Assembly: GCA_938074335.1 (NCBI GenBank)
Contig: CALJEL010000023.1
Location: forward strand, 1,554 to 65,553
DNA length: 64,000 bases
Source: an uncultured bacterium
GTDB lineage: Bacteria; Nitrospirota; Thermodesulfovibrionia; Thermodesulfovibrionales; CALJEL01
Direction of reading: 5' to 3'
Shown here: positions 1-64,000 of the stretch, one piece after another
How positions within the stretch are numbered: the stretch's first letter is position 1
How the letters are laid out: every line of letters starts with the position of its first letter
Made by a program: the position numbers and the translations under genes
Notes under the pieces: generated by a model
Databases searched by the model: none
Told to the model about the DNA's origin: nothing
The model's input: the letters and a program-made list of their open reading frames with translations, nothing else

Positions 1-1
1 G

Positions 2-757
2 AGTTTTTATTTTCTCGGTAGATTTGATGAGGCTGAAAGATACATAAAGTTAATAGAAAGAGATGAACAGGCAAAGATAATTTATTATCTTATCATCTCT
101 CAAAAAGGAAAAAGGGAAGAGGCCTTAAAATTACTTTCCGAAATAGGTACACCCCAGGCGCTTACTGCCAGGGCAATGATTATAAAAAACAGCAACCCTG
201 AGGATGCACTTAACCTTTTGAATGAGGCCATAGCAAGGGATCCAGAGTATTTCTGGGCATGGTTTTACAGGGGTCTTATACTTGAAGAAAGAGAGGACTT
301 TATGAATGCAGCAAAGGCATATAAAAATGCTGTGAGGATAAATCCATTCTTTGCACAGGCACATAATAATCTTGGTTATTGTTATAAGGAGATGCATTAT
401 TATTCATGGGCGGTTGAAGAGTATCTCAAGGCAATAGACCTTATACCAGACAATGCGGGCTATTATTACAACCTTGGGAATGCCTATACTCACCTGGAAA
501 AGATAGATGAGGCCTTTAATGCCTATAAAAAGGCAGTAGACCTTGACCCTTCCTTTGCAAAGGCACATTACAATCTTGCAAGGACATATTTAAGAAAGGA
601 TATGGTCAGAGAGGCTATAGAGGAATTTAAACTTTATTTAAAATATGCTAATAAAGAAGTCTTCAGCTTCGTTGCCTCAAAAGAGGCGGTTGAGGAAGAG
701 ATAGAGCAGCTTGAGAGGTATCTTAAGATGTACGGGCCATCAACACAAAATAGGTAG
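2..757 (+). CDS. TPR-repeat protein, 5' end outside the window
   Basis: The frame of ORF 176..757 stays open back to nt 2 (SFYFLGRFDEAERYIKLIERDEQ...), so the Met at 176 is internal. Repeated 34-aa TPR signatures are present (AWFYRGLILEE..AKAYKNAVRINP, AQAHNNLGYCY, GYYYNLGNAY, AKAHYNLARTY). Confidence 0.8.
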   Translation, partial: SFYFLGRFDEAERYIKLIERDEQAKIIYYLIISQKGKREEALKLLSEIGTPQALTARAMIIKNSNPEDALNLLNEAIARDPEYFWAWFYRGLILEEREDFMNAAKAYKNAVRINPFFAQAHNNLGYCYKEMHYYSWAVEEYLKAIDLIPDNAGYYYNLGNAYTHLEKIDEAFNAYKKAVDLDPSFAKAHYNLARTYLRKDMVREAIEEFKLYLKYANKEVFSFVASKEAVEEEIEQLERYLKMYGPSTQNR

Positions 758-764
758 GGTGAAG

Positions 765-1769
765 ATGAACTATCGGGCTTTTAAATTACTCTATGCATGG
801 AAAGATTTGAATGGCAAATTTAATCTTGCTGTCTGTGGCTTGTTGCTCCTTCTTTCATTTATCCTGTCCTGCGCCCCATCTATCAGGAAGGATATAGATC
901 TCTCCTTTTTTAAAAACAGGGATGACTCACTTAAGAGGGCAATTATTATCAATTCCATAGAAGAGAGAAACAGGGCAGTTGAGGATGATATCAAATGGAT
1001 AAACACCGCCTATGAGAGATTTCTGATAAAGAGCCTTTATGATATAAATGAAGAGGATTATGCTCAGTATTCAGGATACCTTGATAATGGTTCTGTTTAC
1101 ATAATAGTCCATCCAGCCTACTATACCTTCTTTCAGAGGCCTCTTTTCCCTTTTGATGATGTCATATCCGTTGACAACGAGCTTGACAGACTTCTGGGAG
1201 AACCAAATTTTTCTCCAAAGACTACACTTATTAAGGCACAGGAAAAGGCGCTCAGGGATTTTCTTGAATATGCCTCCACAACAAAAAGGCTTGTTATCCT
1301 GATACTGCCAGGAGGTTACAAGAAATATGATGGCTATAAATTTAAGGGCCATAGAGATGAGTTCAGGCGTTATATAAACGAGGTTACGAATGAATCAGAA
1401 TCAGTGGTATATATGTATTCAAAGAAGCCGAACAGAGGTCTCCTCACTGAAAAGGATACGGCAAGATTACTGAAATTCCTCTCGGCAATTAAACCCAGGA
1501 ATATCCTTATCGGAGGTGGTTATCTTGGTAGATGTCTTGAGGATTTCTGGAGAACCATTGAACCCTTTTACAGTGAAAGAATTTATCTTGTGCCCGAGCT
1601 TGTAGCAATCTCTCCATCAGATATGGGTGTCTTTCAAGCCTATGGTATGCTCAGGTCTGATGGAACTGTTGATATTGAAAAGCTTACCGAGAACATAAGG
1701 AATAATAATATCGGAAACCAGGATATACAGCCACGGTTGAAGAATATGTCTGACATTAATGAGCGTTGA
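765..1769 (+). CDS. Hypothetical lipoprotein
   Basis: ATG at 765 follows GGGTGAAG and lies just after the upstream stop (755-757). The track start at 711 is a TTG overlapping the upstream gene. It has a signal peptide with lipobox SFILS-C. No domain recognised. Confidence 0.6.
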   Translation: MNYRAFKLLYAWKDLNGKFNLAVCGLLLLLSFILSCAPSIRKDIDLSFFKNRDDSLKRAIIINSIEERNRAVEDDIKWINTAYERFLIKSLYDINEEDYAQYSGYLDNGSVYIIVHPAYYTFFQRPLFPFDDVISVDNELDRLLGEPNFSPKTTLIKAQEKALRDFLEYASTTKRLVILILPGGYKKYDGYKFKGHRDEFRRYINEVTNESESVVYMYSKKPNRGLLTEKDTARLLKFLSAIKPRNILIGGGYLGRCLEDFWRTIEPFYSERIYLVPELVAISPSDMGVFQAYGMLRSDGTVDIEKLTENIRNNNIGNQDIQPRLKNMSDINER

Positions 1770-1959
1770 GTTTGAAAAGCCGATGAATTCTAAGTTCTTA
1801 TAGATTCCAATAGAAAATGTCACTGAAATGGCTCAGTTCATGAGAGTGACATTGTGACAGGCTACACAGTGCCTTAGTGAGGCGGCACTAAGAGCAGTGC
1901 CATGTGGCATCCTAAATTTTATTGGCAAAAGCGGAGAAGTAAAAAAGCTATTTCTATTT

Positions 1960-1968
1960 TGTTATAAT
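1960..1968 (+). promoter_or_regulatory. Sigma70-type extended -10 element TGTTATAAT
   Basis: TGnTATAAT sits about 40 nt upstream of the 13-haem cytochrome start. An AGGAGG Shine-Dalgarno lies at 1998-2003. Confidence 0.45.
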
Positions 1969-2009
1969 CAATTAATCTCTATAAAGCCCCTAATATCAGG
2001 AGGATGGAT

Positions 2010-3044
2010 ATGAGAAAGATAGGTTTTATCATAGTCCTTTCATTAATTATCCTGATCTTTCCTCTGACCAATTCCAAGGCAGAGGAGGTTGATTGTCTCA
2101 TGTGTCACGGTGCACTTGGTAAGGAGCGAGTAGTTCATCTAGCCCTGCAGATGGGGTGCACCACCTGTCATGTGGCAGTTGATGCCACAAAGTTTCCACA
2201 TAAGTTTACAAACAAGGTCACAAAGGGTCTTTCCTCTGAGCAGCCAGAGCTCTGCTATGGCTGTCATGACAAGGCAAAGTTTACAAAAAAGTCAGTCCAC
2301 ATGGCAGTAAGCATGGGATGCACAGGATGTCACAACCCGCATAGCTCAAAGAATGATAAGCTTCTCAAGTCATCTCCACCAGAACTCTGCTATAGCTGTC
2401 ATGACTCAAAGGCCTTTACAGGTAAGAAGACGGTTCATATGCCTGTGATGGGTGGAATGTGCACATCCTGTCACAGTCCTCATTCAACTGATACAGGAAA
2501 GCTCCTGATTTCAGAGCCTCCTGAGGTCTGCTATAGCTGTCATGACAGGGCAAAGTTCACTGACAAATTTATACATGCACCTGTTGGAATGGGTATGTGT
2601 ACCATGTGTCATGTGCCCCATCAATCAGAAAATGAAAAACTCCTTACCTCTGCTACACCTGATCTATGTTACAACTGTCATGATAAAGCTCTTTTTTCAA
2701 AGAAGAATGTTCATATGCCGGTGATGGGCGGCATGTGCATGAGCTGTCATAAGCCACATGCAGCATCAGAGACCCAGCTTCTTCTGAAAGAGCCAGTAGA
2801 GGTCTGCCTTGAGTGCCATCCCAATGTAAGAAAAACTCCCCATGCCGTTGCTGGTTTTTCTCAAGCAGGACACCCGGTAGGTCTTACAAAAAAGGGTAGA
2901 AAACCCCTGGTTGACCCTGCGAGACCCGGGAAGCAGTTCTACTGCGGTAGCTGTCACAATCCTCACAGCTCAGACTGGATGGCTTTATTCAGGTATCAGG
3001 CAAATTCAGCCATGGGCATATGTACCTATTGCCATAAGTATTAG
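2010..3044 (+). CDS. Secreted 13-haem c-type cytochrome (doubled-CXXCH repeat type)
   Basis: Signal peptide MRKIGFIIVLSLIILIFPLTNSKA. I count 13 CXXCH motifs, arranged as repeated pairs of the form C-Y-x-C-H-D..F....VH.PV..G.C..CH.PH. I prefer the ATG at 2010 (6 nt after AGGAGG) over the ATG at 2004, which abuts the SD. Confidence 0.9.
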   Translation: MRKIGFIIVLSLIILIFPLTNSKAEEVDCLMCHGALGKERVVHLALQMGCTTCHVAVDATKFPHKFTNKVTKGLSSEQPELCYGCHDKAKFTKKSVHMAVSMGCTGCHNPHSSKNDKLLKSSPPELCYSCHDSKAFTGKKTVHMPVMGGMCTSCHSPHSTDTGKLLISEPPEVCYSCHDRAKFTDKFIHAPVGMGMCTMCHVPHQSENEKLLTSATPDLCYNCHDKALFSKKNVHMPVMGGMCMSCHKPHAASETQLLLKEPVEVCLECHPNVRKTPHAVAGFSQAGHPVGLTKKGRKPLVDPARPGKQFYCGSCHNPHSSDWMALFRYQANSAMGICTYCHKY

Positions 3045-3298
3045 GGGCTCTCTTTTGTAAAAAGAAGAAAGATTGAGATTAATAAGATATTCATTATAAA
3101 CTATTAGCATGATACATAACTTAGGTATAACTGATAAAGAGCTCTTTCCTCTAATGGTAACTTATTTAGTAGAACCAGCGCTTGAAGATTTTGCAAGAAA
3201 TAATGGAATAAATATAAACTGGTCTTATGAAATTTAATGAAATAGATAACCTGAAGATCATTACCCTTTTTAATATTAGGATGGACTGGAGGATAAAT

Positions 3299-4372
3299 AT
3301 GGAATTAAGAAAAAAGATTTTTTCAGGTAGTATAATCTTGTTCTTTTCAATCTTTATATTTACACTTCTTACAGGATGTGCCTCTCCACCAAAAGAGGAG
3401 TGGGATCCCTTTAAACTTGTCTGGCCACTTCCCCCTGAAAAACCGAGAATTAAGTATAAGGATACACTGAGGTCAGAAGAGGATGTTAAGCCAAAGAAGG
3501 GTATAGCTGAAAGTATATTTGGCGAGGAGAGGCAGATGGCTCTTATGAAGCCTTACGGTGTTGTAACTGATGAAGAGGGCAGGGTATATGTCTCTGATGT
3601 AGGGAAGATCGTTATATTTGATAAGAAATCCCAGAAGCTCTCTACAATAGGAGACCGAGGTCCTGTAAGACTTATAAGACCCCTTGGACTTTTTTATGAC
3701 AAAAAAGACAAGCTTCTTTATGTTGCTGACAGCGGCCTTGACAGGGTAATTGTCTATGACCTAAATGGTAATCCTCTGAGGGAAATGGGGCAGCGCGGAG
3801 AGTTGAAAGATCCTGGAGGAGTGGTGGTTGATAATGTTCGTAACAGGGTATATATAACAAATACAAAAAATCATGTGATAAGTGTTTTCAATACAGAAGG
3901 TTATTTGGTAGAGAATCTTGGAGAAAGGGGTGTTGACCCTGGATATTTCAATTTTCCAACGCAGATAGCCATAGATTCAGATGGTAATATCTATGTAGTT
4001 GATACAGGGAATTTCAGGGTTCAGGTACTCACTCCAGAAGGCAAGCCTTTAAGGCAGATTGGAGGTATAGGAGTAAGGATAGGTCAATTTGCAAGACCCA
4101 AGGGGATTGGAATAAGTCCTCAGGGTTATATCTTTGTTACTGATGCCATGCATCACGGAGTAACGGTCTTTGATAAAGATGGCACCCTTCTGCTTGGCTG
4201 GGGTTCAAGGGGCTGGGAAAAGGGTCTTTTTGACCTTCCTGCTGGTATCTATATAGATGAAAGGAATTTGATATATGTGGTGAGTCAGTGGACTGCAAAG
4301 GTTGATATATTTGAGCTTATAACCTATCCAGAGGATATAGAAAAGCCATCAGAATCCCGGAAGGCTCAGTGA
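3299..4372 (+). CDS. NHL-repeat six-bladed beta-propeller lipoprotein
   Basis: GGAGG lies 8 nt before the ATG at 3299, and the lipobox is LLTG-C. There are six NHL-type blades (VYVSDVGKIVIFD, LYVADSGLDRVIVYD, VYITNTKNHVISVF, IYVVDTGNFRVQVL, IFVTDAMHHGVTVFD, IYVVSQWTAKVDIF). It is a paralogue of 17047..18078 and shares the N-terminal PEKPRI(K/R)Y motif. Confidence 0.85.
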   Translation: MELRKKIFSGSIILFFSIFIFTLLTGCASPPKEEWDPFKLVWPLPPEKPRIKYKDTLRSEEDVKPKKGIAESIFGEERQMALMKPYGVVTDEEGRVYVSDVGKIVIFDKKSQKLSTIGDRGPVRLIRPLGLFYDKKDKLLYVADSGLDRVIVYDLNGNPLREMGQRGELKDPGGVVVDNVRNRVYITNTKNHVISVFNTEGYLVENLGERGVDPGYFNFPTQIAIDSDGNIYVVDTGNFRVQVLTPEGKPLRQIGGIGVRIGQFARPKGIGISPQGYIFVTDAMHHGVTVFDKDGTLLLGWGSRGWEKGLFDLPAGIYIDERNLIYVVSQWTAKVDIFELITYPEDIEKPSESRKAQ

Positions 4373-6090
4373 TGTTTCAATAAGTATTCCAGGTCTTTAA
4401 GCCTTTCTTTCAGGGTAAGATTAAAGGGTGATATCCTGAGACCCCTTTCATAGCTCTCCCTTGCCTTATCATATCTCTTTACCTTTATCTGAAGGTCACC
4501 CATGGCAATGTAAAGAGATATGTTTTTGGGAGTTTTTTTAAGCATAAGCTCCACCTGACCTATGAGGTCATCTATTAAATAATTCTTCGGTATAGAGTAT
4601 TTATAAATAACCATTGAATTCTGGGCAGAGCTTTTAACAAAGACAACAGAATTCCCCCTGAAAAAAACAGGCACCCAGTTTGTATCATCCAGTAACGAAC
4701 TAACAAGGGGGATGACCTGGCCACTCACACTGAAGACAGGTATCAATATATATTCTATTCTGTAACTTTCAAGGATTGCCTTCCAGAAGGGCATACCCAT
4801 TATCTCCGGGGTCCTCACCGCATTATCAATGCTCATTGATTGCATATAAAGGTATTCATAAAGCTGTCTTCCATCTATGAAGACCTTTTTTTCTGGATAA
4901 AACCTCCATATGAGATAACCTCCCCAGTCATAATGATTATACATATTGCCCTTTATATTGTTTTCCTTTATAAACTTAAAGGCTGCATCGGGATAATAAC
5001 CGCTTACCCATGACAGGGACCGGAGGTTTTTTACATTTTTAAGGTTACTGTATTCACCCATTATCACAAAAATAAATAGACTGAAACCAAGAAGCACCGA
5101 GAGGATCAAATACCTGGGGATGACCTTTAACCTTCCTAATGTTTCAGCCACTACTGGTATTGCCCATATAAGGAAAAAGGCAACATACCTGATCTGTGTG
5201 AAGGAAAAGTATCCAAGCCCTGCAAGGAGTATATGCTCAGGCATTACTATCTTTAATTTGAAGAACCTTATAAGAAGACCTGTTGTGGCTATGATTAAGA
5301 GCAGCCAGTAAAGGCCTATGGTCAGGTCTCCTGCCCCGAAGAAAGCGTTTATGGTTGATTGATATTCCACAATACCCTGTCTCATAGAAGAGGGCATGAT
5401 AAGGGTCTGGACAATGGCATTATAGGTGCATGGATTTATGAATCCAGATATTATTCCTGCTGAGCCCCATAGAAAAAGTTTTTTATCCCTTTTTTCTTTA
5501 AAAAATTCAGATGCCATATATGCTGCAATGGTAATGGAACCAAGGATATAGCCACCATGCATATTAGACCATAGGGGCATGAGGAGTGGTATGAGACCAT
5601 ATCTTTTTATATCCAGTAAATAGAGCAATATACCGAAGAATACAAAGGACCAGACCTGTGGTCTATCAAGTGGATATACAGAAAGAAGGGATATAGAGAA
5701 TACTATAAGTAACGAGAATATAAGTGCCCTGTCCTCTATATCCCTTAATAGGTTCCTTCTATAAATTATATATATGAGCAGTCCTGCTACAATAAACCTT
5801 ATTAGGATGATACCATTAAAACCAATTACCTTAAAAAAAGACCAGTATAGGAGCTGACTGAGCCAGTAAGACCTGAGGATGAATAATTCCCTTGAACTGA
5901 GAAGTGCTGGTGTGGTATAAGAAAAGGGATCATAGGATGGCAGTCTATGGTTATCCCATATCCATCTGCCTGTTGCAATATGCCAGAAGAAATCAGGGTC
6001 TGATACTGACCTTAAAAGATAGGAAAGGACAATGCCTGTTAATGCTGTTAATATGATTGAATTAATTATAAGCCTCTTTTTCATTGACAT
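4366..6090 (-). CDS. Polytopic membrane protein, GT-C-like glycosyltransferase candidate (paralogue A of 3) with C-terminal TPR-like tail
   Basis: The 574-aa protein has many hydrophobic segments. The first-loop motif is SDPDFFWHIATG. It also carries DRPQVWSF, WSNMHGGY, INPCTYN and YDWGGY-x9-KVFIDGR (nt 4867-4929). All motifs are shared with 7625..9301 and 10786..12447. Confidence 0.6.
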   Translation of the reverse strand: MSMKKRLIINSIILTALTGIVLSYLLRSVSDPDFFWHIATGRWIWDNHRLPSYDPFSYTTPALLSSRELFILRSYWLSQLLYWSFFKVIGFNGIILIRFIVAGLLIYIIYRRNLLRDIEDRALIFSLLIVFSISLLSVYPLDRPQVWSFVFFGILLYLLDIKRYGLIPLLMPLWSNMHGGYILGSITIAAYMASEFFKEKRDKKLFLWGSAGIISGFINPCTYNAIVQTLIMPSSMRQGIVEYQSTINAFFGAGDLTIGLYWLLLIIATTGLLIRFFKLKIVMPEHILLAGLGYFSFTQIRYVAFFLIWAIPVVAETLGRLKVIPRYLILSVLLGFSLFIFVIMGEYSNLKNVKNLRSLSWVSGYYPDAAFKFIKENNIKGNMYNHYDWGGYLIWRFYPEKKVFIDGRQLYEYLYMQSMSIDNAVRTPEIMGMPFWKAILESYRIEYILIPVFSVSGQVIPLVSSLLDDTNWVPVFFRGNSVVFVKSSAQNSMVIYKYSIPKNYLIDDLIGQVELMLKKTPKNISLYIAMGDLQIKVKRYDKARESYERGLRISPFNLTLKERLKDLEYLLKHH

Positions 6091-6122
6091 TATATTAACA
6101 CAACTTACAATAACAGTCCATT

Positions 6123-6158
6123 GTGAATTTTCACTCAGTAGAATGTGTGAAATTTCAC
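6123..6158. promoter_or_regulatory. Two 12-bp palindromes, GTGAATTTTCAC (6123-6134) and GTGAAATTTCAC (6147-6158); candidate upstream activator sites
   Basis: The half-sites are perfect or near-perfect inverted repeats of the form GTGAA-N2-TTCAC. Their centres are 24 bp apart, and they lie 54-78 bp upstream of the sigma54 -24 element at 6212, in a divergent intergenic region. Confidence 0.4.
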
Positions 6159-6211
6159 ATTATCTTTGAGATGATTTTCCATAAGTCCTTTAAATTCCAA
6201 TATAATTTTTC

Positions 6212-6227
6212 TGGCATAGATATTGCT
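6212..6227 (+). promoter_or_regulatory. Sigma54-type -24/-12 promoter TGGCATAGATATTGCT
   Basis: GG-N10-GC spacing matches the TGGCAC-N5-TTGCW consensus. It lies about 60 nt upstream of the ATG at 6286. Confidence 0.6.
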
Positions 6228-6285
6228 TATTAATAATAGCTGCCACATGGTGGCACTTCAATCTATAATGAAAGGAGGTGCTAAG

Positions 6286-6942
6286 ATGAAAAAGGCATTA
6301 ATCATTGCCCTCTGTCTGGTCTTTGTTATTGCTGGAGTGGCGGTGGCAGGTATCAGGTATTCAAAGCATGACCTGAGCTCAAGCGGTGGTCAGAATACAA
6401 GGTCAACTAATGTGGATGAGGTCTGTGTATTCTGCCATACCCCACATGCCTCAAACACATCTATGACAGCAGCACCACTCTGGAACAGGAGTGACAATAG
6501 CACAACATGGTCAAATACAAATGCCTACACTTCACCTACTATGGATGGCACATCAACAGGCCCAAATAATGCAAACCCCATTTCAAAGGCATGCCTCAGC
6601 TGTCATGACGGTAATGTGGGAGATGAGACACTTGTAAATGGACCCGGCTCAGGTACAAATACTATTACTATCCAGTGGCAGAATGCCATTTACAGCACTG
6701 TGGCTAACCTCAACGACACCGCAGGCCTTACAAACGACCATCCAATAGGCTTGAATATGGCAGCAATTAGTGCGCTTGACAATGAAATCTATAATTCACC
6801 GCAGAATGCTAACCTCAGGCTCTTTAATGGCCTTGTTGAGTGTGCCACATGCCACAGCGTGCACAACAGTACAAACTATCAGCCATTCCTTGCAATGAGC
6901 AATGCAGGTTCTGCCATGTGCCTTGCATGCCACAACAAGTAA
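6286..6942 (+). CDS. Secreted tetrahaem c-type cytochrome (paralogue 1 of 4)
   Basis: AAAGGAGGTG precedes the ATG at 6286. The track start at 6223 is a TTG inside the promoter. Signal peptide MKKALIIALCLVFVIAGVAVAG. Four CXXCH motifs (CVFCH, CLSCH, CATCH, CLACH). Family motifs are KHDLS, APLWNR and DHPIG. Confidence 0.9.
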   Translation: MKKALIIALCLVFVIAGVAVAGIRYSKHDLSSSGGQNTRSTNVDEVCVFCHTPHASNTSMTAAPLWNRSDNSTTWSNTNAYTSPTMDGTSTGPNNANPISKACLSCHDGNVGDETLVNGPGSGTNTITIQWQNAIYSTVANLNDTAGLTNDHPIGLNMAAISALDNEIYNSPQNANLRLFNGLVECATCHSVHNSTNYQPFLAMSNAGSAMCLACHNK

Positions 6943-6958
6943 GAAAATTTTTTAAAAA

Positions 6959-6988
6959 GGGGTGAGAAAACTCACCCCTTTTTTATTT
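6959..6988 (+). terminator. Rho-independent terminator
   Basis: GGGGTGAG-aaaa-CTCACCCC forms a perfect 8-bp stem followed by TTTTTTATTT, 17 nt after the stop codon. Confidence 0.8.
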
Positions 6989-6998
6989 AATCAGGGTC

Positions 6999-7007
6999 TG
7001 CTATAAT
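6999..7007 (+). promoter_or_regulatory. Extended -10 element TGCTATAAT, 6 nt upstream of the ATG at 7014 (leaderless-type arrangement)
   Basis: TGnTATAAT is followed by ttcctt and then ATG. There is no Shine-Dalgarno sequence. Confidence 0.45.
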
Positions 7008-7013
7008 TTCCTT

Positions 7014-7649
7014 ATGAAAAAGGTTTCTTTTAAGATAATACTTTTGTTTTTGCTACATGTCTCAGCCTCTCATGCAGGGATTGATGGCTCAGGTCATGAC
7101 CTGAGACCTCCTCATAGCAAGGACCTTGCCTGTATTTACTGCCATCCACCCTATGGAGATGCTGGTTTAAATCAAAGATGGACCTCTGAGACCCGTTCAT
7201 GGATAGAACAAAATGGCAAGAAAAAGAAACCCCTTTTAAAGGCAGCAAGGATTTGCCTTGGCTGTCATGATGGAAATATGGCCATGGATTCACTTCTTAA
7301 TCTACCAGAGGTAAAGAGGATTACCATAAGGTCAAGAAGGTGGAAGGAGCTTGATGACTCAGGTTTCAAGGTCTATGGAAGGAGCAAATTCAAGGAGGAG
7401 GCAAGGATAATTAAGGTGGTAAACACTGACCAGGTCTATGATGCCACAGACCATCCTATAGGAATAAGGCTCAGTGATTCCTCTTATATAGATGAAGGGC
7501 TTTATAAAGAGCCAATCAATCCATCCTTGAGACTCTTTAAAGGATTTATTGAATGCTTTACCTGCCATTCTGTGCATAACACCACTGCCTACAGCCCCTT
7601 TCTTGTAAGCAGTGGTACTGAATTATGTCTTTCCTGTCACAGAAAATAA
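7014..7649 (+). CDS. Secreted tetrahaem c-type cytochrome (paralogue 2 of 4)
   Basis: It has a signal peptide and four CXXCH motifs (CIYCH, CLGCH, CFTCH, CLSCH). It shares GHDL, DHPIG and LRLFKGFIEC.TCHSVHN..PFL with 6286..6942. Confidence 0.88.
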   Translation: MKKVSFKIILLFLLHVSASHAGIDGSGHDLRPPHSKDLACIYCHPPYGDAGLNQRWTSETRSWIEQNGKKKKPLLKAARICLGCHDGNMAMDSLLNLPEVKRITIRSRRWKELDDSGFKVYGRSKFKEEARIIKVVNTDQVYDATDHPIGIRLSDSSYIDEGLYKEPINPSLRLFKGFIECFTCHSVHNTTAYSPFLVSSGTELCLSCHRK

Positions 7650-9301
7650 AGACAATTATAATAGTTATATTGCTAAGCCTCTTCTTTTTCCTATCCACAG
7701 GTACTGTAAGAGAAGGAGACCTCTTCTGGCATATAAAGACAGGTGAATGGATATGGCATAATAAGGCGATACCTTCAGAGGACCCCTTTACCTATACCTT
7801 TCAGAGATACGACCCTGTCAGGCCTGGCTACATGCGTCAGGAGATAGTGCTGAGGGGATACTGGCTTGGTCAGGTTTTTTATTACCTTGTCTATAGACTC
7901 TTCCAAATAGAAGGCATAATTGTATTCAGGGCATTAATGATAACCCTTGTTCTTTTGATACTTTATTTATTTACAAGGTCTCTTGGTGTCTCTTATGAAT
8001 TAAGTATTGCCTTTTTGATATTTCAGGGACTATGGTTCATGAATGCAGGTGACAGACCCCAGCTCTTCTCCTTTGTTATCTTTCCAGTTGTCCTTTTTCT
8101 TGTGGATTCCCTTAAAGGGGCACGGGATCCATCAAGGGCATTCCTACTTATTGCCCTCATGCTTTTATGGCCAAATCTTCATGGTGGTTATGTAACAGGC
8201 ATTGCTGTTATAGCCCTGTATCTTTTGGGAGTCCTTCTGAGGAGACCCTTTGATTTAAGGTCATGTATTATCTATGTGGGAGCCATATTAGTGACACTCC
8301 TCAATCCAAATACCTATAAAACACTCCTTGGAGTTATTCAAGAAATGAGCGTGGGTGTCCAGGCAAGATTTATTGCAGAAATGCTTTCACCCCTTGAGGT
8401 CTTTAAAGAAGGTTTTTACTATCCCACCTTCTGGCTCAGTCTTCTTATAACAGCAGTGGTTCTTCTGGTTGCACTTATTGAAAGGGTCAATAAAAAAGGT
8501 AGCTCCCTTACAGTTGAGAGGATAGCCATTTTGCTACTCTTTATATTTACAAGCTTGAGACACCAGAGGATGATTCACTTTTTTATGCTCAGTCTTCCCT
8601 TCATTGCCCTTGAGTTAGAGAGGCTTTTAAAGGACAAAAGGATGAATAAGATTGTCAAGAAATCCCTCTTGTTTCTGGGCATTGTGCTGATTTTTCTCGC
8701 TATAAACCCAAAGAATATCCTTAATGCAGACCTGAAGGAGTTATTTCCTGTTGGTTGCGTTAATTTTCTTAATGAGACCTCACCAGAAGGTAATCTCTTT
8801 AACTGGTCTGACTGGGGAGGCTATCTCATGCTTTATGCACCACAGTTCAAGGTCTTTCATGATGGCAGAAGGCTTATGGATGATGTGGAGATCAGCCATA
8901 ATGGGATTGTCAATGGCCTTAATACTCCTATTATGGGTATCCCTGCCTGGCGCGCCTATCTTGATTCATATAAAATAGAGGTCCTAGTGATACCACCTGT
9001 CCACCCACTATTTGGGCAGTTCACAGGACTTGTAAGGGAGCTTTATACTGACAGTGAATTCAGCCTTGTCTATGCAGATAAAAATTGCCTGATCTATCTC
9101 AGACGCGGAGGACCGAATGATCTACTTATTCATAAATACGAACTCCCAAAAGAACTTGGTATTATCAAGGCTATACAGAGGCTACACACCTACAGGACAG
9201 AGTCAGAGAGGCTCTCGAAGATAAGGCTCATAGCAACCCTATACAGACTTATAGGAAGGCATGAGGTAGCAAAGGAATATGAAAAGATGCTTGGACAATA
9301 A
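7625..9301 (+). CDS. Polytopic membrane protein, GT-C-like glycosyltransferase candidate (paralogue B of 3)
   Basis: Its start overlaps the cytochrome stop by 25 nt. Motifs are EGDLFWHIKTG (D codon at 7718-7720), DRPQLFSF, WPNLHGGY, LNPNTYK and SDWGGY-x8-KVFHDGR (8810-8866). Confidence 0.6.
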   Translation: MSFLSQKIKTIIIVILLSLFFFLSTGTVREGDLFWHIKTGEWIWHNKAIPSEDPFTYTFQRYDPVRPGYMRQEIVLRGYWLGQVFYYLVYRLFQIEGIIVFRALMITLVLLILYLFTRSLGVSYELSIAFLIFQGLWFMNAGDRPQLFSFVIFPVVLFLVDSLKGARDPSRAFLLIALMLLWPNLHGGYVTGIAVIALYLLGVLLRRPFDLRSCIIYVGAILVTLLNPNTYKTLLGVIQEMSVGVQARFIAEMLSPLEVFKEGFYYPTFWLSLLITAVVLLVALIERVNKKGSSLTVERIAILLLFIFTSLRHQRMIHFFMLSLPFIALELERLLKDKRMNKIVKKSLLFLGIVLIFLAINPKNILNADLKELFPVGCVNFLNETSPEGNLFNWSDWGGYLMLYAPQFKVFHDGRRLMDDVEISHNGIVNGLNTPIMGIPAWRAYLDSYKIEVLVIPPVHPLFGQFTGLVRELYTDSEFSLVYADKNCLIYLRRGGPNDLLIHKYELPKELGIIKAIQRLHTYRTESERLSKIRLIATLYRLIGRHEVAKEYEKMLGQ

Positions 9302-10820
9302 AGAGATACTCCTTATTATTGTCCTTTATTTATCCATAAACCTTCCTTTCATTGATTCCTATCCTCCCCTTGACTTGGTGGGTGATGAATCCTGGTATAT
9401 GAATTATTCAGTAAATCTTTTAAAGACAGGTTCACCATCAGGTACAATGTTCGTGAATACGCCATTTAATGAACTCACTCCATTTACAGCATGGTTTTAT
9501 AATGGCTTATTGAGCCTTTTTTTTCTGATCCTCGGAGCAGGAATAACTCAGGGAAGGTTTTTATCATTAATGGCTCAGATAGTTATCCTTTATTTTACCT
9601 ACAGAACAGGTTATGAGGTCTTTAATAAGAGGACAGGTATCCTTTCAGCCCTTCTGCTGGGGGGTTCTGTTTTCTTTGCCTTTGCACATCAGCTCAGACC
9701 CGAGGCTCTCTTTACTGCTTTAATGACCTTTTCTTTTTATCTATTCATAAGGTATTTAAGGGCCAGAAGACCAGCAATGATATTTCTTTCCTCTCTTACT
9801 GGTGGTCTCCTTATAGAAGTGCATCCTAATGGAGCGGTTTACCTTCTCTGCCTTCTTTTCCTTTATCTTTTATGGTTGCGAAGGGTCTTTCACAGAGATA
9901 CCCTATTTTTTTTAATGGGTCCCCTGATATCTTTTTTAATCTGGCTCAGCCTTAATTACCTTCCAGCCCCTTCATTCAGCTCTTTTAGGACAGTCCATCT
10001 TTCATATATGCCCTCTATAATGAAGGGACCAGGCTATTATCTTAAGAGCCTTTTAAATGCCCTGCTCGAAGACCCTGAGTTTTTGTTTAAAAGAATACCA
10101 CAAACCTTTATAAATAATTTTGACATAAGGCTATATCTCCTTGGAGGGATACTGGGACTTTCCTACTTCATCTTTAAGACTGAGGACAGAAGGAGCCTCT
10201 GGCTGATTCTATCAGGAGCAGCCTTTTTATGGATCTCTTCAATAATCCTTGGACTCGGTGTCTGTCAGCCTGTGTATTTTATTTATTTTATGCCCTTTTT
10301 TGCTATTACAGGCGCTGTAATAATTGAGAAGCTAATGAGAATGGGTGATAGCCTTAAAAAAGGCATAGGAGTACTACTGCTGTCTCTGATTATTACTGTA
10401 AATCTCTATGACCTGGTTGAGACGGGTATTTGGTCAAAAGAGATAAAAAAACAATATGACAGGGCATTGAAGGAGCTTTCTTCAGCACTGCCTGCTGGCT
10501 CAAGGGTGATGGGTATTACAAACTATTATCCTGTGCTTTATGATAGAGTGGGGTATTTTACCGTTTTATATGTCCAGAATAGCTGTCCTGACCTTGGTAA
10601 GTCCTTAAAGGGATTACACATAGATTATTTTATAAAGGATGAGGTGATAGAGCATATATTCCTGCAATGGTGCGGAAGTAGATACATTCAGTCTGTTGAT
10701 ACTTTTCTTTCTGAAGAGGCAGAATTATACAGGGTTATAAATATTGAAGGAGGCTATCCAAACTTTAATGCAAGGGGAAATTATATCAGGGAGATAAAGA
10801 TCTACAGGCTGAAGACCTGA
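9279..10820 (+). CDS. Polytopic membrane protein, ArnT/PMT-like GT-C glycosyltransferase candidate
   Basis: The 513-aa protein has more than 10 hydrophobic segments. The first loop carries LVGDESWYMNYS, a DE motif positioned as in ArnT/PMT-type enzymes. Its start overlaps the upstream gene by 23 nt. Confidence 0.55.
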   Translation: MKRCLDNKEILLIIVLYLSINLPFIDSYPPLDLVGDESWYMNYSVNLLKTGSPSGTMFVNTPFNELTPFTAWFYNGLLSLFFLILGAGITQGRFLSLMAQIVILYFTYRTGYEVFNKRTGILSALLLGGSVFFAFAHQLRPEALFTALMTFSFYLFIRYLRARRPAMIFLSSLTGGLLIEVHPNGAVYLLCLLFLYLLWLRRVFHRDTLFFLMGPLISFLIWLSLNYLPAPSFSSFRTVHLSYMPSIMKGPGYYLKSLLNALLEDPEFLFKRIPQTFINNFDIRLYLLGGILGLSYFIFKTEDRRSLWLILSGAAFLWISSIILGLGVCQPVYFIYFMPFFAITGAVIIEKLMRMGDSLKKGIGVLLLSLIITVNLYDLVETGIWSKEIKKQYDRALKELSSALPAGSRVMGITNYYPVLYDRVGYFTVLYVQNSCPDLGKSLKGLHIDYFIKDEVIEHIFLQWCGSRYIQSVDTFLSEEAELYRVINIEGGYPNFNARGNYIREIKIYRLKT

Positions 10821-12447
10821 AATATTTATTCTCAAACACCGAGCAGGCATTTTTGAGATTCCGCCATCGAACAGGATTATCTGGTTCAACCTCAAGCCAG
10901 AGCATGAGTTTCTGAAGGATGAGCTCCTTAACAGTATCTACAGGTACTTCCCTGAAAGGCTCTTCCTTTTTTGTTAATATGATACTATCTTCATCTGCAT
11001 ATATAACCTTCCAGTTTGGAGCACCTATAATAAGGTACAGAAGATTTAATGGCATGCCTGTGTCGGTTGTTACAGGGGGCAGTAGGATGAGATTAACATC
11101 ATATCTCATGAGTCTTTCTTGCCATTGATGGTCTGGTTTGAGAACTGTTTTAAAATAATCTTCCCATACAGAAAGTCTCAGGACCCTTCCATCAATAAAG
11201 ACCTTAAGCTTAGGCTCTTTCCATATTATATAGCCACCCCATTCAAAATAATTAAGAAGTCTTATATTCTTTGATGGGTATTCCACCCCTGGCAATATAT
11301 AATGGGAGATAAAATTCAATGCCTGCTCAGGATATATATCTTTCATTTTAAGGCTTAACAGCTCATCCCTGTGTATAAAGGCTGTAACAAGAAAAAGCCC
11401 TATTGAGAGTGAAAGTAGAAAACCTCTGAAGACTTCCATTACTGAACCCCTGAATTTTTTAAGCAGGGATTCCAGAGGTTTGGCACTAAACATGGCTGAG
11501 GCTATTATAAAAAAAGGAGAGAATCTAATAGCTGTTAGAGAAAAGAGCATGAGGCAGATGAGAAGGCTTCTATGCAGACCTGACATCTCATTGGATAAAA
11601 GACAGACCGTTGTAATTATAACAAATAACCAGTATTCAGGGTTCAACTCTTTCAGTTCTTTTAGCCTTTCAATGGGAGACATATATTCTGTGTTGTAATA
11701 AAAATGCAATGGTTTTTGAAACAATTGCTCACTCATAAGAGGAAAAACCTGATAGTTATTTGGGTTGAGAAGGGATATCAGTATGCTAAAGAATATAATC
11801 CCAGCCTGAAGATAATTTTTACCATTATATCCAGAGTTCTTTTTTAAAAAAACAGGTAACATAGAAACGAGATAGACAGAGGCAATGAATATCCCCATCA
11901 GGGCAGAGGAATGCATATTTGCCCAGAGTAGATTAATAAGTGGAAGGGTGAAGAGGGGTCTCTTTTGACCAGCTATGAGCGATTCCATTTCATGGATATA
12001 ACATGCTGTAAAGAAGAAAGAAAATATCTGGGGTCTATCTGTACTGTATCTTGCAAGGTGAATTCCTGCAAGAAGTAAGAGAGATACCTGGATTGTAAAG
12101 GATAAATTTCTCTTTTTCAGGTAATTTAATATTAAAAGCAGGATTAGCAAGAAGATTGCAGCCCTAAATATTGCAAGTCCTGGTATGCCTCCGAGCTTCC
12201 ATATCAGGAAGAAGATAGGCTGACTGAGCCAGTATTGTTTGAGAATAAAATGAAGCCTTGGCACCTCAGAATCTTTTAAATTTTCATAGGTTGTAAATGA
12301 AAAATTATCCTGCCCGGGTATGGAAAGTGTCTTGAGTGTCAACTCTCCTGTCTTTATATGCCAGAAAACATCTGTGTCACCAACAGGATGAAGATAAAGA
12401 ATGGCTATACCGAGAAATACTATAAGAAATCCTATTGTTTTACGCAT
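10786..12447 (-). CDS. Polytopic membrane protein, GT-C-like glycosyltransferase candidate (paralogue C of 3)
   Basis: Motifs are GDTDVFWHIKTG, DRPQIFSF, WANMHSS, LNPNNYQ and FEWGGY-x8-KVFIDGR. It is translationally overlapped by the upstream FGE-like gene. Confidence 0.6.
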   Translation of the reverse strand: MRKTIGFLIVFLGIAILYLHPVGDTDVFWHIKTGELTLKTLSIPGQDNFSFTTYENLKDSEVPRLHFILKQYWLSQPIFFLIWKLGGIPGLAIFRAAIFLLILLLILNYLKKRNLSFTIQVSLLLLAGIHLARYSTDRPQIFSFFFTACYIHEMESLIAGQKRPLFTLPLINLLWANMHSSALMGIFIASVYLVSMLPVFLKKNSGYNGKNYLQAGIIFFSILISLLNPNNYQVFPLMSEQLFQKPLHFYYNTEYMSPIERLKELKELNPEYWLFVIITTVCLLSNEMSGLHRSLLICLMLFSLTAIRFSPFFIIASAMFSAKPLESLLKKFRGSVMEVFRGFLLSLSIGLFLVTAFIHRDELLSLKMKDIYPEQALNFISHYILPGVEYPSKNIRLLNYFEWGGYIIWKEPKLKVFIDGRVLRLSVWEDYFKTVLKPDHQWQERLMRYDVNLILLPPVTTDTGMPLNLLYLIIGAPNWKVIYADEDSIILTKKEEPFREVPVDTVKELILQKLMLWLEVEPDNPVRWRNLKNACSVFENKYFRSSACRSLSP

Positions 12448-13259
12448 CTGAAACCAACACCACTTGGCATACTTTCAGGCATATCAAACATGCGGGCTCC
12501 AACTCTTATGGAATTGGCATTTCCAGCCCAGGACCCACCACGGATAACTTTATAAGTGCCAGTTTCTGGACCCTGCGGATTTCTTTTTGGAGACTTAATG
12601 TAATACTCGGGGTCATACCAGTCACTTACCCATTCAGCCACATTTCCTGCCATATCCCAGAGGCCATATCCATTCGGTGCATAGTTTCCGACCTGTCCTG
12701 TTGGCACAGGCAGGGCATTGTCCTTCCATATCCTGTTATAAACTATACCCGTTGTTGGATAGGCATTGCCCCATGGATAAAGCATTCCATCCAGTCCTCC
12801 CCTTGCTGCCTTTTCCCATTCTGCCTCTGTGGGCAGTCTCTTGCCAAGCCATCTGCAGTAGGCATCTGCAGCATACCAGGAGACTGAGTTTACAGGATGT
12901 CTCTCAAATCCCCTGACAGGTTTATAAACACCATCTTCATACACTATCTCAGCAGGCCACCAGTCCTTGCGTTCTTCTGTCTTGAGGTCAGACCTGAGGA
13001 CTATCCATTTTTTTCTCTCTGATTCATCGGGCTTTACTGAATTGAGAAACAGGGCAAACTCCTCATTTGTGACCTCATATTTATCAATATAAAAATCATC
13101 AAGATATACCCTGTGTGAGGGTTTTTCATTATCAGGATAAGGGCTCTTTGCTGGACTTCCCATAATGAATGTCCCAGCAGGTATGAGAACCATCTCCTCA
13201 GAGAGGGCAGGTTGATGTGACAAAATTAATATTAAAAGGACAAGAAAAAAGTTCACCAA
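12432..13259 (-). CDS. Secreted formylglycine-generating-enzyme (FGE/SUMF1-type) domain protein
   Basis: It has a signal peptide. Signatures are LIPAGTFIMGS, VSWYAADAYCRWLGKRLPTEAEWEKAARGG and VIRGGSW......R. Confidence 0.8.
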   Translation of the reverse strand: MVNFFLVLLILILSHQPALSEEMVLIPAGTFIMGSPAKSPYPDNEKPSHRVYLDDFYIDKYEVTNEEFALFLNSVKPDESERKKWIVLRSDLKTEERKDWWPAEIVYEDGVYKPVRGFERHPVNSVSWYAADAYCRWLGKRLPTEAEWEKAARGGLDGMLYPWGNAYPTTGIVYNRIWKDNALPVPTGQVGNYAPNGYGLWDMAGNVAEWVSDWYDPEYYIKSPKRNPQGPETGTYKVIRGGSWAGNANSIRVGARMFDMPESMPSGVGFRCVKQ

Positions 13260-13328
13260 AAATTATAGCATGTTATGTAAAGTTGGTGTTAATCACTCTA
13301 TTTTGCCATTAGAAAACTGGCAGGCTGC

Positions 13329-13344
13329 TGGCATACTCTTTGCT
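13329..13344 (+). promoter_or_regulatory. Sigma54-type -24/-12 promoter TGGCATACTCTTTGCT
   Basis: GG-N10-GC spacing. It lies about 180 nt upstream of the ATG at 13524. A second overlapping TGGCA occurs at 13318. Confidence 0.45.
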
Positions 13345-13470
13345 TTCTTTAAACCGGGATTTAAATCCCTTTATTTTTTTGATTTCTTAAAAAGGGGTTC
13401 AAATGAGCTCATTTTAAAGGGCTTTAATGAAACGAGACCCTATAGAGGGTGCTTTTTAAATATTCAAAAT

Positions 13471-13508
13471 TGTGTGAAAAGACGCTATTAATTGTGCTAT
13501 TTCACACA
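13471..13508 (+). promoter_or_regulatory. Inverted repeat TGTGTGAAA-N20-TTTCACACA in the leader, just before the RBS
   Basis: The two 9-nt arms are perfectly complementary and end 2 nt before AAGGAGG (13511-13517). It could be an operator or an RNA hairpin that occludes the leader. Confidence 0.4.
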
Positions 13509-13523
13509 GAAAGGAGGTTATTT

Positions 13524-13784
13524 ATGGGAACAATAACCTATTATGTGAGGGATGGTAAGAATACCCTGAGGGGTATCAAATTGACCTTATGCTGTGAGGA
13601 GGACTTTCAATATTTGAAAAACTCGGGTGTATCAATGCTAAGGAGGCTCAGACTCAGGAGATTTCTTAAGGAGGCCATGTCCCAGGGAGTTAAGTTGAGT
13701 TACAGGGACCTGAGCCTGCTATTACTTGCCTCAAAGGCAACACTAAAGAGGGATTTAAAAGCTGATGCAATTCGGAAGGATTGA
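13524..13784 (+). CDS. Small putative DNA-binding protein, DUF1670-like (copy 1, lacks C-terminal tail)
   Basis: AAGGAGG lies 6 nt before the ATG at 13524. The sequence LRRLRLRRFLKEAMSQGVKLSYRDLSLLLLASKATLKRDL resembles the HTH-like core that I recall for the DUF1670 family. Confidence 0.45.
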   Translation: MGTITYYVRDGKNTLRGIKLTLCCEEDFQYLKNSGVSMLRRLRLRRFLKEAMSQGVKLSYRDLSLLLLASKATLKRDLKADAIRKD

Positions 13785-14118
13785 ATATTTCCTCAAGAAT
13801 GGCTCTGCCAGGAAAATTTTCCTGACAGTTGTAGGCCAGTCTGATGAGGAGGTTCTTAAAAGAGAGGGTCTGAGAGGACTCAGACTCAGGAGGATCCTCA
13901 GGCTTACAAGAGAGGCTGAGGAGCAAGGAGCCCTTTTAAGCTATGAAGACCTCTCTGCCCTTCTTCTTACATCAATTTCAACATTAAAAAGAGATATTGT
14001 TTATCTTGAGAGACTTGGCAATAAAGTGCCTTTAAAAGGAAGAAGAAAAGACAAAAATAAGATTATTGAAAGTATTCAATATGTGAAAGAAGCACAAAGG
14101 GATGTTACTGATTTATAA
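13765..14118 (+). CDS. Small putative DNA-binding protein, DUF1670-like (copy 2, full length)
   Basis: It is a tandem paralogue of copy 1 (LRGLRLRRILRLTREAEEQGALLSYEDLSALLLTSISTLKRDIVYLERLGNKVPLKGRRKD). It overlaps copy 1 by 20 nt in another frame. Confidence 0.45.
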   Translation: MQFGRIEYFLKNGSARKIFLTVVGQSDEEVLKREGLRGLRLRRILRLTREAEEQGALLSYEDLSALLLTSISTLKRDIVYLERLGNKVPLKGRRKDKNKIIESIQYVKEAQRDVTDL

Positions 14119-15997
14119 ACATAAATATCCTGTTATAATTGCAGTAAGCATATTATTGCTAATGGTAACATTTATTATGCCTACAACAATATATGCCAGA
14201 AGGGTATCCCTTCCAACAAAATATGTACTTTATGGTGTTGCAAGTCTTGAGTATGAAAAGGAATGGGTTTCTGACTCCAATATTTCAGAGGACTATTTCA
14301 CTCAGAACTATCAGCTTGGAATTACAGGCCCTATTATTGACCCAAGGCTTGTGACTTTTGATATAAATGGAACATTTACAGACAGGTCGAGCGATATAAA
14401 TAGTTCTTTAAAGGGATTTAATGCAACCCTAAGGTTATTAAATTTTGGGCTTGTAAAAAAAGAAAGATATAATTATCTTAATTACTTACCAAGACCTGTT
14501 GTCCTGAGATATTCAAGATACGATGGAAGCAATTTTGAGAGCACATCCTATGGTATAAGCACAGGATATTACCTGCCTTTTAATATTAATCTTTTTGGCG
14601 GTAATAGGCTCTTAAGTTTCAGAAGTATATTTGCCCAACCCCAAAGATTAAAATTTAACCAGCAGATAAATAGCTCGCAGAATGAAAATGCTAATGGTAA
14701 TGCTAACGGTAATGCCAATGCCAACAATGGCCAGCAACAGTCTCAGCAGATAAAAAAGATTCCATATGAAGGAATAAATATACCCTTCCCGGTAATAAAT
14801 TTTGATTTTGACAGAAATATATATAAATCTGAAGATTATAAAACTGTCACAACAGTTTATGATACAAGGATGAGATTTGGAAGCAAAAAATATGAATACA
14901 CCCTCGGATATTTTTTTAGTCTTAATGAGGATAGTCGTAATCCTTATGATAGAGAACAGAATGTCTTTACAATAGATACAAAGAATAAACTTTCGGCCTG
15001 GGTGTTAGAAAACAGGTTCAGAAAGGAAAAGACTGCAGAAATAAATACTTTTAATTCCCATAGTCTTGACACAAGATTATACCGCTACTTCCAGAAAGAT
15101 TTAGACACCTCTTATTCTCTCTCTTTTGGAGGTGGCTATAGACAAACTGAAGGATATACTGGAAACTCGGAAAGTAAGAATATTGGTGCAGGTGGCACGA
15201 TGAGCAAAAAGCTTTCACCCTATCTTAGGTCTAATACTGGTCTTTTTATTAATTATCAGGAAACTTCTAATAATTCATCTGACAACAGGGATTCTACTTA
15301 TAATCTAAATATTTCAGAGACTCTCAATTATAGTGGGTTTAGAGGTATATTATTTACAGGTAGTTTAAATGGAGGATATTCAGATGAGGTTGTACCTTAT
15401 GGAGCAAGCTTGGGGTTTATAACTACAAAATGGAGGAGATTAAATCTGAGCGGTCATTATCAATATGATGCCTTTAAGGATAAGGATAATGATACCTATA
15501 CTCAAAAACATCAGTTAAGATATAATGCATCAGCTATGCTAAGGCAAAATATGTCAATTAATGCAGGGGTTACTAATTCTATTGCCCTTATTGATGATAA
15601 ATATCATGATATTTCTTACTCAGAAAGAACACAAGGTTTTGATCTACATTTAAAATGGTTTTATAGAAGACATAATATTGATATATCAGGTAATATCACA
15701 AGAACAACCACCACAAATCCAGCCACCTCAACCCCAGAATCAAATATATATGGCTACAGGATACTTTATAATACCTCCTTTATTAGGAGAACCCTCTATT
15801 CAATTTATTTTACCCAAGATATTGACAAAACAAATGATAAATCTGTTGCCGACCTTAAGACAGCCTTTTCATGGTATTATGGAAAGTTTATGTTTACAGC
15901 AGATTATGAGCTTAAAAATACTAAGGATAATCAGTCTGATGTCACAGAACACAGAATCTTTTTAAAAGTAAGCAGGTATTTCAGAAAGATTTTATAA
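14102..15997 (+). CDS. Large predicted outer-membrane beta-barrel protein
   Basis: Signal peptide ends ..IMPTTIYA. Over about 600 aa it shows many alternating amphipathic strands rich in Y, N, S, T and G (YTLGYFFSL, YSLSFGGGYRQ, LNLSGHYQYDAF, FDLHLKWFY, FMFTADYELK, RIFLKVSRYF). No cysteines or haem motifs. Confidence 0.6.
   Translation: MLLIYKHKYPVIIAVSILLLMVTFIMPTTIYARRVSLPTKYVLYGVASLEYEKEWVSDSNISEDYFTQNYQLGITGPIIDPRLVTFDINGTFTDRSSDINSSLKGFNATLRLLNFGLVKKERYNYLNYLPRPVVLRYSRYDGSNFESTSYGISTGYYLPFNINLFGGNRLLSFRSIFAQPQRLKFNQQINSSQNENANGNANGNANANNGQQQSQQIKKIPYEGINIPFPVINFDFDRNIYKSEDYKTVTTVYDTRMRFGSKKYEYTLGYFFSLNEDSRNPYDREQNVFTIDTKNKLSAWVLENRFRKEKTAEINTFNSHSLDTRLYRYFQKDLDTSYSLSFGGGYRQTEGYTGNSESKNIGAGGTMSKKLSPYLRSNTGLFINYQETSNNSSDNRDSTYNLNISETLNYSGFRGILFTGSLNGGYSDEVVPYGASLGFITTKWRRLNLSGHYQYDAFKDKDNDTYTQKHQLRYNASAMLRQNMSINAGVTNSIALIDDKYHDISYSERTQGFDLHLKWFYRRHNIDISGNITRTTTTNPATSTPESNIYGYRILYNTSFIRRTLYSIYFTQDIDKTNDKSVADLKTAFSWYYGKFMFTADYELKNTKDNQSDVTEHRIFLKVSRYFRKIL
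14681..14749 (+). repeat. Low-complexity coding repeat (NENANGNANGNANANNGQQQSQQ) inside the OMP gene
   Basis: Imperfect tandem aat-gct/gcc-aat-ggt units followed by a CAG/CAA run. Confidence 0.7.
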
Positions 15998-16009
15998 CGT
16001 GGAGGAAAG

Positions 16010-16972
16010 ATGAAAAAGTTTTTAAGATGTGGATTCCTTATCACAATTTTGCTGTACAGTTATGGAGTCTTTGGCTCTGACCAGACTGTAGCTGTGGTAA
16101 ATGGAGTGACTTTAACAGAGTCTGATCTTCAAAGGATTATTAATGAGTTGCTTCCAGCTACTTTTTATCATCAGACAATAACATCTGAAAAAAAGGCAGA
16201 GCTCAGGAAAAAGGCAATTGACGAGCTTATAAAAAGGGAGCTTTATTATCAGGAGGCAAAAAGGGTGGGGATAAAGGTTGACAAATCAGAAATTAACCAG
16301 GGACTTGAGAGTATTAAGAAGAGATTTAAGTCCAAGAAGGAATATAAAGATGCCCTCAAGCAGGCAGGCATAACAGAGGATGACCTGAAGAAAGACATAG
16401 AGCGGAATCTATTAATCCAGAAGTTTTATCAGAAAGAGGTGATTGAGAAGTCAAAGGTGTCTGATGAATATCTTAAGGACTACTATGAAAAGAACAAAAA
16501 GGATTTCTTGAGACCGGAGGCGGTGCACATAAGACATATTCTTATAAAGATTGAACCTACTGCAACAGAAGAACAGAAGAAGGAAAAGAAAAGACAGGCA
16601 AAGGAGATCCTCAGTAGGGCAAGACAGGGAGAAGACTTTGGAATGCTTGCCTATAATTATTCTGCTGATGACTGGCGTGTAAAAGGAGGAGACCTTGGTC
16701 TGATTCACAGGGGTAGACTCCTTCCAGAACTTGAGGAAGTTGCCTTTAAACTAAAGCCTGGAGAGATAAGCGACCTTATAGAGACAATTTATGGTTTTCA
16801 TATAATAAGATTAGAGGAGAAACTTCCTCCAACACAGTTAAGTTTTGATGAGATAAAGGATAATTTAAAAAAAGAAATGGAGAAGAAAAAACAGAGGGAT
16901 CTTGAAGAAAATCTAATTAAGCTCCTGAAAGACAAGAGCGAGATAAAGATAGTAGAGAGTAGTAATGACTGA
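16010..16972 (+). CDS. Periplasmic SurA/PpiC-type peptidyl-prolyl isomerase chaperone
   Basis: It has a signal peptide and a canonical parvulin core (VHIRHILIK...GEDFGMLAYNYSADDWRVKGGDLGLIHRGRLLPELEEVAFKLKPGEISDLIETIYGFHIIRL). Confidence 0.85.
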   Translation: MKKFLRCGFLITILLYSYGVFGSDQTVAVVNGVTLTESDLQRIINELLPATFYHQTITSEKKAELRKKAIDELIKRELYYQEAKRVGIKVDKSEINQGLESIKKRFKSKKEYKDALKQAGITEDDLKKDIERNLLIQKFYQKEVIEKSKVSDEYLKDYYEKNKKDFLRPEAVHIRHILIKIEPTATEEQKKEKKRQAKEILSRARQGEDFGMLAYNYSADDWRVKGGDLGLIHRGRLLPELEEVAFKLKPGEISDLIETIYGFHIIRLEEKLPPTQLSFDEIKDNLKKEMEKKKQRDLEENLIKLLKDKSEIKIVESSND

Positions 16973-17046
16973 TTATTTTTCAGAAAACGAGGAATATAAG
17001 GTATCGTGCTTTTGATTAAAATAATTGAGAAGATAGGAGGCTGCTG

Positions 17047-18078
17047 ATGTCCCCTTTCCTCCGCTCACTCCCCATGTGGCTTCTGTTTTTTTTGTTCGGT
17101 TGTGCTCCTTCCTTTACCATTTCTCGAATTGATACAACCGCCTCAGGCGGGATTTTATGGCCGGGAGAGCCAGAAAAACCAAGGATACGGTATTTATGGA
17201 GTTTACAACAGGTGAACTATATTGAAGGTAAAAGTATTAAAGACATTATTCTGGGTTATGATAATCCTTATGAACCGAGGGAGTCACCTATCCTGCTGAG
17301 ACCACAAGGAGTATATGTTGATCAGAAAAGATATTATATAGCAGACCCGGGTGCTGGAAGGGTTACGGTAATCGATAGAAAAAATATGAAGACCTTTCAA
17401 ATTATTTATGCTGGTGCAGAAGAGCTTCAGTATCCGATAAGTGTAGTTTCTGATAAAGATGGTTATATATATATATCAGATCCTGAATTAAGGAGGGTAA
17501 TAAAGTATAGGTTTGATGGTAACTTTATAGCATATTTTAAAGGAGAATTCTTAAGACCCTCCGGGCTTGCTATTGACAGATTGCGAGATATTATATATGT
17601 AACTGATACCCTTTCTCATAAAATTTATATATACAACTCCTCTGGAGAGAGGCTTGGCGAGATTGGAAGGCGTGGAGAAGGGGATGGTGAATTCAATTAT
17701 CCAGGTTACCTTTTTGTTGACCGTAATGGCAATCTCTATGTGAGTGATTCTCTTAATTTCAGGATACAGATATTTGGTCCTGATGGGAAATTTATAAAGA
17801 AATTCGGTGAACCAGGTGATGCCTATCATACCCTTGAAAAACCAAAGGGAGTAGCAGTTGACACAGAGGGACATATCTATGTGGTTGATGCTGGAAAAGA
17901 TATGGTGAAGATATTTGACAGGGATGGAAGGCTATTATTATTCTTTGGTGAGAAGGGGCATGAGTATGGAAAATTTTATCTTCCAGCAGGTATATTTATT
18001 GATATAGAGAATATTATCTATGTGGCTGATACAATCAACATGAGAATCCAGGCATTTCAATTTCTTGGAGGTGATTAA
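17047..18078 (+). CDS. NHL-repeat six-bladed beta-propeller lipoprotein
   Basis: GGAGG lies 7 nt before the ATG, and the lipobox is FLFG-C. Six NHL blades (YYIADPGAGRVTVID, IYISDPELRRVIKY, IYVTDTLSHKIYIY, LYVSDSLNFRIQIF, IYVVDAGKDMVKIFD, IYVADTINMRIQAF). Confidence 0.85.
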   Translation: MSPFLRSLPMWLLFFLFGCAPSFTISRIDTTASGGILWPGEPEKPRIRYLWSLQQVNYIEGKSIKDIILGYDNPYEPRESPILLRPQGVYVDQKRYYIADPGAGRVTVIDRKNMKTFQIIYAGAEELQYPISVVSDKDGYIYISDPELRRVIKYRFDGNFIAYFKGEFLRPSGLAIDRLRDIIYVTDTLSHKIYIYNSSGERLGEIGRRGEGDGEFNYPGYLFVDRNGNLYVSDSLNFRIQIFGPDGKFIKKFGEPGDAYHTLEKPKGVAVDTEGHIYVVDAGKDMVKIFDRDGRLLLFFGEKGHEYGKFYLPAGIFIDIENIIYVADTINMRIQAFQFLGGD

Positions 18079-18852
18079 ATGGATATAAAAAGAATAGGGG
18101 TTATCCCTATTTTTCTTCTCTCAATTTTAACATTAACCTTTGCTCAGGGCCCTGGCAATTTAACAGCACCTGGTAATAAACATAACCTTTCGTCAACTCA
18201 GACAGGTACCACAATACGGGCTATAAGTGAAACCCAGATATGCGTTTTTTGTCATACACCTCACAGGGCAACGGTGGCACCTCTCTGGAACAGGAGTCTT
18301 TCAACAGCAACTTACACAATGCCAACAAGGACAACCACACAACTTACTACCCCGCTTAATCCACCAGATGGAGATTCAAGGTTGTGTTTGAGCTGTCATG
18401 ATGGCACAATTCCAGTAGGACAGGTCCAGAACCTCTGGGGCCAGCAGGCAAACATAGCAATGAGTGGAAGTTTGTGCCCAGGACCCAACTGCTTTGGTAC
18501 TGATCTCAGTGGTCACCATCTCATATCTATTGAATATAATACCCAGCTTGCTATTGACAAGGCAGCTCAGTGCCCAGGTGTTAGCTACAGGTTAAGAAAT
18601 CCATTACCTCTTCCTCCTCTTTTACAGAAAACAGAAAGTGTCTATCCCTGTGATTATAACGCAAACCCAAATGGTTGCAGGGATCCAAATAATCCTCATT
18701 ATGGCGTTCAGTGCACATCCTGTCATGACCCCCATTATGATCCGACACCAGGTGTAACAAAGTTCTTAAGATACTCATCTGGTCAACAGGGCAACTGGCC
18801 ATGGAATAATTACGATACCCTCTGTCTGCAATGTCATGAGGCATGCCCGTAG
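18079..18852 (+). CDS. Secreted tetrahaem c-type cytochrome (paralogue 3 of 4)
   Basis: It has a signal peptide and four CXXCH motifs (CVFCH, CLSCH, CTSCH, CLQCH), plus the KHNLS and APLWNR motifs. It starts 1 nt after the NHL gene stop. Confidence 0.88.
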   Translation: MDIKRIGVIPIFLLSILTLTFAQGPGNLTAPGNKHNLSSTQTGTTIRAISETQICVFCHTPHRATVAPLWNRSLSTATYTMPTRTTTQLTTPLNPPDGDSRLCLSCHDGTIPVGQVQNLWGQQANIAMSGSLCPGPNCFGTDLSGHHLISIEYNTQLAIDKAAQCPGVSYRLRNPLPLPPLLQKTESVYPCDYNANPNGCRDPNNPHYGVQCTSCHDPHYDPTPGVTKFLRYSSGQQGNWPWNNYDTLCLQCHEACP

Positions 18853-18867
18853 GAGGTCAATAAGGTA

Positions 18868-19926
18868 ATGGCAGATATAAGGTTTAACATGAGAAAAGTT
18901 ATACTGGTTATCTTTTTTTTAGGATTGGCAACTGCGCTTTTTGCAGTAGAACCATCTCATCTTGATAAAATGAAGAACCCAGCAGGCTGTTCTGTATGCC
19001 ACACAGGTCATGGTATAAAGGGGAGTCCTACTTTGAGGTTTGATAAAAAGGAAATCTGTTTTGCCTGTCACAGCTCAAAAGGTAATCTTCCACCACAATT
19101 CAGGGCAAAGACTGACATGCTTTCGGTCTTTCAGAAAAGATACAGGCATCCTGTGATGGAAACCTCTCAGTATCACAATTCCTTTGAAGAACTGCCGGAG
19201 AAGGACATCTCAATACCAAGACATGTTGCCTGTCAGGACTGCCACAGGGTTCATGAATCCACTCCTCAGAAACCCTTGAGGAGGGTAAAAGGATATTCTG
19301 CCACGAAGGTCAGGAAGAAAGAGGCTGATGAAGAATATGAGGTCTGTTATCTTTGTCATGCAGACAGTGTGAATCGCCCACCACAGAGAAAGGATATCGC
19401 AGACCTCATGGATAGTCTGAATCCTTCTTATCATCCTGTTGAGGCAAGAGGGAAAAATGGAAGGGTCCCGAGTCTTATACCACCCTTGAATTCAAATAGC
19501 AAGATCCTCTGCACAGACTGTCATGGAAATAATGATCCCTTTGGTCCAAAAGGACCCCATGGTTCAGATTTTGAATATATCCTCAAGGCAAGGTATGAGA
19601 TGCGGGAAGGTCCTGAGTCCTATGATTCCTATGAATTGTGTTATAGCTGTCATGAGAGGCAGTCAATTATTGGAAATCAGAGTTTTCAAAAACATAAAGA
19701 GCATATAGTTTATCAACATATACCCTGCTCTGCCTGTCATGACAGTCATGGCTCAAAGATTAATCAACATCTTATTGATTTTAATCACCTATTTGTACTA
19801 CCCTTCCCATCACCTTCATATATTCCTTCTCCTCAAGGAAGACCGATCTGTTATCTCAGGTGCCATGTAGCGGGCAGGGATGTGGAGCATAATACACAAT
19901 TTTATAATGAAAGGAGATGGCCATGA
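18868..19926 (+). CDS. Secreted multihaem c-type cytochrome (7 CXXCH plus one C-x3-CH)
   Basis: It has a signal/anchor helix. CXXCH motifs are CSVCH, CFACH, CQDCH, CYLCH, CTDCH, CYSCH and CSACH, and CYLRCH lies near the C-terminus. Confidence 0.88.
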   Translation: MADIRFNMRKVILVIFFLGLATALFAVEPSHLDKMKNPAGCSVCHTGHGIKGSPTLRFDKKEICFACHSSKGNLPPQFRAKTDMLSVFQKRYRHPVMETSQYHNSFEELPEKDISIPRHVACQDCHRVHESTPQKPLRRVKGYSATKVRKKEADEEYEVCYLCHADSVNRPPQRKDIADLMDSLNPSYHPVEARGKNGRVPSLIPPLNSNSKILCTDCHGNNDPFGPKGPHGSDFEYILKARYEMREGPESYDSYELCYSCHERQSIIGNQSFQKHKEHIVYQHIPCSACHDSHGSKINQHLIDFNHLFVLPFPSPSYIPSPQGRPICYLRCHVAGRDVEHNTQFYNERRWP

Positions 19927-19935
19927 AATGGATTA

Positions 19936-19951
19936 TGGCACGGAAATTGCT
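19936..19951 (+). promoter_or_regulatory. Sigma54-type -24/-12 promoter TGGCACGGAAATTGCT
   Basis: It is a near-perfect match to TGGCAC-N5-TTGCW. It lies 10 nt after the upstream stop and about 57 nt before the ATG at 20008. Confidence 0.65.
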
Positions 19952-20007
19952 TTTTTATAAACAGGATCATTATATAAAGGCCAGGAGGATTTTTACAGGA
20001 GGCTGAA

Positions 20008-20790
20008 ATGCTTTTAAAAACAAGGCTTTTTGTATTATGCCTTATTACAGGGTGTGCGTTATTTCTCACACTATATGTGCAAAAATCCACAGCAGGGGTT
20101 GCAGGTGGAAAGCATGACCTTTCTATTTTTGGTGGGTCTAATTTTGGAGGTGGCACAGAGGAGATTTGTGTATTCTGCCATACACCTCACAGGGCAAATA
20201 CTACTCAGAGATACACTACAAATCCAAATAATCAGGTTTCAGGAGCCAATATACAGGGACAATTCCTCTGGAACAGACCTTTATCTGCTAATACCTTTCT
20301 ACCTTATACAAGTGACACTTATACCTTTAAGGGTAATGAGCCCCAGCCTGGGTTGAACTCCCTCCTTTGCCTCAGCTGCCATGATGGAATAGGTGCAACG
20401 AATGTCCTTCTGAACATCCCAGGAGATTGGGACCCAAGCTGGTTTTCTACTAATACCAATCAATTTGGTGATTTCAGTATCAATGATCCAAATATAGGAC
20501 CACTTAATATAGGTGAGGCCACTTGTACAGGTGATAACTGCACTGGTGGAGTAGACTTAAGGAATGACCACCCTATTGGCTTTGATTATGATACTGCCCA
20601 GAGTAGTGACACTGGTATCAAACCTCGTACTTCCTTGCCCTTGATTCTTCAACAACGGCTTGCAATTTCAAGCAACAAAGTGGAATGCTCTACCTGCCAT
20701 GATCCTCATCTAACCAATTCAGGGGGAAATATGTTTCTTGTAAGACCCATGACTGGTAGCCAGCTCTGCCTTGATTGTCATAACAAATGA
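20008..20790 (+). CDS. Secreted tetrahaem c-type cytochrome (paralogue 4 of 4)
   Basis: AGGAGG lies 5 nt upstream. It has a signal peptide and four CXXCH motifs (CVFCH, CLSCH, CSTCH, CLDCH), plus KHDLS, FLWNR and DHPIG. Confidence 0.88.
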   Translation: MLLKTRLFVLCLITGCALFLTLYVQKSTAGVAGGKHDLSIFGGSNFGGGTEEICVFCHTPHRANTTQRYTTNPNNQVSGANIQGQFLWNRPLSANTFLPYTSDTYTFKGNEPQPGLNSLLCLSCHDGIGATNVLLNIPGDWDPSWFSTNTNQFGDFSINDPNIGPLNIGEATCTGDNCTGGVDLRNDHPIGFDYDTAQSSDTGIKPRTSLPLILQQRLAISSNKVECSTCHDPHLTNSGGNMFLVRPMTGSQLCLDCHNK

Positions 20791-20802
20791 GTGATTTTAC
20801 AC
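20791..20802. promoter_or_regulatory. GTGATTTTACAC, a palindrome-like 12-mer 86 bp upstream of the sigma54 -24 element
   Basis: It has the same GTGWA-N2-TWCAC architecture as 6123 and 6147. Its reverse complement GTGTAAAATCAC differs at one base from the 12-mer at 55234-55245. Confidence 0.3.
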
Positions 20803-20887
20803 ATCGCATGACAAAATATGTCAGTTTATTAAGGGTAAAATAGTTAAAATAATATTTAATTTCAATAAGTTATGAGGTATATTTTGG

Positions 20888-20903
20888 TGGCAAGGATTTT
20901 GCT
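20888..20903 (+). promoter_or_regulatory. Sigma54-type -24/-12 promoter TGGCAAGGATTTTGCT
   Basis: GG-N10-GC spacing. It lies 37 nt before the ATG at 20940, which has a GGAGGAG Shine-Dalgarno. Confidence 0.6.
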
Positions 20904-20939
20904 ATGTAATTTTTAGAATAGACCTTAAATGGAGGAGTT

Positions 20940-23615
20940 ATGAGTAAGACAAAATGGATATGCGCTATTATTACATTGGTATATATCTTTGCTCTTTCCA
21001 GTGCCCATGCAGCAGTAGCACCTGAGATTACCCGATTGCTTACACTTCAGACCTCTCTGTTTTCAACAGAGATTACCGCAGACAATAATGGCAATATCTA
21101 TATAGCTGATGTTACGCAGGGGGTCATAAGGATTTATAACTTTAAAGGTGCCCTTTTAAAGACCTTTAAACTTGATTTTAAGCCCACCTGTCTTTCTGTC
21201 TCTCCTTCTGGTTATCTTTATATAGGAGGCAAAGGCAGGATAGATATCTACTCAGGCTCTATCTTTGTAAACTCCTATAAAGGTATTGTGGAAAGGCCAC
21301 TTTCTATAGCCTTTTTGAATGGAAAGACCTATATAGCGGATGGCTACTGGGTAAAGGTCTTTGATTCATCCATGAATAAGATATCAGAATTCGGTGGTTA
21401 TGCTGGCAGCGATAATATCCAGAGGAATGGAAGATTCACAGACCTGAAGGAGATAGCTGTTGATTATGCGAATTCTCTATTATTTGTCCTTGACAGGGGT
21501 GCCATAGCCAACGAAGGTAATTATGGTTCAACCTATGTGTGGAGGGTTCAGGTATTTGATGAGAATGGAAATTTTGTCAGAAGCTTTTCAAATTATGGTT
21601 TTGGTGTGGAGGGGAAGGTTGGCTCTGCCTCTTCAATTGCTGTTGATAAGGAGGCACGGGTATATGTGGCAGATAACCAGCAGAATATAATAGTTGTTTA
21701 TGATTCCTATGGAACTTATCTTAAGACCATCTATGATAATCAAAATCCCATATATAATCCCACCGGGCTTTACTACCATAGCGACAGATTGTATGCAGCA
21801 TCAGGCCTGGCAAAGGCGGCTTATGTCTTTGGAATAGACCTTTATGGTCTCCTGAGGGTAGAGCCCCTTGGCCTTGAGTTTAGCTCTCAGGGAGGCAATA
21901 CTGTCTCAGGAACATTAAACATCTTCAATGATGGAAAGGGAGACCTTAATTTTATAGCCTCAGCCTCAGAACCATGGATCAGCCTTTCATCCTCTGCAGG
22001 TGTGGTGGCAACAGGTTCATCTGTGCTTATAAACGTAATGATAAATTCTTCTGGTCTTTCCACTGGCACCTACAGTGGTACAATAGAGATAACCTCTAAT
22101 GGTGGCTCCGAGACCATTCCTGTAACACTTCATGTGCTGGCACCACCAGTACTTACAGTCTCACCATCAAGTTTTGACCTTATAAAGAAGAAGGGTTCAC
22201 CTTCTGACCCATTGATAGTGAATATAACCCTTTCCAATGACCTCTCAGGTTCTATGGCATGGACAGCAAGTTCTGATTCTTCATGGTTAAAAATAATCCC
22301 TTCTACAGGGCCATCTAACAGTACTGTATCTGCTAATATAATTGTTGATACAAATATTGACCCTGGTAAATACACAGGCATCATAACAGTCTCTGCACAG
22401 GGAGCAGAGGGTAGTCCTGCAACCATAACAGTAAACCTTGAGATAAGGACAAGCCGAAAGATCGCTGTAAATGCCAATATAGAGACAGCTGCCTTTACAA
22501 TATCTGGACCTGCATCCTATGAGGGTTCAGGCTTAAGTTATGTAATAGAAGATGTGCCCTCAGGCACTTATACTGTACATTTTAAGCCTGTAAAAGGTTA
22601 TAAGACACCTTCTCCACAGAGTGGAACACTTTTAGATGAAGGCGAGCTTTTATTTAGTGGTGAATACCAGCCACTGGGCGATAGGCTTCATATCATAGCA
22701 AGCCATGGACCTGGCAATAAGGATAATATGGAGATAAGGATATTCAATGGAGATGGTCAACTCCTTAAGACCATAGCACCTGTTAAACCATACAGGTATG
22801 GGGCGACAACAGCAACAGGTGATATAAACGGAGACGGTATAAATGAGCTCATTATTGGTACCGGTCCAGGGGCAAAGGTCCCACCTCTTGTTACTGTAAT
22901 TGATATTGATGGAAAAGTAATTGGAGAATTCAGGCCTTTCAGCGGGCTTGGTTATGGGGTTGAGGTAGCAGCAGCAGATCTGGATGGCGATGGTTCAGCA
23001 GAGATAATCACTGCAAAGACAAGTAAATTTGCAGGAACACCCCTTGTGGACCTCAAGGTCTTTAAATTCATGGATGGTCGGTTCATTAATAAGGGCGTAA
23101 GACTCGAACACAAAGGTGCAAATGGTATAAGGATAACAGCTGCTGACCTTAATAATGATGGTATTCCCGAGGTCCTTGTTATTCCGGCAAGTGGAGAGGC
23201 TCCTGTATACATATACCAGATAGATACATCTCAGCAAGAATGGACAGCCTCTTTAATACTCCAGTACACTGGTTGTGATAACTCAGGTGGTTCAAATCTC
23301 ACAGCAGGCGATATAGATGCAGATGGCATACCTGAGATAATTCTTTCCTGCCATTATGATTCAGGAACCCTGGTAAGAATCATTAATGCCTCAGGTAATC
23401 CTATAAAAGAATTTTCCACAGGCTCTTCACTTAAGGATTTCATAGCAGCAGGTGATCTTGACAATGATGGAATAGCAGAGATAATCCTTGGAGATGGGCC
23501 TGCAGCTCATAAAAGGACTGTAAAGATATTCAACCCTGAAGGCGGGCTGCTGAGAAGCTTTAATGCCTTTGAAGATTCCTTTGGCATAAGGATATCAACA
23601 GGTAGGTTTGAATAA
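20940..23615 (+). CDS. Secreted 891-aa multidomain protein: NHL-like propeller, two Ig-like domains, then FG-GAP/VCBS-type repeats
   Basis: Signal peptide ends ..SSAHA. The N-terminal region has NHL-like blades (IYIADVTQGVIRIY, VYVADNQQNIIVVYD). Two Ig/BACON-like segments span about 21850-22460. Five or six repeats of the form D-x-[ND]-x-DG-x-x-E-[IL]-[IL] (DINGDGINELII, DLDGDGSAEIIT, DLNNDGIPEVLV, DIDADGIPEIIL, DLDNDGIAEIIL) span about 22800-23560. Confidence 0.75.
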   Translation: MSKTKWICAIITLVYIFALSSAHAAVAPEITRLLTLQTSLFSTEITADNNGNIYIADVTQGVIRIYNFKGALLKTFKLDFKPTCLSVSPSGYLYIGGKGRIDIYSGSIFVNSYKGIVERPLSIAFLNGKTYIADGYWVKVFDSSMNKISEFGGYAGSDNIQRNGRFTDLKEIAVDYANSLLFVLDRGAIANEGNYGSTYVWRVQVFDENGNFVRSFSNYGFGVEGKVGSASSIAVDKEARVYVADNQQNIIVVYDSYGTYLKTIYDNQNPIYNPTGLYYHSDRLYAASGLAKAAYVFGIDLYGLLRVEPLGLEFSSQGGNTVSGTLNIFNDGKGDLNFIASASEPWISLSSSAGVVATGSSVLINVMINSSGLSTGTYSGTIEITSNGGSETIPVTLHVLAPPVLTVSPSSFDLIKKKGSPSDPLIVNITLSNDLSGSMAWTASSDSSWLKIIPSTGPSNSTVSANIIVDTNIDPGKYTGIITVSAQGAEGSPATITVNLEIRTSRKIAVNANIETAAFTISGPASYEGSGLSYVIEDVPSGTYTVHFKPVKGYKTPSPQSGTLLDEGELLFSGEYQPLGDRLHIIASHGPGNKDNMEIRIFNGDGQLLKTIAPVKPYRYGATTATGDINGDGINELIIGTGPGAKVPPLVTVIDIDGKVIGEFRPFSGLGYGVEVAAADLDGDGSAEIITAKTSKFAGTPLVDLKVFKFMDGRFINKGVRLEHKGANGIRITAADLNNDGIPEVLVIPASGEAPVYIYQIDTSQQEWTASLILQYTGCDNSGGSNLTAGDIDADGIPEIILSCHYDSGTLVRIINASGNPIKEFSTGSSLKDFIAAGDLDNDGIAEIILGDGPAAHKRTVKIFNPEGGLLRSFNAFEDSFGIRISTGRFE

Positions 23616-23623
23616 AGGGGGTT

Positions 23624-26600
23624 ATGGGTATGATAAGAATAATTAAATTAATACTTCTTACAGGACTTATCCTTATCCCTGTGGTTGGCTATGGCAGACT
23701 TGACCAGCCACACCATCCGCAGGGCACAAGTTCTGTAAACTGTGGTAACTGTCACTGGACAGCTGGTGGCACACCACCTTGGTCTGGCCAGACAAAGCCC
23801 ACTGGCTGGTCTGATGCAGACTGGACCATCAATAATCAGAGGTGTTGGGTATGCCATAATACAAATTCAAGCAAACCTGCCAGCATTCATTCTGCCTCAA
23901 CCACCTCTACCCAGTACTGGTCAGGTCAGTGGACTACAGAATGTGTATCCTGTCATAACCCCCATAATCAGAGACAATGGGTAGCTTGGAGGACAGACCC
24001 TGATTTATATCTTGCCACAGGTGCCTTTACTGTTACAGGAGTAGGTACTTATGATTCAGTAAACAATCGCACACCCATAACACTTTCATCACCCCTTACT
24101 GATGAGTATCAGGACAGATACTTTATGCCTGACAAAAATTATCCCTTTTTCTACAAGATCATCTCCTCTACCTTGAATCAGAATATCTTCTATGTGCGCG
24201 GTAAGGTCAATACTACCTATGTAAGAGGTAATGGATTTGCAATAATCTACGGTATGAGCATCAAAGACTACATCAGCTATACAAACCCTGGTGGGCAAAA
24301 GATCACTGCCTCTATTAAGCTCTTCAGACCCGGGCTAAATGTGCAGGGTGGATTTATTGATTCAAATAATTATTCAACAAGCCTCTGTCAGGCATGCCAT
24401 ACTCAGACAGCCAACTTTACCCAGTCTAACCCAAATCATGGAACAACTATTACCGAGGGTCAGTCCTGCCTTAATCCTGCCTCTGGTTGCCATGCTGAGC
24501 ATCCTCAGGGATTCCAGATAGCAGGTGCAAAGTGTGGTGTATGCCATGGTGTTCCACCGAGTTATTATAATTCTCCAGCAGACCATAACCTTGTAAAGAA
24601 GATAAAGATAGACGGTACAGAATACGACACCAATACAGGTGTCACTACCCCTGGTGCCCATGTAAAGCACAGCCAGACAAGTGCCATGACCTATTCAAGG
24701 CGCCAGGTTGGCTGTATGGAATGTCATAATGCAGGCATGCAGCCAGCAGAATCAGACCCTACCATTGGTGACTACAAGATTCAGATTGGTATAAATGCAA
24801 CCACTGTTGGATATACTGGCGGTAATTATGATGGAAGGACCTCCCTTGCAAATGGCTTTACCTATCAGGCAGTATCTCCCACGACCGTCACGACAAATAA
24901 TACACTTGTATGTTCAAATATCTACTGCCATGGCTCAACCATTGGTGGAACAGTTAATCCATCCTGGACAGGTACTGTTTCCTGTGGAGACTGCCATAAG
25001 GCAACTGCAGCAGCTCCACCGACCCTTGGCAGCCATGTAAAGCATGCTGGTAATACCTCAACCATGCAGTCTGCTATTACATGCTCAACATGCCATGGCC
25101 ATAGTGGAACAGCCTCAGCTGTCCATGTAGATGGCTCTGCACAATGGAATCTCAATACAGGTGATCCAAGGATAGGCTCACAGGCAACCTATCGTGGCTT
25201 AAACTCTGGCTCAGTAAATCCTGTGCCTTCAAGCACCTATGGTCAGTGTTCAAATCTTTACTGTCACAGTAATGCCAGCCCCCTTGGCGGGACTGCCAGC
25301 TATAAGACAGTCACATGGGGCGGTGCTGCTATGGCATGTAACTCCTGTCACAGTGGTGCTGGTGATGCCTCACCAACATGGTCAGTGTCTCATACAAAGC
25401 ATGTAAACACATACACGCAGTATAACTGTAATCACTGCCATAGCACCGTTGCATCAAATAATACAACCATCTCTGATAAAACCCTGCATGTAAATGCTAC
25501 CAAGGAAATTTCCTTTAATTCCTTTAATCCATCAGCATTACCCTATGATAGTGCGAATCACCAGTGCTCAAATCTCTACTGTCACAGCAATGCAAGTCCC
25601 CTTGGAGGAACAAATGTCTATGTAACAGCCACATGGAATACAAGCCTTGACTGCGGTGGTTGCCATAAAAAGGCAGATACCACAGCAAATATGACAGCAG
25701 GTGGCACCATAGGTCTCATGAGCTCTGCGCATGTAATACATGTGGCATTAGACCAGTATGGAGACCCTTCAAGGTCAGCAAAGCAGATTACATGCCAGAG
25801 CTGCCACAATACAGTTGCCTCTGGCAATAGCACAATAATCAATTATGCCAATCATGTAAATGCTATAAAGAATGTAGGCTTTGATACCTCCTGGATTGGA
25901 GGTAGCCCATCCTATTCAGGTTCACCCAATTATCAATGCTCAAGTGTTTACTGTCACAGTGATGGTCAACCCCTTGGCCAGGGCTCTCCTGTCTATAAGA
26001 CAGTTGCCTGGAATGCCGGTGCACTAACATGTAATGACTGTCATGCATCAAATCCAAATACAAATGCCCATTTAAAACATACAAATGCATCAACATACAA
26101 CATGGGTTGTGTAGAATGCCATCAGTCTGTTGTTTCAAACAATACAACCATATCAAGCAAGGTCCTTCATGTGAATAAGATTAAGGATGTTGCCTGGAAG
26201 ACAGGTGGTTATAATGCTGATGGTGGTCCCTATTCATCACCTAATTGTTCAAACATATACTGTCATAGTCAGGGTACTGAGAACAGTGCTCCCTATAGTT
26301 CACCCAATGTAACAGCAGCATGGAATACAACCCTTACCTGTAAGGGCTGCCATGACTTTAATGCAGCAGCCACACCAGACATAATGTCAACAGGTGCCCA
26401 TGCAAAGCATGTAAATAATGCCTCTGTAATGGGTGTAAACTTTACATGCAGTGAATGCCATAACCAGACAGTCTCATCTGGTGATAGCCCTGTAACAAAT
26501 TTTGCATTACATGTAAACAAACAGGTCAATATAGCCTTTAATACAACTCTTAATCCAGGTGCCTCCTATGCCGGCTCTCCAGCACCAATGCAAAAGGCAC

Positions 26601-29600
26601 CAGGCTCAGCCTATGGGCAGTGCACAAATCTTTACTGCCACTCAAGTGGTAATATTGCAAGGTCTGCAACACCTACATATAAAACTCCCTCATGGAGCGA
26701 TACCTTTACAGACCATTGTGACCAGTGTCATGGAGATGGTGCAGGAAGGAGCCATCCAGTCTATGCCTCTGGCACACCTGGTTCTAATACTGCAAACAGC
26801 CATATCCAGCATGTGGAGAATGCCAGTATAGGCTGTGAGGTATGCCATTATACAACCACCACTGATGGGATAAACATAGTCTCAGGTGGAGGTCAGCATC
26901 TTAATAAACAGGAGGATGTAAGCTTTACTGCTACAATTGGTGGTACATACAATGCAGATACCTCCTGCTCTTCCACATACTGTCATGGAACCTCCTCACC
27001 CCAGTGGGGTGCCACAGGTGTCCTTAACTGTGGTAGCTGTCACCAGAGCATGGGTGCAGGTGGAACAGCCTCATATAATGGTGCTCATCTCAAGCACTCG
27101 GGCATTGCCTCAGGTGAGTATAACTTCTCCTGTGAGCAGTGCCACAGCGCAAATGGAACTGTACATGCTGGTGGCCCTGTTAATGCATCAAAGCAGGCAG
27201 CAGAAATAGTATTTACAAATGGCACAGGCACAGGTGCCTATCGTGGTTCTCAACAGACAAATTATAAATACTATACCATGTACACAAACCCTTACACAGG
27301 CACAGGTGTAACACCTTCAGCCTATGTATCTGGAACCACTGTCCAGTCAGACTCAGTAAACCCAGCCCTCAAGTGGACATCTGAGGGAACATGTAACAAT
27401 ATCTGGTGTCACAGTAATGCAGCACCTTATGGTGGGACAAACACCTATGTATCAGTTCAGTGGGGTGCTACTGTTAACTGTGGCTCCTGCCATGCAGCAA
27501 TTGGTAATTCTGCTCCCCATCCAAAACATGTGACCACCTATCCCTATACCTGTAATCATTGCCACAGTGCTACTGCCTCAGACAATACAACTATATCCAG
27601 TAAGGCAGAGCATGTGGATGGTCAGAAGGATATAGTATTTAATACCTGGGTAGGTCCATCTCCCACATGGAATGCTGGTGCTCACCAGTGCTCAAATACC
27701 TACTGCCACAGTGCAGGAACAAGCTTTACATCTCCAACCCATGCAGGTCTCCTCTGGTCCGGGACAATGAGCTGTACTTCCTGTCACGGAAACCCTCCTT
27801 CTTACGCAAGCGGTTCACCAAAGGCAAACAGCCATGTTGAGCATGTAAACAATAATGGTGCCTCATGCTATAACTGTCATGCTGCTACAGTTAACAGTGG
27901 CGGTGCAATATCCAATTATGCAAACCATGTAAATAAAGCCTATGAAGTCGTTGGAGGAGGCACCTTTGCCGGTAACCCTGTTAGCTTTTCCTATACCTAT
28001 GGCAATCCATCCACATGTTCAAATATATCCTGTCATGGTGGGACAGGTGCTACATGGGGTGCCGCAACACCTTGCCAGGACTGCCATATGCTTAACCAGT
28101 CTGATGTAGATGACTTTACATGGCTTAATGGTACAAAGGCAGTAATATCCCAGACAGAGTGGTTAAGCACAGGTCATGGAAGGACCACAGGTACATATCC
28201 TGTCTCTGGAAATACAGCAGCCAATTTTGAGGCTGCCTCACCTCAGCAGTGCTTCTACTGCCATGACAATGCAGTTCTTCATGGCACATCAAATTACTTC
28301 AGACTAAGGAACATAAATGACCCTCAGTGGGGTATGAATGGAGTATGTAAGGACTGCCATGCCACTGGTTCAACCGGTATTACTGTAAATGGTGTCCTAA
28401 GGAATTCCACAAAGAAGATTGACTCAAGGCATTATGGTACGAAGCATTCCACTTCAAACAATGGTGGTCAGTTCTGCTGGGATTGCCATGACCCTCATGG
28501 AGACAGCAATATCTATATGATTCATGCCTCTGTGGCAAAGACCTCAAGCTCAACTGACGGAAAACCAACCACAACAGCTGTTACTGTATTTACAAATAAT
28601 AACACTGGCACAGACTATGCAAAGAGCACAGCACCTTATAATGGAATATGTAATGTCTGCCATACCTCAACGAATCATTATACCTCAAGCTCAGGTGATG
28701 GTCATAATTCAGGCACAAGGTGTACCTCCTGCCATCCTCATACAGGGCCTGACTATAACTCTGCCTTCAGCCCAAGTGGTGGAGAATCTGCAGGTGGTTT
28801 AGCCTGTAGAGATTGTCACATTGACCTCTATAACAGGATGCACGACAGCACACTCTCCGGCGGTAAGCTCATGGTTTACAAGCACTATATGAACAATGAC
28901 AGTGCCACTTCTTATCCAACATCCGCAACCCCTGGTGGCTCCGCTGATACAAACAGGAAATGCCTCATGTGCCATGTTGACCATGACATATTCAGGCCAG
29001 ATCTGAATCCAAATGCCACAAGGTCAAAGAACCTGAGGACCAGCATATCTATAACACCTACCACTTCATCAGGATTCTCAGAATCAGACTTTGATGCCAC
29101 AACTGGTGGAATATGTCTGAGCTGTCATGTGAATCAACAGACAAAGGCATTCACTACACCAAATAATGTCTCAACAGTTCCACCTGTGCCATATTCAGGC
29201 CTTACCCTTGCACAGGCTACTCAGGTGGTAAAGAACTCCACACATAACTATGCCGTCACAAGTGGTGCCTTCGGTGATACATCTACATTCAAGGCAGTAT
29301 GTCTTAAGTGCCACAATGATACCATGAACCCGAAGAGCTCAATGAATGGCCAGAAGGCAGAGCCTAAATTCGGGCTCCATCAGTCTGGAAGGAACTCCTT
29401 CTTTGCAGTAATGGGTTCTGGTAATTTCAAGGACTTTGTAAGTGGTCAGATAACAGCGGTTTCAGGTACAACCATTACAGTGAATCAGGACCTTACAAAG
29501 GACTATAAAGGTTTTGCCCTTGTTGTTACAAAGGCAAATGGCACACAGGCACAGAGGGCAATCATTACAGCCACAGATACAAGCCTTGAGCAGGTAACTG

Positions 29601-32047
29601 TGGCTTCCTGGCCAAGCTTCACACCTTCAGTAAATGACTTCTTTGAGATCACAAAGGACATAACACCTATTGAAGAGGTATGCTTTAACTGCCATAGCCA
29701 GGGTGCAAATTCTGGTGGCACAGGTCTTGACAAGCCAAATAATTATAAACTAACTGATGGAATGGACTTCTACAATGCAGAGCCCATGCAGAACAGGCTC
29801 GAGCAGCTCTTCAACCTCTTTAACGCAGATTCTGGAAGGCTCAAGGCTGATGCAGGAAGGAATGCCACATCAGTTACAGTATGCACAAATAACACAGTTA
29901 CAGCAAATGAGTTTGTAAATTATTTCTTCAGGTCAGGGTCACAGGTAAAGAAGGTCTCTGCCAATACCGCTACTAATGCTGATACCACCTGCAGTACAAA
30001 CTATGGACTTGCAAACTCCTATACACTAACTATCTCTGCACTCTCAGCAGCACTCTCAGCAGGCACCTCCTATAATGTCGCAAAGCCAGCAGCCCATCCA
30101 CTTGACAACCTCGGTCTTCACAAACCTGATGAGCATCTCACCGCAACAGCTGGCTGGAATTTGGGTGACAGTGGCTCCTGCACAGCTGTAACTACCAATA
30201 CATGTACAGATTCCACCAAGAGGTGGGTTGGTAGCTTTGCAGGTAAGACCATAACATTTACAAGTGGAGCCTGTGCTGGTCAGACCTTCACAATATCCTC
30301 TAATACAGCCAATACCATAACCCTTTCCCCTACACCATCCTGCACACTTTCTGTTGGTGACACCTATTACATAGGCTCAAGACATGTATCTTGCTCAGAC
30401 TGCCATAATACCCATGCTGCACAGGTCAATCCATCAGGAAAAGTAAGCTCTGTATCAAATACACCTCCATCAGCCATTTTTATAAAGGATACAGATAAGA
30501 CCTATGATAAGACAGGCTGGCAAAGTGATAAATGGAAGGGCTATCTCATAATGATCAGGAAATCTTCTGGCTTCAGGCAGATAAGGCAGATAACAAGCTC
30601 TGTAACAGATGCCACTGGTACAACATACTATGTAGGTCTTATATGGAATACTACGAATCCCCCCGCTGCTGGTGATGAATACGAGGTATTCAAACAGGAT
30701 GGCTCAGCAGGCTCAGGACAGAAGGGTGTATGGGGTGTAAGTGTAGGACACCAACCACCAAATACTACAAATACCAATGATAACTATCGTCGTGGAGCTG
30801 ATTACACCTATACAAAGGTATGGGATGCACAGTATGAAAGAGACCTCTGCATGAAGTGCCATAGCTATTATGGATTCCTCTCTGCACCACCCACAACACC
30901 ATCGCTCTTTGGTACAGTTAATACTATTATGCCTGCAAGCGACATAGCAGAGGAGGCAAACCCTGATAACCTTGCCCACCATGCCATATTTGCAAGGGGC
31001 AAGAACCAGCCAATTACAGCCACAGGTTCAACAACCGCTACAGGCAGACCTTATGGAGCAAATCCAAACTGGCCAAAATACACCACCGGAACAATCTCCA
31101 TTACAACTGCTGGTACAGCAACACTTGGCGGTGGTGGCTCCTTACCACAGAATGTGCTTCCTGGCTGGATGGTCTATGTGGGCACTACAAACTATCCCAC
31201 AGCTGGCTCTGCCAATACACCAAGGAATTGGTTTGAGATAATAGAGATCTATAGCTCCACAAGCTTTAAGGTAACACCTGCACCATCTGCAGCACTCACT
31301 AACCAGACCTATGCAATAACAGCAGGCCTTGGGAATACCTTTGTACCACCCTATGGACCGTGGTCAATACTTAAGTGTAAGGACTGCCATGGCTCTACAC
31401 TCAGTGACCCGCTTGGTCCCCATGCATCTGTTAATAAATTCCTTGTAAGGTCTATAGAGCCTATAATTGGCTATGAATTCTTTAATGGAAGCTCAGTGGT
31501 GATAAATACAGAGATACAGAATTCAGGAACAGCCTATAACAACAACTACTTCTGCTTTAACTGCCACAGAAGGACTGTCTATGGAGACCAGGGCTTATTA
31601 AATCCGGGAAATGATAATTATGCAAGGGTAAGGCATGGAAATGCGGATCTTGGTGGATTATATAGGACTGATTCCCGTGTTGCTGACCCAACCTGGGTGG
31701 GCACTGGTATACATTGCAATCAGTGCCATGCAGGCTATCGTGGAACAGGTACTGCTGGCTCAGAGAGGGTTGGTGGTATCCATGGAACAAACTTCTATTC
31801 AAAGAATGCACAGGGAACCTCAAGGGCAGCCTGGACAACAAAGCAGGGTAAGAGGTTCCTTAATGGTGCAAGCTGGGCAATAGGTTCAGGTGATGGTAAT
31901 GCTAGTGGTGGGGTTGCAAGACCTACTACCACAACATCAGGTGGCTGCTATGTGAGAAAGACAGCTGACAGCATGAATAGGTGCACTCAGGGTCATTCAG
32001 GTGATAGGGCTTATGGTGGTGCTACCTATGACTATGATAACCCATAA
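23624..32047 (+). CDS. Giant secreted multihaem c-type cytochrome (2,807 aa; about 40 CXXCH plus 10 C-x4-CH)
   Basis: It is a single uninterrupted ORF. AAGGGGG precedes the start, and the signal peptide is MGMIRIIKLILLTGLILIPVVGYG. My manual motif count from the translation gives 40 CXXCH, 10 C-x4-CH (CSNLYCH-type) and one CLNPASGCH. A strong terminator follows. Confidence 0.9.
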   Translation: MGMIRIIKLILLTGLILIPVVGYGRLDQPHHPQGTSSVNCGNCHWTAGGTPPWSGQTKPTGWSDADWTINNQRCWVCHNTNSSKPASIHSASTTSTQYWSGQWTTECVSCHNPHNQRQWVAWRTDPDLYLATGAFTVTGVGTYDSVNNRTPITLSSPLTDEYQDRYFMPDKNYPFFYKIISSTLNQNIFYVRGKVNTTYVRGNGFAIIYGMSIKDYISYTNPGGQKITASIKLFRPGLNVQGGFIDSNNYSTSLCQACHTQTANFTQSNPNHGTTITEGQSCLNPASGCHAEHPQGFQIAGAKCGVCHGVPPSYYNSPADHNLVKKIKIDGTEYDTNTGVTTPGAHVKHSQTSAMTYSRRQVGCMECHNAGMQPAESDPTIGDYKIQIGINATTVGYTGGNYDGRTSLANGFTYQAVSPTTVTTNNTLVCSNIYCHGSTIGGTVNPSWTGTVSCGDCHKATAAAPPTLGSHVKHAGNTSTMQSAITCSTCHGHSGTASAVHVDGSAQWNLNTGDPRIGSQATYRGLNSGSVNPVPSSTYGQCSNLYCHSNASPLGGTASYKTVTWGGAAMACNSCHSGAGDASPTWSVSHTKHVNTYTQYNCNHCHSTVASNNTTISDKTLHVNATKEISFNSFNPSALPYDSANHQCSNLYCHSNASPLGGTNVYVTATWNTSLDCGGCHKKADTTANMTAGGTIGLMSSAHVIHVALDQYGDPSRSAKQITCQSCHNTVASGNSTIINYANHVNAIKNVGFDTSWIGGSPSYSGSPNYQCSSVYCHSDGQPLGQGSPVYKTVAWNAGALTCNDCHASNPNTNAHLKHTNASTYNMGCVECHQSVVSNNTTISSKVLHVNKIKDVAWKTGGYNADGGPYSSPNCSNIYCHSQGTENSAPYSSPNVTAAWNTTLTCKGCHDFNAAATPDIMSTGAHAKHVNNASVMGVNFTCSECHNQTVSSGDSPVTNFALHVNKQVNIAFNTTLNPGASYAGSPAPMQKAPGSAYGQCTNLYCHSSGNIARSATPTYKTPSWSDTFTDHCDQCHGDGAGRSHPVYASGTPGSNTANSHIQHVENASIGCEVCHYTTTTDGINIVSGGGQHLNKQEDVSFTATIGGTYNADTSCSSTYCHGTSSPQWGATGVLNCGSCHQSMGAGGTASYNGAHLKHSGIASGEYNFSCEQCHSANGTVHAGGPVNASKQAAEIVFTNGTGTGAYRGSQQTNYKYYTMYTNPYTGTGVTPSAYVSGTTVQSDSVNPALKWTSEGTCNNIWCHSNAAPYGGTNTYVSVQWGATVNCGSCHAAIGNSAPHPKHVTTYPYTCNHCHSATASDNTTISSKAEHVDGQKDIVFNTWVGPSPTWNAGAHQCSNTYCHSAGTSFTSPTHAGLLWSGTMSCTSCHGNPPSYASGSPKANSHVEHVNNNGASCYNCHAATVNSGGAISNYANHVNKAYEVVGGGTFAGNPVSFSYTYGNPSTCSNISCHGGTGATWGAATPCQDCHMLNQSDVDDFTWLNGTKAVISQTEWLSTGHGRTTGTYPVSGNTAANFEAASPQQCFYCHDNAVLHGTSNYFRLRNINDPQWGMNGVCKDCHATGSTGITVNGVLRNSTKKIDSRHYGTKHSTSNNGGQFCWDCHDPHGDSNIYMIHASVAKTSSSTDGKPTTTAVTVFTNNNTGTDYAKSTAPYNGICNVCHTSTNHYTSSSGDGHNSGTRCTSCHPHTGPDYNSAFSPSGGESAGGLACRDCHIDLYNRMHDSTLSGGKLMVYKHYMNNDSATSYPTSATPGGSADTNRKCLMCHVDHDIFRPDLNPNATRSKNLRTSISITPTTSSGFSESDFDATTGGICLSCHVNQQTKAFTTPNNVSTVPPVPYSGLTLAQATQVVKNSTHNYAVTSGAFGDTSTFKAVCLKCHNDTMNPKSSMNGQKAEPKFGLHQSGRNSFFAVMGSGNFKDFVSGQITAVSGTTITVNQDLTKDYKGFALVVTKANGTQAQRAIITATDTSLEQVTVASWPSFTPSVNDFFEITKDITPIEEVCFNCHSQGANSGGTGLDKPNNYKLTDGMDFYNAEPMQNRLEQLFNLFNADSGRLKADAGRNATSVTVCTNNTVTANEFVNYFFRSGSQVKKVSANTATNADTTCSTNYGLANSYTLTISALSAALSAGTSYNVAKPAAHPLDNLGLHKPDEHLTATAGWNLGDSGSCTAVTTNTCTDSTKRWVGSFAGKTITFTSGACAGQTFTISSNTANTITLSPTPSCTLSVGDTYYIGSRHVSCSDCHNTHAAQVNPSGKVSSVSNTPPSAIFIKDTDKTYDKTGWQSDKWKGYLIMIRKSSGFRQIRQITSSVTDATGTTYYVGLIWNTTNPPAAGDEYEVFKQDGSAGSGQKGVWGVSVGHQPPNTTNTNDNYRRGADYTYTKVWDAQYERDLCMKCHSYYGFLSAPPTTPSLFGTVNTIMPASDIAEEANPDNLAHHAIFARGKNQPITATGSTTATGRPYGANPNWPKYTTGTISITTAGTATLGGGGSLPQNVLPGWMVYVGTTNYPTAGSANTPRNWFEIIEIYSSTSFKVTPAPSAALTNQTYAITAGLGNTFVPPYGPWSILKCKDCHGSTLSDPLGPHASVNKFLVRSIEPIIGYEFFNGSSVVINTEIQNSGTAYNNNYFCFNCHRRTVYGDQGLLNPGNDNYARVRHGNADLGGLYRTDSRVADPTWVGTGIHCNQCHAGYRGTGTAGSERVGGIHGTNFYSKNAQGTSRAAWTTKQGKRFLNGASWAIGSGDGNASGGVARPTTTTSGGCYVRKTADSMNRCTQGHSGDRAYGGATYDYDNP
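24911..28087 (+). repeat. Internal tandem array of about 10 modules of about 100 aa: C-x4-CH ... CXXCH ... H-x-[KH]-H ... CXXCH ... HVN
   Basis: The first module starts at CSNIYCH (24911). The last C-x4-CH is CSNISCH (28016), followed by CQDCH (28073-28087). The pattern matches what I recall as the Geobacter CxxxxCH...CXXCH domain family. Confidence 0.75.
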
Positions 32048-32071
32048 TTAAGGATTTACTGTTCTTTAAAG

Positions 32072-32098
32072 GGCTGGCAGGGCACTGCCAGCCTTTTT
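32072..32098 (+). terminator. Rho-independent terminator
   Basis: GGCTGGCAG-ggca-CTGCCAGCC forms a perfect 9-bp stem followed by TTTTT, 25 nt after the giant ORF stop. Confidence 0.8.
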
Positions 32099-32100
32099 AG

Positions 32101-32109
32101 TGTTATAAT
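32101..32109 (+). promoter_or_regulatory. Extended -10 element TGTTATAAT, 5 nt upstream of the ATG at 32115 (leaderless-type)
   Basis: TGnTATAAT is followed by ggcta and then ATG. There is no Shine-Dalgarno sequence. Confidence 0.45.
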
Positions 32110-32114
32110 GGCTA

Positions 32115-33722
32115 ATGCAACTATTTATACTTTTATCCTTTCTCTTTTCAGGCCTGAGCGCCCTTGTCTATGAGGTGGTCTGGACAAGGGCATTAAGCCT
32201 TGTCCTTGGCTCTACTGTCTATAGCCTCTCAACCATGCTTGCCACATTCATGGCAGGCCTTGCAACTGGCTCATTCATTGGTGGAAGGCTTGCTGACAGG
32301 GCTGGCTCTTATGATAAACTGTTATTCTATTATGGTATCTCTGAGGTATTAATAGGGCTTTCAGGGATAGTGAGTGTCCCTGTCATATATAGCCTGCCAC
32401 CCCTTTATTTTAAGCTCTTTCATGCATTAAATAATCAGCCTGGTCTCTTTTTCTTAAGTCAGTTCTTTTTGGCATCACTGGTGATGATTATCCCTACCTT
32501 TCTCATGGGTCTTACCTTTCCCTTTGTATCAAGGGCATTGACAGAAAGGATGGAAAGGCTTGGCAGGTCTGTTGGTGCTGCCTATTCCTTTAATACCATT
32601 GGTGCAATCCTTGGCTCTGTCCTTGCAGGATTTGTTTTTATTCCTTCCCTTGGCTTGAAGGCAACTGCCCTTATCGCAGGCCTCCTGAACCTTGCCATTG
32701 GTATTACATTTATCGTTATATCAAAGGGAAAAAGGGTGCTTCTACCTGTCTGCATCTCTTTGCTCTTTATCCTTTATCCCTTTTTGAAGGTAAAGCCCTC
32801 AGACTATTTTGCCACATTCTACATTGCCAAGAGGTTTCAGAGTCTTGAGGAACTGAGGAGGGTCGAGGCCTCCTACAGGGTTGTCTTTGAGAAGGAGCAC
32901 GAGCAGGGATTTGTCAGGGCATATCTTGATGAAAGGGGTTTTCTTACACTGCAGCATGGTGGAAAGATGGAAGGGACAAGTGTACCAGATGTTCCTAATG
33001 CCCTTTTGCTTACTGCCCTTCCTGTAAAGGCACTCGGAAGAAGACCTGAAGATATACTTGTTATAGGCCTTGGTGCTGGTATTACATCCTGGGTAGCAGG
33101 AGCTCAATCAGACCATGTAGATATAGTGGAAATAAACCCTGCTGTTGTTGAGGTTATAAGGAGATTCGGTATCCCTGGGACACTTGAAAAAAAGGGCCTT
33201 TATATTACTGATGCAAGGCATTATCTGCTTTATAATGAAAGGACTTATGATATTATTACATCCGAGCCCTCTGTGCCATCAGAGGCAATGGCTGCCAATC
33301 TCTTTACAAAGGAATTTTTTGAGCTTGCCTCAAGGAGGCTCTCTCCAGAAGGCATAATGACCCAGTGGGTGCCTGGCTGGATATTGAAAAGGGATGAGGT
33401 CAGGTCATGCATAAAGACCTTCAGGGTGGTCTTTCCCTATGTATATGTCTATAAGGTCAAGGCTTCCCGGGACTATATAATGCTTGGTTCAAGGATGCCC
33501 TTAGATTCAATACCTGGCACAGGTGTATTTATACCACCAGTTCTTCCACCTCAATTTGAAGAGATGAAAAAGATGGGTGATATAGGACCTTTCTTTGAGA
33601 TTGAGCTTGTAAGGGATGCAGAATCTGTAAGGGAGATCCTTGAGATGCCCCATATTCCTGTTATCACAGATGACAGGCCCCTCATTGAATTCTGGACAAC
33701 CCATAATTTCCTTGGGTATTAG
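32115..33722 (+). CDS. Membrane-fused spermidine-synthase-like (SpeE-fold) protein
   Basis: The N-terminal polytopic region has the typical FLFSGLSALVYEVVWTRALSLVLGST..FMAGLATGS. The C-terminal Rossmann/aminopropyltransferase-like region has ILVIGLGAGIT, VDIVEINPAVVEV and YDIITSEPSVP. Confidence 0.75.
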   Translation: MQLFILLSFLFSGLSALVYEVVWTRALSLVLGSTVYSLSTMLATFMAGLATGSFIGGRLADRAGSYDKLLFYYGISEVLIGLSGIVSVPVIYSLPPLYFKLFHALNNQPGLFFLSQFFLASLVMIIPTFLMGLTFPFVSRALTERMERLGRSVGAAYSFNTIGAILGSVLAGFVFIPSLGLKATALIAGLLNLAIGITFIVISKGKRVLLPVCISLLFILYPFLKVKPSDYFATFYIAKRFQSLEELRRVEASYRVVFEKEHEQGFVRAYLDERGFLTLQHGGKMEGTSVPDVPNALLLTALPVKALGRRPEDILVIGLGAGITSWVAGAQSDHVDIVEINPAVVEVIRRFGIPGTLEKKGLYITDARHYLLYNERTYDIITSEPSVPSEAMAANLFTKEFFELASRRLSPEGIMTQWVPGWILKRDEVRSCIKTFRVVFPYVYVYKVKASRDYIMLGSRMPLDSIPGTGVFIPPVLPPQFEEMKKMGDIGPFFEIELVRDAESVREILEMPHIPVITDDRPLIEFWTTHNFLGY

Positions 33723-33729
33723 CTGTCTC

Positions 33730-33738
33730 TGGTAAAAT
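33730..33738 (+). promoter_or_regulatory. Extended -10-like element TGGTAAAAT, 5 nt upstream of the ATG at 33744 (leaderless-type)
   Basis: The 12-mer TCTGGTAAAATA (33728-33739) is identical to 43033-43044. There is no Shine-Dalgarno sequence. Confidence 0.35.
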
Positions 33739-33743
33739 ATCCT

Positions 33744-34667
33744 ATGAGGCATATATTTATCCTTATATCAGTCCTCTGTCTCTTAATCTTAACCATAAAC
33801 AGGAATAATCTCTGGCAGGATGACCTGAAGATGTGGGAGGATGTGATAAAGAAGTCACCAGGCAAGGTCAGGCCCTATATTAATCTTGCAGGTGCCTATC
33901 TCATGAAAAACAGGCTTGATGATGCCCTCTCAGTTCTATTTAAATCCACAGAGGTCTTCAGGGATGAGATAATGGAAGGTAATATCCACTATCTTATGGC
34001 TGCTGTTGAGATATTTCTTAATTTTGCTGCAGTCTATGGTATTAAGGGTGATATGGACAGGGCAATGGAATTCCTTCAGAAGGCTTATGAGACAAATCCT
34101 CAATCTCCAAAGGTGAATTATGCCCTTGCCTATGGTTTTATGGAAAAGGGTGACCTCAGGAAGGCAGAGGAATTCCTTAAAAATGCACTCTCCTTAGCAG
34201 AGGAGCCAAAGGCTTATTTTCTTTATGGAGAACTCTGTGAAAGACAGGGAAGGCTTGAGGAGGCTATAAGATATTTCAAAAGGGCAACAGAGCTTGAGCC
34301 TGAAAATAGCTCTTACCTTACAAGGCTTGGTTATCTTTTAAAGATCACAGGTAAGCCTGATGAGGCAGAAAGGGCATGGCTCAGGGCAATAAGGCTTACA
34401 GATAAAGAACCAGAGCCCTATGTTAACCTTGGTTCTCTCATGTATGAAAGAGGCTTCTTAAAAAGTGCCTATCAATATTATAAAAAGGCACTTGAGATAG
34501 ACCCAAACAATTATGAGGCACTTGTGGGTGCTGCCAATGTTATTGATGATCTTGGAAATTTTGCCCTTGCAAGGGAAATGTATGAAAAGGCAATAAAGGT
34601 TGCACCTGAAAGAAAAGAGGCCTACATTGAATATGAAAGGAGCCTTAAAAGACAGGGTAAGAGATAA
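33744..34667 (+). CDS. Membrane-anchored TPR protein (TMTC-type TPR module without catalytic domain)
   Basis: One N-terminal TM helix is followed by NRNNLWQDDLKMWEDVIKKSPGKVRPYINLAGAY and multiple TPRs. Confidence 0.75.
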   Translation: MRHIFILISVLCLLILTINRNNLWQDDLKMWEDVIKKSPGKVRPYINLAGAYLMKNRLDDALSVLFKSTEVFRDEIMEGNIHYLMAAVEIFLNFAAVYGIKGDMDRAMEFLQKAYETNPQSPKVNYALAYGFMEKGDLRKAEEFLKNALSLAEEPKAYFLYGELCERQGRLEEAIRYFKRATELEPENSSYLTRLGYLLKITGKPDEAERAWLRAIRLTDKEPEPYVNLGSLMYERGFLKSAYQYYKKALEIDPNNYEALVGAANVIDDLGNFALAREMYEKAIKVAPERKEAYIEYERSLKRQGKR

Positions 34668-35274
34668 GATAAGGGCAGCCCCTCTTGTGTTGATAATTAT
34701 TTTACTGGCTTATCTGGCATGGCAGAGGAATCATGTTTGGATGGATGACCTGAGCCTGTGGCGCGATGTGGTTAAAGGCTCACCTTACAGTCCAAGGGCA
34801 TGGTTTAATCTTTCTTTAGCCTGTGAAGGCTCTGGTGATATGGAGTGTGCCATGGATGCTATAAAAAGGTCAATAGAGCTTTATCCTGAACCAGCTGCCT
34901 TTATGAGGCTTGGTTTTTTAATGGAATATAGGGATAATTTAAAGGAGGCAGAGTTGCTTTATAATGAGGCAATAAACAGGGCTGAGCAGGATTCTATAAC
35001 AGATGAGATGAAGAGGTTTGTGAAGAGGCAATCTTATTATGGACTTGGGAGTCTGTATTTTAAAAGGGATAGCCTCAGGGAGGCTGAGTATTATTACAGA
35101 ATGACTGTTGAGATAGACCCTGAGTTCAGCTATGCCTGGAATGATCTTGGTTATGTCCTGATGAAACTCCGCAGGTGTGAAGAGGCACGAAATGCCCTGC
35201 TTAAGGCACTTGAGCTCTCACCAGAGGACAGGCTTGCAAGGGAAAATCTTGAACTTCTCAAGGAGTGTAAATGA
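34633..35274 (+). CDS. Membrane-anchored TPR protein (TMTC-type TPR module)
   Basis: I prefer the ATG at 34633 to the TTG at 34600. One TM helix is followed by QRNHVWMDDLSLWRDVVKGSP and TPRs. Confidence 0.65.
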   Translation: MKGALKDRVRDKIRAAPLVLIIILLAYLAWQRNHVWMDDLSLWRDVVKGSPYSPRAWFNLSLACEGSGDMECAMDAIKRSIELYPEPAAFMRLGFLMEYRDNLKEAELLYNEAINRAEQDSITDEMKRFVKRQSYYGLGSLYFKRDSLREAEYYYRMTVEIDPEFSYAWNDLGYVLMKLRRCEEARNALLKALELSPEDRLARENLELLKECK

Positions 35275-37232
35275 AGAGCTGGCAGGCAATAGTCCTTATT
35301 TTTATCACTGTATTCATTGCCTATTCAAATAGTTTTATGGTTCCCTTTCAGTGGGATGATTACAGCTACATTGTAAATAATATAAGGGTTAAGGATTCAG
35401 GAGAACTTTTTAGGAACTGGAATGGCTCAAGGTTCATGGGATTTTTCAGCTTCTGGCTTAATTTTATCACTGCAGGTCTCAGACCTGCTCCATACCACCT
35501 TGTAAATCTTACAATACATATTCTGAATTCCTTTCTTGTCTTCTTTTTAATAAGGCTTCTTCTCAGGCTCCATTTCAAGGATACCTACAGGGAATATGAG
35601 GACTGGATAGCCCTCTCAGCAGCATTGCTTTTTGGACTTCATCCTGTAAACACCATGGCAGTAACATACATAAGCCAGAGGTTTACAATACTCTCAACAC
35701 TCTTCTATCTCCTTTCTGTTTTCCTATATCTTAAGGCAAGGCTTCAATCCCGAAACACTCCTTTATATCTCCTGTCCATCCTTTCAGCCATACTTGCTAT
35801 GAAGACAAAGGAGATTGCCTTTACCCTTCCTTTTATAATATTCCTCCTTGAATTTCTCCACTTTAGGTCAGAAAGGCACTGGAGATATCTTATCCCCCTC
35901 TTTCTGACCCTTTTTATCATTCCCTTAAGCAGGATAGATGCGCTCTGGACGATAAAGGGGCAGACCCTTCTTCAAAAGACTTTAGAAACATCAGATATCC
36001 CGAGGCATATCTATCTATTTACAGAGTTCAGGGTTTTGTTAACCTATGTAAGACTCCTGTTTTTTCCTGTTAATCTTAACATTGATTATGACTATCCACT
36101 CTCAAGGAGCCTCTTTGAGACAGATACCTTTTTTGCAATGATTGTCCATATTACATTGATTGTTTCTGCCATTATTCTTATCAAGAGGTCAGTTCATGGA
36201 AGGCTTGTTGGTACAGGGATTCTCTGGTATTACATTACACTTTCAGTGGAATCAAGCATAATACCCATCACAGATGTTATATTTGAACACAGGCTCTATC
36301 TTCCCTTTACAGGTTTTATACTCGTTCTTGCAGGTGCAGTCCTGTGGTTCGTACCTCTGAAAAGATATGGTAAGGCACTTATAATCCTTATCTCTATTAT
36401 TGTAATTGTCCTTGGCACAGCTACATTTTTAAGGAATTCTGTCTGGTTATCCCAGAGAAGTATCTGGGAAGATGCTGTAGAAAAATCTCCAGGCAAGGTC
36501 AGGACAAGGCTAAATTATGCCCTTACACTTCCTCCTGAAGAGGCTATAAAAGAACTTGAGTGGGTCTTATCAAAAGACCCCTGGAATCTTTCTGCACTTA
36601 ACAAACTTGCAAGGATATTTATGGAGATGGGCCGTATCTCTGAGGCAGAGGAGATATTAAAAAAGTCAGGGCAAATAGTCTCAGAAAAAGAGCTCTTTTC
36701 CTATAGGGCAGACATCTGCCTTGAGAAGAAGGACTACATCTGTGCTATTGATAACTTAAAGAGGCTTATTGAGCTTGAGCCAGGCAGTTCAAGGCATTAT
36801 TTCAGGCTTGGCCTTGCCTGTGAATACATGGCAAGGTTTGATGAGGCAGAGGAGGCTTACAGAAAGGCAATTGCCCTTGACCCATCCAATGCCGATGCCA
36901 TTAATAATCTTGGTAATCTTATGGCTGAAAAGGGTAATCTCAAGGAATCCCTCAAGCTTCTTAAAAAGGCAAGGGCCCTTATGCCAGAAAGTCCAAGCAT
37001 ACTTCTGAATCTTGGCATAACCTATGCACAGCTTGGAGATTATAATGAAGCCCTCTGGCATATTGACAGGGCATTAAAGCTCAAACCAGACATGGCCGAG
37101 GCATGGTTTAATAAAGGACTTATCCTCTTACAGGCAGGGATGAAGGATGAGGGATGCATTGCCATAATGAAATCACTTGAGATATCACCAGGCTTTGAAA
37201 AGGCAAAGGAGGTCTTTAAGAACTGTAAATGA
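35271..37232 (+). CDS. TMTC-like GT-C glycosyltransferase fused to TPR domain (full-length form)
   Basis: The N-terminal motif is PFQWDDYSYIVNN. The polytopic region ends at VIFEHRLYLP, followed by a TM helix, then LRNSVWLSQRSIWEDAVEKSPGKVR and about 7 TPRs. The start overlaps the upstream stop as ATGA. Confidence 0.7.
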   Translation: MKSWQAIVLIFITVFIAYSNSFMVPFQWDDYSYIVNNIRVKDSGELFRNWNGSRFMGFFSFWLNFITAGLRPAPYHLVNLTIHILNSFLVFFLIRLLLRLHFKDTYREYEDWIALSAALLFGLHPVNTMAVTYISQRFTILSTLFYLLSVFLYLKARLQSRNTPLYLLSILSAILAMKTKEIAFTLPFIIFLLEFLHFRSERHWRYLIPLFLTLFIIPLSRIDALWTIKGQTLLQKTLETSDIPRHIYLFTEFRVLLTYVRLLFFPVNLNIDYDYPLSRSLFETDTFFAMIVHITLIVSAIILIKRSVHGRLVGTGILWYYITLSVESSIIPITDVIFEHRLYLPFTGFILVLAGAVLWFVPLKRYGKALIILISIIVIVLGTATFLRNSVWLSQRSIWEDAVEKSPGKVRTRLNYALTLPPEEAIKELEWVLSKDPWNLSALNKLARIFMEMGRISEAEEILKKSGQIVSEKELFSYRADICLEKKDYICAIDNLKRLIELEPGSSRHYFRLGLACEYMARFDEAEEAYRKAIALDPSNADAINNLGNLMAEKGNLKESLKLLKKARALMPESPSILLNLGITYAQLGDYNEALWHIDRALKLKPDMAEAWFNKGLILLQAGMKDEGCIAIMKSLEISPGFEKAKEVFKNCK

Positions 37233-38527
37233 GGCTGAAGAGGATATGGAGATTTCTGAGTTCAAGGGGCTTTGCCCTGTGGCTTTTATTGATTGTTATA
37301 TTAATCCTGATACTTTCAGCATTTCTTCCAAATGAATTCACCCTTTCAGAGGAAGAACTGCTAAGGCTTCAGACCGAAAGGCCCTTTTTATGGAGATTAT
37401 CCCAACACCTGAGCACACCTGCCATAGTAACAGGTCCGGTGTTCGTGGCAGTGTCATTTTTCCTTGCACTCTCCACACTCCTCTGCACCTATAAAAGATT
37501 GAGAAGCAGGCAGAGGGATTTCTCAAAGACAAGGGCTTTTCACTTCAATATAGTAGATAATGGTGGCTCAAGGGATAAGATATTAAAGGTCCTTGATTCA
37601 AGAGGCTGGAGCAGGGGGTTTGAGAGGTCCTCAGAAGATATCACATTAATAAAGGCTGACAGAGGAAGATATGGATTCTGGGGTTCTATAATATTTCACA
37701 TCAGCTTGATTGCTCTGTTTATTACAGCCATAATAAGTTCTGTTACCCGTTTTAATGGTGAGATACTGGTGCCAGAAAATACTTTGATATCTGCCTCAGA
37801 TAGTCTTAATTATATTTTTCTTGCAGGGAGCAGACCACCTGCCATAGAACTTTCAGTTACAGATATAAGGTTATCAGCCTCAGGACCTGTGCCTACTCAA
37901 TTAATGGCAGATATTCATGTGAGCTCAGGCAGTTATGAGATAGCTGTTAATAAACCAGTGATGATATCAGGTTATCAGTTTGCACCATCAAGATACGGGA
38001 TATCACCGAGGTTTGTAATATCTAAGGAGGGCAAGGTCATATTTGATGCCTTTGTTAATCTCAGGAGTCTATTTATTGAAGATTATTTTGAGATAAAGGA
38101 GGAAGGCCTGAGATTTGTGGTGAGATTCTTCCCTGATTTTTATAAAGAAAGGCAGACCTTTGGTACAAGGGGACTTGAAGAGAAAAATCCTGTATTTTAT
38201 ATTAAACTCTTCAAAGAGGGTAGCCCTGCAGGCTCGGTATTTCTAAGACCCGGTGAGGATTATAGTGTTGGTAATTATACAATTAAGCTACCAGAGTATT
38301 CGCACTGGATAACCCTTGTTATAAGCAGGGACCCTGGCACCTTTTCTTTTATCATCAGCTTTGCCTTTGCAATACTCGGACTATTTATCAGATTCATGAG
38401 TAATGAGAGGGTTCTGACTGTATTACTTTATAGTGATGGAAGATTTGAATTAAGGGGCTGGAGCAGGTATTATCCTGCCTTTCTGGAAAAGGAGATGAAT
38501 GATATAAGGGATGAGATTAAAGGCTGA
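37229..38527 (+). CDS. ccsB: System II cytochrome c biogenesis protein CcsB/ResB
   Basis: The N-terminus WRFLSSRGFALWLLLIVILILIL is ResB-like. A histidine sits in a TM helix (FWGSIIFHISLIALF). There is a large periplasmic segment and a C-terminal VISRDPG..TM. The start overlaps the upstream stop as ATGA. Confidence 0.75.
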   Translation: MRLKRIWRFLSSRGFALWLLLIVILILILSAFLPNEFTLSEEELLRLQTERPFLWRLSQHLSTPAIVTGPVFVAVSFFLALSTLLCTYKRLRSRQRDFSKTRAFHFNIVDNGGSRDKILKVLDSRGWSRGFERSSEDITLIKADRGRYGFWGSIIFHISLIALFITAIISSVTRFNGEILVPENTLISASDSLNYIFLAGSRPPAIELSVTDIRLSASGPVPTQLMADIHVSSGSYEIAVNKPVMISGYQFAPSRYGISPRFVISKEGKVIFDAFVNLRSLFIEDYFEIKEEGLRFVVRFFPDFYKERQTFGTRGLEEKNPVFYIKLFKEGSPAGSVFLRPGEDYSVGNYTIKLPEYSHWITLVISRDPGTFSFIISFAFAILGLFIRFMSNERVLTVLLYSDGRFELRGWSRYYPAFLEKEMNDIRDEIKG

Positions 38528-39182
38528 AGGAGCAGGCCGTATTTTTATATTTTTGATAATAAGCCTGTTTGTTCTGTTCAGTTATCAGAGGAACTGGGTC
38601 TGGCTTACCGAGATCTCTCTGTGGGAGGATGTGGCAAAAAAATCTCCACTGAAGGTAAGACCTCATTTTAATCTCGGGCTTGCCTATCTTAACAGGAATA
38701 GATTTGAACTGGCAGAAAAGAGCCTCAGGATGACGCTTTCTTTATATCCTGATTATCATAAGGCAAAGTATTATCTTGCAGAGGCCCTCTATAATCTGGG
38801 CTCCTATGAGGAGGCATTGAAATATCTGAAGGAGGTTGAATTTCTTTATATAAATGTCCTTCCCCATTTCCCTGAAAAATGGGAAGGTGTATCAATGGCA
38901 TTTAGCGAGGCAGATCTTTACAATAATATTGCCTCATGCTATTATGGTGTCAATAATTTAAGGTCAGCAGAGGAGTATTATAGAAAGGCACTCCTGAAAG
39001 ATAGATTCCATATATATGCCATAAAGGGACTTATTACAGTGCTTGCTGATGAGGGAAGGATAGTGGAAGCAATCAGGCTCCTTGAAGATACTATCAGGGA
39101 TATGCCACCTTCTTTAAAGAGGGATGAGTTAGTGGAGATACTCTGGACGCTCAGGGATAGTCCTGAGCCCAGGAGGAGGTAA
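38511..39182 (+). CDS. Membrane-anchored TPR protein (TMTC-type TPR module) inserted between ccsB and ccsA
   Basis: One TM helix is followed by QRNWVWLTEISLWEDVAKKSPLKVRPHFNLGLAY and TPRs. It overlaps ccsB by 17 nt and ends 1 nt before ccsA. Confidence 0.7.
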   Translation: MRLKAEGAGRIFIFLIISLFVLFSYQRNWVWLTEISLWEDVAKKSPLKVRPHFNLGLAYLNRNRFELAEKSLRMTLSLYPDYHKAKYYLAEALYNLGSYEEALKYLKEVEFLYINVLPHFPEKWEGVSMAFSEADLYNNIASCYYGVNNLRSAEEYYRKALLKDRFHIYAIKGLITVLADEGRIVEAIRLLEDTIRDMPPSLKRDELVEILWTLRDSPEPRRR

Positions 39183-39183
39183 G

Positions 39184-39993
39184 ATGGGAAAAGTTGAGGG
39201 TATCTTCGTCTGGCTTGCCATAGGTCTTTACAGCCTATCCTTTATAACAGGTCTATTTTCCTTTGTTTTTAAGAGACAGATGGGAACGGGATTGGGCTTC
39301 TTAAGGATGGCTGTGGCTGCTCATGGGATTTCAATTGTTATGAGATGGTATGTAACAGGCCATCTACCTGTAATGGGAGTATATGAGAATTCCTTGATGG
39401 GTTCATGGTTTATTGGTATTACCTTTATATTCCTGCATCTATTCTTCAGGCAGATTGCTGGTTTTTATCTCGTGGTCTCTCCTGTGATACTTTTGATCCT
39501 TGGCAATGGTATCCAGAGCGGTGCTGAGCTTACACCCCTTGAACCTCCTTACAGGTCTAACTGGTTATATGTGCATGTGCTTTTTGCCTGGCTTGCCTTT
39601 GGAAGTTATTTTGTGGCAGCCTTTATTGGTCTGATAACACTCTTAAGAGACTTTATTGTGAAGAGATTCTCTTTCAATGTCCCTGAGGAGAAATTTCTTG
39701 ATGAGTTTTCCTTAAGGCTTATACTGTTTGGTTTTTTTTCAGAAAGTATAATGATAGGCTCTGGTGCCATATGGGCTCATGGATTGTGGGGAAGATACTG
39801 GGGGTGGGATCCTGTTGAGACATGGTCACTGATATCATGGCTTACCTATGGATTGAACCTTCACCTCAGGCTCACTTATGGATGGAGGGGCAAAAGGGCT
39901 GCCTGGCTTGCTATTGTTTCCCTTATCACAGTTATAGGTCTATTTTTTGGAATAGGTTATATCTCAGGCCTTCATACAAGGATGCTTGGCTGA
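39184..39993 (+). CDS. ccsA: System II cytochrome c synthase subunit CcsA
   Basis: It is a polytopic protein with the Trp-rich WWD-type motif WGRYWGWDPVETWSLISW (39787-39840), flanked by conserved His residues (IWAHG, LNLHLR). Confidence 0.85.
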   Translation: MGKVEGIFVWLAIGLYSLSFITGLFSFVFKRQMGTGLGFLRMAVAAHGISIVMRWYVTGHLPVMGVYENSLMGSWFIGITFIFLHLFFRQIAGFYLVVSPVILLILGNGIQSGAELTPLEPPYRSNWLYVHVLFAWLAFGSYFVAAFIGLITLLRDFIVKRFSFNVPEEKFLDEFSLRLILFGFFSESIMIGSGAIWAHGLWGRYWGWDPVETWSLISWLTYGLNLHLRLTYGWRGKRAAWLAIVSLITVIGLFFGIGYISGLHTRMLG

Positions 39994-40704
39994 CTAATCT
40001 TTAAATCTGTATTTTATGATGCTCCACAATATCCTGATGCCATCAAGGATATGAGGTTTTTTGCCTTCCTTCCGGTTCCTTGCCCTGTACCTTACAGGTA
40101 CTTCATTAATCCTTATTCCCCTCTTCAGCACCTTTGCAGTTACCTCTGGACAGAATTCAAAGCCCTTTGATTTGATATCTATATCCTGTAAGACCTCCTT
40201 TCTGAAGACCTTGAAGGCAGTCCCTTCATCCGTAATATTTGTTTTATAAAGTAGATTTACAAGGCCTGTGAATATTTTATTGGCAACCCAGTTTTCAGGT
40301 CTCATCCTTTCAGGCCATCTTTTGTGAAGAAACCTGCTACCATAAACAACCTTTACTTCAGGATCTTTGAAAGGTGAAAGAAGTTTCCGGTATTCCGAGG
40401 CAGGATATTCAAGGTCTCCATCCTGGATAAGAACTATATCACCTTTGGCAACCCTCAGGCCTGATTTAATCGCAGAGGCCTTTCCAAGGTTATTTTTATG
40501 TGTAACGATTTTTAAGGGATATTTTTCTGCATAATCCTTAAGTAATTCTTGAGTCCTGTCAGTGGAGCCATCATCAATTATTATGATCTCTTTTTCAAAA
40601 GGCGAGGTGTCTGCTCTTAAAATCTCCTCAAGGAGTTCATGAATAAGATGCCCTTCATTATACACAGGAACCAGTACAGATACAATCATCTTTAATTGTA
40701 TCAT
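39994..40704 (-). CDS. Family 2 glycosyltransferase (polyprenyl-phosphate sugar synthase-like)
   Basis: Signatures are VSVLVPVYNEGHLI, IIIIDDGSTDRT and QDGDLEYP. Confidence 0.8.
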   Translation of the reverse strand: MIQLKMIVSVLVPVYNEGHLIHELLEEILRADTSPFEKEIIIIDDGSTDRTQELLKDYAEKYPLKIVTHKNNLGKASAIKSGLRVAKGDIVLIQDGDLEYPASEYRKLLSPFKDPEVKVVYGSRFLHKRWPERMRPENWVANKIFTGLVNLLYKTNITDEGTAFKVFRKEVLQDIDIKSKGFEFCPEVTAKVLKRGIRINEVPVRYRARNRKEGKKPHILDGIRILWSIIKYRFKD

Positions 40705-40815
40705 AAGAACAGTTTTTAGAGATTACCAGCGGAAGTCGTCATTGCAGTCTACCGCCCTGATAAGACTTTGAGGCAGACTTCAAGTTTTTTATCTGAAAGG
40801 GGTTTCTCAAACATG

Positions 40816-40845
40816 TTGATTTTTCTATTTTTTCTATGTCATATT
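40816..40845 (+). promoter_or_regulatory. Sigma70-type promoter TTGATT-N18-(TG)tCATATT ending 5 nt before the ATG at 40851 (leaderless-type)
   Basis: The -35 element TTGATT is at 40816-40821 and TGTCATATT is at 40837-40845, followed by aattt and ATG. There is no Shine-Dalgarno sequence. Confidence 0.4.
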
Positions 40846-40850
40846 AATTT

Positions 40851-42002
40851 ATGCTTAGAACCCGCTTTGATCTCCTCGCAATAGGGCTTATAATCCTTGC
40901 AGTGGCAGTGGCCTATTCAAATACCTATACAGCCTCATTCCATTTTGACGACCAGCATACAATAGTGGAAAATCCCCGTATAAAACACCTTAAAAATATC
41001 CCTTCTTTTTTCTGGAATAATGAAGGGCCAGTTGGCTCAAGGCCTTTGCTTCTTGTGACAGTTGCTCTAAATTATGCAATCGGAGGGCTCCATGTCACTG
41101 GTTATCACATATTCAACAACCTTCTTCATGCAATTAACGGAATACTTTTCTATTTCTTTATGTTAATGGTTCTGAATCTTCCACGATTCAGGGACAGATA
41201 TGCCCAGCTTTCACGGGAGATTGCACTCCTCGGGTCATTGCTCTTTGTAGTTCATCCTGTGCAGACAGAGGCAGTCACATATATAATAAGCAGGTCAATG
41301 CCCATGGCAACATTTTTTTATCTCCTTGGCTTTATTCTCTATACAAGGGCTTTTGAGACAGGAAAGCAGTCTCTCTATATCTGGTTATTCGTCGTAAGTT
41401 TTCTTGGTATGGCATCAAGGGAGGATTATATTACATTTCCTGCTATGCTCTTCATATACGATTTCATGCTCCTCAGTTCTTTTAAAGATGCCTTAAGAAG
41501 GTGGAAGATATACCTTCTGCTTGGAATCACTGTAGCCTACAGGCTCTGGCTAAGCCTTACATATAAGGGGACTGAGGAGGCAGCAGGGTTTGGTGTAAAG
41601 CTTCTCACACCATATCAATATCTACTTACACAGTTTAATGTGATATGGACATATGTGAGGCTACTCTTCCTTCCAATTAATCAGAATCTTGATTATGATT
41701 ATCCTATTGCTAGATCCATATTTGAGTTTCCCACCATCCTTTCCTTTACAGGACATCTTCTGGTAATCGCTCTTGCAATATGGATCTATAAAAGAAACAG
41801 GCTTGTAACCTTTCTGATTTTATGGTGGTATATTACACTCTCACCTTCCTCAAGTTTTATACCCATTATTGATGTTATCTTTGAACACAGGGTTTATCTT
41901 CCCTCTATCGGATTTTTCTTTTTATTCATGATTGCTTACGAATATCTCTGGGAAAGGATAAGGCAGAAGATTCCTAAAAAGGCGATTCAAGAAAGTGGAT
42001 GA
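40851..42002 (+). CDS. TMTC-like GT-C glycosyltransferase, catalytic membrane domain only (no TPR)
   Basis: Motifs are SFHFDDQHTIVENPRI, HPVQTEAVTYI and PINQNLDYDYP. The protein ends shortly after VIFEHRVYLP, at the point where 35271..37232 continues into its TPR domain. Confidence 0.7.
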   Translation: MLRTRFDLLAIGLIILAVAVAYSNTYTASFHFDDQHTIVENPRIKHLKNIPSFFWNNEGPVGSRPLLLVTVALNYAIGGLHVTGYHIFNNLLHAINGILFYFFMLMVLNLPRFRDRYAQLSREIALLGSLLFVVHPVQTEAVTYIISRSMPMATFFYLLGFILYTRAFETGKQSLYIWLFVVSFLGMASREDYITFPAMLFIYDFMLLSSFKDALRRWKIYLLLGITVAYRLWLSLTYKGTEEAAGFGVKLLTPYQYLLTQFNVIWTYVRLLFLPINQNLDYDYPIARSIFEFPTILSFTGHLLVIALAIWIYKRNRLVTFLILWWYITLSPSSSFIPIIDVIFEHRVYLPSIGFFFLFMIAYEYLWERIRQKIPKKAIQESG

Positions 42003-42691
42003 GAGCCCTTATAATAATCCCTGCATATAATGAAGAGGCAAATATCCCGAAGGTTGCAGAGGATCTTAAAGAATCTATCCATGATGCAGTTGTTATAAAT
42101 GATGGCTCCACTGACAAGACCCATCAGATAGCAAGAGATCTCGGGTTCAAGGTTCTTAATCATCCCTATAATATTGGTGTAGGTGGTGCTGTTCAGACAG
42201 GTCTGAAGTATGCCCTTTTAAGGGATTATGATATTGCCATTCAGTTTGATGGAGATGGCCAGCACAGGGCAGATCAGATAGAGAATATAATAAGACCTGT
42301 GTTCAATGATGAGGCTGACCTTGTTATTGGCTCAAGGATTCTTGGCGGGGGATATAGATTTCCTCTTTTAAGAAGGATAGGGGGTAGATGGTTCTCTCTG
42401 CTGCTTTATCTTTCAGCGGGCATAAAGATTACAGACCCCACATCAGGTTTCAGATGTTATGGCAGAAGGGCAATGGAATTCTTCTCAAGCTGTTATCCAG
42501 AGGACTATCCAGAGGTGGAATCCATTATATATGCCTCAAAGGCAGGCTTGAGGATAAAGGAGGTGCCTTCACTTATGAGACAGAGGACAGGTGGAAGGTC
42601 ATCCATTGGAGTATTTCAATCAATTTATTACATGCTCAAGGTAAGCATAGGTGTGATGCTGACTTCTTTAAGAAGCATAAGGAGGTGGTAA
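41999..42691 (+). CDS. Family 2 glycosyltransferase, GtrB/ArnC/DPM1-like polyprenyl-phosphate glycosyltransferase
   Basis: Signatures are ALIIIPAYNEEANI, VINDGSTDKT, FDGDGQH and TDPTSGFR. The start overlaps the upstream stop. Confidence 0.8.
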   Translation: MRALIIIPAYNEEANIPKVAEDLKESIHDAVVINDGSTDKTHQIARDLGFKVLNHPYNIGVGGAVQTGLKYALLRDYDIAIQFDGDGQHRADQIENIIRPVFNDEADLVIGSRILGGGYRFPLLRRIGGRWFSLLLYLSAGIKITDPTSGFRCYGRRAMEFFSSCYPEDYPEVESIIYASKAGLRIKEVPSLMRQRTGGRSSIGVFQSIYYMLKVSIGVMLTSLRSIRRW

Positions 42692-42692
42692 G

Positions 42693-43031
42693 ATGGATAT
42701 AGTTCAGATTATCTCTTTTTTGATCGGGGTGGTTCTGTTTCTTTCTGTTGTCTTTTTAATAATAACAGGAAGGCTCAAGGAGAGGTATTCCCTGCTCTGG
42801 CTTGCTTCATCTCTTTTTATCTGCATCCTTTCCATTTCAAGAAGGCTCCTTGAATATATCTCCTACAAGCTTGGTATTTATTATCCACCCTCGTTGCTCT
42901 TCCTTGCAGGAGTGCTTTTTTTGCTTGCTATAAATATATCCTTTTCAGTAACCATATCAAGACTTTCTTCAAAGGTTGATACACTTGCCCAGGAGATAGC
43001 CCTGCTAAAAGAAAATAAGGGTAGTCCCTGA
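42693..43031 (+). CDS. Small membrane protein, DUF2304-like
   Basis: The 112-aa protein has three hydrophobic helices. The motifs ERYSLLWL, YYPPSLLFL and AQEIALLK match my recollection of DUF2304, which commonly follows GtrB-like GT2 genes. Confidence 0.7.
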   Translation: MDIVQIISFLIGVVLFLSVVFLIITGRLKERYSLLWLASSLFICILSISRRLLEYISYKLGIYYPPSLLFLAGVLFLLAINISFSVTISRLSSKVDTLAQEIALLKENKGSP

Positions 43032-43034
43032 ATC

Positions 43035-43043
43035 TGGTAAAAT
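43035..43043 (+). promoter_or_regulatory. Extended -10-like element TGGTAAAAT, 5 nt upstream of the ATG at 43049 (leaderless-type)
   Basis: The 12-mer TCTGGTAAAATA (43033-43044) is identical to that at 33728. There is no Shine-Dalgarno sequence. Confidence 0.35.
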
Positions 43044-43048
43044 AGAAT

Positions 43049-44488
43049 ATGAAGGTTTTGTTTCTCAATCCTCCTTATGGAAAGGACTTCTGCAGGTCTG
43101 CAAGATGGGCTGCTCGTTCAAGGGGAAGGGTACAAAGGCATCCTGACTGGTTGCTTATTGCAGCAGCAGTCCTTGAAAGAGAGGGGCATAAAGTAAAGTT
43201 CATTGATGGTGCAGCACTTAATCTTGAATTTAATGATATTGAAAGAGAACTCTCTCGTTTTAAACCAGAGCTCACAGTCATTCATACAACCACTCCATCT
43301 ATCTACAATGATATAAGATATGCAGAGCTGGCAAAGAAGAGAGGCTCAATGACTGTGCTCATTGGTCCTCATGTATCAGCAGAACCCGAGGATACATTTA
43401 AAAAATCTCCTTTTATTGATGCTATTGTCATAGGAGAATATGATTATACCCTCAGGGAGATTGCAGAAGGAAGGAGTCTGGAAGATATAAAGGGTATTGC
43501 CTATCCTGAAGATGGAACAATAAAGATAACTCCTTTTAGAGAGCCTCTTGATGTAAAGGAGCTTCCCTTTCCAGCCTGGCACCACATAAGACCAGAATGG
43601 TACAGGGATGCGGGTAAGAGATTTCCCTTCCTTACACTCATCTCAGCAAGGGGTTGTCCTAATAGATGTTCTTTCTGCAGGGACACCTCTGTTATGTATG
43701 GAAGGAGGTTAAGGTTCAGGGAGCCTGAGCAGGTGGTTGATGAGATAGAGTATGATTTTAAACTCTTTCCGTATATTAAAGAGATTATGTTCGAGACAGA
43801 TACCTTTACTGCCTCGGCAGCTCATGTAAGAGGCATCTGCGAGGAGATATTAGGCAGAAATCTTAAGATTACCTGGAGCTGTAATGTGAGGGTGGATATG
43901 GACCTGACTCTACTTCCATTAATGAAGAAGGCAGGCTGCAGGATGCTGATGGTGGGTTATGAATTTGGAACTCAGGAGGCACTTGATGCAGTTCATAAGG
44001 GTATAACACTGGAGCAATCAAGGAGATTTACAGAGGAGGCAAGAAGACTTGGTTTTACGATTCATGGATGTTTTATGGTCGGTGCTCCAGGAGAGACGAA
44101 GGATTCTGTACTTAAGACAATAGAATTTGCAAAGTCCTTACCCATTGACACTGTCCAGTTTTCAGGTATATGTCCTTATCCTGGAACAGAGCTTTACAGA
44201 TGGGCAAAAGAGAATAACTATCTTCTTGTAACGGACTGGACAGACTGGGTTAATGAAGACCTGGAACAGGTTACACTCCTGAATTATCCTCAGCTATCAA
44301 AGAAGCAGATGGATGAGCTGATAGATAAAGGACTTAAGGAATTCTATCTAAGGCCACAGCAGATAATAAGAATGCTCTGGAATATGAGAAGTCCTGAGGA
44401 TATAAAGAGGAAGCTCTATGGATTCAGGAGTTTTATGGATTATTTTTTAAAAAAAGGGAAAAGGCATCATGAGGGTGTTGCTCATTGA
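43049..44488 (+). CDS. B12-binding-domain radical SAM enzyme (1 of 3)
   Basis: The N-terminus MKVLFLNPPY is typical of a B12-binding Rossmann-type domain. The Cx3Cx2C cluster motif CPNRCSFC lies at 43655-43678. Confidence 0.85.
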   Translation: MKVLFLNPPYGKDFCRSARWAARSRGRVQRHPDWLLIAAAVLEREGHKVKFIDGAALNLEFNDIERELSRFKPELTVIHTTTPSIYNDIRYAELAKKRGSMTVLIGPHVSAEPEDTFKKSPFIDAIVIGEYDYTLREIAEGRSLEDIKGIAYPEDGTIKITPFREPLDVKELPFPAWHHIRPEWYRDAGKRFPFLTLISARGCPNRCSFCRDTSVMYGRRLRFREPEQVVDEIEYDFKLFPYIKEIMFETDTFTASAAHVRGICEEILGRNLKITWSCNVRVDMDLTLLPLMKKAGCRMLMVGYEFGTQEALDAVHKGITLEQSRRFTEEARRLGFTIHGCFMVGAPGETKDSVLKTIEFAKSLPIDTVQFSGICPYPGTELYRWAKENNYLLVTDWTDWVNEDLEQVTLLNYPQLSKKQMDELIDKGLKEFYLRPQQIIRMLWNMRSPEDIKRKLYGFRSFMDYFLKKGKRHHEGVAH

Positions 44489-45893
44489 TCCACCAGGGAT
44501 AGAGGGTTTAGCTGTTGGAAGGGTGCTTGGAAGCTTTGGTATCAATAAGGCTGACCAGGCATGGCCACCCTATGACCTGCAGATATTTGCAGGATACTGT
44601 AGAAAGAATGGTCATGAATATAAAATCATTGATGCCAACAATCTTAACATTTCCAGTGATGAACTTAAAGATAATATAAAAGAATTTAATCCCAACTGGG
44701 TTGTTTATCTTACCTGTTTTCAGACCTTTGAACTTGATGTAGGGGTTGCAAGACTTGCAAAGGAGGTTAATCCATCTATCAATACAGCCTGCATCTCCCT
44801 TTCTATATTCAGTGTGGAAGACCCTGAAGGCTTTATGAGGAGGCATCCCTATCTTGATTTTATAATATGGGGTGAGCCAGAGATCCCTTTAATGAGATTG
44901 ATTAACGGAGAAATGCCTGAGGTTATCAAAGGCCTGTATTATAGAAAAGATAGCAATATCTTTTTCACAGGAGAGGCAGAGAGGCTCAGAAACCTTGATG
45001 AGCTGGGGATACCTGTCCACAAAGATATGCCTTTCCATATCTACAGATGTCCCCTTGCAAAGAGAAGACCCTTAACCATAGTGAACTGTTCAAGGGGTTG
45101 TATTAACTGGTGTATTCACTGTCAGGCAGGCGCATTCCAGAAACCATTGAGATACAGGTCTTTAGAATCTGTCATGGAAGAAATAAGAGAGATAAAGACT
45201 CTTGGTATAAAAGAGATAAAATTTTATGATTGTTCTTTGCCCACAAATAGAGAGTTTACCATGAATTTATGTGAGAAGATGATAGAAGAAGGTTTTGATT
45301 TTACATGGCATTGTAATGCAAGGGCAGACAGGATTGACAGGGAGATCCTTAGATTAATGAAAAAAGCAGGCTGTCATACAATAAGCATAGGTTGCGAGAG
45401 CGCAGATCCCCTGATATTGAAAAACATGAGAAAAAATGAGACACCTGAAGAGATAGAGTATGCGGTTAGACTTGTTAAGGAATCAGGTATGAGGGTTCTC
45501 ATGTATCTCACCTTTGGACTGCCTGGAGAGACAGAGGAGACCATGGAAAGGACCTTTGACTTTGTAAGGCGTATGAAACCTGATTATGTCACCTTTGGCA
45601 TAGTGGTTCCTGCTCCTGGTACTCCCTTTTACAGGGAGTTAAAAGAAAAAGGTTATCTTGTCCAGAAAGAGCTTCACTGGCAGGATCCCACAGCCCTGCC
45701 ATCCTTTAATTATCCTCATCTCAGTGGAGACAGGATACTCCAATTCACAAGGGAGGCATATAAGAGATATTATCTTTCACCAGAATATATCCTCAGAAGG
45801 TTATTTTCCATAAGGACCTTTGATGAATTTGCTGCCTCTTTCTCAAATGCCCTGGCAATAATAAAGAGATATGTGCTTGGAGCAAGACACTGA
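44469..45893 (+). CDS. B12-binding-domain radical SAM enzyme (2 of 3)
   Basis: The N-terminus is MRVLLIDPPG. The Cx3Cx2C motif CINWCIHC lies at 45099-45122. It overlaps the upstream gene by 20 nt. Confidence 0.85.
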   Translation: MRVLLIDPPGIEGLAVGRVLGSFGINKADQAWPPYDLQIFAGYCRKNGHEYKIIDANNLNISSDELKDNIKEFNPNWVVYLTCFQTFELDVGVARLAKEVNPSINTACISLSIFSVEDPEGFMRRHPYLDFIIWGEPEIPLMRLINGEMPEVIKGLYYRKDSNIFFTGEAERLRNLDELGIPVHKDMPFHIYRCPLAKRRPLTIVNCSRGCINWCIHCQAGAFQKPLRYRSLESVMEEIREIKTLGIKEIKFYDCSLPTNREFTMNLCEKMIEEGFDFTWHCNARADRIDREILRLMKKAGCHTISIGCESADPLILKNMRKNETPEEIEYAVRLVKESGMRVLMYLTFGLPGETEETMERTFDFVRRMKPDYVTFGIVVPAPGTPFYRELKEKGYLVQKELHWQDPTALPSFNYPHLSGDRILQFTREAYKRYYLSPEYILRRLFSIRTFDEFAASFSNALAIIKRYVLGARH

Positions 45894-45895
45894 CA

Positions 45896-47026
45896 ATGGC
45901 TGTTGTACTTGTAACCGAAGAGGCAATTCCACCGGTTTATAGATTTTCTCTTACGGAAAAGCTTGCCATTGAACTCGCTGATAGGGGAGTAAAGGTCCAT
46001 CTTGTATGCAGAAAGGGTGAAGGAGAATTTCAGCATTATGGAGTTACCTGTCATCCTGTTCATGTAAAAGACTGGAGTCTTTTTAATCTAAAAAAAAGGG
46101 CAGAGGCTAACCTGAGTCTTGTCTTTAAGATATGGGAGGTCATGAGAAAAGATGACATAAAACTTGTGTATGGATGGTGGCCTGTTTTGTTTTTTTCAAG
46201 GATAGCAGGGAGCCCAGTGGCTGCAGATATGCCAGAATTTATAGATGTGATGTACAGGAGTTTTAATAAACCCCTTCATTTTCTCCTCTCACCCTTGCTC
46301 CGGTTTTTTCAAAGGACAGTAGCAACCATGAGCAGGGTTGTCATTACAGAGTCTGATATGGCAAGGGCTGTATGGGCAAGCAGGGGTATAGATTATAAAA
46401 AGACCTGTTCTATACCTTATGGAGTGGATGTGAATCATTTTATCTCTGTTGAAAAAGACAGGGATTTCAGAAAGAGATTTGAAATCTCTGAGGAAGAACT
46501 GCTCATTATGTATCACGGAGACATAGGCATAGATGATGGTGTTGATTTATTAATAGAGGCAACAGAGGGGCTTGATGCAAGGGTTGTAATAATAGGTGAG
46601 GGCGATCCGGGTTATATGAGACACCTCAGAAAGATAGCTCACAGCAGGGTAATATTTACAGGCTGGATTCCCTATAAGCAGATCCCTGGCATATTAAAAA
46701 ATGCTGACCTGTATGTGGCACCATTCAGGAGTTCCCTTTATACAAATACAACCTATCCTCTGAAGATAATGGAGGCAATGGCAGCAGCCCTGCCTGTGGT
46801 GGTATCCCATCTCCAAGCCTTATCCTTATATCTGAGGGATGGTAAGGATTCAGTCTTTTTCAAACCATCTGATATAGATGATATGAGGACAAAGATTATA
46901 TATTTGCTGAAGGATGAAGGGCAGAGGAGGCAACTTGGTCAGGAGGCCTTGAGAACTGCTCAAAAGTATTTTGACTACAGGTTAAGGATAAAAAGAGAGT
47001 CAGACCTGCTTTTAGGACTGTTATGA
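45896..47026 (+). CDS. Family 4 (GT-B, Glycos_transf_1-type) glycosyltransferase
   Basis: The C-terminal half shows LLIMYHGDIG, VIIGEGD and YPLKIMEAMAAALPVVVS, typical of GT4 retaining glycosyltransferases. Confidence 0.75.
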   Translation: MAVVLVTEEAIPPVYRFSLTEKLAIELADRGVKVHLVCRKGEGEFQHYGVTCHPVHVKDWSLFNLKKRAEANLSLVFKIWEVMRKDDIKLVYGWWPVLFFSRIAGSPVAADMPEFIDVMYRSFNKPLHFLLSPLLRFFQRTVATMSRVVITESDMARAVWASRGIDYKKTCSIPYGVDVNHFISVEKDRDFRKRFEISEEELLIMYHGDIGIDDGVDLLIEATEGLDARVVIIGEGDPGYMRHLRKIAHSRVIFTGWIPYKQIPGILKNADLYVAPFRSSLYTNTTYPLKIMEAMAAALPVVVSHLQALSLYLRDGKDSVFFKPSDIDDMRTKIIYLLKDEGQRRQLGQEALRTAQKYFDYRLRIKRESDLLLGLL

Positions 47027-48429
47027 AGATACTTTTAATAAATCCCTGTGGAACCCCCTTTGAGGTGTTATCACCACCATTGAATCTTGCCTATCTGGCA
47101 GGCTATGCCATGAAATTCTTTAATGATTGCGATTTTAAGATACTTGATTTTGAAAGAGACAAAATGGGTATGGAAAGACAGATAGAGGTAATAATTAGAG
47201 AGTCACCGGATATTGTAGGAATGACAGCCCTCAGCGCAAATGTTAGCGGAGCCCTTCAGCTTTCGCATGCGATTAAAAGATATGCTCCAAAGATAAAGAT
47301 AATCATGGGTGGTGTTCATGTTACTGCTACAAGGCCTGAGAGGATAGAGAATATAGATTGTGTGGTGTATGGCGAGGGTGAAAGGGCCTTTGTGGATCTT
47401 CTCCAGATGATAAGAAGGAGTGAGCCTCTGCCTTATAATTATTCTACTGAATTGCTTAAAGATATAGACATCATCCCTGCATGGGATCTCATAGATCTTT
47501 CAGCATATAAGTTCTTCGCTCCCTTCAAGAAACGAAGACAGGCCGTAGTCTACTGGAGTAGAGGATGTCCCTTTAATTGTGTCTTTTGTTCAAATGCAGT
47601 ATGGCGATTTAAGAACCCGAGGGTGAGATATAGAACTTCCCGGAATATTATTGAAGAGCTCTTGTTGTTGAAGAATAACTACAATGTTGGTGAGGTATAT
47701 GTATTTGATGATGAGATAAATACAAATCCTGAATGGCTTAAGGGTGTGGTAGAGGAAATTATCAGGAATAATCTTAAGATTTACTGGAAGTGTCAGGCAA
47801 GGGCAAGTGCCTCGCTCATTTCTTATGATTTGCTTTTAAAGATGAGAGAGGCGGGTTGCTGGCAGATTGCCTGGGGCATTGAAAGTGGAAGTAACAGGGT
47901 ATTGTCAGGTATAAGGAAGAGATTAAAGATTGAGGAGGTCCTTCATGCCCTGAGATTATCAAAAAAGGCTGGTATTGTTAACCAGGGCCTTTTTATGCTT
48001 GGTAATATATGGCTTGAGAATGGAACTGTTGAAGGTGAAACCCTTTCTGAGGCAGAGGAGACAATAGAATTTGCAAAGAGGTTAAGAGACGAAGGTCTTC
48101 TTGATTATATCCAGTTTAATGTAGCAACACCTTTTCCTGGTTCAGAGATGTACGAGATAGTACAGAAGTTCGGTCTTATGAAAAAGGATATCGATGAAAG
48201 TTTATATTTTGATACACACAGTCTTGTATTTGAGCATCCACGAATATCCTCCGAGGAGATGAAGAGGCTTCATAAAAAGGCATGGAGGGAGTTTGCCTTC
48301 AGTCCCTCACTTATAATAAGACATATCATGAGGATTAAATCCCTTGAGGATATTAAGAATTTAATCAGGAGTGCAGGAGTAGCTGCAAAGGTTGTTCTTA
48401 CAGGTCATGCAAGGCGGATAAAGAGATAA
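47023..48429 (+). CDS. B12-binding-domain radical SAM enzyme (3 of 3)
   Basis: The N-terminus is MKILLINPCG. The Cx3Cx2C motif CPFNCVFC lies at 47566-47589. The start overlaps the upstream stop as ATGA. Confidence 0.85.
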   Translation: MKILLINPCGTPFEVLSPPLNLAYLAGYAMKFFNDCDFKILDFERDKMGMERQIEVIIRESPDIVGMTALSANVSGALQLSHAIKRYAPKIKIIMGGVHVTATRPERIENIDCVVYGEGERAFVDLLQMIRRSEPLPYNYSTELLKDIDIIPAWDLIDLSAYKFFAPFKKRRQAVVYWSRGCPFNCVFCSNAVWRFKNPRVRYRTSRNIIEELLLLKNNYNVGEVYVFDDEINTNPEWLKGVVEEIIRNNLKIYWKCQARASASLISYDLLLKMREAGCWQIAWGIESGSNRVLSGIRKRLKIEEVLHALRLSKKAGIVNQGLFMLGNIWLENGTVEGETLSEAEETIEFAKRLRDEGLLDYIQFNVATPFPGSEMYEIVQKFGLMKKDIDESLYFDTHSLVFEHPRISSEEMKRLHKKAWREFAFSPSLIIRHIMRIKSLEDIKNLIRSAGVAAKVVLTGHARRIKR

Positions 48430-48433
48430 TAAG

Positions 48434-49399
48434 ATGTTGAAGGTCTCGGTCATCATACCTGTTTATAACAGGGCACATATAATAGGAGCTGTTATAGAGG
48501 CATTGCTTGAGCAGGAGCATAAGCCTCTTGAGATCATCATAGTGGATGACGGCTCTACGGATAATACCCGTGAGGTGGTTAAGTCATACCCTGTGAAATA
48601 TATCTATCAGGAAAACAGGGGCCCTGCCTCTGCCAGGAACAGGGGATTCAGGGAATCAAAGGGAGATATTGTTGCCTTTATTGATTCAGACTGTATCGCA
48701 AAAAAGGACTGGCTCAAGAATTTAATAAAGGGATTTGACTCGTCTGAGGTTGGTGCCGTTGCTGGCTCTTATGATATTGCAAATTCACAGAGCCTTCTTT
48801 CACGGCTCATACATGAGGAGATTAAATGGAGGCATTCAGGATTTAAAAGATTTATCCGTGCCTTTGGTTCTTATAATGTGGCAATAAGGAGAGAGGTCTT
48901 TGAGAAGGCAGGTGGATTTGACGAGTCCTACAGGACGGCAAGCGGTGAGGATAATGATCTTTCTTACAGGATACTGAAGGCCGGTTATAAGATAAGATTT
49001 GTACCCGATGCACTTGTTGCCCATTATCATACCGAAAATCTTTTTAAATACCTTAAAGAACAGTACAGGCATGCCTTCTGGAGGATGAAACTTTATAAAG
49101 ACCATCCTGACATGATAAGGGGAGATGACTATACAGGGTTGAAGGATGCGATTGAGATACCTGTCTCTGTTCTTTCACTTTGCGGTCTTCCGTTACTATT
49201 GACTCAATACAGTTTTTTTGAATTTCTTCTTTTGGGTTTCCTTGTCCTTCTTCTACTGCCCTTACCTGTAAGGATCAGCCTTCAGAAAAGGGATCCCAGA
49301 TACCTGATTATGGCTATGCTCTTTTTTTTCAGGGCCCTTGTAAGGGCTGCTGGGATGATGGAAGGAATAGTGAGATTCTGGCTTTTTAATAGAAGTTAA
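48434..49399 (+). CDS. Family 2 glycosyltransferase with C-terminal membrane segment
   Basis: Signatures are VSVIIPVYNRAHII, IIIVDDGSTDNT, IDSDC and SGEDNDLSYR. The C-terminus has hydrophobic helices. Confidence 0.8.
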   Translation: MLKVSVIIPVYNRAHIIGAVIEALLEQEHKPLEIIIVDDGSTDNTREVVKSYPVKYIYQENRGPASARNRGFRESKGDIVAFIDSDCIAKKDWLKNLIKGFDSSEVGAVAGSYDIANSQSLLSRLIHEEIKWRHSGFKRFIRAFGSYNVAIRREVFEKAGGFDESYRTASGEDNDLSYRILKAGYKIRFVPDALVAHYHTENLFKYLKEQYRHAFWRMKLYKDHPDMIRGDDYTGLKDAIEIPVSVLSLCGLPLLLTQYSFFEFLLLGFLVLLLLPLPVRISLQKRDPRYLIMAMLFFFRALVRAAGMMEGIVRFWLFNRS

Positions 49400-50184
49400 G
49401 GACTCTTTGTGATTTCTCCTTTCAGTCTTTTAATATTTCTTATTATCATCTCATTGTCAGGGTTTAATTGGTATGCCTTCTCAAAGGCCTTCAATGCTTC
49501 CTGCTTATTACCTGTTTCTGCATAGGCTGCACCGAGATTATTCCATGCCTCTGCTTTATCCGGTCTTTTCTCCGTTGCAATCCTGAATACCCTTATTGCC
49601 TCTTCTTTATTGCCCTGCCTCCAGAGGATGTTTCCCATATTGAGCCATGCCTCTATAAGGTCAGGGTCATTTTCCAATGCCATCTTATAATAATTCATTG
49701 CCTCAACCTCTCTTCCAAGTTTCTCATAGGCAAAGCCGATCCCCAGCAGGGCCTTTGCCTGGACGGGATTGAGCAATAAAACATTTCTATATTTCTCTAT
49801 TGCCTCTGTAAACTGACTGTTATTTATAAGTTGAGATGCCTCTGAGAGGAGGCTCTTTTCATCCCCGGGTTTAAGTGCCTTTGCTGCCATGAGATAGTTC
49901 TCTGCCAGTTCCTTTTTACCTGTTTTCTGTAAAAGGAGTCCGTAAGAGAAAAGGATGGTTGGCTCTGATGGATTTATATCAACAGCCTTTTTAAGATAAA
50001 AAAGAGCCTCATCTATCATTTTTCTTTCAATGGCATGGGTTGCGAGATTCACATGAGGTCTCAATTTGTTCGGAGATTTTTGGACTGTATCTTTCCAGAG
50101 GGTATAACCGTCCTGCCAGATGCTGTTTCTATGGAATGTAAGTACAGCGAGTAGTATTATGATAGGGATGAAAAAGTACCTCAT
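49396..50184 (-). CDS. Membrane-anchored TPR protein (TMTC-type TPR module)
   Basis: I prefer the start at Met22 of the track ORF (50184), which removes the overlap with 50205..50636. One TM helix is followed by HRNSIWQDGYTLWKDTVQKSPNKLRPHVNLATHA and TPRs. Confidence 0.65.
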   Translation of the reverse strand: MRYFFIPIIILLAVLTFHRNSIWQDGYTLWKDTVQKSPNKLRPHVNLATHAIERKMIDEALFYLKKAVDINPSEPTILFSYGLLLQKTGKKELAENYLMAAKALKPGDEKSLLSEASQLINNSQFTEAIEKYRNVLLLNPVQAKALLGIGFAYEKLGREVEAMNYYKMALENDPDLIEAWLNMGNILWRQGNKEEAIRVFRIATEKRPDKAEAWNNLGAAYAETGNKQEALKAFEKAYQLNPDNEMIIRNIKRLKGEITKSP

Positions 50185-50204
50185 CTTTTGATAGTATATC
50201 ATAT

Positions 50205-50636
50205 ATGAGAAACTTGATTTTAACCGTAATTCTAATTCTACTTCCACTACACTCCTTCGGTCAGGGAGGAGAGATAATAGACGCTGTTAAAAGATACAAT
50301 TCAACGCTTATAAAGGTCTATTCAACTCTTAATCTTAATCTGCTCAAGGATGTGGCAACAGTGGATGAGATGAGCAGGATTTTTCCCGTGGTGCAGGCCC
50401 TTGTGAACCAGAACAGCATTATGATTGCACAGCAAAGATATTTTGAGGTCAGGGATGCGAGAATAAAAGGAAAAAAGGCAGAGGTCATTACAGAGGAGAT
50501 ATGGTTTTACTGGTGGCAGGATAAAAAAAATAATACTATCACAAGGCCACCCCGTGAAGCTTACTATAAGATAAAATATCACCTGATAAAAGACAGAAAA
50601 ACATGGAAGGTGGATAAACTTGAGGAGATTAAATAA
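50205..50636 (+). CDS. Small secreted hypothetical protein
   Basis: Signal peptide MRNLILTVILILLPLHSFG. No recognisable domain. Confidence 0.5.
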   Translation: MRNLILTVILILLPLHSFGQGGEIIDAVKRYNSTLIKVYSTLNLNLLKDVATVDEMSRIFPVVQALVNQNSIMIAQQRYFEVRDARIKGKKAEVITEEIWFYWWQDKKNNTITRPPREAYYKIKYHLIKDRKTWKVDKLEEIK

Positions 50637-51480
50637 TTTTTTAATTATTAGCCTTGCCTTATTACTTATTTCTGCCTGTGAAGGTAAAAAGGATATACTT
50701 GTAAAAGTAGGTTCATCAGAGATAACAAAAGAGGATTTTGAGATTGCCTCCATGAGAAAGGCAGCCTTTTTAAATAAAGACTCCCTCAATGAAGAAGAAA
50801 AAAAGAAATTGCTGGACACAATGATTAAAAGGGAACTCCTTTTCCAGTACGCAAAGAAACATGGCATAAGGTTAAAAGAGGAGTTAATAAAAGCTGAGGC
50901 ACAAAAGGTCTACACCCCGGGCATGAGTATAAAGGAGAGACTATTTCTTAAAAGAGAAGTGGAGAAGAATCTATACATAGATGCCCTCAGGATGTCTATT
51001 GCAAAGGATATCAGGATAAGACCTGAAGACATAAAGGCATATTACAGGAAGAATATGAAGGAATTCAAAGAGCCTGATACTTATAGGGTATATCTCTTGC
51101 AGGTAAAGGAGTCTGATGCCCCCCATCTGATAGAGGCCTTTAATAAAGACCCTGAGTCCTTTGATAAAAATGCCCTTGAGAATGTCCCGCCTGAGCTTAA
51201 GGAATTAAACAGGCAGGCCCCTTATACACCTCTTGAGGGATTTCCTGATGAGATGGTCCCCTATCTTAAAAAAGCTGAGAAGGGAAAGGTTTACGGTCCT
51301 GTTAAGACCCGAAAGGGTATCTTTCTTTTTAAACTCCTTGATAAAAGACAGGGGAGGGTAAAGCCCCTGTCAGAGGCCTTTCATGAGATAGAACATTTCC
51401 TTATGGAAGAACAGATTCAGGCGAGGCTTTCAGAGATCTATTCAAGCCTGAAGGAAAAGGAGAAGATAGAGTTCAGATAG
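50620..51480 (+). CDS. SurA/PrsA-like lipoprotein chaperone with degenerate parvulin region
   Basis: The TTG start at 50620 follows AAGGTGGA. The lipobox is LLIS-A-C. The N-terminal region is SurA-like. The C-terminal part resembles a parvulin fold but lacks the GGDLG/GFHII-type motifs seen in 16010..16972. Confidence 0.6.
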   Translation: MRRLNNFLIISLALLLISACEGKKDILVKVGSSEITKEDFEIASMRKAAFLNKDSLNEEEKKKLLDTMIKRELLFQYAKKHGIRLKEELIKAEAQKVYTPGMSIKERLFLKREVEKNLYIDALRMSIAKDIRIRPEDIKAYYRKNMKEFKEPDTYRVYLLQVKESDAPHLIEAFNKDPESFDKNALENVPPELKELNRQAPYTPLEGFPDEMVPYLKKAEKGKVYGPVKTRKGIFLFKLLDKRQGRVKPLSEAFHEIEHFLMEEQIQARLSEIYSSLKEKEKIEFR

Positions 51481-51484
51481 GATT

Positions 51485-51500
51485 TGGCATGATATTTGCT
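51485..51500 (+). promoter_or_regulatory. Sigma54-type -24/-12 promoter TGGCATGATATTTGCT
   Basis: GG-N10-GC spacing. It lies 4 nt after the upstream stop and about 70 nt before the ATG at 51569. Confidence 0.6.
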
Positions 51501-51568
51501 TGTATATATGTGGTTGTATAAAGAAATATTAAAAAAAGCAGTTATTAGAGAGGTTTTAAAATAGCAAG

Positions 51569-52789
51569 ATGCGTGAAAATTCGCAGCCCTGTGACAAAAA
51601 ATGGAAAAAGGTCGCTAAACTGACCTTATTATTTACATTTATCTTTGTTCTTACAGCCCTGATATCTGTACTTTCCCTGTATTATATCTTTGGTATTACC
51701 TCAAGTAATGCAGTTATTTATTTTGTGAAGAATACAGATGGCAGTCTTAAGGTTACAAATGACCTCAATTTTGATGAGGCAAACAGATTACTTTTTATGG
51801 TTGATGGTAGTTGCCTGTGGAGATTTGTTGAGGGGGTTGCCGCAGCAATATTAAAAAAATCCCTGATTGAGGTTACATGGAATAATGAAGATGGTAATGG
51901 AGTTATAAAGGAATACAGGCCTGATGGAACAAGATTCCTGATCATCCTTTCCAGATACTCAGAAACAGAGGGCAGACCAAGAGGGCTCTTCATCGGAGGT
52001 GACCTTCCCTATGGAGATGTAGATAGATGGCTTGACAGAAGCAGGAACAATACAGGCATAGCCTATTATGATGGGCAAAAATGGCAGCATATATGGTGTT
52101 CCATTAATGAAGCCATGACTATAAAGGGTCTTGATGACATCTCCATAGGGCCATGGCGCTGGAGATATCTCGGAAGCAGGGTCCTTAAGTCAACTGCTTC
52201 AGAGGTTATTCTTGAGAGCCTTCATGAACTTCATCTTGTAAGAAATTCTCTTCCCATACATCTTAAAATGAAAAGGATACTCTTGAAGAGGGCTGCCGCA
52301 GATTACATAGTTCTTAAGGTGGAAATAACCAATATAGGAAATTCGGTGGTATATTATAATTATTCCTTTGGAGATGAGCCCTGGGTGGGAGAATTTGGAA
52401 GCTCTCTTGGAGATGTGGGATGGACATCTGGAAAGGTTTACAGGTTTGAAGGTTATATTTCACCTCAAAAAAACAGGTTTGCCGGTATCTGGGATTATGG
52501 GAATGATGAGGCAGGCGAACCCCACAGATTTTCAAATTTTGCAAATTTTGTAGAATGGCTGGATAATCCTCCTACAGTTGTTTATTTCTCTAACAGTTTC
52601 ACAGAGGTGGATGAAAACAGGTTACTCAACAGCTTTGATAACAGGGTGATTAATCTTGTCTGGCTCTACCAGTCTCTTATGCCAGGTGAGACGAGGACAT
52701 ATACCCTTGCCCTTGGCATGGCAAGGCCTGAACCCCTTACAGGGCTTCCTTTAAAACCTGATGTTATTCTCGCACCAGCAGGCTCTTAA
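51569..52789 (+). CDS. Membrane-anchored protein of unknown function (paralogue X1)
   Basis: One N-terminal TM helix is followed by a soluble domain of about 350 aa. It shares GVIKEYRPDG, PRGLFIGGD, GDEPWVGEFGSSLGDVGW, VVYFSN and NRVINLVW with 53085..54227. Confidence 0.7.
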   Translation: MRENSQPCDKKWKKVAKLTLLFTFIFVLTALISVLSLYYIFGITSSNAVIYFVKNTDGSLKVTNDLNFDEANRLLFMVDGSCLWRFVEGVAAAILKKSLIEVTWNNEDGNGVIKEYRPDGTRFLIILSRYSETEGRPRGLFIGGDLPYGDVDRWLDRSRNNTGIAYYDGQKWQHIWCSINEAMTIKGLDDISIGPWRWRYLGSRVLKSTASEVILESLHELHLVRNSLPIHLKMKRILLKRAAADYIVLKVEITNIGNSVVYYNYSFGDEPWVGEFGSSLGDVGWTSGKVYRFEGYISPQKNRFAGIWDYGNDEAGEPHRFSNFANFVEWLDNPPTVVYFSNSFTEVDENRLLNSFDNRVINLVWLYQSLMPGETRTYTLALGMARPEPLTGLPLKPDVILAPAGS

Positions 52790-53051
52790 ATTTAAGGAGC
52801 AATTTGAAACTCCACCATCCAGAGGCTGCACCAAGGAAGGCAAAGAGGATGTGCAATAGTAGTGAAAGGATTTTTATGAAAAGATTCGCTGGGTTAACAG
52901 GCAGGCCTGTTAGAATCTCTATGTCCTTTCCTATTGATTCTTCAAGACCTGTCATAGGGAAAATCATCTCCATGCCTTTGAAGATTGCAAGGGCTGTAGC
53001 ACAGCCTGCTATAGAGGAGATTATATAGCCTTTTGTGGGGAATAATTTCAT
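52764..53051 (-). CDS. Possible small membrane protein (95 aa)
   Basis: Two or three hydrophobic segments. It occupies the gap between the two paralogues on the opposite strand. No homology recognised, and a competing 74-aa plus-strand ORF looks less protein-like. Confidence 0.3.
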   Translation of the reverse strand: MKLFPTKGYIISSIAGCATALAIFKGMEMIFPMTGLEESIGKDIEILTGLPVNPANLFIKILSLLLHILFAFLGAASGWWSFKLLLKFKSLLVRE

Positions 53052-53057
53052 GTCTGA

Positions 53058-53066
53058 TGTTATAAT
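53058..53066 (+). promoter_or_regulatory. Extended -10 element TGTTATAAT upstream of 53085
   Basis: TGnTATAAT lies 18 nt before the ATG, with AAGGA between them. Confidence 0.4.
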
Positions 53067-53084
53067 AACAAAAAGGATAAAAAA

Positions 53085-54227
53085 ATGAGAAGCTATTCAA
53101 TACTTAAAAAGGTTGCGATTTTTTCAGGTTTAACAATCCTTGGCATATTCATATTCTTCTATGTCCTTTTGAGATTTTTTCATTTCAGTACAGGTTCAGC
53201 AGCTGTTTATCTTTTGAAGGACTCCAGTGGATTAAGGCTTACCAATGATATCTCCTTTTATGAAATTGATTCCCTTGTCTTCAAGATAGACCTCACGAAG
53301 ATTTTTAACAGGATATTTGAGACATCAGCCATGGCTACGGATACACCACTACTGGATATAAGTTTTAATGCCTCTACAGGAAGGGGTGTTATAAAGGAAT
53401 TCAGACCCAATGGTTCAATGATAGAAATTGCACTTTCCAGGTTTGATGACAGGGATATAAAACCGCGTGGTTTAATAATAGGAGGAGATTTTCCTCCAGG
53501 TGATTCTGGCCTTAAAAGAGAGGCAAGCGGCATTGCCTTTAATGATGGAAAGAGATGGTATCACCTCTGGTGCAACGCCAATGAGGGCATAGCGCTAACT
53601 GGTGGGAATGTCTACGAGACAACAAAGTGGGAATATCTTGGAGGGAAGATAATTAAGAGAACCTTTCGGGAATTTATTGCAGAAAGTCTCCACAGGGCTG
53701 ATCTTGATGGTAATGGTGTCTTGATAAAACGCAGACTGGAGGTGATAGCAGGTAGAAATTATATAGACCTGATAATTGATATTAAAAATCTTTCAGAAAG
53801 GGTTTTGATGATAGATTATGCCTATGGAGATGAACCCTGGATAGGTGACTACGGAACAAGCTATGGAGATGTGGGCTGGTATCCTGGCGGCTTGATAATG
53901 AACGAAACATATATAGATCCTTTAAAATATAATTTAGCCGGATTCTGGGATGCCGGTAACACTTTAGCAGGAGAGGCGGGAGACTTTACTGGATTTGCTA
54001 ATTATGTGCAATGGCTCGGGAAACCCCCCACTATGGTGTATTTCTCCAATGATTTTTATTCAGTCAACTCCGGTAAACCTCTTTCAAGTCCTGAAAACAG
54101 GCTCATTAATATTGTCTGGAAAGGGATGGTGCTTGCCCCTGATGAGGTGGAGAGATTATATCTTAGAATTGGTTTTTCAACCGAGCCTGTCAGAGAACTT
54201 TCAGAACTGGTGAGACTGATAAAATGA
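53085..54227 (+). CDS. Membrane-anchored protein of unknown function (paralogue X2)
   Basis: One N-terminal TM helix. It shares GVIKEFRPNG, PRGLIIGGD, GDEPWIGDYGTSYGDVGW, MVYFSN and NRLINIVW with 51569..52789. Confidence 0.7.
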   Translation: MRSYSILKKVAIFSGLTILGIFIFFYVLLRFFHFSTGSAAVYLLKDSSGLRLTNDISFYEIDSLVFKIDLTKIFNRIFETSAMATDTPLLDISFNASTGRGVIKEFRPNGSMIEIALSRFDDRDIKPRGLIIGGDFPPGDSGLKREASGIAFNDGKRWYHLWCNANEGIALTGGNVYETTKWEYLGGKIIKRTFREFIAESLHRADLDGNGVLIKRRLEVIAGRNYIDLIIDIKNLSERVLMIDYAYGDEPWIGDYGTSYGDVGWYPGGLIMNETYIDPLKYNLAGFWDAGNTLAGEAGDFTGFANYVQWLGKPPTMVYFSNDFYSVNSGKPLSSPENRLINIVWKGMVLAPDEVERLYLRIGFSTEPVRELSELVRLIK

Positions 54228-55102
54228 AGAAGGGTTTCTTAATACTCTTTTCCCTGCCCTTGCTCATGATTGCCTGCTCCAGACCTGTTGCAGAGGTCAA
54301 TGGAGAGCCCATTAATAAAAAAGATTATCTAAGGGAATTAGAGGAGAGAAGGCTTTCAGCGGGTTCAGTAGTTGATGAGCTTACCCTTAAAAATATAGTT
54401 ATTGATTCCCTTATAGAGGAACATCTTATTCTCACTGAGGCAAAAAGAAGAAATATCAAGGTATCTCCTGAGGAGATAGAAAATAGATACAGGGGTTTTA
54501 AGTCTACCTTTCCCTCAGAGGATGAATTTAGAAAACACATAAAAAGACTTGGTCTTAATGAAGAGGCTTTAAAGAAAAGGCTTGAGGAAAAGATTATAAT
54601 TGACAAATTCATCATCTCCATGGCTGACCTTTTCAGCGTGAGCCTTGATGACATAAAAAAGACTTACGAGATTCAAAAACCTTTAAAGCACCCTGAGAGG
54701 GTCAGGATCTCCATGATTGAATTTACAGACAGGAAAAAGTCTGAGGATACCCTTGCTAATATCAAAAGAAAGGGTTTTGAGAATGTAATAAAGGAACTTA
54801 AAGATAACAGAGATATGGCAATCACCGGGCCTCAATGGGTTGATCTTTCCATTTTCCCGGTAGAGATACAGGATGAATTGAAGAGAGCGTCTTCTGGAAG
54901 TATACTTCCTTTTGAGAGAAAGGGTAGCTGGTATATCATTAAGATCTATGAAAAAAAGCCTGCTCAGTATAAGACCTTTGATGAGGCCAAGACAGAGATA
55001 ATGTTTAATCTTCTTCATGAAAAGAGGCTTTCAGCACTCCAGCAATGGCTGAAGGAGAAGAAGGCCAGTTCAAAGATCATTATCTATGCAGAGAGACTCT
55101 GA
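54224..55102 (+). CDS. SurA/PrsA-like lipoprotein chaperone with degenerate parvulin region
   Basis: The start overlaps the upstream stop as ATGA. The lipobox is LLMI-A-C. It has SurA-N-like helices and a C-terminal parvulin-like segment without canonical motifs. Confidence 0.6.
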   Translation: MKKGFLILFSLPLLMIACSRPVAEVNGEPINKKDYLRELEERRLSAGSVVDELTLKNIVIDSLIEEHLILTEAKRRNIKVSPEEIENRYRGFKSTFPSEDEFRKHIKRLGLNEEALKKRLEEKIIIDKFIISMADLFSVSLDDIKKTYEIQKPLKHPERVRISMIEFTDRKKSEDTLANIKRKGFENVIKELKDNRDMAITGPQWVDLSIFPVEIQDELKRASSGSILPFERKGSWYIIKIYEKKPAQYKTFDEAKTEIMFNLLHEKRLSALQQWLKEKKASSKIIIYAERL

Positions 55103-55233
55103 GACTTAGTAGCTGCCTCTATGCTCCACATAATTTTAAACCTCATTATAGTAATCCTCTATGCCTTATCCATTTATGAGATTAGAGGTGGATTAAGGTT
55201 TTTCATAGCAGGTCTTGTCTTGTGCCTATATTT

Positions 55234-55245
55234 GTGTAAAAACAC
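55234..55245. promoter_or_regulatory. GTGTAAAAACAC 12-mer, 121 bp upstream of the sigma54 -24 element
   Basis: It matches the reverse complement of the 20791-20802 site at 11 of 12 positions. Confidence 0.3.
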
Positions 55246-55365
55246 CCACTGCCTTGAGCAATCTCCCACATAATTTCAAGGTCTTTAAGATTAAAAACCT
55301 TTGAATTTTTTTAAAAAAAAATTATGGTTTTCAAGGGTTTAATTGCATTTTGAGTTTATTAAAAC

Positions 55366-55381
55366 TGGCATTATGTTTGCG
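55366..55381 (+). promoter_or_regulatory. Sigma54-type -24/-12 promoter TGGCATTATGTTTGCG
   Basis: GG-N10-GC spacing. It lies about 58 nt before the ATG at 55439, which has a GGGGAGG Shine-Dalgarno. Confidence 0.6.
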
Positions 55382-55438
55382 AAGAAAAATCTTTAAAATT
55401 AGTAATAAAAGATAAACCTAAAAAGGGGAGGTAATAAC

Positions 55439-55744
55439 ATGGCAAAGCTTAATTGCTGGGAGTTTGAAAAGTGTGGAAGGCATCCAGGTGGTATGAATGT
55501 TAAGGAGCTTGGAGTCTGTCCTGCTGCAACTGAGAAGAGGGCTCATGGCATCAATGGAGGTATCAATGGAGGAAGGGCCTGCTGGGCAATAGCAGGTACA
55601 TTCTGTAAAGGAAAGACCCAGGGCACAGTGGCAGAGAAGATGGGCACATGCCTTAGATGTGATTTCTATCATCTTGTAAGGACAGAAGAGAATGCTCAGT
55701 TTAAGACATCAAGGGAGATACTCAAGATTATGGGTGAGTTGTAG
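55439..55744 (+). CDS. Small Cys-rich protein, two-CW-domain-like
   Basis: The sequence MAKLNCWEFEKCGRHPGG...GVCPAA...GINGGINGGRACWAIAGTFCKGKTQGT...CLRCDFY has seven Cys and two C-W dipeptides. It matches my recollection of the two-CW domain family. Confidence 0.55.
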   Translation: MAKLNCWEFEKCGRHPGGMNVKELGVCPAATEKRAHGINGGINGGRACWAIAGTFCKGKTQGTVAEKMGTCLRCDFYHLVRTEENAQFKTSREILKIMGEL

Positions 55745-55755
55745 AAAAAGGGTTC

Positions 55756-56550
55756 TTACCTGAAGCTCTGTTCTTCTGCAGGGAATAGTCCTTCTTCAAC
55801 CTCTTTTTTGTAGGCAAGGATTGCCTTCAATGCCTCTTCCTTGAGGTTTGCGTATCTTTTTACGAACCTTGGTGTGAATCTCTCAAAGAGCCCAAGAATA
55901 TCATGAAGTACAAGGACCTGACCATCACAATAGGGCCCTGCTCCTATGCCTATGGTGGGAATAGAGAGCTTTTCTGTGATCTCCTTTGCTAAATCCATTG
56001 GTATTGCCTCAAGCACTATGGCAAAGGCTCCTGCCTCCTGAAGCAAGAGGCTATCTTCAATTATTCTTTTTCTCTGCTCCTCTGTCCTTCCCTGGACCCT
56101 GAACCCTCCCATCCTGAGTATTGCCTGTGGAGTAAGGCCCACATGGCCAAGCACAGGTATCTCTGCCTTTACCATTGCCTTGACCTGAGGTATTACCTCT
56201 GAGCCACCTTCCACCTTTACAGCATGGGCACCTGCCTCCTTAATAAACCTTCCAGCATTTCTTACAGCCATCTCGACGCTTATCTGATAGCTTAAATAAG
56301 GCATATCGCCAATAACCATGGCGTTCTTTGTTGCCCTTGAGACCATGGCTGTATGATAGAGCATCTCATCCATTGTCACAGAAAGGGTGTTTTCCTTTCC
56401 CTGAACAACCATCCCGAGGGAGTCTCCAACAAGTATTACATCAATGCCTGCCTCATCTACTATCCTTGCAAAGGCATAGTCATAGGCAGTAAGCATGGTG
56501 ATCTTTCTTCCTTCAGCCTTTTTCTTCCAGAGGTCCTGTATGGTAAGCAT
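55756..56550 (-). CDS. panB: 3-methyl-2-oxobutanoate hydroxymethyltransferase (ketopantoate hydroxymethyltransferase)
   Basis: The N-terminus is [36 protein letters not shown], and the PanB pattern holds over the full 264 aa. Confidence 0.9.
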
Positions 56551-56566
56551 GGATTGTATTTAATCC

Positions 56567-56779
56567 TTAAGATGCCTTTACTTCTTCTAAGGATTTAAAT
56601 AGCTCAGCAAAAATCTTTTTTCGTGCCTGCCAGATTTCAATGCCGAGTATTTCATCCCTTTGGCCAATTTCAATAAAAATATCATCTGCGATTTCAACGG
56701 TATCCTTAACTGATCCCTCCTTAACAGGGATATAAAGGATATCCTCCTCTTTGTCATATCTGATTATATTTTTATCCAT
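56567..56779 (-). CDS. DUF2283-like small protein (putative antitoxin-like partner)
   Basis: The 70-aa protein begins YDKEEDILYIPVKEG and carries ILGIEI. It overlaps the upstream DUF4258-like ORF by 16 nt. Confidence 0.55.
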   Translation of the reverse strand: MDKNIIRYDKEEDILYIPVKEGSVKDTVEIADDIFIEIGQRDEILGIEIWQARKKIFAELFKSLEEVKAS

Positions 56780-57000
56780 CGGCCTTTATCCTTTCTATGG
56801 TTAATAATATCACTTTTTGAAGTGTCAATCAAGGTTATAATCTTGTCCATCTCGGGTGAAAGCACTACAATTAATAGATGCCCCTTTCCTTTTCTGCTGC
56901 CATAGGCAATAATATTGCCTGTTTCTTTATCTCGGAGATATTCCTTAGAAGACCTGATGATATTTATAACCTCTTCTTCGGTAATATTTCTTTCCTGCAA
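56764..57000 (-). CDS. DUF4258-like small protein (putative toxin-like partner), N-terminally short
   Basis: It has a TTG start. The ORF cannot extend beyond an in-frame stop at 57025-57027. The ERNITEEEVINII segment resembles the DUF4258 core, but the usual upstream His-containing segment is missing. Confidence 0.4.
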   Translation of the reverse strand: MQERNITEEEVINIIRSSKEYLRDKETGNIIAYGSRKGKGHLLIVVLSPEMDKIITLIDTSKSDIINHRKDKGRWIKI

Positions 57001-57041
57001 TTTAATCTTGCATGGAGGGTAAATTTAAACTCCATTTAGTC

Positions 57042-57923
57042 TTAAATCAATCCTGCCCTTTCAAGTATCACAGGGACCTTATCCTCCATGCCGATAGCCA
57101 TTATGTGGACACCATCGCATATCTTTTCTTCGTATATCTGTCTTATATGCCTTGCAGTGATATTGAGCCCTGTATCAAGTGCCTTTTCCTTTCCAGCTGC
57201 CTTCAGTTCATCTATCAATTCCTGAGGCACCCTTATCCCTGGCACATTTGTATTAAGAAAATTTGCCATACCAGCACTCTTTAACACAACCAGTCCTGCA
57301 ATGATCTTCACAGGATACTGCCTTGCAAATCTCATGAACTCCTTGAGCCTTTCCATGTCATAGACAGCCTGTGTCTGGAAGAATCTCGCACCAGCTTTTA
57401 TCTTCTTTTCAAACTTCATTAACTGGGGCTCCAGGGGATTTGCCTCTGGTGTTACCACAGCACCGATGAAAAAATCTGTCTTGCCCTTCAGGGCATTGCC
57501 CATCATGTCCTTTCCTTCATTTAATCCAGAGACAACCCTTAAAAGTCCTACTGATTCAATGTCATAAACTGGCTTTGCATCTTTATGATCACCTGCTGAG
57601 ACATGGTCTCCTGTCATGCAGAGGACATTCCTTATGCCAAGTGCATAGGCTCCAAGGAGGTCTGACTGAAGCCCTATCCTGTTACGGTCCCTGCAGGTCA
57701 TCTGCAGTACTGGCTCTACACCATACTGAAGACATATCACACAGCCTGAAAGGGAATTCATCCTCATCACAGCTGACTGGTTATCTGTGATATTTATTGC
57801 ATCAACCTTGCCTCTTAAAAGTTCAATGTGATGGACCATCTCTGAGATATCAGTGCCCTTTGGTGGACCTGCCTCTGCTGTTATTACGAATTTTCCTGAC
57901 TCAAGCTTCTCCCTGAATGTCAT
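57042..57923 (-). CDS. metF: Methylenetetrahydrofolate reductase, MetF (acetogen/anaerobe type)
   Basis: Signatures are FVITAEAGPPKGTD, INITDNQSAVMRM and a TIM-barrel MTHFR pattern. It is paired with metV upstream. Confidence 0.88.
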   Translation of the reverse strand: MTFREKLESGKFVITAEAGPPKGTDISEMVHHIELLRGKVDAINITDNQSAVMRMNSLSGCVICLQYGVEPVLQMTCRDRNRIGLQSDLLGAYALGIRNVLCMTGDHVSAGDHKDAKPVYDIESVGLLRVVSGLNEGKDMMGNALKGKTDFFIGAVVTPEANPLEPQLMKFEKKIKAGARFFQTQAVYDMERLKEFMRFARQYPVKIIAGLVVLKSAGMANFLNTNVPGIRVPQELIDELKAAGKEKALDTGLNITARHIRQIYEEKICDGVHIMAIGMEDKVPVILERAGLI

Positions 57924-57934
57924 ACTGCCTCCTC

Positions 57935-58603
57935 TTATTTCTTTGTCTTTTCTTTCTTCTCATACTGTCTTCTTGGCTTCTGGGATTGAGACCACTCCTT
58001 TGGCTCCATCATGAGGTTCCTCAATTCATCAAGTTTATTTAATCTCTTCATCCTCTCATATATCCTTACCCAGGCACACTGAAGTTCAGGACTCACCTCG
58101 CAGTGCCCATCCTTCATACCACCACAGGGACCATGAAGGAGACCCTTCGGACAGGTTGTTAAAGGACATATCCCGCCTGTTTTATCAAGGATGCATTTCC
58201 CACAGAGGGAACACCTCTCATCAAACATCTGGAGCCTCGTCATGTTGCCAAGGAACATACTGTCATTTGCCGGATAAACTGGTTTGTCCTCATAGAGCTC
58301 TACAGCTGTCTGTGTGCCTGCTCCGCAGGAGAGTACTATTATGCATTCTGCTTTATCAATAGCCTCTTTAAAGGGCTTCAATTCAACCTTTGTGCCGAGC
58401 ACCTGACATCCTGTCTTTGCCACAAAGGTGCCTGTGACCTCCCTGCCAAGGCTCTCTAATGCCTCCTTCATCTCCTTTAGCTCTGGCTCACCGCCTGTTC
58501 CACAGAGGGTTGCACACTCAGAGCAACCAAGAAGAAAGAAGCTCTTATAGCCCTTGATATTTTCATAGAGTTCCTGAAAGTCCTTTTTCTTTGTGATTAT
58601 CAT
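57935..58603 (-). CDS. metV: Methylene-THF reductase C-terminal-domain protein (MetV-type Cys-rich partner)
   Basis: Cys clusters are [14 protein letters not shown] and [32 protein letters not shown]. It overlaps the folD stop by 4 nt. Confidence 0.8.
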
Positions 58604-59457
58604 CTCATACCTCCTGCATATTTCGCTGCCTGTACTGTGTTATACATGAGCATTGCTATGGTCATCGGTCCGGCACCTCCGGGAACGGGTGTTATATAAG
58701 AGGCCCTTTCCTTTGCAGCCTCAAAATCCACATCTCCAACAATCTTTCCTTCAGGAGTTACATTTATGCCTATGTCTATTACAACTGCACCCGGTTTTAT
58801 CATATCACCGGTAATGAATTTTGCCTTTCCTATGGCTACACAGAGGATATCTGCCCTGAGGCATTCTTCCTTGAGGTTTGCTGTCCTTGAATGACAGACC
58901 GTAACAGTGGCATTCTTCCTTAAGAGGAGGAGTGCAAGGGGTTTGCCAACAATTATGCTCCTTCCAACAACCACTGCATGTTTGCCAGCTGGGTCTATAC
59001 CATAGGCCTCAAGCATCTTTATTACTCCAAAGGGAGTACAAGGTACAAAGGTGGGCTCATCAAGAACAAGTTTTCCAAGACTGTGAGGCCCGAAGCCATC
59101 AACATCCTTCTCTGGTGCAATCCTGTACATTACCTCTTTTTCATCAAGATGCTTTGGAAGCGGCAGCTGGACAAGTATTCCATGCACCTCTGGGTCAGCA
59201 TTAAGTCTATCAATTAATTTGAGGAGTTCTTCCTGGGATGTTTGTTCAGGAAGTTTATAGCCAAAGCTTTTGATCCCTATCTCCTCACAGGTCTTTTCCT
59301 TTGAGGCCACATATTTCTTTGATGCAGGGTTTTCTCCAACAAGCACCACAGCAAGCCCTGGTGTAATACCCTTTGACTTAAGTTCAGCAATCTCTTTTTT
59401 TAATCCTTCTCTGATATCCTGTGCTACCTTTTTTCCATCAATTAACTGTGCAGTCAT
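58600..59457 (-). CDS. folD: Bifunctional methylene-THF dehydrogenase / methenyl-THF cyclohydrolase
   Basis: The N-terminus is [40 protein letters not shown]. The pattern [21 protein letters not shown] is present. Confidence 0.92.
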
Positions 59458-59630
59458 CTTTTACCTCCCTGATTTTATTGAATAATTAAAATAAAATGTT
59501 ACATTACGTAATTAAGGTTACGGTCAGTTAAAATATTACTCAGATTTTTAGATAAGTACTTTATTATCCCTTAAGATAAAAGGCATTGTAAAGAGAGAAA
59601 TTATTAAAATAATTAATCTATTAATAAGAC

Positions 59631-60191
59631 TCAGCCTCTCTTCTTTATAAGCTCAAGCATCTCCTCACGGGTGGACTGTCTTGTCCTGAAGAGGCCCCTT
59701 ACAGCAGAGGTCACTGTCCTTGCACCTGGCTTTTTAATTCCCCTCATGCTCAGGCACAGGTGCTCTGCATCTATTACAACCATTGCACCCTTTGGCTTTA
59801 ATCTTTCCATAAGGAGGTCTGCAAGCTGGCTTGTGAGCCTTTCCTGAACCTGCGGTCTCTTGGCAAGGATCTCCAGTGCCTTTGCAAGCTCACTGAGACC
59901 CACTATATTGCCAGCAGGGATATAGGCAATGTGGGCAATGCCTATAAAGGGAAGGAGATGGTGTTCGCAGATGGAATAAAAGGGTATGTCTTTAAGAAGA
60001 ACCATCTCATCATGGCTCTCTCCCTCTATGGGCTTAAGGATATCCTCAACAGTTCTATTAAGCCCTTCAAAAAGCTCCTCATACATCTTTGCAACCCTAA
60101 CTGGTGTCTCTTTTAAACCAGGCCTTGATGGATCTTCTCCTATGCCCTCTAATATGAGCCTTACACCTTCTTCAATCTTTTTTATGTCCAC
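59631..60191 (-). CDS. folE: GTP cyclohydrolase I
   Basis: Signatures are [40 protein letters not shown] and QVQERLT. Confidence 0.92.
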
Positions 60192-61539
60192 AGTTTATAA
60201 CCTCCCTGTCTGTTATTATCAGGTCAACCAGCTTATCATGGGGCTCAAGGGGTATCTGCTCCAAAATCTGTTCATCATAGGCAAGGGCAACTACAGAAAT
60301 TGATTTTCTCAGACCTGATAAAAGTTTATCATAATAACCAGCTCCATAGCCAATGCGACCACCCCTTCTGTCAAAGACTACACCAGGGACAATGATCAGC
60401 TCAGCCTCATTTATATCCCTTAATGGTGAGTCTTCATCAGGCTCTGGTATGCCTGAGTAGCCTTTTTTTAATCGGTCAAAGGAATTTATCTCCCTTATCT
60501 CAAGCTCCTTTTTTTCTCTGTTCACTTTAGGAAGAAATACCCTCTTTCCAGCAAGTAGGCATTCCCTTATTAATCCATGGGTGTCTGGCTCTGATCTGAA
60601 AGAGGCATAAAGGAGGATAACCCCTGCTTCTTTGAACTCCTTGAGTTCAGTTAACCTTTTTTTAATCAGCTCATTCTTTTTATCTCTCAAAGAGAGCTCT
60701 ATGGAGTCCCTTTTTTCAAGGATGGATGACCTGATGAGGGATTTGGAGAAGGACATTCGGGATTCCCTCAGTCTCCTGTCAAGGGTCTCTTTTATTGTCC
60801 TTATCTCCTCCACCGTATGAGGTGAATGGATATAGGGTGAAAGGCCTTTGATATCAGCCTCCATTATCTCATGGCTGAAGCCTATGAACCCTATGATCTC
60901 CATGTCCTGAATGTTTTCTTTAATAAAATCCCTGTCTGCCTCATTCCTTACCTTATTGCCCACCACAAAGACCCTCTTCACACCAAGTCCCTTAGCCATG
61001 TCCTTAACAGACATGGCTGTTTGAATGCTCCTTGAACCAGGTTCAACCACAACTATAAAGGCATCCACTCCCTCTGCAGTACCCCTTGTAAGATGCTCAA
61101 TGCCAGCCTCCATGTCAACGATTACCACCTCATCCCTCTCCACGATCAGATGTTTGAGGAGCCTTCTCAGGAATACATTCTCAGGACAATAACATCCTGA
61201 GGCAGCCTCTTTTGATTTTCCTATGGTAAGAAGGATTATCCCATCAATTCTCATGCCTATCTCATCAGGTATGTCATCCACCCTTGGATTGAGCCTGAAT
61301 ACCCCACCCATCTGACCTGGTCTTGCACCTGTCCTTTCAGCAATAAGCTCTGTAAGTTCAGCAATGGGCCTTATCTTCTGAGCCTCCTCCTTCGGTATTC
61401 CAAGGGCACCTGCAAGATTGGCATCAGGGTCTGCATCTACAGCAATAACCCTCTTGCCCTCTTCCCTGTAAAGATAACAGAGCACAGAGCTCAATGTGGT
61501 CTTACCAACTCCACCTTTCCCTGTAATGGCTATCTTCAT
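60172..61539 (-). CDS. Fusion protein: CooC/AcsF-type Ni-insertion ATPase (N-terminal) plus 5-formyltetrahydrofolate cyclo-ligase (C-terminal)
   Basis: The N-terminal region of about 255 aa has [23 protein letters not shown], the C-x-C motif SGCYCPEN and DMEAGIEH. The C-terminal region of about 190 aa has [36 protein letters not shown] and [15 protein letters not shown]. The reading frame is continuous. Confidence 0.75.
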
Positions 61540-61609
61540 TGCCCTTTGATAAGTCCTTTTACTACATCAAGAAATCTTTCAATTATCCACAGGTCTTCTT
61601 TAAGGTGTT

Positions 61610-62011
61610 TTACCCTGACAGCAGGTCAAGGATAATCTCCTTTCTTTTTGGAAGAAGATCAAAATACCTCTTCCATGTCTCTTCTAAAAATTCTGTCCTT
61701 AAATCCTCATCCTTTGAAAAAAGGAGCATGCCCTTTGTAGCATAGTATCTGAAACCCCAGGTGGCATGATTCAGGGGTTTAATATCAAGTGGCATTATAC
61801 CTGTATGCATCTCTGCTCTGGCAGCAAGCTCAAGGCAGTAGTCTAATTGCTCCTCTTCAGGTACAATAGACTCTTCAAGATAAAGGGCAATATCAATATC
61901 TCTGTAAGAGGGATCCTCTACAAAGGAGCCATGGATATAGGCAAAGATTATCTCATTTCTTGGCTCAAGATAATCCCTCAGGCCTGAGAGTATCTCTGTC
62001 TTTTTATCCAT
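61610..62011 (-). CDS. Nucleotidyltransferase-domain protein (pol-beta/MNT superfamily)
   Basis: The motif is FAYIHGSFVED..YRDIDIALYL (G-S ... D-x-D). No adjacent HEPN partner is visible. Confidence 0.7.
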   Translation of the reverse strand: MDKKTEILSGLRDYLEPRNEIIFAYIHGSFVEDPSYRDIDIALYLEESIVPEEEQLDYCLELAARAEMHTGIMPLDIKPLNHATWGFRYYATKGMLLFSKDEDLRTEFLEETWKRYFDLLPKRKEIILDLLSG

Positions 62012-62045
62012 GGATTATTTTAACATTTTTAACTGTCGCCATTAA

Positions 62046-62365
62046 TAGAGCAGTAGACCAGCAGACCAGTAGGCAATAACAGAGCAGTAGAGCAGCAGCG
62101 CAGCAGTTAATAACAGAGCAGTAGAGCAGCAGCTTAAACAGTTTGAACAGTTTGAACTGTTTGAAGAAATGTCTGCTCTACTGCTCTGCTGCTCTATTAA
62201 AAGTAACTCAGGCATTCTTGCCTGAGAAAAGTAACTCAGGCATCACAGACAAGAATGTCTGTGCTACTTTGTAAGCCACAGACAAGAATGTCTATGCTAC
62301 TTTGTAAGCCACAGACAAGAATGTCTGTGCTACTGGCTCTACTGCACTGCTGGTCTGCTGGTCTA
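62046..62365. repeat. Nested inverted and direct repeats
   Basis: A 16-bp inverted repeat pairs TAGACCAGCAGACCAG (62054-62069) with CTGGTCTGCTGGTCTA (62350-62365). A 24-bp direct repeat ATAACAGAGCAGTAGAGCAGCAGC occurs at 62076-62099 and 62110-62133, with a partial inverted copy at 62173-62186. A hairpin CTCAGGCA-ttct-TGCCTGAG lies at 62207-62226. Confidence 0.8.
62244..62336. repeat. 33-bp tandem repeat, about 2.8 copies
   Basis: The unit CACAGACAAGAATGTCT[G/A]TGCTACTTTGTAAGC occurs at 62244, 62277 and 62310 (last copy partial). Each unit contains the palindrome ACAGAC-N6-GTCTGT. Confidence 0.85.
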
Positions 62366-62393
62366 AGAAGGCTTTGAGGCATACCCCGCCATT

Positions 62394-62524
62394 ATGGTTC
62401 GACAGGCTCACCATGACATGGTTCGACAGGCTCACCATGATGGTTCGACAGGCTCACCATGACAATGGTGTGTCACCCTGAGCTTGTCGAAGGGTGACAC
62501 ACACAACAGGCTCACCATGACATG
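62394..62524. repeat. 22-24-bp tandem repeat ATGGTTCGACAGGCTCACCATGAC, 3 copies plus a partial 4th
   Basis: Copies lie at 62394-62417, 62418-62439 and 62440-63, with a partial copy at 62506-62524. Confidence 0.85.
62468..62502. repeat. 12-bp-stem palindrome GTGTGTCACCCT-N11-AGGGTGACACAC
   Basis: The arms are perfectly complementary (62468-62479 and 62491-62502). A second small hairpin GTAGGG-gcaag-CCCTAC lies at 62525-62541. Confidence 0.85.
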
Positions 62525-62609
62525 GTAGGGGCAAGCCCTACCCCTACTTCACCCCGTGAACCCCGATGAAAATGCATTTCTATCAGCAAATTTAGGATTC
62601 TTTTCCCAC

Positions 62610-62638
62610 TTGACCTTGCCCAATCAAAATGCTATGGT
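62610..62638 (+). promoter_or_regulatory. Sigma70-type promoter TTGACC-N17-(TGc)TATGGT ending 5 nt before the ATG at 62644 (leaderless-type)
   Basis: The -35 element is at 62610-62615 and the -10 at 62633-62638, preceded by TG at 62630-62631. It is followed by taatt and ATG. There is no Shine-Dalgarno sequence. Confidence 0.45.
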
Positions 62639-62643
62639 TAATT

Positions 62644-63657
62644 ATGGCTTTAACAGAAGACAACCTTAAGATTACAATACATCACCTTTTATTAATCTTG
62701 ATCTTTATTTTATCCTTTCATACTTCATCTCACGCTTCTTCTTTTGGAAAGGGAGAACTCATGACAGATATTGGTATAAAGTCTTCTTATATCTCAGGCT
62801 ATACACTTTATCATATAAGCTATTATGAGGGAAGCTCAGGCATTGAGAGTGAGCTTGAGTTCCCCTTAAAGACCTATCTCATTGGTCCTGAAGTGGCAAT
62901 TATCTATAGAGACAGCAGGGGCAAAGATAGAGCCAGGTTGAGTTTTGAGCTTCTTACAAATATTGACAATGGCTCTGGAAGACTCAAAGACTCAGACTGG
63001 CTTAGTGATGATATAGATATTGCCCTGTATGGAGTTGCCCATCCAGGCAAGGATATCTATTCTGAGTCTGATATAGAGCTTAAGGCAACGGTATTTGATA
63101 TAAATATGTTTGGCAGTCTTTATAGCTCTCAAAGATTTACTGCTGGACCTTTCCTTGGCTACAGGTATCAGGATTTCAGGTTCATTGCAAGAAATGTGAA
63201 TCAGATAGGTTATGGGCCTTACAGCAGTGATTATACAGGGTTTATACCTGGTGAGGCACTTCATTATGAGGTGAGATATAATTTTCTCTATGGAGGAATA
63301 AACAGTGAGTATTCATCAGGCTCCTTCAATGCAGGTCTGATGGTTGCTCTGGGCTATGTCCTTGCAGAGGACAGGGATGACCATATATTGAGATACAAGC
63401 TTGCAGAGGCAGAGACTGATGGGCTTGGTGGATTTGTGAAGGCGAATGTCAGTTATTTTTTTACCAGTAGTTTATTTTTAAAAGCAGAAGGACAATACCT
63501 GAAGTTTCATACAAAGGGCACACAGCATCAGTATTTTTACAGGGCAACCAAAGAATGTCCCTCTGGTGGATGTGATGCCTATGTCTCAGACAGGATAGAT
63601 TCAGGACAGTGGAGTTTTTCCCTGTCAGTGAGTTACAGATTCAGATATCTGCCTTAG
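62644..63657 (+). CDS. Outer-membrane beta-barrel protein, omptin-like
   Basis: I prefer the start at the second Met (62644) because of promoter geometry. The signal peptide ends ..HTSSHA. It has alternating beta-strand patterns. GRLKDSDWLSDD resembles the omptin G-x-x-x-D-x-D-W region, and a later DRDDH may supply the Asp/His pair. This assignment is tentative. Confidence 0.45.
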   Translation: MALTEDNLKITIHHLLLILIFILSFHTSSHASSFGKGELMTDIGIKSSYISGYTLYHISYYEGSSGIESELEFPLKTYLIGPEVAIIYRDSRGKDRARLSFELLTNIDNGSGRLKDSDWLSDDIDIALYGVAHPGKDIYSESDIELKATVFDINMFGSLYSSQRFTAGPFLGYRYQDFRFIARNVNQIGYGPYSSDYTGFIPGEALHYEVRYNFLYGGINSEYSSGSFNAGLMVALGYVLAEDRDDHILRYKLAEAETDGLGGFVKANVSYFFTSSLFLKAEGQYLKFHTKGTQHQYFYRATKECPSGGCDAYVSDRIDSGQWSFSLSVSYRFRYLP

Positions 63658-64000
63658 CCTTTTTAATGGTATTCTGGAGCCTTGAGTAATAAAAGTCCTG
63701 AAGTGTTTTTAATATGGATGGGTCCTTTTCGATAATCCTCTCAAGGACAGGTCTCGTGAATTCAAGGACCTCAAGCCTGTCAATTGCTGTAATGGTGGCA
63801 GTCCTTGGCCTTCCTGTAAGAAAGGCGACCTCTCCAAAGATATCTCCTTTTTCAAGTATGGCAAGCTCCACAACCTTTCCAAGGACATGGGTGCTAACCT
63901 TTGCCATGCCAGATCTTATAACATATATAGAATCTCCTGAATCTCCCTCTTCAATCACTGTTTCTCCTTTGTTGAAGGTAAGTATGTTTAAGTCTTCCAT
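63641..64000 (-). CDS. Cyclic-nucleotide-binding (cNMP/CAP-type) domain protein; start may lie beyond the window edge
   Basis: The sequence FNKGETVIEEGDSGDSIYVIRSGMAKV...GDIFGEVAFLTGRPRTATITA is a classic cNMP-binding beta-roll. The ORF touches nt 64000. Confidence 0.8.
   Translation of the reverse strand: MEDLNILTFNKGETVIEEGDSGDSIYVIRSGMAKVSTHVLGKVVELAILEKGDIFGEVAFLTGRPRTATITAIDRLEVLEFTRPVLERIIEKDPSILKTLQDFYYSRLQNTIKKAKADI

Follow-up and report, generated by a model that had tools for sequence, protein, structure and literature searches.

The window analysed here is a 64 kb stretch of DNA from a Thermodesulfovibrionales-like Nitrospirota genome and encodes four OmcE paralogues (Table 1). 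The first, an OmcE homologue with 4 CXXCH motifs (6286-6942), matched PDB 9YUQ (E=4e-34) and 7TFS (E=3.5e-27), both over the full length. It is followed by a strong terminator (6954-6983), and the same unit contains a second tetrahaem cytochrome (7014-7649), a 558-aa membrane protein, and a PMT_2 (GT39-like) glycosyltransferase. The P2 operon encodes two small DUF1670 HTH-like proteins, a 631-aa protein without a match in the Pfam scan, a SurA-like PPIase, an NHL propeller, an OmcE-like tetrahaem cytochrome, and a 7-haem cytochrome. Its leader (MFE z-score -3.18) contains two terminator-like hairpins and a long hairpin abutting the ribosome-binding site, and had no match in Rfam. The P3 gene product also matched PDB 9YUQ (E=4.4e-18) and 7TFS (E=1.3e-14). 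Judging from its co-directional, tightly packed genes, the region downstream of P4 appears to be one operon, encoding an 891-aa FG-GAP/BACON/propeller protein, a 2807-aa cytochrome with 40 CXXCH motifs, a spermidine-synthase-like protein, TPR proteins, and ResB and CcsA of System II cytochrome c maturation. X1 (406 aa) has an N-terminal membrane helix and a beta-supersandwich (AF2 model, pLDDT 92.8) and is 39% identical to its 380-aa paralogue. The X1 family had no match in Pfam or NCBIfam, and Foldseek found weak matches of the model to galactose mutarotase and the YidC P1 domain (TM 0.3-0.45). The two-CW protein matched NF045718 with E=2.8e-33 and 114 bits (cut-off 35); it is cysteine-rich, has no signal peptide, and shows invariant cysteines in the alignment.

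Table 1 Features of the OmcE-type locus, with positions in the window and, for the putative promoters, the elements found at orthologous loci
Feature	Position	Strand	Basis or context	Orthologous elements
Sigma-70-like promoter TTGACA-16-TACAAT	6084..6111	+	Consensus match only, 11/12; ~100 nt upstream of P1	
Palindromes TGTGAATTTTCACT, TGTGAAATTTCACA	6122..6159	.	Centred ~84 and ~60 nt upstream of P1	
P1, putative sigma-54 -24/-12 element TGGCATAGATATTGCT	6212..6227	+	Upstream of first OmcE-like tetrahaem cytochrome gene	L164:3915 TGGCACGGGATTTGCT, L165:3918 TGGCATATGCTTTGCT; 83-86 nt upstream of orthologous gene
P1 transcription unit	6286..10820	+	Pfam, haem motif counts, PDB matches	
P2, putative sigma-54 element TGGCATACTCTTTGCT	13329..13344	+	Upstream of DUF1670 / SurA-like / NHL / cytochrome operon	L083:1523 AGGCATATTTCTTGCT
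P2 operon 5′ leader, ~170 nt, conserved, structured	13354..13523	+	Alignments, folding	
P2 operon	13524..19926	+	Pfam, translations, haem counts	
P3, putative sigma-54 element TGGCACGGAAATTGCT, perfect consensus	19936..19951	+	Upstream of OmcE-like gene 20008-20790	L083:9796 and L084:7630 TGGCACGGGAATTGCA; L085:2796 AGGCATGGAAATTGCA
P3 gene, OmcE-like tetrahaem cytochrome, 4 CXXCH	20008..20790	+	PDB matches, haem count	
P4 upstream elements (candidate UAS): GTGATTTTACAC 20791-20802, palindrome TGACAAAATATGTCA 20809-20823	20791..20823	.		
P4, putative sigma-54 element TGGCAAGGATTTTGCT	20888..20903	+	Upstream of 891-aa propeller / 40-CXXCH cytochrome / TPR / ResB-CcsA operon	L083:10741 and L084:8575 TGGCAAGAAACTTGCT; L085:3737 TGGCAAGATATTTGCT; L082:10670 CGGCATGTAATTTGCT
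P4 operon (inferred)	20940..39993	+	Pfam, haem counts, ORF map	
P5, putative sigma-54 element TGGCATGATATTTGCT	51485..51500	+	Upstream of X1	L082:323 TGGCATAAATATTGCT, L167:6072 AGGCATAGATTTTGCT, L168:5851 TGGCACTAATTTTGCA
P5 operon: X1, X1 paralogue, SurA-like PPIase	51569..55102	+	Paralogue comparison, AF2 model	
Palindrome GTGTAAAAACAC	55234..55245	.	~126 nt upstream of P6	
P6, putative sigma-54 element TGGCATTATGTTTGCG	55366..55381	+	Upstream of two-CW gene	L002:2923 AGGCATAATGTTTGCA (conserved island, diverged spacer); L082:9952 TGGTATGTTTTTTGCT
P6 gene, two-CW domain protein, 101 aa	55439..55744	+	NCBIfam NF045718	

All six 16-mers that the preliminary description had put forward as sigma54-type promoters were found where it placed them, on the + strand. 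On both strands of the window, TGGCA-N6-TTGC had 7 matches, compared with 0.66 expected from dinucleotide shuffles, none of which reached 7. Intergenic DNA makes up approximately 4.1 kb (6.4%) of the window and holds six of these matches, namely the six elements in Table 1. The preliminary description had proposed comparing the hit density with that of shuffled intergenic sequence; in the window, the mean over 5000 dinucleotide shuffles of the intergenic segments was only 0.042 matches, so that the Poisson probability of six or more is approximately 8e-12. The seventh match (58934-58948, minus strand) lies within the folD coding sequence and was regarded as chance. A relaxed scan of every intergenic region of the window (GG-N10-GC with ≤5 mismatches to YTGGCACG-N4-TTGCW) revealed no other credible sigma-54 site, and the list of six is thus complete for the window. 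All elements are sense-oriented and lie 36-180 nt upstream of a gene start, in agreement with the earlier description of intergenic sites on the coding strand, 37-195 nt upstream of a start codon. From element end to start codon, the distance is 58 nt for P1, 56 nt for P3, 36 nt for P4, 68 nt for P5, 57 nt for P6, and 179 nt for P2, whose ATG at 13524 has a strong ribosome-binding site (AAAGGAGG). PMC2725144 quotes two consensus sequences, the published mrNrYTGGCACG-N4-TTGCWNNw and the Geobacter TTGGCACGGTTTTTGCT, and the six elements match both.

Thirteen of the 16 orthologous upstream regions tested have the element at the corresponding position (GG/GC intact, ≤2 mismatches), against a background density of approximately 0.14 per kb-strand, or 0.03 per region. 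Because of this conservation in related genomes, the six elements are almost certainly real. Identity among the orthologous elements is 98% in GGCA and TTGC (110 of 112 positions) and 46% in the spacer (32 of 70); the block identity is partly ascertainment, since the orthologous sites were found by motif scanning, and the independent evidence for conservation is their position and strand bias. In alignments of the P2, P4, and P6 loci, the element forms a conserved island within diverged spacers, and at the P2 orthologue the sequence 5′ of the aligned element does not align. An X1 orthologue (L166) carries the variant TGGCATAAAAATTGTA, with GT in place of GC at -12, and the upstream region of a distant X1 homologue (L169) has no sigma-54 element. 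Furthermore, 80 distant metagenomic OmcE-like loci were scanned ≤350 nt upstream of the OmcE-like gene (homologues of cytochrome 20008-20790 at approximately 30% identity, locus GC 41-71%). A sense element was present in 36 of them, comprising 32 distinct 16-mers, and an antisense element in 2, where 3.7 were expected. The named Desulfuromonadia loci (Desulfuromonas and Geoalkalibacter; L170, TGGCATTCAGATTGCA, and L171, TGGCACGAAAAATGCT) have elements 122 and 157 nt upstream of the respective omcE homologue. Two-CW loci in other genomes have a sigma-54 element in only 2 of 80 cases, and the tie of the two-CW gene to sigma-54 is specific to this lineage.

Very probably, the six 16-mers are functional sigma-54 (RpoN) -24/-12 promoters of the six transcription units of an OmcE-type nanowire locus. 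The promoter assignment made earlier is supported by geometry, consensus match, intergenic enrichment, and sense orientation, and also by positional conservation in orthologous loci and the family-wide association with OmcE-like genes, which extends across phyla. It is highly improbable that they are not promoters but sequences that arose by chance, are left over from the duplication of upstream regions, or are bound by an unrelated factor. Chance is excluded by the enrichment in the window and its intergenic DNA. Duplication is conceivable for P1 and P3, since both precede paralogous OmcE-like genes, but four of the six elements precede unrelated genes and the six flanks have nothing in common beyond the -24/-12 positions. 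The element is also asymmetric and strictly sense, as the 36 to 2 ratio in the OmcE-like family test illustrates, and the sigma-54 contact positions are exactly those conserved across orthologues while the spacer drifts. It is also unlikely, if less so, that the locus is expressed mainly through sigma-70 and that the sigma-54 elements act as conditional boosts or as internal promoters in read-through transcripts. Given the near-consensus sigma-70-like site 100 nt upstream of P1, sigma-54 need not be the sole expression route of that unit. Read-through into the P3 and P5 units is likely, because P3 begins 10 nt past the stop codon of the co-directional 7-haem cytochrome gene and P5 begins 5 nt past that of the SurA-like gene, with no terminator in between. 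However, sigma-70-like matches barely exceed shuffles in these regions (55 vs 41 and 23 vs 19), no comparably good + strand site lies upstream of P2, P4, P5, or P6, and functional sigma-54 elements would be compatible even with such dual control.

Since the sigma-54 reading passes every test available from sequence alone, the downstream genes are predicted to belong to an RpoN regulon in the sigma-factor sense. Sigma-54 RNA polymerase binds GG at -24 and GC at -12 and stays in a closed complex, which opens when an AAA+ enhancer-binding protein (bEBP) bound approximately 60-130 bp upstream hydrolyses ATP. Because the closed complex needs a bEBP to open, each of the six units would be silent until its own activator is switched on. 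If the operon inferences hold, approximately 28 genes and 37 kb of the 64 kb window would be sigma-54 dependent. Nearly all of these putative targets encode secreted, periplasmic, or envelope proteins, in line with the view that sigma-54 controls the cell exterior.

As previously described, no enhancer-binding AAA+ activator gene is visible in the window: Pfam scans of 50 ORFs had no Sigma54_activat match, GAFTGA and Walker-A signatures were missing from all six frames, and tblastn of the window with two partial Thermodesulfovibrio bEBP sequences returned no match. The activator or activators would be encoded in another part of the genome. In the cultured relative T. yellowstonii, rpoN and 14 bEBPs are present (PMC3162934, Additional file 1). 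Candidate binding sites are the AT-rich GTG-W6-CAC palindromes, with 4 matches in the window (0.08 expected), all 60-130 nt upstream of P1 (two copies forming an inverted repeat), P4 (within its upstream elements), and P6. The P1 orthologues (L164 and L165) are likewise preceded by TTTCACA/GTGAAAT repeats, GTGAAA/TTTCAC-related half-sites lie in the P2 leader, and GTGTCATTTCAC lies approximately 69 nt upstream of the P6 orthologue in L082. The regions upstream of P2, P3, and P5 yielded no GTG-W6-CAC palindrome. Conservation of the candidate UAS palindromes is not strict: the P4 orthologues (L083-L085) have no GTG-N6-CAC upstream, nor has the P6 orthologue in L002, where the P6 palindrome is not strictly kept. 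A further putative activator site is the P4-specific palindrome TGACAAAAWATGTCA, which L083 and L085 conserve (TGACAAAAAATGTC) and L082 retains in part. It occurs nowhere else in the window and differs from the GTGAAATTTCAC-type palindromes that precede P1. We know of no activator site that the palindromes upstream of P1, P4, and P6 resemble.

These observations bear on whether one dedicated bEBP, one signal, and a shared upstream site serve all six promoters, which we consider possible but doubtful. The placement of all four GTG-W6-CAC matches, the half-sites at the P1 orthologues, the L082 P6 orthologue, and the P2 leader, and the one apparent purpose of the six units, an extracellular cytochrome apparatus, are in its favour. 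Nevertheless, half of the promoters lack the palindrome and the P4 orthologues keep a different one. The P1 palindromes, candidate UAS, may just as well serve the sigma-70-like promoter as operators or be bound by the DUF1670 HTH proteins that the cluster itself encodes. The differences among the elements upstream of the promoters make it probable that more than one activator takes part. The earlier proposal of one RpoN regulon thus stands for the sigma factor, on the sequence tests, and is doubtful for a single shared activator, given that the P4 palindrome differs from those of P1.

Sigma-54 control of cytochrome nanowires belongs to a type of regulation that is already known and had been predicted for the corresponding genes of Geobacter. 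In Geobacter, the surface filament gene pilA is under sigma-54 and PilR, and the cytochrome operon cbcBA is reportedly, in a preprint, under sigma-54 and BccR. As in these cases, a filament-subunit gene or electron-transfer cytochrome operon would here be gated by sigma-54 and a remote activator, and a strong terminator follows the major-subunit gene pilA as it does the P1 gene. In G. sulfurreducens, RpoN promoters were predicted upstream of GSU0615-0617 (cytochrome, cytochrome, NHL) and of GSU0618 omcE (Leang et al. 2009, PMC2725144, Additional file 4); these sites are PromScan predictions, and omcE changed only 1.26-fold in the RpoN over-expression strain (PMC2725144). Both loci contain cytochromes, an NHL-repeat propeller, and an OmcE tetrahaem nanowire subunit, with a predicted -24/-12 element for each unit, and the separate promoter right upstream of the single-gene omcE unit in Geobacter recalls P1 and P3. 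The present host belongs to Nitrospirota, whereas Geobacter belongs to Thermodesulfobacteriota; it has four OmcE paralogues instead of one, and its extra sigma-54 units are the 40-CXXCH giant cytochrome with ResB/CcsA, the X1 family, and the two-CW gene.

OmcE nanowire gene clusters were described by Petersen et al. 2025 (bioRxiv 10.1101/2025.10.22.684050; PDB 9YUQ), who noted OmcE homologues in Nitrospirota. In that text "promoter" is absent and "regulat-" occurs once, for "transcriptional regulators" among the cluster genes. The present locus shares with those clusters the core of multihaem cytochromes, beta-propeller proteins, and the OmcE subunit, followed by GT2, GT4, and GT39 glycosyltransferases, methyltransferase-like genes, and TPR proteins. 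In contrast to the canonical cluster, the large beta-barrel protein was not identified in this window, and SurA-like PPIases, B12-radical SAM enzymes, and System II maturation genes are added. As in the 2011 sigma-54 survey (PMC3162934), nearly all putative targets are exported or envelope-building, here cytochrome filaments, chaperones, glycosylation-linked proteins, and cytochrome maturation. That survey mentions cytochromes 0 times, and cytochrome nanowires would extend its "exterior" targets by one class.

A scan of the window for TGGCA-N6-TTGC returned seven matches, against 0.66 expected from dinucleotide-preserving shuffles, none of which contained seven. Six of them (P1 to P6) are the GG-N10-GC 16-mers of the preliminary description, which were recovered in place on the forward strand and proved to be the complete set for the window. 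All six show 0-2 mismatches to TGGCAC-N5-TTGCW and keep the GG and GC exactly 10 nt apart; the criterion for a sigma-54 -24/-12 element was GG-N10-GC inside a match to YTGGCACG-N4-TTGCW. The seventh match (58934, minus strand) lies within the folD coding sequence and was treated as chance, and a weak palindromic match at 56904 (AGGCAATAATATTGCC) was set aside as a terminator-like hairpin. Scanning every intergenic region of the window at relaxed stringency yielded no additional credible sigma-54 site. With genes mapped from the ORF list and Pfam, intergenic sequence makes up approximately 4.1 kb (6.4%) of the window. All six elements fall within it, against a mean of 0.042 expected in 5,000 shuffles of the intergenic segments (Poisson P(>=6) approximately 8e-12), and each is in sense with the gene that follows, its 3' end 36-180 nt from the start codon. 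The described intergenic, coding-strand placement upstream of start codons was thus borne out for all six, as was the excess over shuffled intergenic sequence, run here within the window. We consider P1 to P6 very probably functional sigma-54 promoters and, if our operon assignments hold, they head six units comprising approximately 28 genes of an OmcE-type nanowire locus.

Features of the window, with the related loci (L-numbers) that carry an orthologous sigma-54 element
Feature	Position	Description	Orthologous elements
NHL beta-propeller	3227-4372		
Sigma-70-like promoter	6084-6111	TTGACA-16-TACAAT, near-consensus (11/12 matches), ~100 nt upstream of P1	
P1	6212 (+)	upstream of first OmcE-like cytochrome	L164, L165
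First OmcE-like cytochrome	6286-6942	4 CXXCH	
Intrinsic terminator	6954-6983	very strong, 13-bp stem, AAAAAGGGGTGAG...CTCACCCCTTTTT	
Tetrahaem cytochrome	7014-7649	4 CXXCH	
ORF without Pfam hit	7625-9301	beta-barrel candidate	
ORF without Pfam hit	10786-12447	beta-barrel candidate	
P2	13329 (+)	upstream of DUF1670/SurA-like/NHL/cytochrome operon	L083
P2 leader	13354-13523	~170 nt; conserved in L083 (1548-1728)	
DUF1670 pair	13524-13784, 13765-14118	small, adjacent, overlapping paralogues	
ORF without Pfam hit	14102-15997	beta-barrel candidate	
NHL beta-propeller	17047-18078		
Tetrahaem cytochrome	18079-18852	4 CXXCH	
P3	19936 (+)	upstream of OmcE-like gene	L083, L084, L085
OmcE-like cytochrome	20008-20790		
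P4	20888 (+)	upstream of propeller/40-CXXCH cytochrome/TPR/ResB-CcsA operon	L083, L084, L085, L082
Giant cytochrome	23624-32047	single 2807-aa ORF, 40 CXXCH, signal-peptide-like N-terminus	
B12-binding radical SAM enzymes	43049-48429	three, interleaved with GT2/GT4	
P5	51485 (+)	upstream of X1 operon	L082, L167, L168
X1	51569-52789		
X1 paralogue	53085-54227	next but one in ORF list	
AT-rich inverted repeat	55275-55335	AAGGTCTTT...AAAAACCTT, then T and A runs, ~70-90 nt upstream of P6	
P6	55366 (+)	upstream of two-CW gene	L002, L082
Folate/one-carbon block	56551-61539 (-)	panB, MTHFR and its C-terminal partner protein, folD, GTP cyclohydrolase I, CbiA/5-formyl-THF cyclo-ligase fusion	
Omptin-like barrel	62629-63657		

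Related loci were fetched via the two-CW protein (genomes), the P3 cytochrome (metagenomes) and exact-protein look-ups, and an orthologous element was counted if its GG and GC were intact, with at most two mismatches, at the equivalent place. Such an element was present in 13 of 16 orthologous upstream regions, whereas the background density of comparable matches across the retrieved loci (approximately 0.14 per kb-strand) gives approximately 0.03 expected per region. Three regions were counted as misses: L166 has the variant TGGCATAAAAATTGTA in place of the element; L169, a distant homologue at 69% GC, has no element; and L163, the closest P1 orthologue, is uninformative, as its contig includes only 49 nt ahead of the gene. 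In three alignments (A2, A3, and A5) the element forms an island of identity amid diverged spacers. Across 14 ortholog pairs, GGCA and TTGC were identical at 110 of 112 positions (98%), compared with 32 of 70 (46%) for the five spacer positions, as would be expected of sigma-54 contacts; this identity is partly ascertainment, as the orthologous sites came from motif scanning, and the independent evidence lies in position and strand.

The association extends well beyond close relatives. Among 80 metagenomic loci with relatives of the P3 cytochrome (mostly approximately 30% identity, locus GC 41-71%), a sense-strand element was located within 350 nt upstream of the OmcE-like gene in 36 (45%) and an antisense element in 2; the remainder of these loci gives an expectation of 3.7. 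The 36 sense matches represent 32 distinct 16-mers, whose column counts reproduce TGGCAC/T-G-N4-TTGCW. Two named Desulfuromonadia loci carry the element inside a canonical omcE cluster, namely L170 (6879, TGGCATTCAGATTGCA, 122 nt upstream) and L171 (6844, TGGCACGAAAAATGCT, 157 nt upstream). The linkage of OmcE-like genes to sigma-54 elements is widespread and crosses phyla, which is a modestly new generalisation.

The gene content is that of a nanowire cluster. The product of the gene after P1 matches over its full length the solved nanowire subunits of Desulfuromonas soudanensis OmcE (PDB 9YUQ, E=4e-34) and Geobacter sulfurreducens OmcE (PDB 7TFS, E=3.5e-27), and the product of the gene after P3 matches both as well. 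Two further genes encode cytochromes of like size that are tetrahaem by motif count. They are accompanied by 13-haem, 7-haem and giant 40-CXXCH cytochromes, two NHL beta-propellers and an 891-aa FG-GAP/BACON/propeller protein, three SurA-like PPIases, many TPR proteins, ResB and CcsA of System II cytochrome c maturation, and GT2, GT4 and PMT_2 (GT39-like) glycosyltransferases. The window thus holds an OmcE-homologous tetrahaem subunit with multihaem cytochrome and NHL neighbours and a GT2/GT4/GT39/TPR block, matching the architecture of the OmcE cluster in Petersen et al. 2025, where a glycosyltransferase/TPR block comes after cytochromes, propellers and OmcE. That structure paper noted OmcE homologues in Nitrospirota; the term 'promoter' does not occur in it, and regulators appear there solely as one category of cluster genes. 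The nearest genome matches to our window are a Thermodesulfovibrionales MAG (L002), with a two-CW protein 89% identical, and 'Nitrospirae bacterium' MAGs, which points to a Nitrospirota organism resembling Thermodesulfovibrionales.

Several other features of the cluster deserve mention. The giant cytochrome is second in the P4 operon, after the 891-aa protein, and L082 has a 1261-aa multihaem counterpart at the same position. The intrinsic terminator lies directly 3' of the first OmcE-like gene; a terminator behind a major-subunit gene is the usual layout for strongly expressed filament subunits, where read-through into the accessory genes is attenuated. The B12-binding radical SAM enzymes stand between cytochrome blocks, are syntenic in L166 and L167, and may have the role of modifying a nanowire-associated glycan or lipid. 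The folate/one-carbon block that follows the cluster is consistent with a Wood-Ljungdahl-type anaerobe. Further, the leader that separates P2 from the first DUF1670 gene is predicted to fold more stably than shuffled sequence (z = -3.18). Two of its hairpins resemble terminators, have T-runs and keep their pairing through sequence changes, and another, with a 9-bp stem (TGTGTGAAA...TTTCACACA), abuts the ribosome-binding site. Rfam returned no family for this leader or elsewhere in the window; the leader might serve in attenuation, as a riboregulator, or as an operator for autoregulation.

P5 and P6 precede genes of less familiar families. X1 and its paralogue are 39% identical and belong to a family of approximately 78 homologues without annotation, which occur in MAGs of Nitrospirae and Geobacteraceae in the neighbourhood of glycosyltransferase or SurA-like genes. 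The AlphaFold (AF2) model of X1 (pLDDT 92.8) comprises an N-terminal membrane helix and a beta-supersandwich, for which Foldseek returned galactose mutarotase, the YidC P1 domain and glycoside phosphorylase N-domains as distant matches (E approximately 1e-7, TM 0.3-0.45). From this model we suggest, as a proposal and not a finding, a membrane-anchored periplasmic carbohydrate-binding role. The P6 gene product is a genuine two-CW domain protein: it scores 114.2 bits with NCBIfam NF045718, whose curated cut-off is 35, and shows the N-C-W and C-W motifs and invariant cysteines (alignment A1). Members of this family (L003-L081) share an invariant N-C-W...C...C-W...C...C..C pattern at approximately 55-65% identity and occur in methanogenic archaea (Methanospirillum, Methanoregula, and Methanosphaerula), cable bacteria (Electrothrix) and many anaerobic bacterial phyla. 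This conservation is unusually high for a 100-aa protein without an assigned function. General sigma-54 dependence of two-CW genes was rejected: among 80 loci in other genomes, a large share of which are archaeal methanogens, only 2 have an element upstream, one being the nearest relative, and the recruitment of the gene to sigma-54 is therefore particular to this lineage. In L082 the two-CW gene has its own element and lies directly upstream of a P4-type operon, which supports a functional link within the clade. The inverted repeat upstream of P6 recurs in L002 (approximately 2850-2880), with its pairing kept through base changes (GGGTTTT...AAAACCC), and could be the P5-operon terminator or an activator or IHF-type site.

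Transcription from these promoters would be gated at the closed complex by remote enhancer-binding AAA+ activators (bEBPs); the extents of the operons and the identity of the activator sites (UAS) are likewise our inferences. Francke et al. 2011 (Additional file 1, PMC3162934) list RpoN (YP_002248082.1) and 14 bEBPs in Thermodesulfovibrio yellowstonii, a cultured relative. The preliminary description had seen no bEBP gene in the window, and our searches agree, as Pfam, a six-frame search for GAFTGA/Walker-A signatures and tblastn with Thermodesulfovibrio bEBP fragments all came back empty there. ORFs of 450-480 aa at 43-48 kb and 60 kb, considered as hidden bEBPs, are really the B12-binding radical SAM enzymes and the CbiA/5-FTHF cyclo-ligase fusion. 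A bEBP gene beside related loci is rare as well, occurring only in two of the cytochrome loci (L135 and L136) and one of the two-CW loci (L060). The same description had joined the six promoters into one putative RpoN regulon, of which sigma-54 as the common factor stands for all six, whereas a single shared activator is unproven. For a shared activator speaks the palindrome GTG-W6-CAC, which occurs four times in the window against 0.08 expected, always 60-130 nt upstream of P1 (two copies), P4 or P6. The two copies at P1 together form a larger inverted repeat, and GTGAAAT/TTTCACA repeats recur upstream of the P1 orthologues and of the L082 P6 orthologue. The palindrome was not found upstream of P2, P3 or P5, however, and the block conserved among P4 orthologues is a different palindrome, TGACAAAAWATGTCA, unique in the window. 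GTG-N6-CAC as a universal UAS was rejected, being kept neither at the P4 orthologues nor in L002. Within the window, GTG-N6-CAC without the AT-rich spacer shows no enrichment (13 matches, 7.6 expected), and neither does TGTGAAATTTCACA at up to three mismatches. Two or more activators are thus somewhat more likely than one, and we regard GTGAAATTTCAC and TGACAAAAWATGTCA as possible pointers to them.

The palindromes may also have other binders. At P1, two GTGAA(A/T)TTTCAC palindromes lie between the sigma-70-like promoter and the sigma-54 element; tandem sigma-70/sigma-54 control is possible there judging from the promoter motifs, and because the sigma-70-like promoter is just upstream of them, these palindromes could be operators. 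The DUF1670 pair, which heads a sigma-54 operon and has an HTH-like segment (LSY(R/E)DLS-LLL-S--TLKRD), probably consists of DNA-binding proteins, making the two candidate cluster-specific regulators and alternative palindrome binders. A far bolder reading, which we consider improbable, holds that sigma-54 gating is an ancestral, cross-phylum hallmark of OmcE nanowires in Nitrospirota, Desulfuromonadia and many uncultured lineages, and that the circuit here also recruited the small DUF1670 HTH proteins, as possible binders of the GTGAAA/TTTCAC palindromes, and the cytoplasmic Cys-rich two-CW protein, to sense redox state or metal. Were it true, a bEBP signalling pathway would decide nanowire production, and these promoters would be a starting point for tracing it.

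Long-range extracellular electron transfer is founded on cytochrome nanowires and, to our knowledge, little is known of the switch that turns on their production. If the 45% association holds, expression of nanowire subunits would generally be locked behind a sigma-54 activator, and X1, the two-CW protein (in this lineage) and the 40-CXXCH giant cytochrome would be linked to the same envelope programme. The upstream palindromes, together with bEBP pull-down or DAP-seq, offer handles for finding the signal, and an OmcE homologue with a -24/-12 element could serve as a cheap genomic marker for such clusters in uncultured Nitrospirota. Sigma-54 has been argued to control the bacterial exterior (Francke et al. 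2011, PMC3162934). The regulatory principle is textbook. Leang et al. 2009 (PMC2725144) give a consensus from 186 promoters, mrNrYTGGCACG-N4-TTGCWNNw, and a Geobacter consensus, TTGGCACGGTTTTTGCT. Their Additional file 4 lists PromScan RpoN sites for GSU0615-0616-0617 (cytochrome, cytochrome, NHL repeat; score 89) and upstream of GSU0618, omcE (score 84). The same regulatory arrangement had thus already been predicted for the Geobacter omcE counterpart, though solely in a supplementary table.

Follow-up and report, generated by a model that had tools for sequence, protein, structure and literature searches.

A gene for a multihaem c-type cytochrome of 2807 amino acid residues lies in the window, the whole stretch of 64,000 nucleotides analysed here from a genome of the Thermodesulfovibrionales (Nitrospirota). 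Its nine complete and one truncated CxxxxCH/CxxCH domains probably form a wire of trihaem modules in a secreted cytochrome; we place the probability of this reading at roughly three in four. Judged by its sequence, the protein is an ordinary member of the already named CxxxxCH/CxxCH family (TIGR01904/PF09698).

Architecture of the cytochrome and its module array

The public database holds an identical protein (P0001) with a start two codons later, at 23630. A regular-expression scan of the translation identified 40 CXXCH and 10 CX4CH motifs; one probable CX6CH is also present, and CXXCK is absent. Of the 110 Cys residues, 100 belong to haem motifs. The features of the gene are as follows.

23624..32047, + strand: multihaem c-type cytochrome gene, 2807 aa (ORF translation; Pfam and NCBIfam matches)
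23624..23695, + strand: putative Sec-type signal peptide (MGMIRIIKLILLTGLILIPVVGYG) lacking a lipobox Cys, read off the translation by eye
23696..24892, + strand: N-terminal region before the array, with six CXXCH and CLNPASGCH at 24467-24493 (aa 282-290, the probable CX6CH)
24893..25228, + strand: module 1, aa 424-535; CSNIYCH (aa 430, nt 24911), CGDCH, HVKH, CSTCH, HVD
25229..25546, + strand: module 2, aa 536-641; CSNLYCH (aa 542, nt 25247), CNSCH, HTKH, CNHCH, HVN
25547..25918, + strand: module 3, aa 642-765; CSNLYCH (aa 648, nt 25565), CGGCH, HVIH, CQSCH, HVN
25919..26227, + strand: module 4, aa 766-868; CSSVYCH (aa 772, nt 25937), CNDCH, HLKH, CVECH, HVN; target of AlphaFold modelling
26228..26602, + strand: module 5, aa 869-993; CSNIYCH (aa 875, nt 26246), CKGCH, HAKH, CSECH, HVN
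26603..26947, + strand: module 6, aa 994-1108; CTNLYCH (aa 1000, nt 26621), CDQCH, HIQH, CEVCH, HLN
26948..27373, + strand: module 7, aa 1109-1250, a variant subtype; CSSTYCH (aa 1115, nt 26966), CGSCH, HLKH, CEQCH, TVHAGGPVN in place of HVN, then a 75-aa insert
27374..27670, + strand: module 8, aa 1251-1349; CNNIWCH (aa 1257, nt 27392), CGSCH, HPKH, CNHCH, HVD
27671..27997, + strand: module 9, aa 1350-1458; CSNTYCH (aa 1356, nt 27689), CTSCH, HVEH, CYNCH, HVN
27998..28123, + strand: module 10, degenerate and terminal; only CSNISCH (aa 1465, nt 28016) and CQDCH (28073-28087), no HxxH or HVN; runs into the post-array core
28061..28903, + strand: conserved post-array core, aa ~1480-1760, with 8 CXXCH and DVDDF..SGHG..QFCWDCHDPHGD (from the matched ranges in relatives)
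28904..32047, + strand: C-terminal 1047 aa with only 8 CXXCH, widely spaced, and 8 free Cys

Modules 1 to 9 each combine a CX4CH with a pair of CXXCH, a single HxxH and a His further downstream, in the order CX4CH..W..CXXCH..HxxH..CXXCH..H[VL][ND]. Self-alignment with MAFFT gave a shared consensus for all ten modules, CSN.YCHs..W..C..CH..H.KHv..C..CH..HVN, with pairwise identities of 33-55%. The CXXCH following each of the ten CX4CH starts 19-32 residues past the CX4CH start, and an insert of 23-75 aa separates HVN from the next CX4CH. An earlier note on this DNA had described about ten tandem modules of about 100 aa built on C-x4-CH. Exactly ten such motifs occur where it had placed them, with the closing CQDCH ending at nt 28087, and every example string that it quoted was found in the translation. 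The repeats are thus real and nine of them complete; the tenth is degenerate, and the CX4CH-to-CX4CH spacing ranges between 99 and 142 aa. The array is therefore not strictly periodic, as had been suggested, and its modules are heterogeneous, falling into differentiated subtypes: modules of the same subtype are more conserved across organisms than in comparison with their neighbours on the chain.

Compositional bias, faulty assembly or chance as the origin of the periodicity was considered and rejected, its probability being negligible. In 2000 shuffles of the protein, CX4CH occurred 0.2 times on average (maximum 3) against 10 observed, and CXXCH 0.19 times on average against 40. At the DNA level the array contains no long repeat, only similarities of 30-53 nt at the CX4CH codons, and an assembly artefact is therefore ruled out. 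The identical public copy and orthologues at 79-80% identity, which retain all ten modules, point in the same direction.

Family membership and relatives

The protein matched the NCBIfam model TIGR01904 ('CxxxxCH/CxxCH domain c-type cytochrome') in ten stretches (E=4.3e-66, 218.6 bits, cutoff 27) and the Pfam model PF09698 (GSu_C4xC__C2xCH) in eight (84.2 bits, cutoff 21.7); eight of the nine modules, taken in isolation, scored above the PF09698 cutoff. The C-x4-CH arrangement, which the earlier note had taken as unusual, defines this curated family with its thousands of members. A profile built from the modules matched 5440 protein clusters at E<=1e-3, and the best 150 of these are 981-5341 aa long with 8-59 matched stretches each. 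Among 32 family members compared, CX4CH occurs 2-20 times per protein, with median distances of 96-170 aa, and 197 of 325 consecutive CX4CH pairs enclose exactly two CXXCH at the expected spacing. The relatives originate from Geobacteraceae, Nitrospirota, Acidobacteriota and Anaeromyxobacter. At a single site they differ in carrying CXXCH, CX3CH or CX6CH, a variation useful for studies of the spacer tolerance of haem lyases.

The post-array core is the part most widely common to distant relatives: the matches of many loci end at residue 1732, and identity to the core reaches 51-63% in three loci (L024, L031 and L034). A search of the PDB yielded no relative of the core. The C-terminal 1047 aa matched neither a Pfam or NCBIfam family nor a PDB entry.

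The cytochrome c7 profile (PF14522) matched the whole protein with 114.2 bits (cutoff 24.8). Among single units, only U9 (26.7 bits) passed PF14522 and only U6 (23.1 bits, cutoff 22.9) passed the cytochrome c3 profile PF02085; the remaining units scored 14-24 bits against these cutoffs. The start of the c7 profile corresponds to HxxH-CXXCH in every module and contributes nearly all of the score, and in six of nine units the profile aligns over its full length (positions 3-67), from HxxH..CXXCH through HVN to CX4CH..CXXCH. Alignment of the c3 profile covers the CX4CH..CXXCH part. A weak resemblance of the module to cytochromes c7 and c3 is suggested by these alignments. With phmmer no related solved structure was detected in the PDB, and the module profile gave only weak matches there of a generic multihaem kind, to UndA (5.7e-7), 6qvm (1.8e-6) and the GSU1996 structures 3OV0 (E=0.016) and 3OUE (E=0.08). 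Alignment by hhalign to an approximate sequence of PpcA gave no match. AlphaFold modelling of module 4 yielded models of moderate confidence without fold matches to solved structures.

Proposed haem sites and ligands

Module segments from 30 proteins, 61 in all, were aligned to assess conservation. Across them the two Cys and the His of CX4CH never vary, nor do the two CXXCH or the first of the two HxxH His; conservation of at least 90% was seen for the other HxxH His, for the His of HVN and for the Trp. Modules 1 to 9 all have at least six His, and modules 3, 4, 5 and 7 exactly six. With three attachment motifs that never vary and three further conserved His, a module has the residues that three bis-His haems would require. 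As far as conservation can indicate, each module most likely carries three covalent haems, with CX4CH holding one of them and the CXXCH pair the others. This pattern agrees with the earlier suggestions that a module has three haem sites, that CX4CH genuinely attaches haem c and that HxKH may supply distal ligands.

Alternatively, CX4CH might carry no haem and represent a disulfide, a metal site or a relic, which would leave dihaem modules and a gapped chain. CX4CH is much rarer than CXXCH, its haem occupancy throughout the TIGR01904/PF09698 family is deduced from sequence, and the clustered ResB/CcsA pair (see below) could hint at a special maturation that is needed and possibly fails. We nonetheless consider a haem-free CX4CH very improbable: a dihaem module needs only four conserved His and six are conserved, neither the two Cys nor the His of the motif varies in the 61 segments, and the curated annotation of the domain is c-type cytochrome. 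The c3 profile, moreover, aligns to the CX4CH element, and in solved structures of Desulfovibrio cytochromes c3 haem is attached at CX4CH sites.

Gene neighbourhood

The cytochrome gene is part of a cluster with six further multihaem cytochromes, NHL propellers, a SurA-like chaperone, a candidate porin and ResB/CcsA. The cluster is syntenic with locus L004 of Nitrospirae JdFR-86. Its features are as follows.

2004-3044: 13-haem DmsE-like cytochrome (periplasmic location assumed)
14102..23615, + strand: co-oriented genes upstream of the cytochrome gene (synteny with L004)
14102-15997, + strand: 631-aa protein, candidate porin (signal-like N-terminus, beta-barrel-like composition)
within 14102..23615, + strand: SurA-like PPIase; NHL propeller lipoprotein
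18079-20790, + strand: 4-, 7- and 4-haem cytochromes with signal peptides (periplasmic location assumed)
within 14102..23615, + strand: 891-aa FG-GAP/BACON/NHL protein
37229-38527, + strand: ResB-like gene
between the ResB-like and CcsA/ResC genes (37229..39993): TPR gene
39184-39993, + strand: CcsA/ResC gene

The candidate porin matched no Pfam or NCBIfam family and has only five homologues, all unannotated; a weak counterpart is encoded at the same position in L004.

ResB and CcsA/ResC make up a haem-attachment pair of System II for cytochrome c, which probably matures the cytochromes of the cluster. Their linkage is also found in the loci of six relatives. That this pair, located 5-8 kb downstream, is an enzyme dedicated to haem attachment at the non-standard CX4CH and probable CX6CH sites is a doubtful proposition, for which a parallel exists in Wolinella with its dedicated CcsA-type lyases for CX15CH and CXXCK. 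If it were true, the protein would be a single-polypeptide wire of ~50 haems and more than 30 nm, and Thermodesulfovibrionales, a sulfate-reducer lineage, would exchange electrons directly with minerals or partner cells.

Proposed function

In the proposed wire, the His following each attachment motif would be the proximal ligand. Distal ligation would come from the two His of HxxH together with the His of H[VL][ND], so that the haems would be bis-His and low-spin. Arranged in series, the modules would form a continuous chain of ~27-30 closely spaced haems with a length of ~30-40 nm, if judged by relatives that have been characterised or modelled. Such a chain, the product of an extracellular-electron-transfer gene cluster, would relay or store electrons, most plausibly beyond the outer membrane, a location suggested by the signal peptide and the gene neighbours. 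The long haem wire suggested in the earlier note is thus supported to the limit of sequence analysis, and the idea itself has already been published. AlphaFold models of long-wire cytochromes from Desulfuromonadia (a 27-haem G. metallireducens protein; GSU2884/OmcA, OmcH and OmcG) consist of linked modules with flexible linkers and Fe-Fe distances <15 Angstrom, reach 27 haems and ~350 Angstrom, count CXXXXCH as a haem site and are predicted to be extracellular (PMC11492766).

The array might instead be a periplasmic or cell-surface capacitor, or an electron arm serving a catalytic or substrate-binding, haem-poor C-terminal region of 1300 aa. In the C-terminal half (aa 1500-2807), CXXCH motifs are indeed thinly spread, long stretches lack haem and 8 Cys are free, and most relatives match the stretch just past the array (aa 1480-1732) rather than the array. 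This reading is opposed by the lack of CXXCK and of any enzyme family match in the 2807-aa protein, and by the complete set of conserved His in every module (checked for the modules; ~20 further CXXCH lie elsewhere in the protein). With regard to location, neither an outer-membrane secretion signal nor a porin is established for the cytochrome, and the relative GSU1996 is listed as periplasmic (PMC11492766); against this, the cluster make-up resembles porin-cytochrome loci, and a rod of ~30 haems would exceed the width of the periplasm (350 versus 170 Angstrom), an argument put forward in PMC11492766. Overall we regard a capacitor or electron arm as unlikely and prefer the extracellular wire.

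The locus adds one more member, from Thermodesulfovibrionales, to a large, named family of giant cytochromes, and little turns on it. The CxxxxCH/CxxCH family as a whole is still worth study, and should the wire model be right, its proteins would surpass all known single-chain haem wires in length. As a compact test case, the locus would offer short and clean modules 2-4 and a matching ResB/CcsA pair nearby.

Comparison with known systems

Named members of TIGR01904/PF09698 such as WP_231934414.1 (Geobacter sp. DSM 9736) and P0023 (Geobacter grbiciae) share the tandem CX4CH..W..CXXCH pattern and are likewise giant, at 1600-4300 aa, and carry a signal sequence at the N-terminus; many members also share the post-array core. 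The 2807-aa cytochrome differs from the named members in its host phylum (Nitrospirota), its identity to them of only 30-32% and its long haem-poor C-terminal extension.

The tetrahaem cytochrome c3 of Desulfovibrio (class III, PF02085) combines CX4CH and CXXCH haem sites with bis-His ligation, as proposed here for the module. However, c3 is one compact four-haem domain of ~110 aa with two CX4CH, whereas the array of our protein repeats a unit with a single CX4CH for three haems. Matches of single units to the c3 profile, U6 excepted, stay below the cutoff.

GSU1996 from Geobacter sulfurreducens (PDB 3OV0), a periplasmic dodecahaem 'nanowire' of four c7-type trihaem domains, likewise carries tandem trihaem units on one chain, and the HxxH-then-CXXCH layout of the module fits the start of the c7 profile. 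In contrast, the units are longer here (100-140 versus ~75-80 aa) and more numerous (9-10 versus 4), and each has one CX4CH site, unlike those of GSU1996. One haem per GSU1996 domain is His/Met-ligated, whereas the three distal ligands of our module are apparently all His.

A polymerising nanowire of the OmcS, OmcE or OmcZ type was rejected, as the filament subunits in the PDB were matched neither by phmmer nor by the module profile. A subunit of that type would be small, with 4-8 haems, whereas here a single chain of 2807 aa is encoded. With the Mtr, Pcc and Ext porin-cytochrome conduits the locus shares adjacent genes for multihaem cytochromes of presumed periplasmic location. The long-wire cytochromes of the Desulfobacterota, likened by description only, embody the same wire concept as the one proposed here (PMC11492766).

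Architecture of the giant cytochrome

The giant cytochrome is encoded by one ORF and starts with a predicted Sec-type signal sequence. It contains 40 CXXCH and exactly ten C-x4-CH motifs, the latter at aa 430, 542, 648, 772, 875, 1000, 1115, 1257, 1356 and 1465, and 100 of its 110 cysteines lie within these two motif types. Shuffled versions of the protein (n = 2000) contained on average 0.2 CX4CH (maximum 3) and 0.19 CXXCH, which excludes a chance origin of the motifs. The main features are:

23624-32047 (+): ORF of the giant cytochrome, 2807 aa
24467-24493: CLNPASGCH, a C-x6-CH motif at aa 282-290, using two of the ten 'free' cysteines
24911-28016: the C-x4-CH sites from aa 430 to aa 1465
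28087: end of the CQDCH motif
28061-28903: post-array core, aa ~1480-1760, eight CXXCH, DVDDF..W..SGHG..CFYCHD..RLRN..QFCWDCHDPHGDSNIYM..NGICNVCH..GHNSGTRCTSCH

The earlier note had described about ten tandem modules with three haem motifs each, reaching to the CQDCH motif, whose end position was exact. The module number was borne out by the ten C-x4-CH motifs, spaced by 99-142 aa. The three-motif composition held for modules 1-9, which are complete; module 10 consists of CX4CH and CXXCH only, after which a different conserved region starts. The consensus of the ten-module alignment was CSN.YCHs..W..C..CH..H.KHv..C..CH..HVN. Module 7 has TVHAGGPVN in place of HVN and an additional 75-aa insert.

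Pairwise identity between modules was 33-55%. Similarity at the DNA level was limited to 30-53 nt around the CX4CH codons, and a long tandem DNA repeat was not found in the array. A recent tandem duplication or a misassembly was therefore rejected; the array is old and no assembly artefact. Modules 5, 6, 7 and 8 aligned with modules 5, 6, 7 and 8 of the distant relative P0009 with scores of 263-293, compared to 133-273 for their best paralogues within the giant cytochrome (133-202 for modules 5-7). Because they match their P0009 counterparts better than their own paralogues, the array is a heteropolymer of distinct module subtypes, built on a four-module super-repeat. The subtypes of modules 5-8 (26228-27670) are kept in the same order in distant proteins, as seen in a comparison with P0009, P0005 and P0004. 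The sequences imply that the four-module (12-haem) super-repeat may be a unit of array growth; near-identical recent duplications of four-module blocks are present in P0004 and P0007.

In an alignment of the N-terminal regions, the column of CLNPASGCH is occupied by CXXCH in P0005, P0006, P0008, P0011 and P0030, by CX3CH in P0007 and P0010 and by another CX6CH (CYANEAGCH) in P0004. With its unusual six-residue spacer, CLNPASGCH probably represents haem site number 51; CX6CH does not appear among the motifs listed in PMC11492766.

The post-array core was the part of the giant cytochrome most widely matched among distant relatives, with identities of 51-63% in Actinomycetota, Geobacter and Acidobacteriia MAG loci. 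Pfam holds no family of its own for this region, which overlaps partially with a match to the MtrC/MtrF-like PF22113 (aa 1383-1583), and a relative in the PDB was not found. It may represent a functional core carrying variable numbers of modules.

Family affiliation and distribution

The module is a curated, already named domain. NCBIfam TIGR01904 ('CxxxxCH/CxxCH domain c-type cytochrome', GSu_C4xC__C2xCH) matched ten stretches (E = 4.3e-66, 218.6 bits, cutoff 27) and Pfam PF09698 ('Geobacter CxxxxCH...CXXCH motif') eight stretches, while the cytochrome c7 family PF14522 reached 114 bits over the whole protein. PF09698 serves as a routine marker for multihaem cytochromes (bioRxiv 10.64898/2026.05.27.727921; 10.1101/2021.08.23.457424).

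When 5.8 billion proteins were searched with a word index, 34 were retrieved, three of them close copies and 31 more distantly related. P0001, unnamed and present in NCBI and ENA, is identical to the giant cytochrome, and two orthologues with 79-80% identity keep all ten modules. Among the distant relatives, 30 are giant proteins (1627-4309 aa) with PF09698 and one (P0030, 2688 aa) lacks it. Several of the 34 matches, from Nitrospirae, Deltaproteobacteria, Geobacter sp. DSM 9736 and G. grbiciae, bear the name 'CxxxxCH/CxxCH domain-containing protein'. With P0001 and its copy P0035 left out, the 32 relatives possess 2-20 CX4CH each at median spacings of 96-170 aa; exactly two CXXCH at the expected spacing lie in 197 of the 325 consecutive CX4CH pairs.

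As the earlier note had proposed, a module profile was built, from a 61-row alignment of segments of 30 proteins, and searched against 1.84 billion representatives. At E<=1e-3 it recovered 5440 proteins, of which 1577 also passed E<=1e-30; the 150 top-scoring ones are 981-5341 aa long and carry 8-59 matched stretches per protein. With about ten modules, the array is thus typical of the CxxxxCH/CxxCH family. The giant cytochrome shows the features of this family that were tested. In the GTDB species genomes, its nearest relative was encoded by a Thermodesulfovibrionales MAG (76-81% identity; L001, L002). Distant relatives were present in Nitrospirae JdFR-86, in many Geobacteraceae (Citrifermentans bremense, Geomonas, Geomesophilobacter) and in Anaeromyxobacter, Acidobacteriota, Holophagales and Desulfobulbia.

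Haem ligation and the proposed wire

Within the 61-row alignment, both cysteines and the histidine of CX4CH, both CXXCH motifs and the first histidine of HxxH were invariant. The second histidine of HxxH, the histidine of HVN and the tryptophan following CX4CH were conserved in at least 90% of the rows. A 26-row alignment of two-module segments gave the same conservation picture. None of the complete modules has fewer than six histidines, and modules 3, 4, 5 and 7 have exactly six, the number needed by three c-type sites with bis-histidine ligation. Of the sequence-level evidence, this stoichiometry argues most strongly for haem at all three motifs, CX4CH included. Thus, CX4CH and the two CXXCH of each module would bind haem, with HxxH and HVN as putative sources of the distal ligands. 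The invariant CX4CH residues and the six-histidine count support the earlier suggestion of a haem site at CX4CH; the histidine count together with the conservation of HxxH likewise favours HxKH as a source of distal ligands.

The Geobacter sulfurreducens protein GSU1996 arranges 12 haems in 12 nm. Models with 27 haems are ~350 Å long, and the wire idea for such proteins, with CXXXXCH treated as a haem site, has already been published (PMC11492766). By analogy, the 27-30 haems of the array may span roughly 30-40 nm. The observation in the earlier note is confirmed and its interpretation as a haem wire supported; its novelty is low.

Gene neighbourhood

The giant-cytochrome gene sits within a co-oriented cluster with these members:

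14102-15997: unannotated 631-aa ORF heading the cluster, hydrophobic N-terminus, Y/T/N/S/G-rich and beta-barrel-like composition
also in the cluster: SurA-like PPIase; NHL propeller lipoprotein; 4-, 7- and 4-haem cytochromes
also in the cluster: 891-aa FG-GAP/BACON/NHL protein; giant cytochrome; fused MFS/spermidine-synthase-like protein; several TPR proteins
37229-38527: ResB-like protein (PF05140), System II cytochrome c biogenesis
39184-39993: CcsA/ResC (PF01578), System II cytochrome c biogenesis

The 631-aa ORF had no Pfam or NCBIfam match and five homologues in the 5.8 billion proteins, none of them annotated; a weak counterpart occupies the same position in the JdFR-86 locus (L004), where the whole cluster is syntenic. 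It is a candidate porin, which would form the outer-membrane part of a porin-cytochrome conduit. Further upstream (1968-7649) is a second set of cytochrome and NHL genes:

2004-3044: DmsE/MtrA-like cytochrome with 13 CXXCH
3227-4372: second NHL propeller
6223-6942 and 7014-7649: two ORFs with four CXXCH each

Overall, the 64-kb window encodes seven multihaem cytochromes with 86 haem motifs, and CX4CH occurs in the giant cytochrome only. The gene context fits an extracellular-electron-transfer module, with localisation and function inferred.

The ResB-like and CcsA genes are located 5-8 kb downstream of the giant cytochrome, interleaved with TPR genes. In six relatives from several phyla (L003, L004, L009, L013, L018 and L023), the giant-cytochrome gene likewise has a CcsA gene downstream, either accompanied by a ResB or lacking a recognisable one. 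This linkage is not new, since ResB/ResC pairs adjoining multihaem cytochrome genes were noted in Geobacter in 2009 and each was suggested to serve nearby cytochromes (PMC2700814). A haem lyase dedicated to the non-standard CX4CH and CX6CH motifs, together with a single-chain wire of >30 nm in this Thermodesulfovibrionales bacterium, seems improbable to us.

The 4-haem (18079-18852) and 7-haem (18868-19926) ORFs share one reading frame, with a single stop codon and 15 nt between them. An arrangement as one read-through selenoprotein, as in MccSep/ExtKL (PMC13510729), was rejected because a signal peptide of its own begins the second ORF; the two are probably independent genes.

Further features of the window are:

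39994-40704 and 41999-42691: glycosyltransferase genes
43049-44488: ORF with B12-binding and radical SAM domain matches
44469-45893, 45896-47026 and 47023-48429: three co-oriented ORFs of similar size

A tRNA scan for clues to a genomic island found none.

Comparison with known multihaem cytochromes

Single units were run against Pfam in two registers, HxxH..CXXCH..HVN..CX4CH..CXXCH and the CX4CH-first register of the earlier note. In the HxxH-first register, the 67-position c7 profile aligned end to end (3/5-66/67) with six of nine units (E 5e-6 to 1.4e-3), and unit 9 alone exceeded the c7 cutoff (26.7 bits). Positions ~45-87 of the c3 profile aligned with the CX4CH..CXXCH element (unit 6, 23.1 bits; cutoff 22.9). 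In the CX4CH-first register, the c7 profile began at HxxH-CXXCH and was truncated at position ~28; the bit scores were similar. Since the profile starts there in both registers, the HxxH-CXXCH half resembles the N-terminal half of c7. The end-to-end alignment makes the c7 register a possible structural unit, but its bit scores are no better than those of the CX4CH-first modules.

Against PDB sequences, the module profile gave weak generic multihaem matches to UndA (5.7e-7), 6qvm (1.8e-6), NrfA (~3e-5), reaction-centre cytochromes and GSU1996 (3OV0, 0.016). A phmmer search of the PDB yielded nothing at E<=0.01 for the 1086-aa array and nothing meaningful for the N-terminal, core and C-terminal parts. 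With hhalign, the profile and a PpcA sequence shared just 13 columns around one CXXCH, and an AlphaFold2 model of two modules from the 26-row alignment (pLDDT 54.5) was too poor for use.

As judged from the PDB searches with phmmer and the module profile, the giant cytochrome and the filament-forming subunits OmcS, OmcE and OmcZ are not homologous. Its CX4CH site is of the cytochrome c3 style, and the protein as a whole resembles a polymer of trihaem units of the GSU1996 type, but far longer.

What the first reader, a model, noticed from the sequence alone, without database searches (positions are those of the whole stretch)
33744..42002. TMTC-like protein glycosyltransferase split into interchangeable parts: one fusion, one catalytic-only gene and four TPR-only genes
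The protein from 35271..37232 is a complete TMTC/DUF1736-type enzyme. It has FQWDDYSYIVNN near the N-terminus, VIFEHRLYLP, a last TM helix, then LRNSVWLSQRSIWEDAVEKSPGKVR and TPRs.

The protein from 40851..42002 has the same membrane domain (SFHFDDQHTIVENPRI ... VIFEHRVYLP) but stops just before the TPR part.

Four separate genes (33744, 34633, 38511, and 49396..50184 on the minus strand) each encode exactly the missing part. That part is one TM helix followed by [RN]-N-x-[VIL]-W-x4-[LIM]-W-x-D-x3-K-[SG]-S-P-x-x-x-R and then TPRs.

The break point is the same in every case. This suggests a modular system in which one catalytic membrane subunit could pair with alternative TPR adaptors that select substrates.
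Basis: partly seen in the sequence, partly recalled or inferred. Interest (0 to 1): 0.58.

Follow-up and report, generated by a model that had tools for sequence, protein, structure and literature searches.

The report
Split bacterial TMTC-type glycosyltransferase genes
This bacterium carries a membrane sugar-transferase of the same family as the human TMTC enzymes in three forms (complete, enzyme part only, and substrate-binding tail only); the split is old, intact and recurs in other phyla, but here most of the tail-only genes travel with the complete enzyme and a cytochrome c assembly machine, not with the enzyme-only gene.

Summary
The window encodes one full TMTC-type GT-C enzyme (35271-37232, 11 TM helices plus TPR), one catalytic-only version ending after TM10 (40851-42002), and four intact genes for TM11 plus a conserved junction motif plus TPRs. 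No frameshifted remnants exist, and dN/dS is 0.1-0.2.

A profile of the membrane domain matches human TMTC1-4 over its whole length (98-122 bits). The fold is GT-C. Pfam DUF1736 is not matched.

The split is ancient and widespread. Catalytic-only proteins form one clade. They almost always sit in a cassette of GT2, DUF2304 (GacJ-like) and the GT-C gene. In about a third of such loci, 1-5 tail-only genes lie beside the cassette, against 1 of 40 fusion-only loci. The junction is equally conserved in tail-only and fused proteins.

The modular-adaptor idea is therefore plausible, but it is only partly supported for this locus. Three of the four TPR-only genes belong to a translationally coupled six-gene block, TPR-TPR-fusion-ResB-TPR-CcsA. 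Relatives down to 52% identity conserve this block, one of them with no catalytic-only gene within about 8-10 kb of it. Only the gene at 49396-50202 lies in the catalytic-only gene's cluster. No interaction test could be run.

Verdict: a new variant of a known kind, with moderate interest.

The parts
33744..34667 (+). TPR-only gene A (307 aa): signal-anchor helix, junction motif (aa 20-43, nt 33801-33872), then TPRs
   Evidence: ORF. TPR Pfam hits only. Junction HMM scores 104 bits at aa 1-59. Orthologues occupy the same position in L083, L085 and L087. dN/dS is 0.15 against L083.
34633..35274 (+). TPR-only gene B (213 aa): TM helix, junction motif (aa 32-55, nt 34726-34797), then TPRs. It overlaps A by 35 nt and C by 4 nt.
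   Evidence: The public record has the same 213-aa product. dN/dS is 0.18 against L082.
35271..37232 (+). Full-length TMTC-type enzyme C (653 aa): 11-TM GT-C domain with FQWDD, HPxxT, KE..T, DYDYP and FEHRLYLP motifs; TM11 plus junction (aa 363-411, nt 36357-36503); then about 8 TPR-like helix pairs
   Evidence: AF2 model has pLDDT 87.2 and pTM 0.75, with 88-93 across TM11 and the junction. The family profile matches human TMTC1-4.
37229..38527 (+). ResB/CcsB-like cytochrome c biogenesis protein (432 aa). It overlaps C by 4 nt and D by 17 nt.
   Evidence: Pfam ResB, E = 1.3e-25. Conserved position in L082-L087.
38511..39182 (+). TPR-only gene D (223 aa), inserted between ResB and CcsA: TM helix, junction motif (aa 27-50, nt 38589-38660), then TPRs
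   Evidence: Orthologues lie between ResB and CcsA in L082, L083, L085 and L087. dN/dS is 0.17 against L082.
39184..39993 (+). CcsA (ResC) haem-handling subunit of the System II cytochrome c synthase (269 aa, WGWDPVETW motif)
   Evidence: Pfam Cytochrom_C_asm, E = 3e-35. NCBIfam CcsB, 162 bits, below its 187.6-bit cut-off.
39994..40704 (-). GT2 polyprenyl-phosphate glycosyltransferase-like gene, divergent from the catalytic-only gene
   Evidence: Pfam Glycos_transf_2. Best solved relatives are Dol-P-Man synthase 5mlz (E = 1e-24), ArnC and GtrB-like sll0501.
40851..42002 (+). Catalytic-only TMTC-type GT-C protein E (383 aa, TM1-TM10). It ends in a basic cytoplasmic tail and has no TM11, junction or TPR.
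   Evidence: AF2 model has pLDDT 85.6 and pTM 0.89. The top 20 PDB fold matches are all GT-C enzymes. Orthologues of 384-430 aa are abundant. It belongs to a pure catalytic-only clade.
41999..42691 (+). GT2, GacI/PpgS-like candidate polyprenyl-phosphate sugar synthase. It overlaps E by 4 nt.
   Evidence: Pfam GT2. Its only solved-structure match at E <= 1e-5 is Dol-P-Man synthase 5mlz. It is adjacent to the catalytic-only gene in about 30 related loci.
42693..43031 (+). DUF2304 small membrane protein (GacJ/Rv3632 family), the usual partner of the GT2
   Evidence: Pfam DUF2304, E = 1.2e-23. GacJ binds and stimulates GacI (preprint 10.1101/180810). The cassette is conserved.
49396..50202 (-). 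TPR-only gene F (268 aa in the public record; 262 aa from 50184): TM helix, junction motif (nt 50059-50130), then TPRs. It is convergent with the last gene of the catalytic-only gene's cluster.
   Evidence: Orthologues at 85% and 81% identity lie on the same contigs as orthologues of E.

Best explanation
The locus holds a bacterial TMTC-family (GT-C, PMT clan) periplasmic glycosyltransferase system in three architectural states.

1. The full enzyme (35271) has the 11-TM catalytic domain. Its last helix (TM11) leads through a strongly conserved junction (..RNxVWx5LWxDxxxKSPxxxR..) into periplasmic TPRs.
2. The catalytic-only protein (40851) is TM1-TM10. It is encoded beside a GT2 and a DUF2304 protein. 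By analogy with GacI/GacJ and PpgS/Rv3632, these two would make the polyprenyl-phosphate-sugar donor.
3. The four short genes each encode TM11, the junction and TPRs.

Shown: homology, fold, intactness, age of the split, and the synteny patterns.

Inferred: the TPR-only proteins are membrane-anchored adaptors. Through TM11 and the junction they would assemble with a TMTC-type core and present periplasmic acceptor proteins to it.

In this lineage, three adaptors (33744, 34633, 38511) work with the full-length enzyme and the ResB/CcsA cytochrome c synthase encoded in the same operon. Their most likely clients are therefore c-type, multi-haem cytochromes emerging from that machine. One example is the Ser/Thr-rich 2807-aa cytochrome just upstream. 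Only the gene at 49396-50202 is placed where a partner of the catalytic-only enzyme would be expected.
For: TMTC homology and fold:
- A profile of the bacterial membrane domain scores 98-122 bits against human TMTC1-4 and fly TMTC4 over the whole domain. The DD, RP, HPxxTE, KE..T, D[WY] and E(H)R..Y.PS.G motifs align in register (TMTC sequences taken from PMC7801869).
- TMTC TM11 ends in ..KTFHRNW, the same RN as the junction.
- The top 20 PDB fold hits are all GT-C enzymes: STT3, PglB, Pmt4, ArnT, ALG3.

The genes are intact:
- No membrane-domain remnants lie anywhere else in the window.
- dN/dS is 0.10-0.18 for all the genes compared, in the comparison with the closest relative, L082.

The split is old and general:
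- Nearly all of the 120 best homologues of the 40851 product are 382-466 aa; only three are TPR fusions of 546-647 aa.
- 38 of 42 catalytic-only domains form one pure clade.
- Of the 150 best junction hits, 84 are fusions and 35 are one-TM proteins that start with Met.

Trans-pairing signal:
- TPR-only genes lie next to the GT2-DUF2304-catalytic-only cassette in 11-13 of 37-39 loci, against 1 of 40 fusion-only loci (Fisher p = 3e-4 to 1e-3).
- The junction is as conserved in TPR-only proteins (2.78 bits per position, n = 32) as in fusions (2.79 bits, n = 50).
- In the window's paralogues the junction core is 52% identical, against 30% for the TPR part.

Operon link to ResB/CcsA:
- The six genes overlap or abut.
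- The block is conserved in L082, L083/84, L085/86 and L087.
- An unrelated Thermodesulfobacteriota locus (L023) places the split system next to two multi-haem cytochromes and ResB-CcsA. L047 has CcsA-fusion-fusion.

Donor side: both neighbouring GT2s are most similar to polyprenyl-phosphate sugar synthases. DUF2304 is the GacJ family.
Against: - No interaction, co-folding or co-evolution test could be run. Pairing rests on gene neighbourhood and motif conservation only.
- Two thirds of catalytic-only loci, including all the closest orthologues of the 40851 gene (L001-L014), have no TPR-only gene within the available flanks. The core may therefore work alone.
- The AF2 model of TM1-TM10 alone is confident (pTM 0.89), which gives no hint that TM11 is needed.
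- In the window, three adaptors sit beside a fusion whose own TM11 site is already filled in cis.
- The link to cytochromes is by synteny in one narrow lineage plus two other loci. L085 has the block without a giant cytochrome nearby.
- The loci counted are related MAGs, so the Fisher test overstates independence.
- The sugar and the acceptors are unknown.
Confidence: 0.45

Rival explanations
1. The TPR-only proteins do not work with any glycosyltransferase core. They would be membrane-anchored periplasmic TPR chaperones or scaffolds that descend from TMTC-type tails. In this operon they would serve the ResB/CcsA cytochrome c synthase by holding long apocytochromes, as CcmI and NrfG do in System I. 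The junction would be conserved because it caps the TPR solenoid and sits at the membrane interface. The catalytic-only enzyme would work alone as a Gac/Gtr-type GT-C.
For: - Gene D is inserted between ResB and CcsA and is translationally coupled to both. The block is conserved where no catalytic-only gene is nearby.
- A and F pass the Pfam cut-off for TPR_CcmH_CycH (58 and 63 bits against a cut-off of 42).
- Most catalytic-only loci lack TPR-only genes.
- The TM1-TM10 model is confident on its own.
- The junction resembles a half TPR followed by a normal TPR start (..KSPxKARPHxNLGxAY).
Against: - The CcmH_CycH hits lie under much stronger generic TPR hits, and B, C and D do not pass.
- The R, N and two W residues are not TPR features. 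They are as conserved in TPR-only proteins as in fusions.
- TPR-only genes are strongly enriched beside catalytic-only genes in other phyla.
- The ResB/CcsA block always contains the full enzyme as well.
- More distant ResB-CcsA pairs have no TPR gene.
Confidence: 0.3
2. One reading: the single 40851 catalytic subunit pairs interchangeably with all four TPR-only proteins of this window, each selecting different substrates.
For: - The break point is the same in all six proteins.
- Elsewhere, arrays of TPR-only genes follow one catalytic-only gene (L015, L019, L021, L022, L026).
- The TPR parts have diverged more than the junction.
Against: - A, B and D are in another operon, with a complete enzyme, and keep that position in relatives. 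One relative (L085) has no catalytic-only gene within about 8-10 kb of the block.
- The 40851 gene is not co-transcribed with any TPR-only gene here.
- Its nearest orthologues have none within 10 kb.
Confidence: 0.12
3. The short genes are decayed or mis-assembled pieces of once-complete fusion genes, produced by frameshifts, nonsense mutations or assembly errors.
For: Such cases do exist in related MAGs:
- L064 is a fusion with an in-frame TGA at the invariant Arg of EHR.
- L046 has a catalytic-only gene broken into three pieces.
- L016 has a masked N run at the boundary.

Against: - In the window each TPR-only gene abuts or overlaps an unrelated intact gene on its 5' side.
- The membrane-domain HMM finds nothing above 6 bits outside the two intact genes, even in 15-aa stop-to-stop pieces.
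- dN/dS is 0.15-0.18 for A, B and D in their least saturated comparisons. F was not measured.
- Orthologues keep the same lengths at 85%, 62%, 60% and 52% identity.
Confidence: 0.02

Closest known systems
Animal TMTC1-4 protein O-mannosyltransferases (GT-C, PMT clan)
   Same: Whole-domain sequence homology, 98-122 bits. The same order of motifs: DD in EL1, RP before TM2, LLFxVHPxxTE, KE..T, the D[WY] loop, and the E(H)R..Y.PS.G loop. Eleven TM helices followed by TPRs on the non-cytoplasmic side. TM11 ends in RN.
   Different: These proteins are bacterial and periplasmic. The Pfam DUF1736 model is not matched, although 20 of the 58 aligned sequences (homologues plus the two window proteins) match PMT_2. 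The family also exists here as two separate polypeptides, cut between TM10 and TM11. The sugar, the lipid carrier and the acceptors are unknown. No TMTC is known to be split (from my own knowledge, plus limited literature searches).
Three-component periplasmic glycosylation systems: GacI/GacJ/GacL of Streptococcus pyogenes, PpgS/Rv3632 of M. tuberculosis, and Gtr systems
   Same: A GT2 polyprenyl-phosphate sugar synthase, a DUF2304 small membrane partner and a GT-C transferase are encoded together.
   Different: The GT-C here is TMTC-type rather than GacL- or GtrC-type. In about a third of loci it comes with separate TM11-TPR genes, which suggests protein acceptors rather than glycan acceptors. 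No flippase was identified.
CcmI (CycH) and NrfG, TPR apocytochrome-binding subunits of System I cytochrome c maturation
   Same: Periplasmic TPR proteins encoded with cytochrome c synthase genes; CcmI is also membrane-anchored, which NrfG is not known to be. Two of the proteins here pass the Pfam TPR_CcmH_CycH cut-off.
   Different: This operon is System II (ResB/CcsA), for which I know of no TPR accessory; one literature search was run and its papers were not read. The anchor and junction are homologous to TMTC TM11, not to CcmI. A complete glycosyltransferase is part of the same operon.
Fused versus separate TPR partners in other sugar systems: FlmG and Maf-type flagellin glycosyltransferases; OGT and SPY; AlgK/AlgE versus PgaA/BcsC
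   Same: A TPR module selects or holds the client of a glycosyltransferase or glycan exporter, and it occurs either fused or as a separate gene (titles and abstracts of PMC7591256 and 10.1101/2023.12.03.569772). The TPR part of the fusion model best matches OGT and SPY TPRs.
   Different: In those systems the catalytic domains are soluble GT-B-type or Maf-type enzymes, or porins. Here the cut runs through a polytopic membrane enzyme and takes one TM helix with it.

Membership tests
TMTC family (GT-C, PMT clan) | GT-C fold of the polytopic membrane domain | tested here: met
   AF2 model of the 40851 product has pLDDT 85.6 and pTM 0.89. The top 20 Foldseek PDB hits are all GT-C enzymes: STT3 (E = 1.5e-3, prob 1.0, TMq 0.52), PglB, Pmt4, ArnT and ALG3.
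TMTC family (GT-C, PMT clan) | Sequence homology to TMTC1-4 across the N-terminal domain, with the conserved motifs (DD, SHKSYRP, HPxHTE, KE[TQ]xxT, DW, AERxxY) | tested here: met
   hmmsearch of the bacterial family profile against human TMTC1-4 and fly TMTC4 gives 98-122 bits. TMTC1-3 align as a single stretch from about profile position 7-15 to 370-378; TMTC4 aligns in two stretches (12-215 and 304-378). The motifs align in register. The window has FHFDD/FQWDD, GSRP, HPVQTE, REDYIT/KEIAFT, DYDYP and FEHR[VL]YLP.
TMTC family (GT-C, PMT clan) | Match to Pfam DUF1736 (PF08409), the TM7-TM8 loop model | tested here: not met
   No hit even at E <= 10 for either window protein. None of the 58 aligned sequences hits it at E <= 0.1, while 20 hit PMT_2 PF13231.
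TMTC family (GT-C, PMT clan) | Eleven TM helices followed by C-terminal TPRs on the lumenal or periplasmic side, in one polypeptide | tested here: inconclusive
   Met by the 35271 product. Not met by the 40851 product, which has TM1-10 only, nor by the four TPR-only proteins, which have TM11 plus TPR only. Topology is inferred from the TMTC alignment and charge distribution, not measured.
TMTC family (GT-C, PMT clan) | Transfer of mannose from a polyprenyl-phosphate-mannose donor to Ser/Thr of protein acceptors | not testable with these tools
   Supported only indirectly. Two polyprenyl-phosphate sugar synthase-like GT2 genes flank the 40851 gene.
Gac/Gtr-type three-component periplasmic glycosylation cassette | GT2 polyprenyl-phosphate sugar synthase, small membrane partner (DUF2304/GacJ) and GT-C transferase encoded together | tested here: met
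   Pfam GT2 and DUF2304 sit next to the 40851 gene. The same three genes are adjacent in about 30 related loci. GacJ belongs to DUF2304 and activates GacI.
System II cytochrome c biogenesis (ResB/CcsB plus CcsA/ResC) | ResB-family protein and a CcsA with the WWD motif, encoded together | tested here: met
   Pfam ResB (E = 1.3e-25) and Cytochrom_C_asm (E = 3e-35). WGWDPVETW is present in the 39184 product. NCBIfam CcsB scores 162 bits, below its 187.6-bit cut-off.
CcmI/NrfG-type TPR apocytochrome chaperone | TPR domain of the CcmH/CycH type that binds apocytochrome c | tested here: inconclusive
   PF23914 scores are A 58 and F 63 bits (cut-off 42), B 34 and C 35 bits, and no hit for D. All lie under stronger generic TPR hits. 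Binding is not testable here.

The most novel reading that the evidence does not exclude
In this Nitrospirota lineage, a System II cytochrome c synthase operon has recruited a complete TMTC-type glycosyltransferase and three trans-acting TM11-TPR adaptors. Haem attachment would then be physically coupled to TPR-guided chaperoning and O-glycosylation of very large multi-haem cytochromes. More generally, bacterial TMTC enzymes would be naturally modular, with one catalytic core (TM1-10) completed in the membrane by exchangeable TM11-TPR subunits that set substrate choice.
Probability: 0.2. Interest if true: 0.8.

Novelty: new variant of a known kind. Interest (0 to 1): 0.55.

Why it matters
TMTC enzymes are disease-linked protein O-mannosyltransferases in animals, and how their TPR domains choose substrates is not understood. 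A very large bacterial branch of the family has no experimentally characterised member that I know of. Its junction motif alone marks 14,039 cluster representatives.

If this branch really works as a catalytic core plus separately encoded TM11-TPR adaptors, nature has already done the domain-swap experiment. Cores and adaptors could be mixed in a bacterial host to read out how TPRs determine acceptor choice.

The conserved operon with ResB/CcsA would also be the first hint known to me of TPR accessory factors, and perhaps glycosylation, in System II cytochrome c maturation. That is relevant to how bacteria build giant multi-haem cytochromes for extracellular electron transfer.

Tried and rejected
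- Pfam and NCBIfam scans of the membrane domains gave nothing, even at E <= 10. Homology therefore had to be shown through a family profile against TMTC sequences taken from a paper's supplement.
- A profile search of PDB sequences gave no hit.
- The PDB fold search with the full fusion model was swamped by generic TPR proteins and added nothing about the junction.
- The structure tool returns no coordinates and accepts only single known sequences. Contacts between TM11/junction and the core, and co-folding of the 40851 product with the TPR-only proteins, could not be examined.
- The promoter and terminator scan was uninformative. Terminator-like sites numbered 17, against 17.3 expected.
The lineage is inferred as Nitrospirota/Thermodesulfovibrionales-like from the names of homologues.
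- The metagenome scan with ResB found only one further copy of the six-gene block.
- Decay or frameshift origin was considered and rejected for the window.
- L064 and L016 were first counted as split loci. L064 was then excluded because of an in-frame TGA; L016 (masked N run at the boundary) was flagged as ambiguous but is still counted in the reduced 11-of-37 figure.


Full report
**1. Observation**

For the last one, the public record uses the start at 50202, giving 268 aa.

A six-frame scan finds the junction motif exactly five times in the 64 kb, and only in the five named proteins. In the alignment of the five junctions, R, N, W, W, D, S, P, R and N are invariant.

The two membrane domains are 39% identical (E = 1e-63). 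Their alignment stops after EHRxYLP plus one helix.

In the fusion, two hydrophobic helices follow EHRLYLP, separated by the basic loop PLKRYGK, and the second runs into RNSVW. The 40851 product ends after the first of these helices with a basic tail. Each TPR-only protein begins with the equivalent of the second helix. The cut therefore lies in the cytoplasmic loop between the last two helices in all cases.

**2. What the proteins are**

Pfam and NCBIfam see only TPRs. They report nothing for either membrane domain, even at E <= 10, and a profile search of PDB sequences found nothing.

The fold is GT-C. An AlphaFold2 model of the 40851 product is confident (pLDDT 85.6, pTM 0.89). Its 20 best PDB fold matches are all GT-C glycosyltransferases: STT3/OST, PglB, Pmt4, ArnT and ALG3. 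Twenty of the 58 aligned sequences match Pfam PMT_2. None matches DUF1736.

To test the TMTC claim directly, I took the N-terminal domains of human TMTC1-4 and fly TMTC4 from the supplementary alignment of Eisenhaber et al. 2021 (PMC7801869). I then searched them with a profile of the bacterial family.
- Scores were 98-122 bits over essentially the whole domain.
- The DD, RP, HPxxTE, KE..T and D[WY] motifs and the E(H)R..Y.PS.G loop aligned in register.

That paper derives 11 TM helices for TMTCs. In its topology the DUF1736 region is a lumenal loop between TM7 and TM8, and the ER..Y arginine sits before TM10. Mapped onto the models here, the 40851 product is TM1-TM10 and the fusion is 11 TM helices plus TPRs. 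TMTC TM11 ends in ..KTFHRNW or ..KTAIRNG, which is the RN of the junction.

'TMTC-like' is therefore supported by homology, although one formal marker, the Pfam DUF1736 model, is not met.

**3. The short genes are not debris**

- Each TPR-only gene abuts or overlaps an unrelated intact gene on its 5' side.
- The membrane-domain HMM finds nothing above 6 bits outside the two intact genes, even in 15-aa stop-to-stop pieces.
- Against the relative at about 85% identity, dN/dS is 0.18 (B), 0.17 (D), 0.17 (fusion), 0.15 (ResB), 0.07 (CcsA) and 0.11 (catalytic-only).

**4. The split is old and general**

- Nearly all of the 120 best homologues of the 40851 product are 382-466 aa; only three are TPR fusions of 546-647 aa.
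- In a neighbour-joining tree of 102 membrane domains, 38 of 42 catalytic-only domains form one pure clade.
- The five-sequence junction profile finds 14,039 cluster representatives at E <= 1e-3. Of the best 150, 84 are fusions and 35 are one-TM proteins that start with Met.
- The junction is equally conserved in TPR-only proteins (2.78 bits per position, n = 32) and in fusions (2.79 bits, n = 50).
- Among the window's five paralogues, the junction core is 52% identical and the TPR part 30%.

**5. Neighbourhoods**

In 80 genome loci found with the membrane-domain profile, the catalytic-only gene sits almost always in a cassette of GT2, DUF2304 and the catalytic-only gene.

DUF2304 is the GacJ/Rv3632 family, which binds and stimulates the polyprenyl-phosphate HexNAc synthases GacI and PpgS (preprint 10.1101/180810). 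Both GT2s next to the 40851 gene are most similar to Dol-P-Man synthase, and the upstream one also to ArnC and GtrB-like enzymes. This is the familiar three-component layout for periplasmic glycosylation.

One to five TPR-only genes flank the cassette in 11-13 of 37-39 loci. Examples are L015, L019, L021, L022, L023 and L026, from Desulfobacterota-type and Nitrospirota MAGs. Among fusion-only loci the figure is 1 of 40 (Fisher p = 3e-4 to 1e-3). The loci are related MAGs, so the test is indicative only.

**6. This locus tells a different story for three of the four adaptors**

Genes A, B, the fusion, ResB, D and CcsA overlap or abut one another. The same six-gene block, in the same order, occurs in several relatives:
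- at 85% identity (L082, cut at its 5' end, so gene A is not covered);
- at 62% (L087);
- at 60% (L083/L084);
- at 52% (L085/L086).

In L085 the block sits among housekeeping genes, with no giant cytochrome and no catalytic-only cassette within about 8-10 kb. Each of A, B, C and D is a distinct, old orthologue lineage. More distant ResB-CcsA pairs have no TPR gene between them.

The 40851 gene starts a separate unit: 40851, GT2, DUF2304, three B12-radical-SAM genes, a GT1 and a GT2. Its closest orthologues (L001-L014) have no TPR-only gene within the available flanks.

Only gene F lies in that cluster, convergent at its end, and it is conserved there in the two closest relatives.

Two other loci link the family to cytochrome maturation. 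L023 has the cassette and its three flanking TPR-only genes, followed by two multi-haem cytochromes and ResB-CcsA. L047 has CcsA-fusion-fusion.

**7. Mechanism**

Shown: a TMTC-type GT-C family in fused and split forms; intact genes; an old split at one loop; a donor-synthesis cassette next to the core; and an operon link of a fusion and three adaptors to ResB/CcsA.

Inferred: TPR-only proteins anchor through TM11 and the junction to a TMTC-type core and present periplasmic clients. In this lineage the clients are most likely c-type cytochromes. The 2807-aa cytochrome upstream has 40 CxxCH and 10 Cx3-4CH motifs and is 22% Ser+Thr.

The fusion model is confident through TM11 and the junction (pLDDT 88-93). 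Without coordinates I could not see what the junction touches.

The main rival is that the TPR-only proteins are CcmI/NrfG-like chaperones for ResB/CcsA and that the catalytic-only enzyme works alone. I rate the adaptor model at 0.45 and this rival at 0.30. The strict 'one core, four adaptors' model gets 0.12, and decay or artefact 0.02.

**8. Novelty**

Bacterial TMTC homologues are mentioned in passing in the literature and are auto-annotated as 'protein O-mannosyl-transferase' or 'TPR protein'.

My searches found no description of three things (the paper library is incomplete, the search was not exhaustive, and the papers returned were not read):
- the split into TM1-10 and TM11-TPR genes;
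- the arrays of TPR-only genes;
- the ResB-TPR-CcsA operon.

I file this as a new variant of a known kind, of moderate interest. The decisive tests are multimer structure prediction, a whole-genome co-occurrence census and pull-downs.

Noticed in passing
window 23624-32047 (+): A giant 2807-aa predicted multi-haem cytochrome with a signal-peptide-like N-terminus. It has 40 CxxCH and 10 Cx3-4CH motifs, is 22% Ser+Thr and carries 48 N-x-S/T sequons. A 2809-aa counterpart lies upstream of the same TPR/ResB block in L083. It is a candidate client of the downstream maturation and glycosylation genes.
   Followed up: partly
window 43049-49399 (+): Three B12-binding radical SAM genes, a GT1 and a GT2 follow the catalytic-only cassette. 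They are conserved in L082 and L083. Homologous radical SAM genes recur near catalytic-only or fused TMTC-type genes in many unrelated loci: L015, L018, L022, L023, L027, L029, L047, L049, L055, L074 and L078. Their role is unexplained; they might modify the sugar or the lipid.
   Followed up: partly
window 14102-23615 and 50620-55102: The surroundings look like an extracellular electron-transfer cluster. They include three SurA-like PPIase genes (16010, 50620, 54224), an NHL beta-propeller (17047), three paired-CXXCH cytochromes (18079, 18868, 20008) and an 891-aa FG-GAP/BACON protein (20940).
   Followed up: no
window 32115-33722 (+): A fused MFS/spermidine-synthase-like protein (NCBIfam NF037959) lies directly upstream of TPR gene A. 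The same gene precedes the block in L087. In L083 a Y1 transposase occupies that position, and in L085 the gene is absent.
   Followed up: no
L031 1-2586: A catalytic domain that groups with fusions, not with the catalytic-only clade, is separated from a 512-aa TM11-TPR ORF by a single in-frame TAG. A restart follows three codons later, exactly in the TM10-TM11 loop. This could be a recent, independent fission at the same break point, or a sequencing error.
   Followed up: partly
L064 1187-2800, L046 9866-11146 and L016 around 10160-10290: These are broken copies in related MAGs. L064 is a fusion with an in-frame TGA replacing the invariant Arg of EHR. L046 has a catalytic-only gene in three pieces. 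L016 has a masked N run at the boundary between the core and TM11. They show what decay looks like in this family, in contrast to the window.
   Followed up: partly
L070 (six in tandem), L043, L047, L055, L076: Omnitrophota and some Nitrospirota carry tandem arrays of up to six full-length fusion paralogues instead of one core with several TPR-only genes. This may be an alternative route to the same diversity of TPR specificities.
   Followed up: no
window 39993/39994 and 50184-50205: Gene packing is unusually tight. The stop codon of CcsA (+) and the stop codon of the GT2 (-) are adjacent with no spacer. The start of TPR gene F (-) lies only 2-20 nt from the start of the divergent gene at 50205 (+), so F's promoter must lie inside that neighbour.
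   Followed up: no
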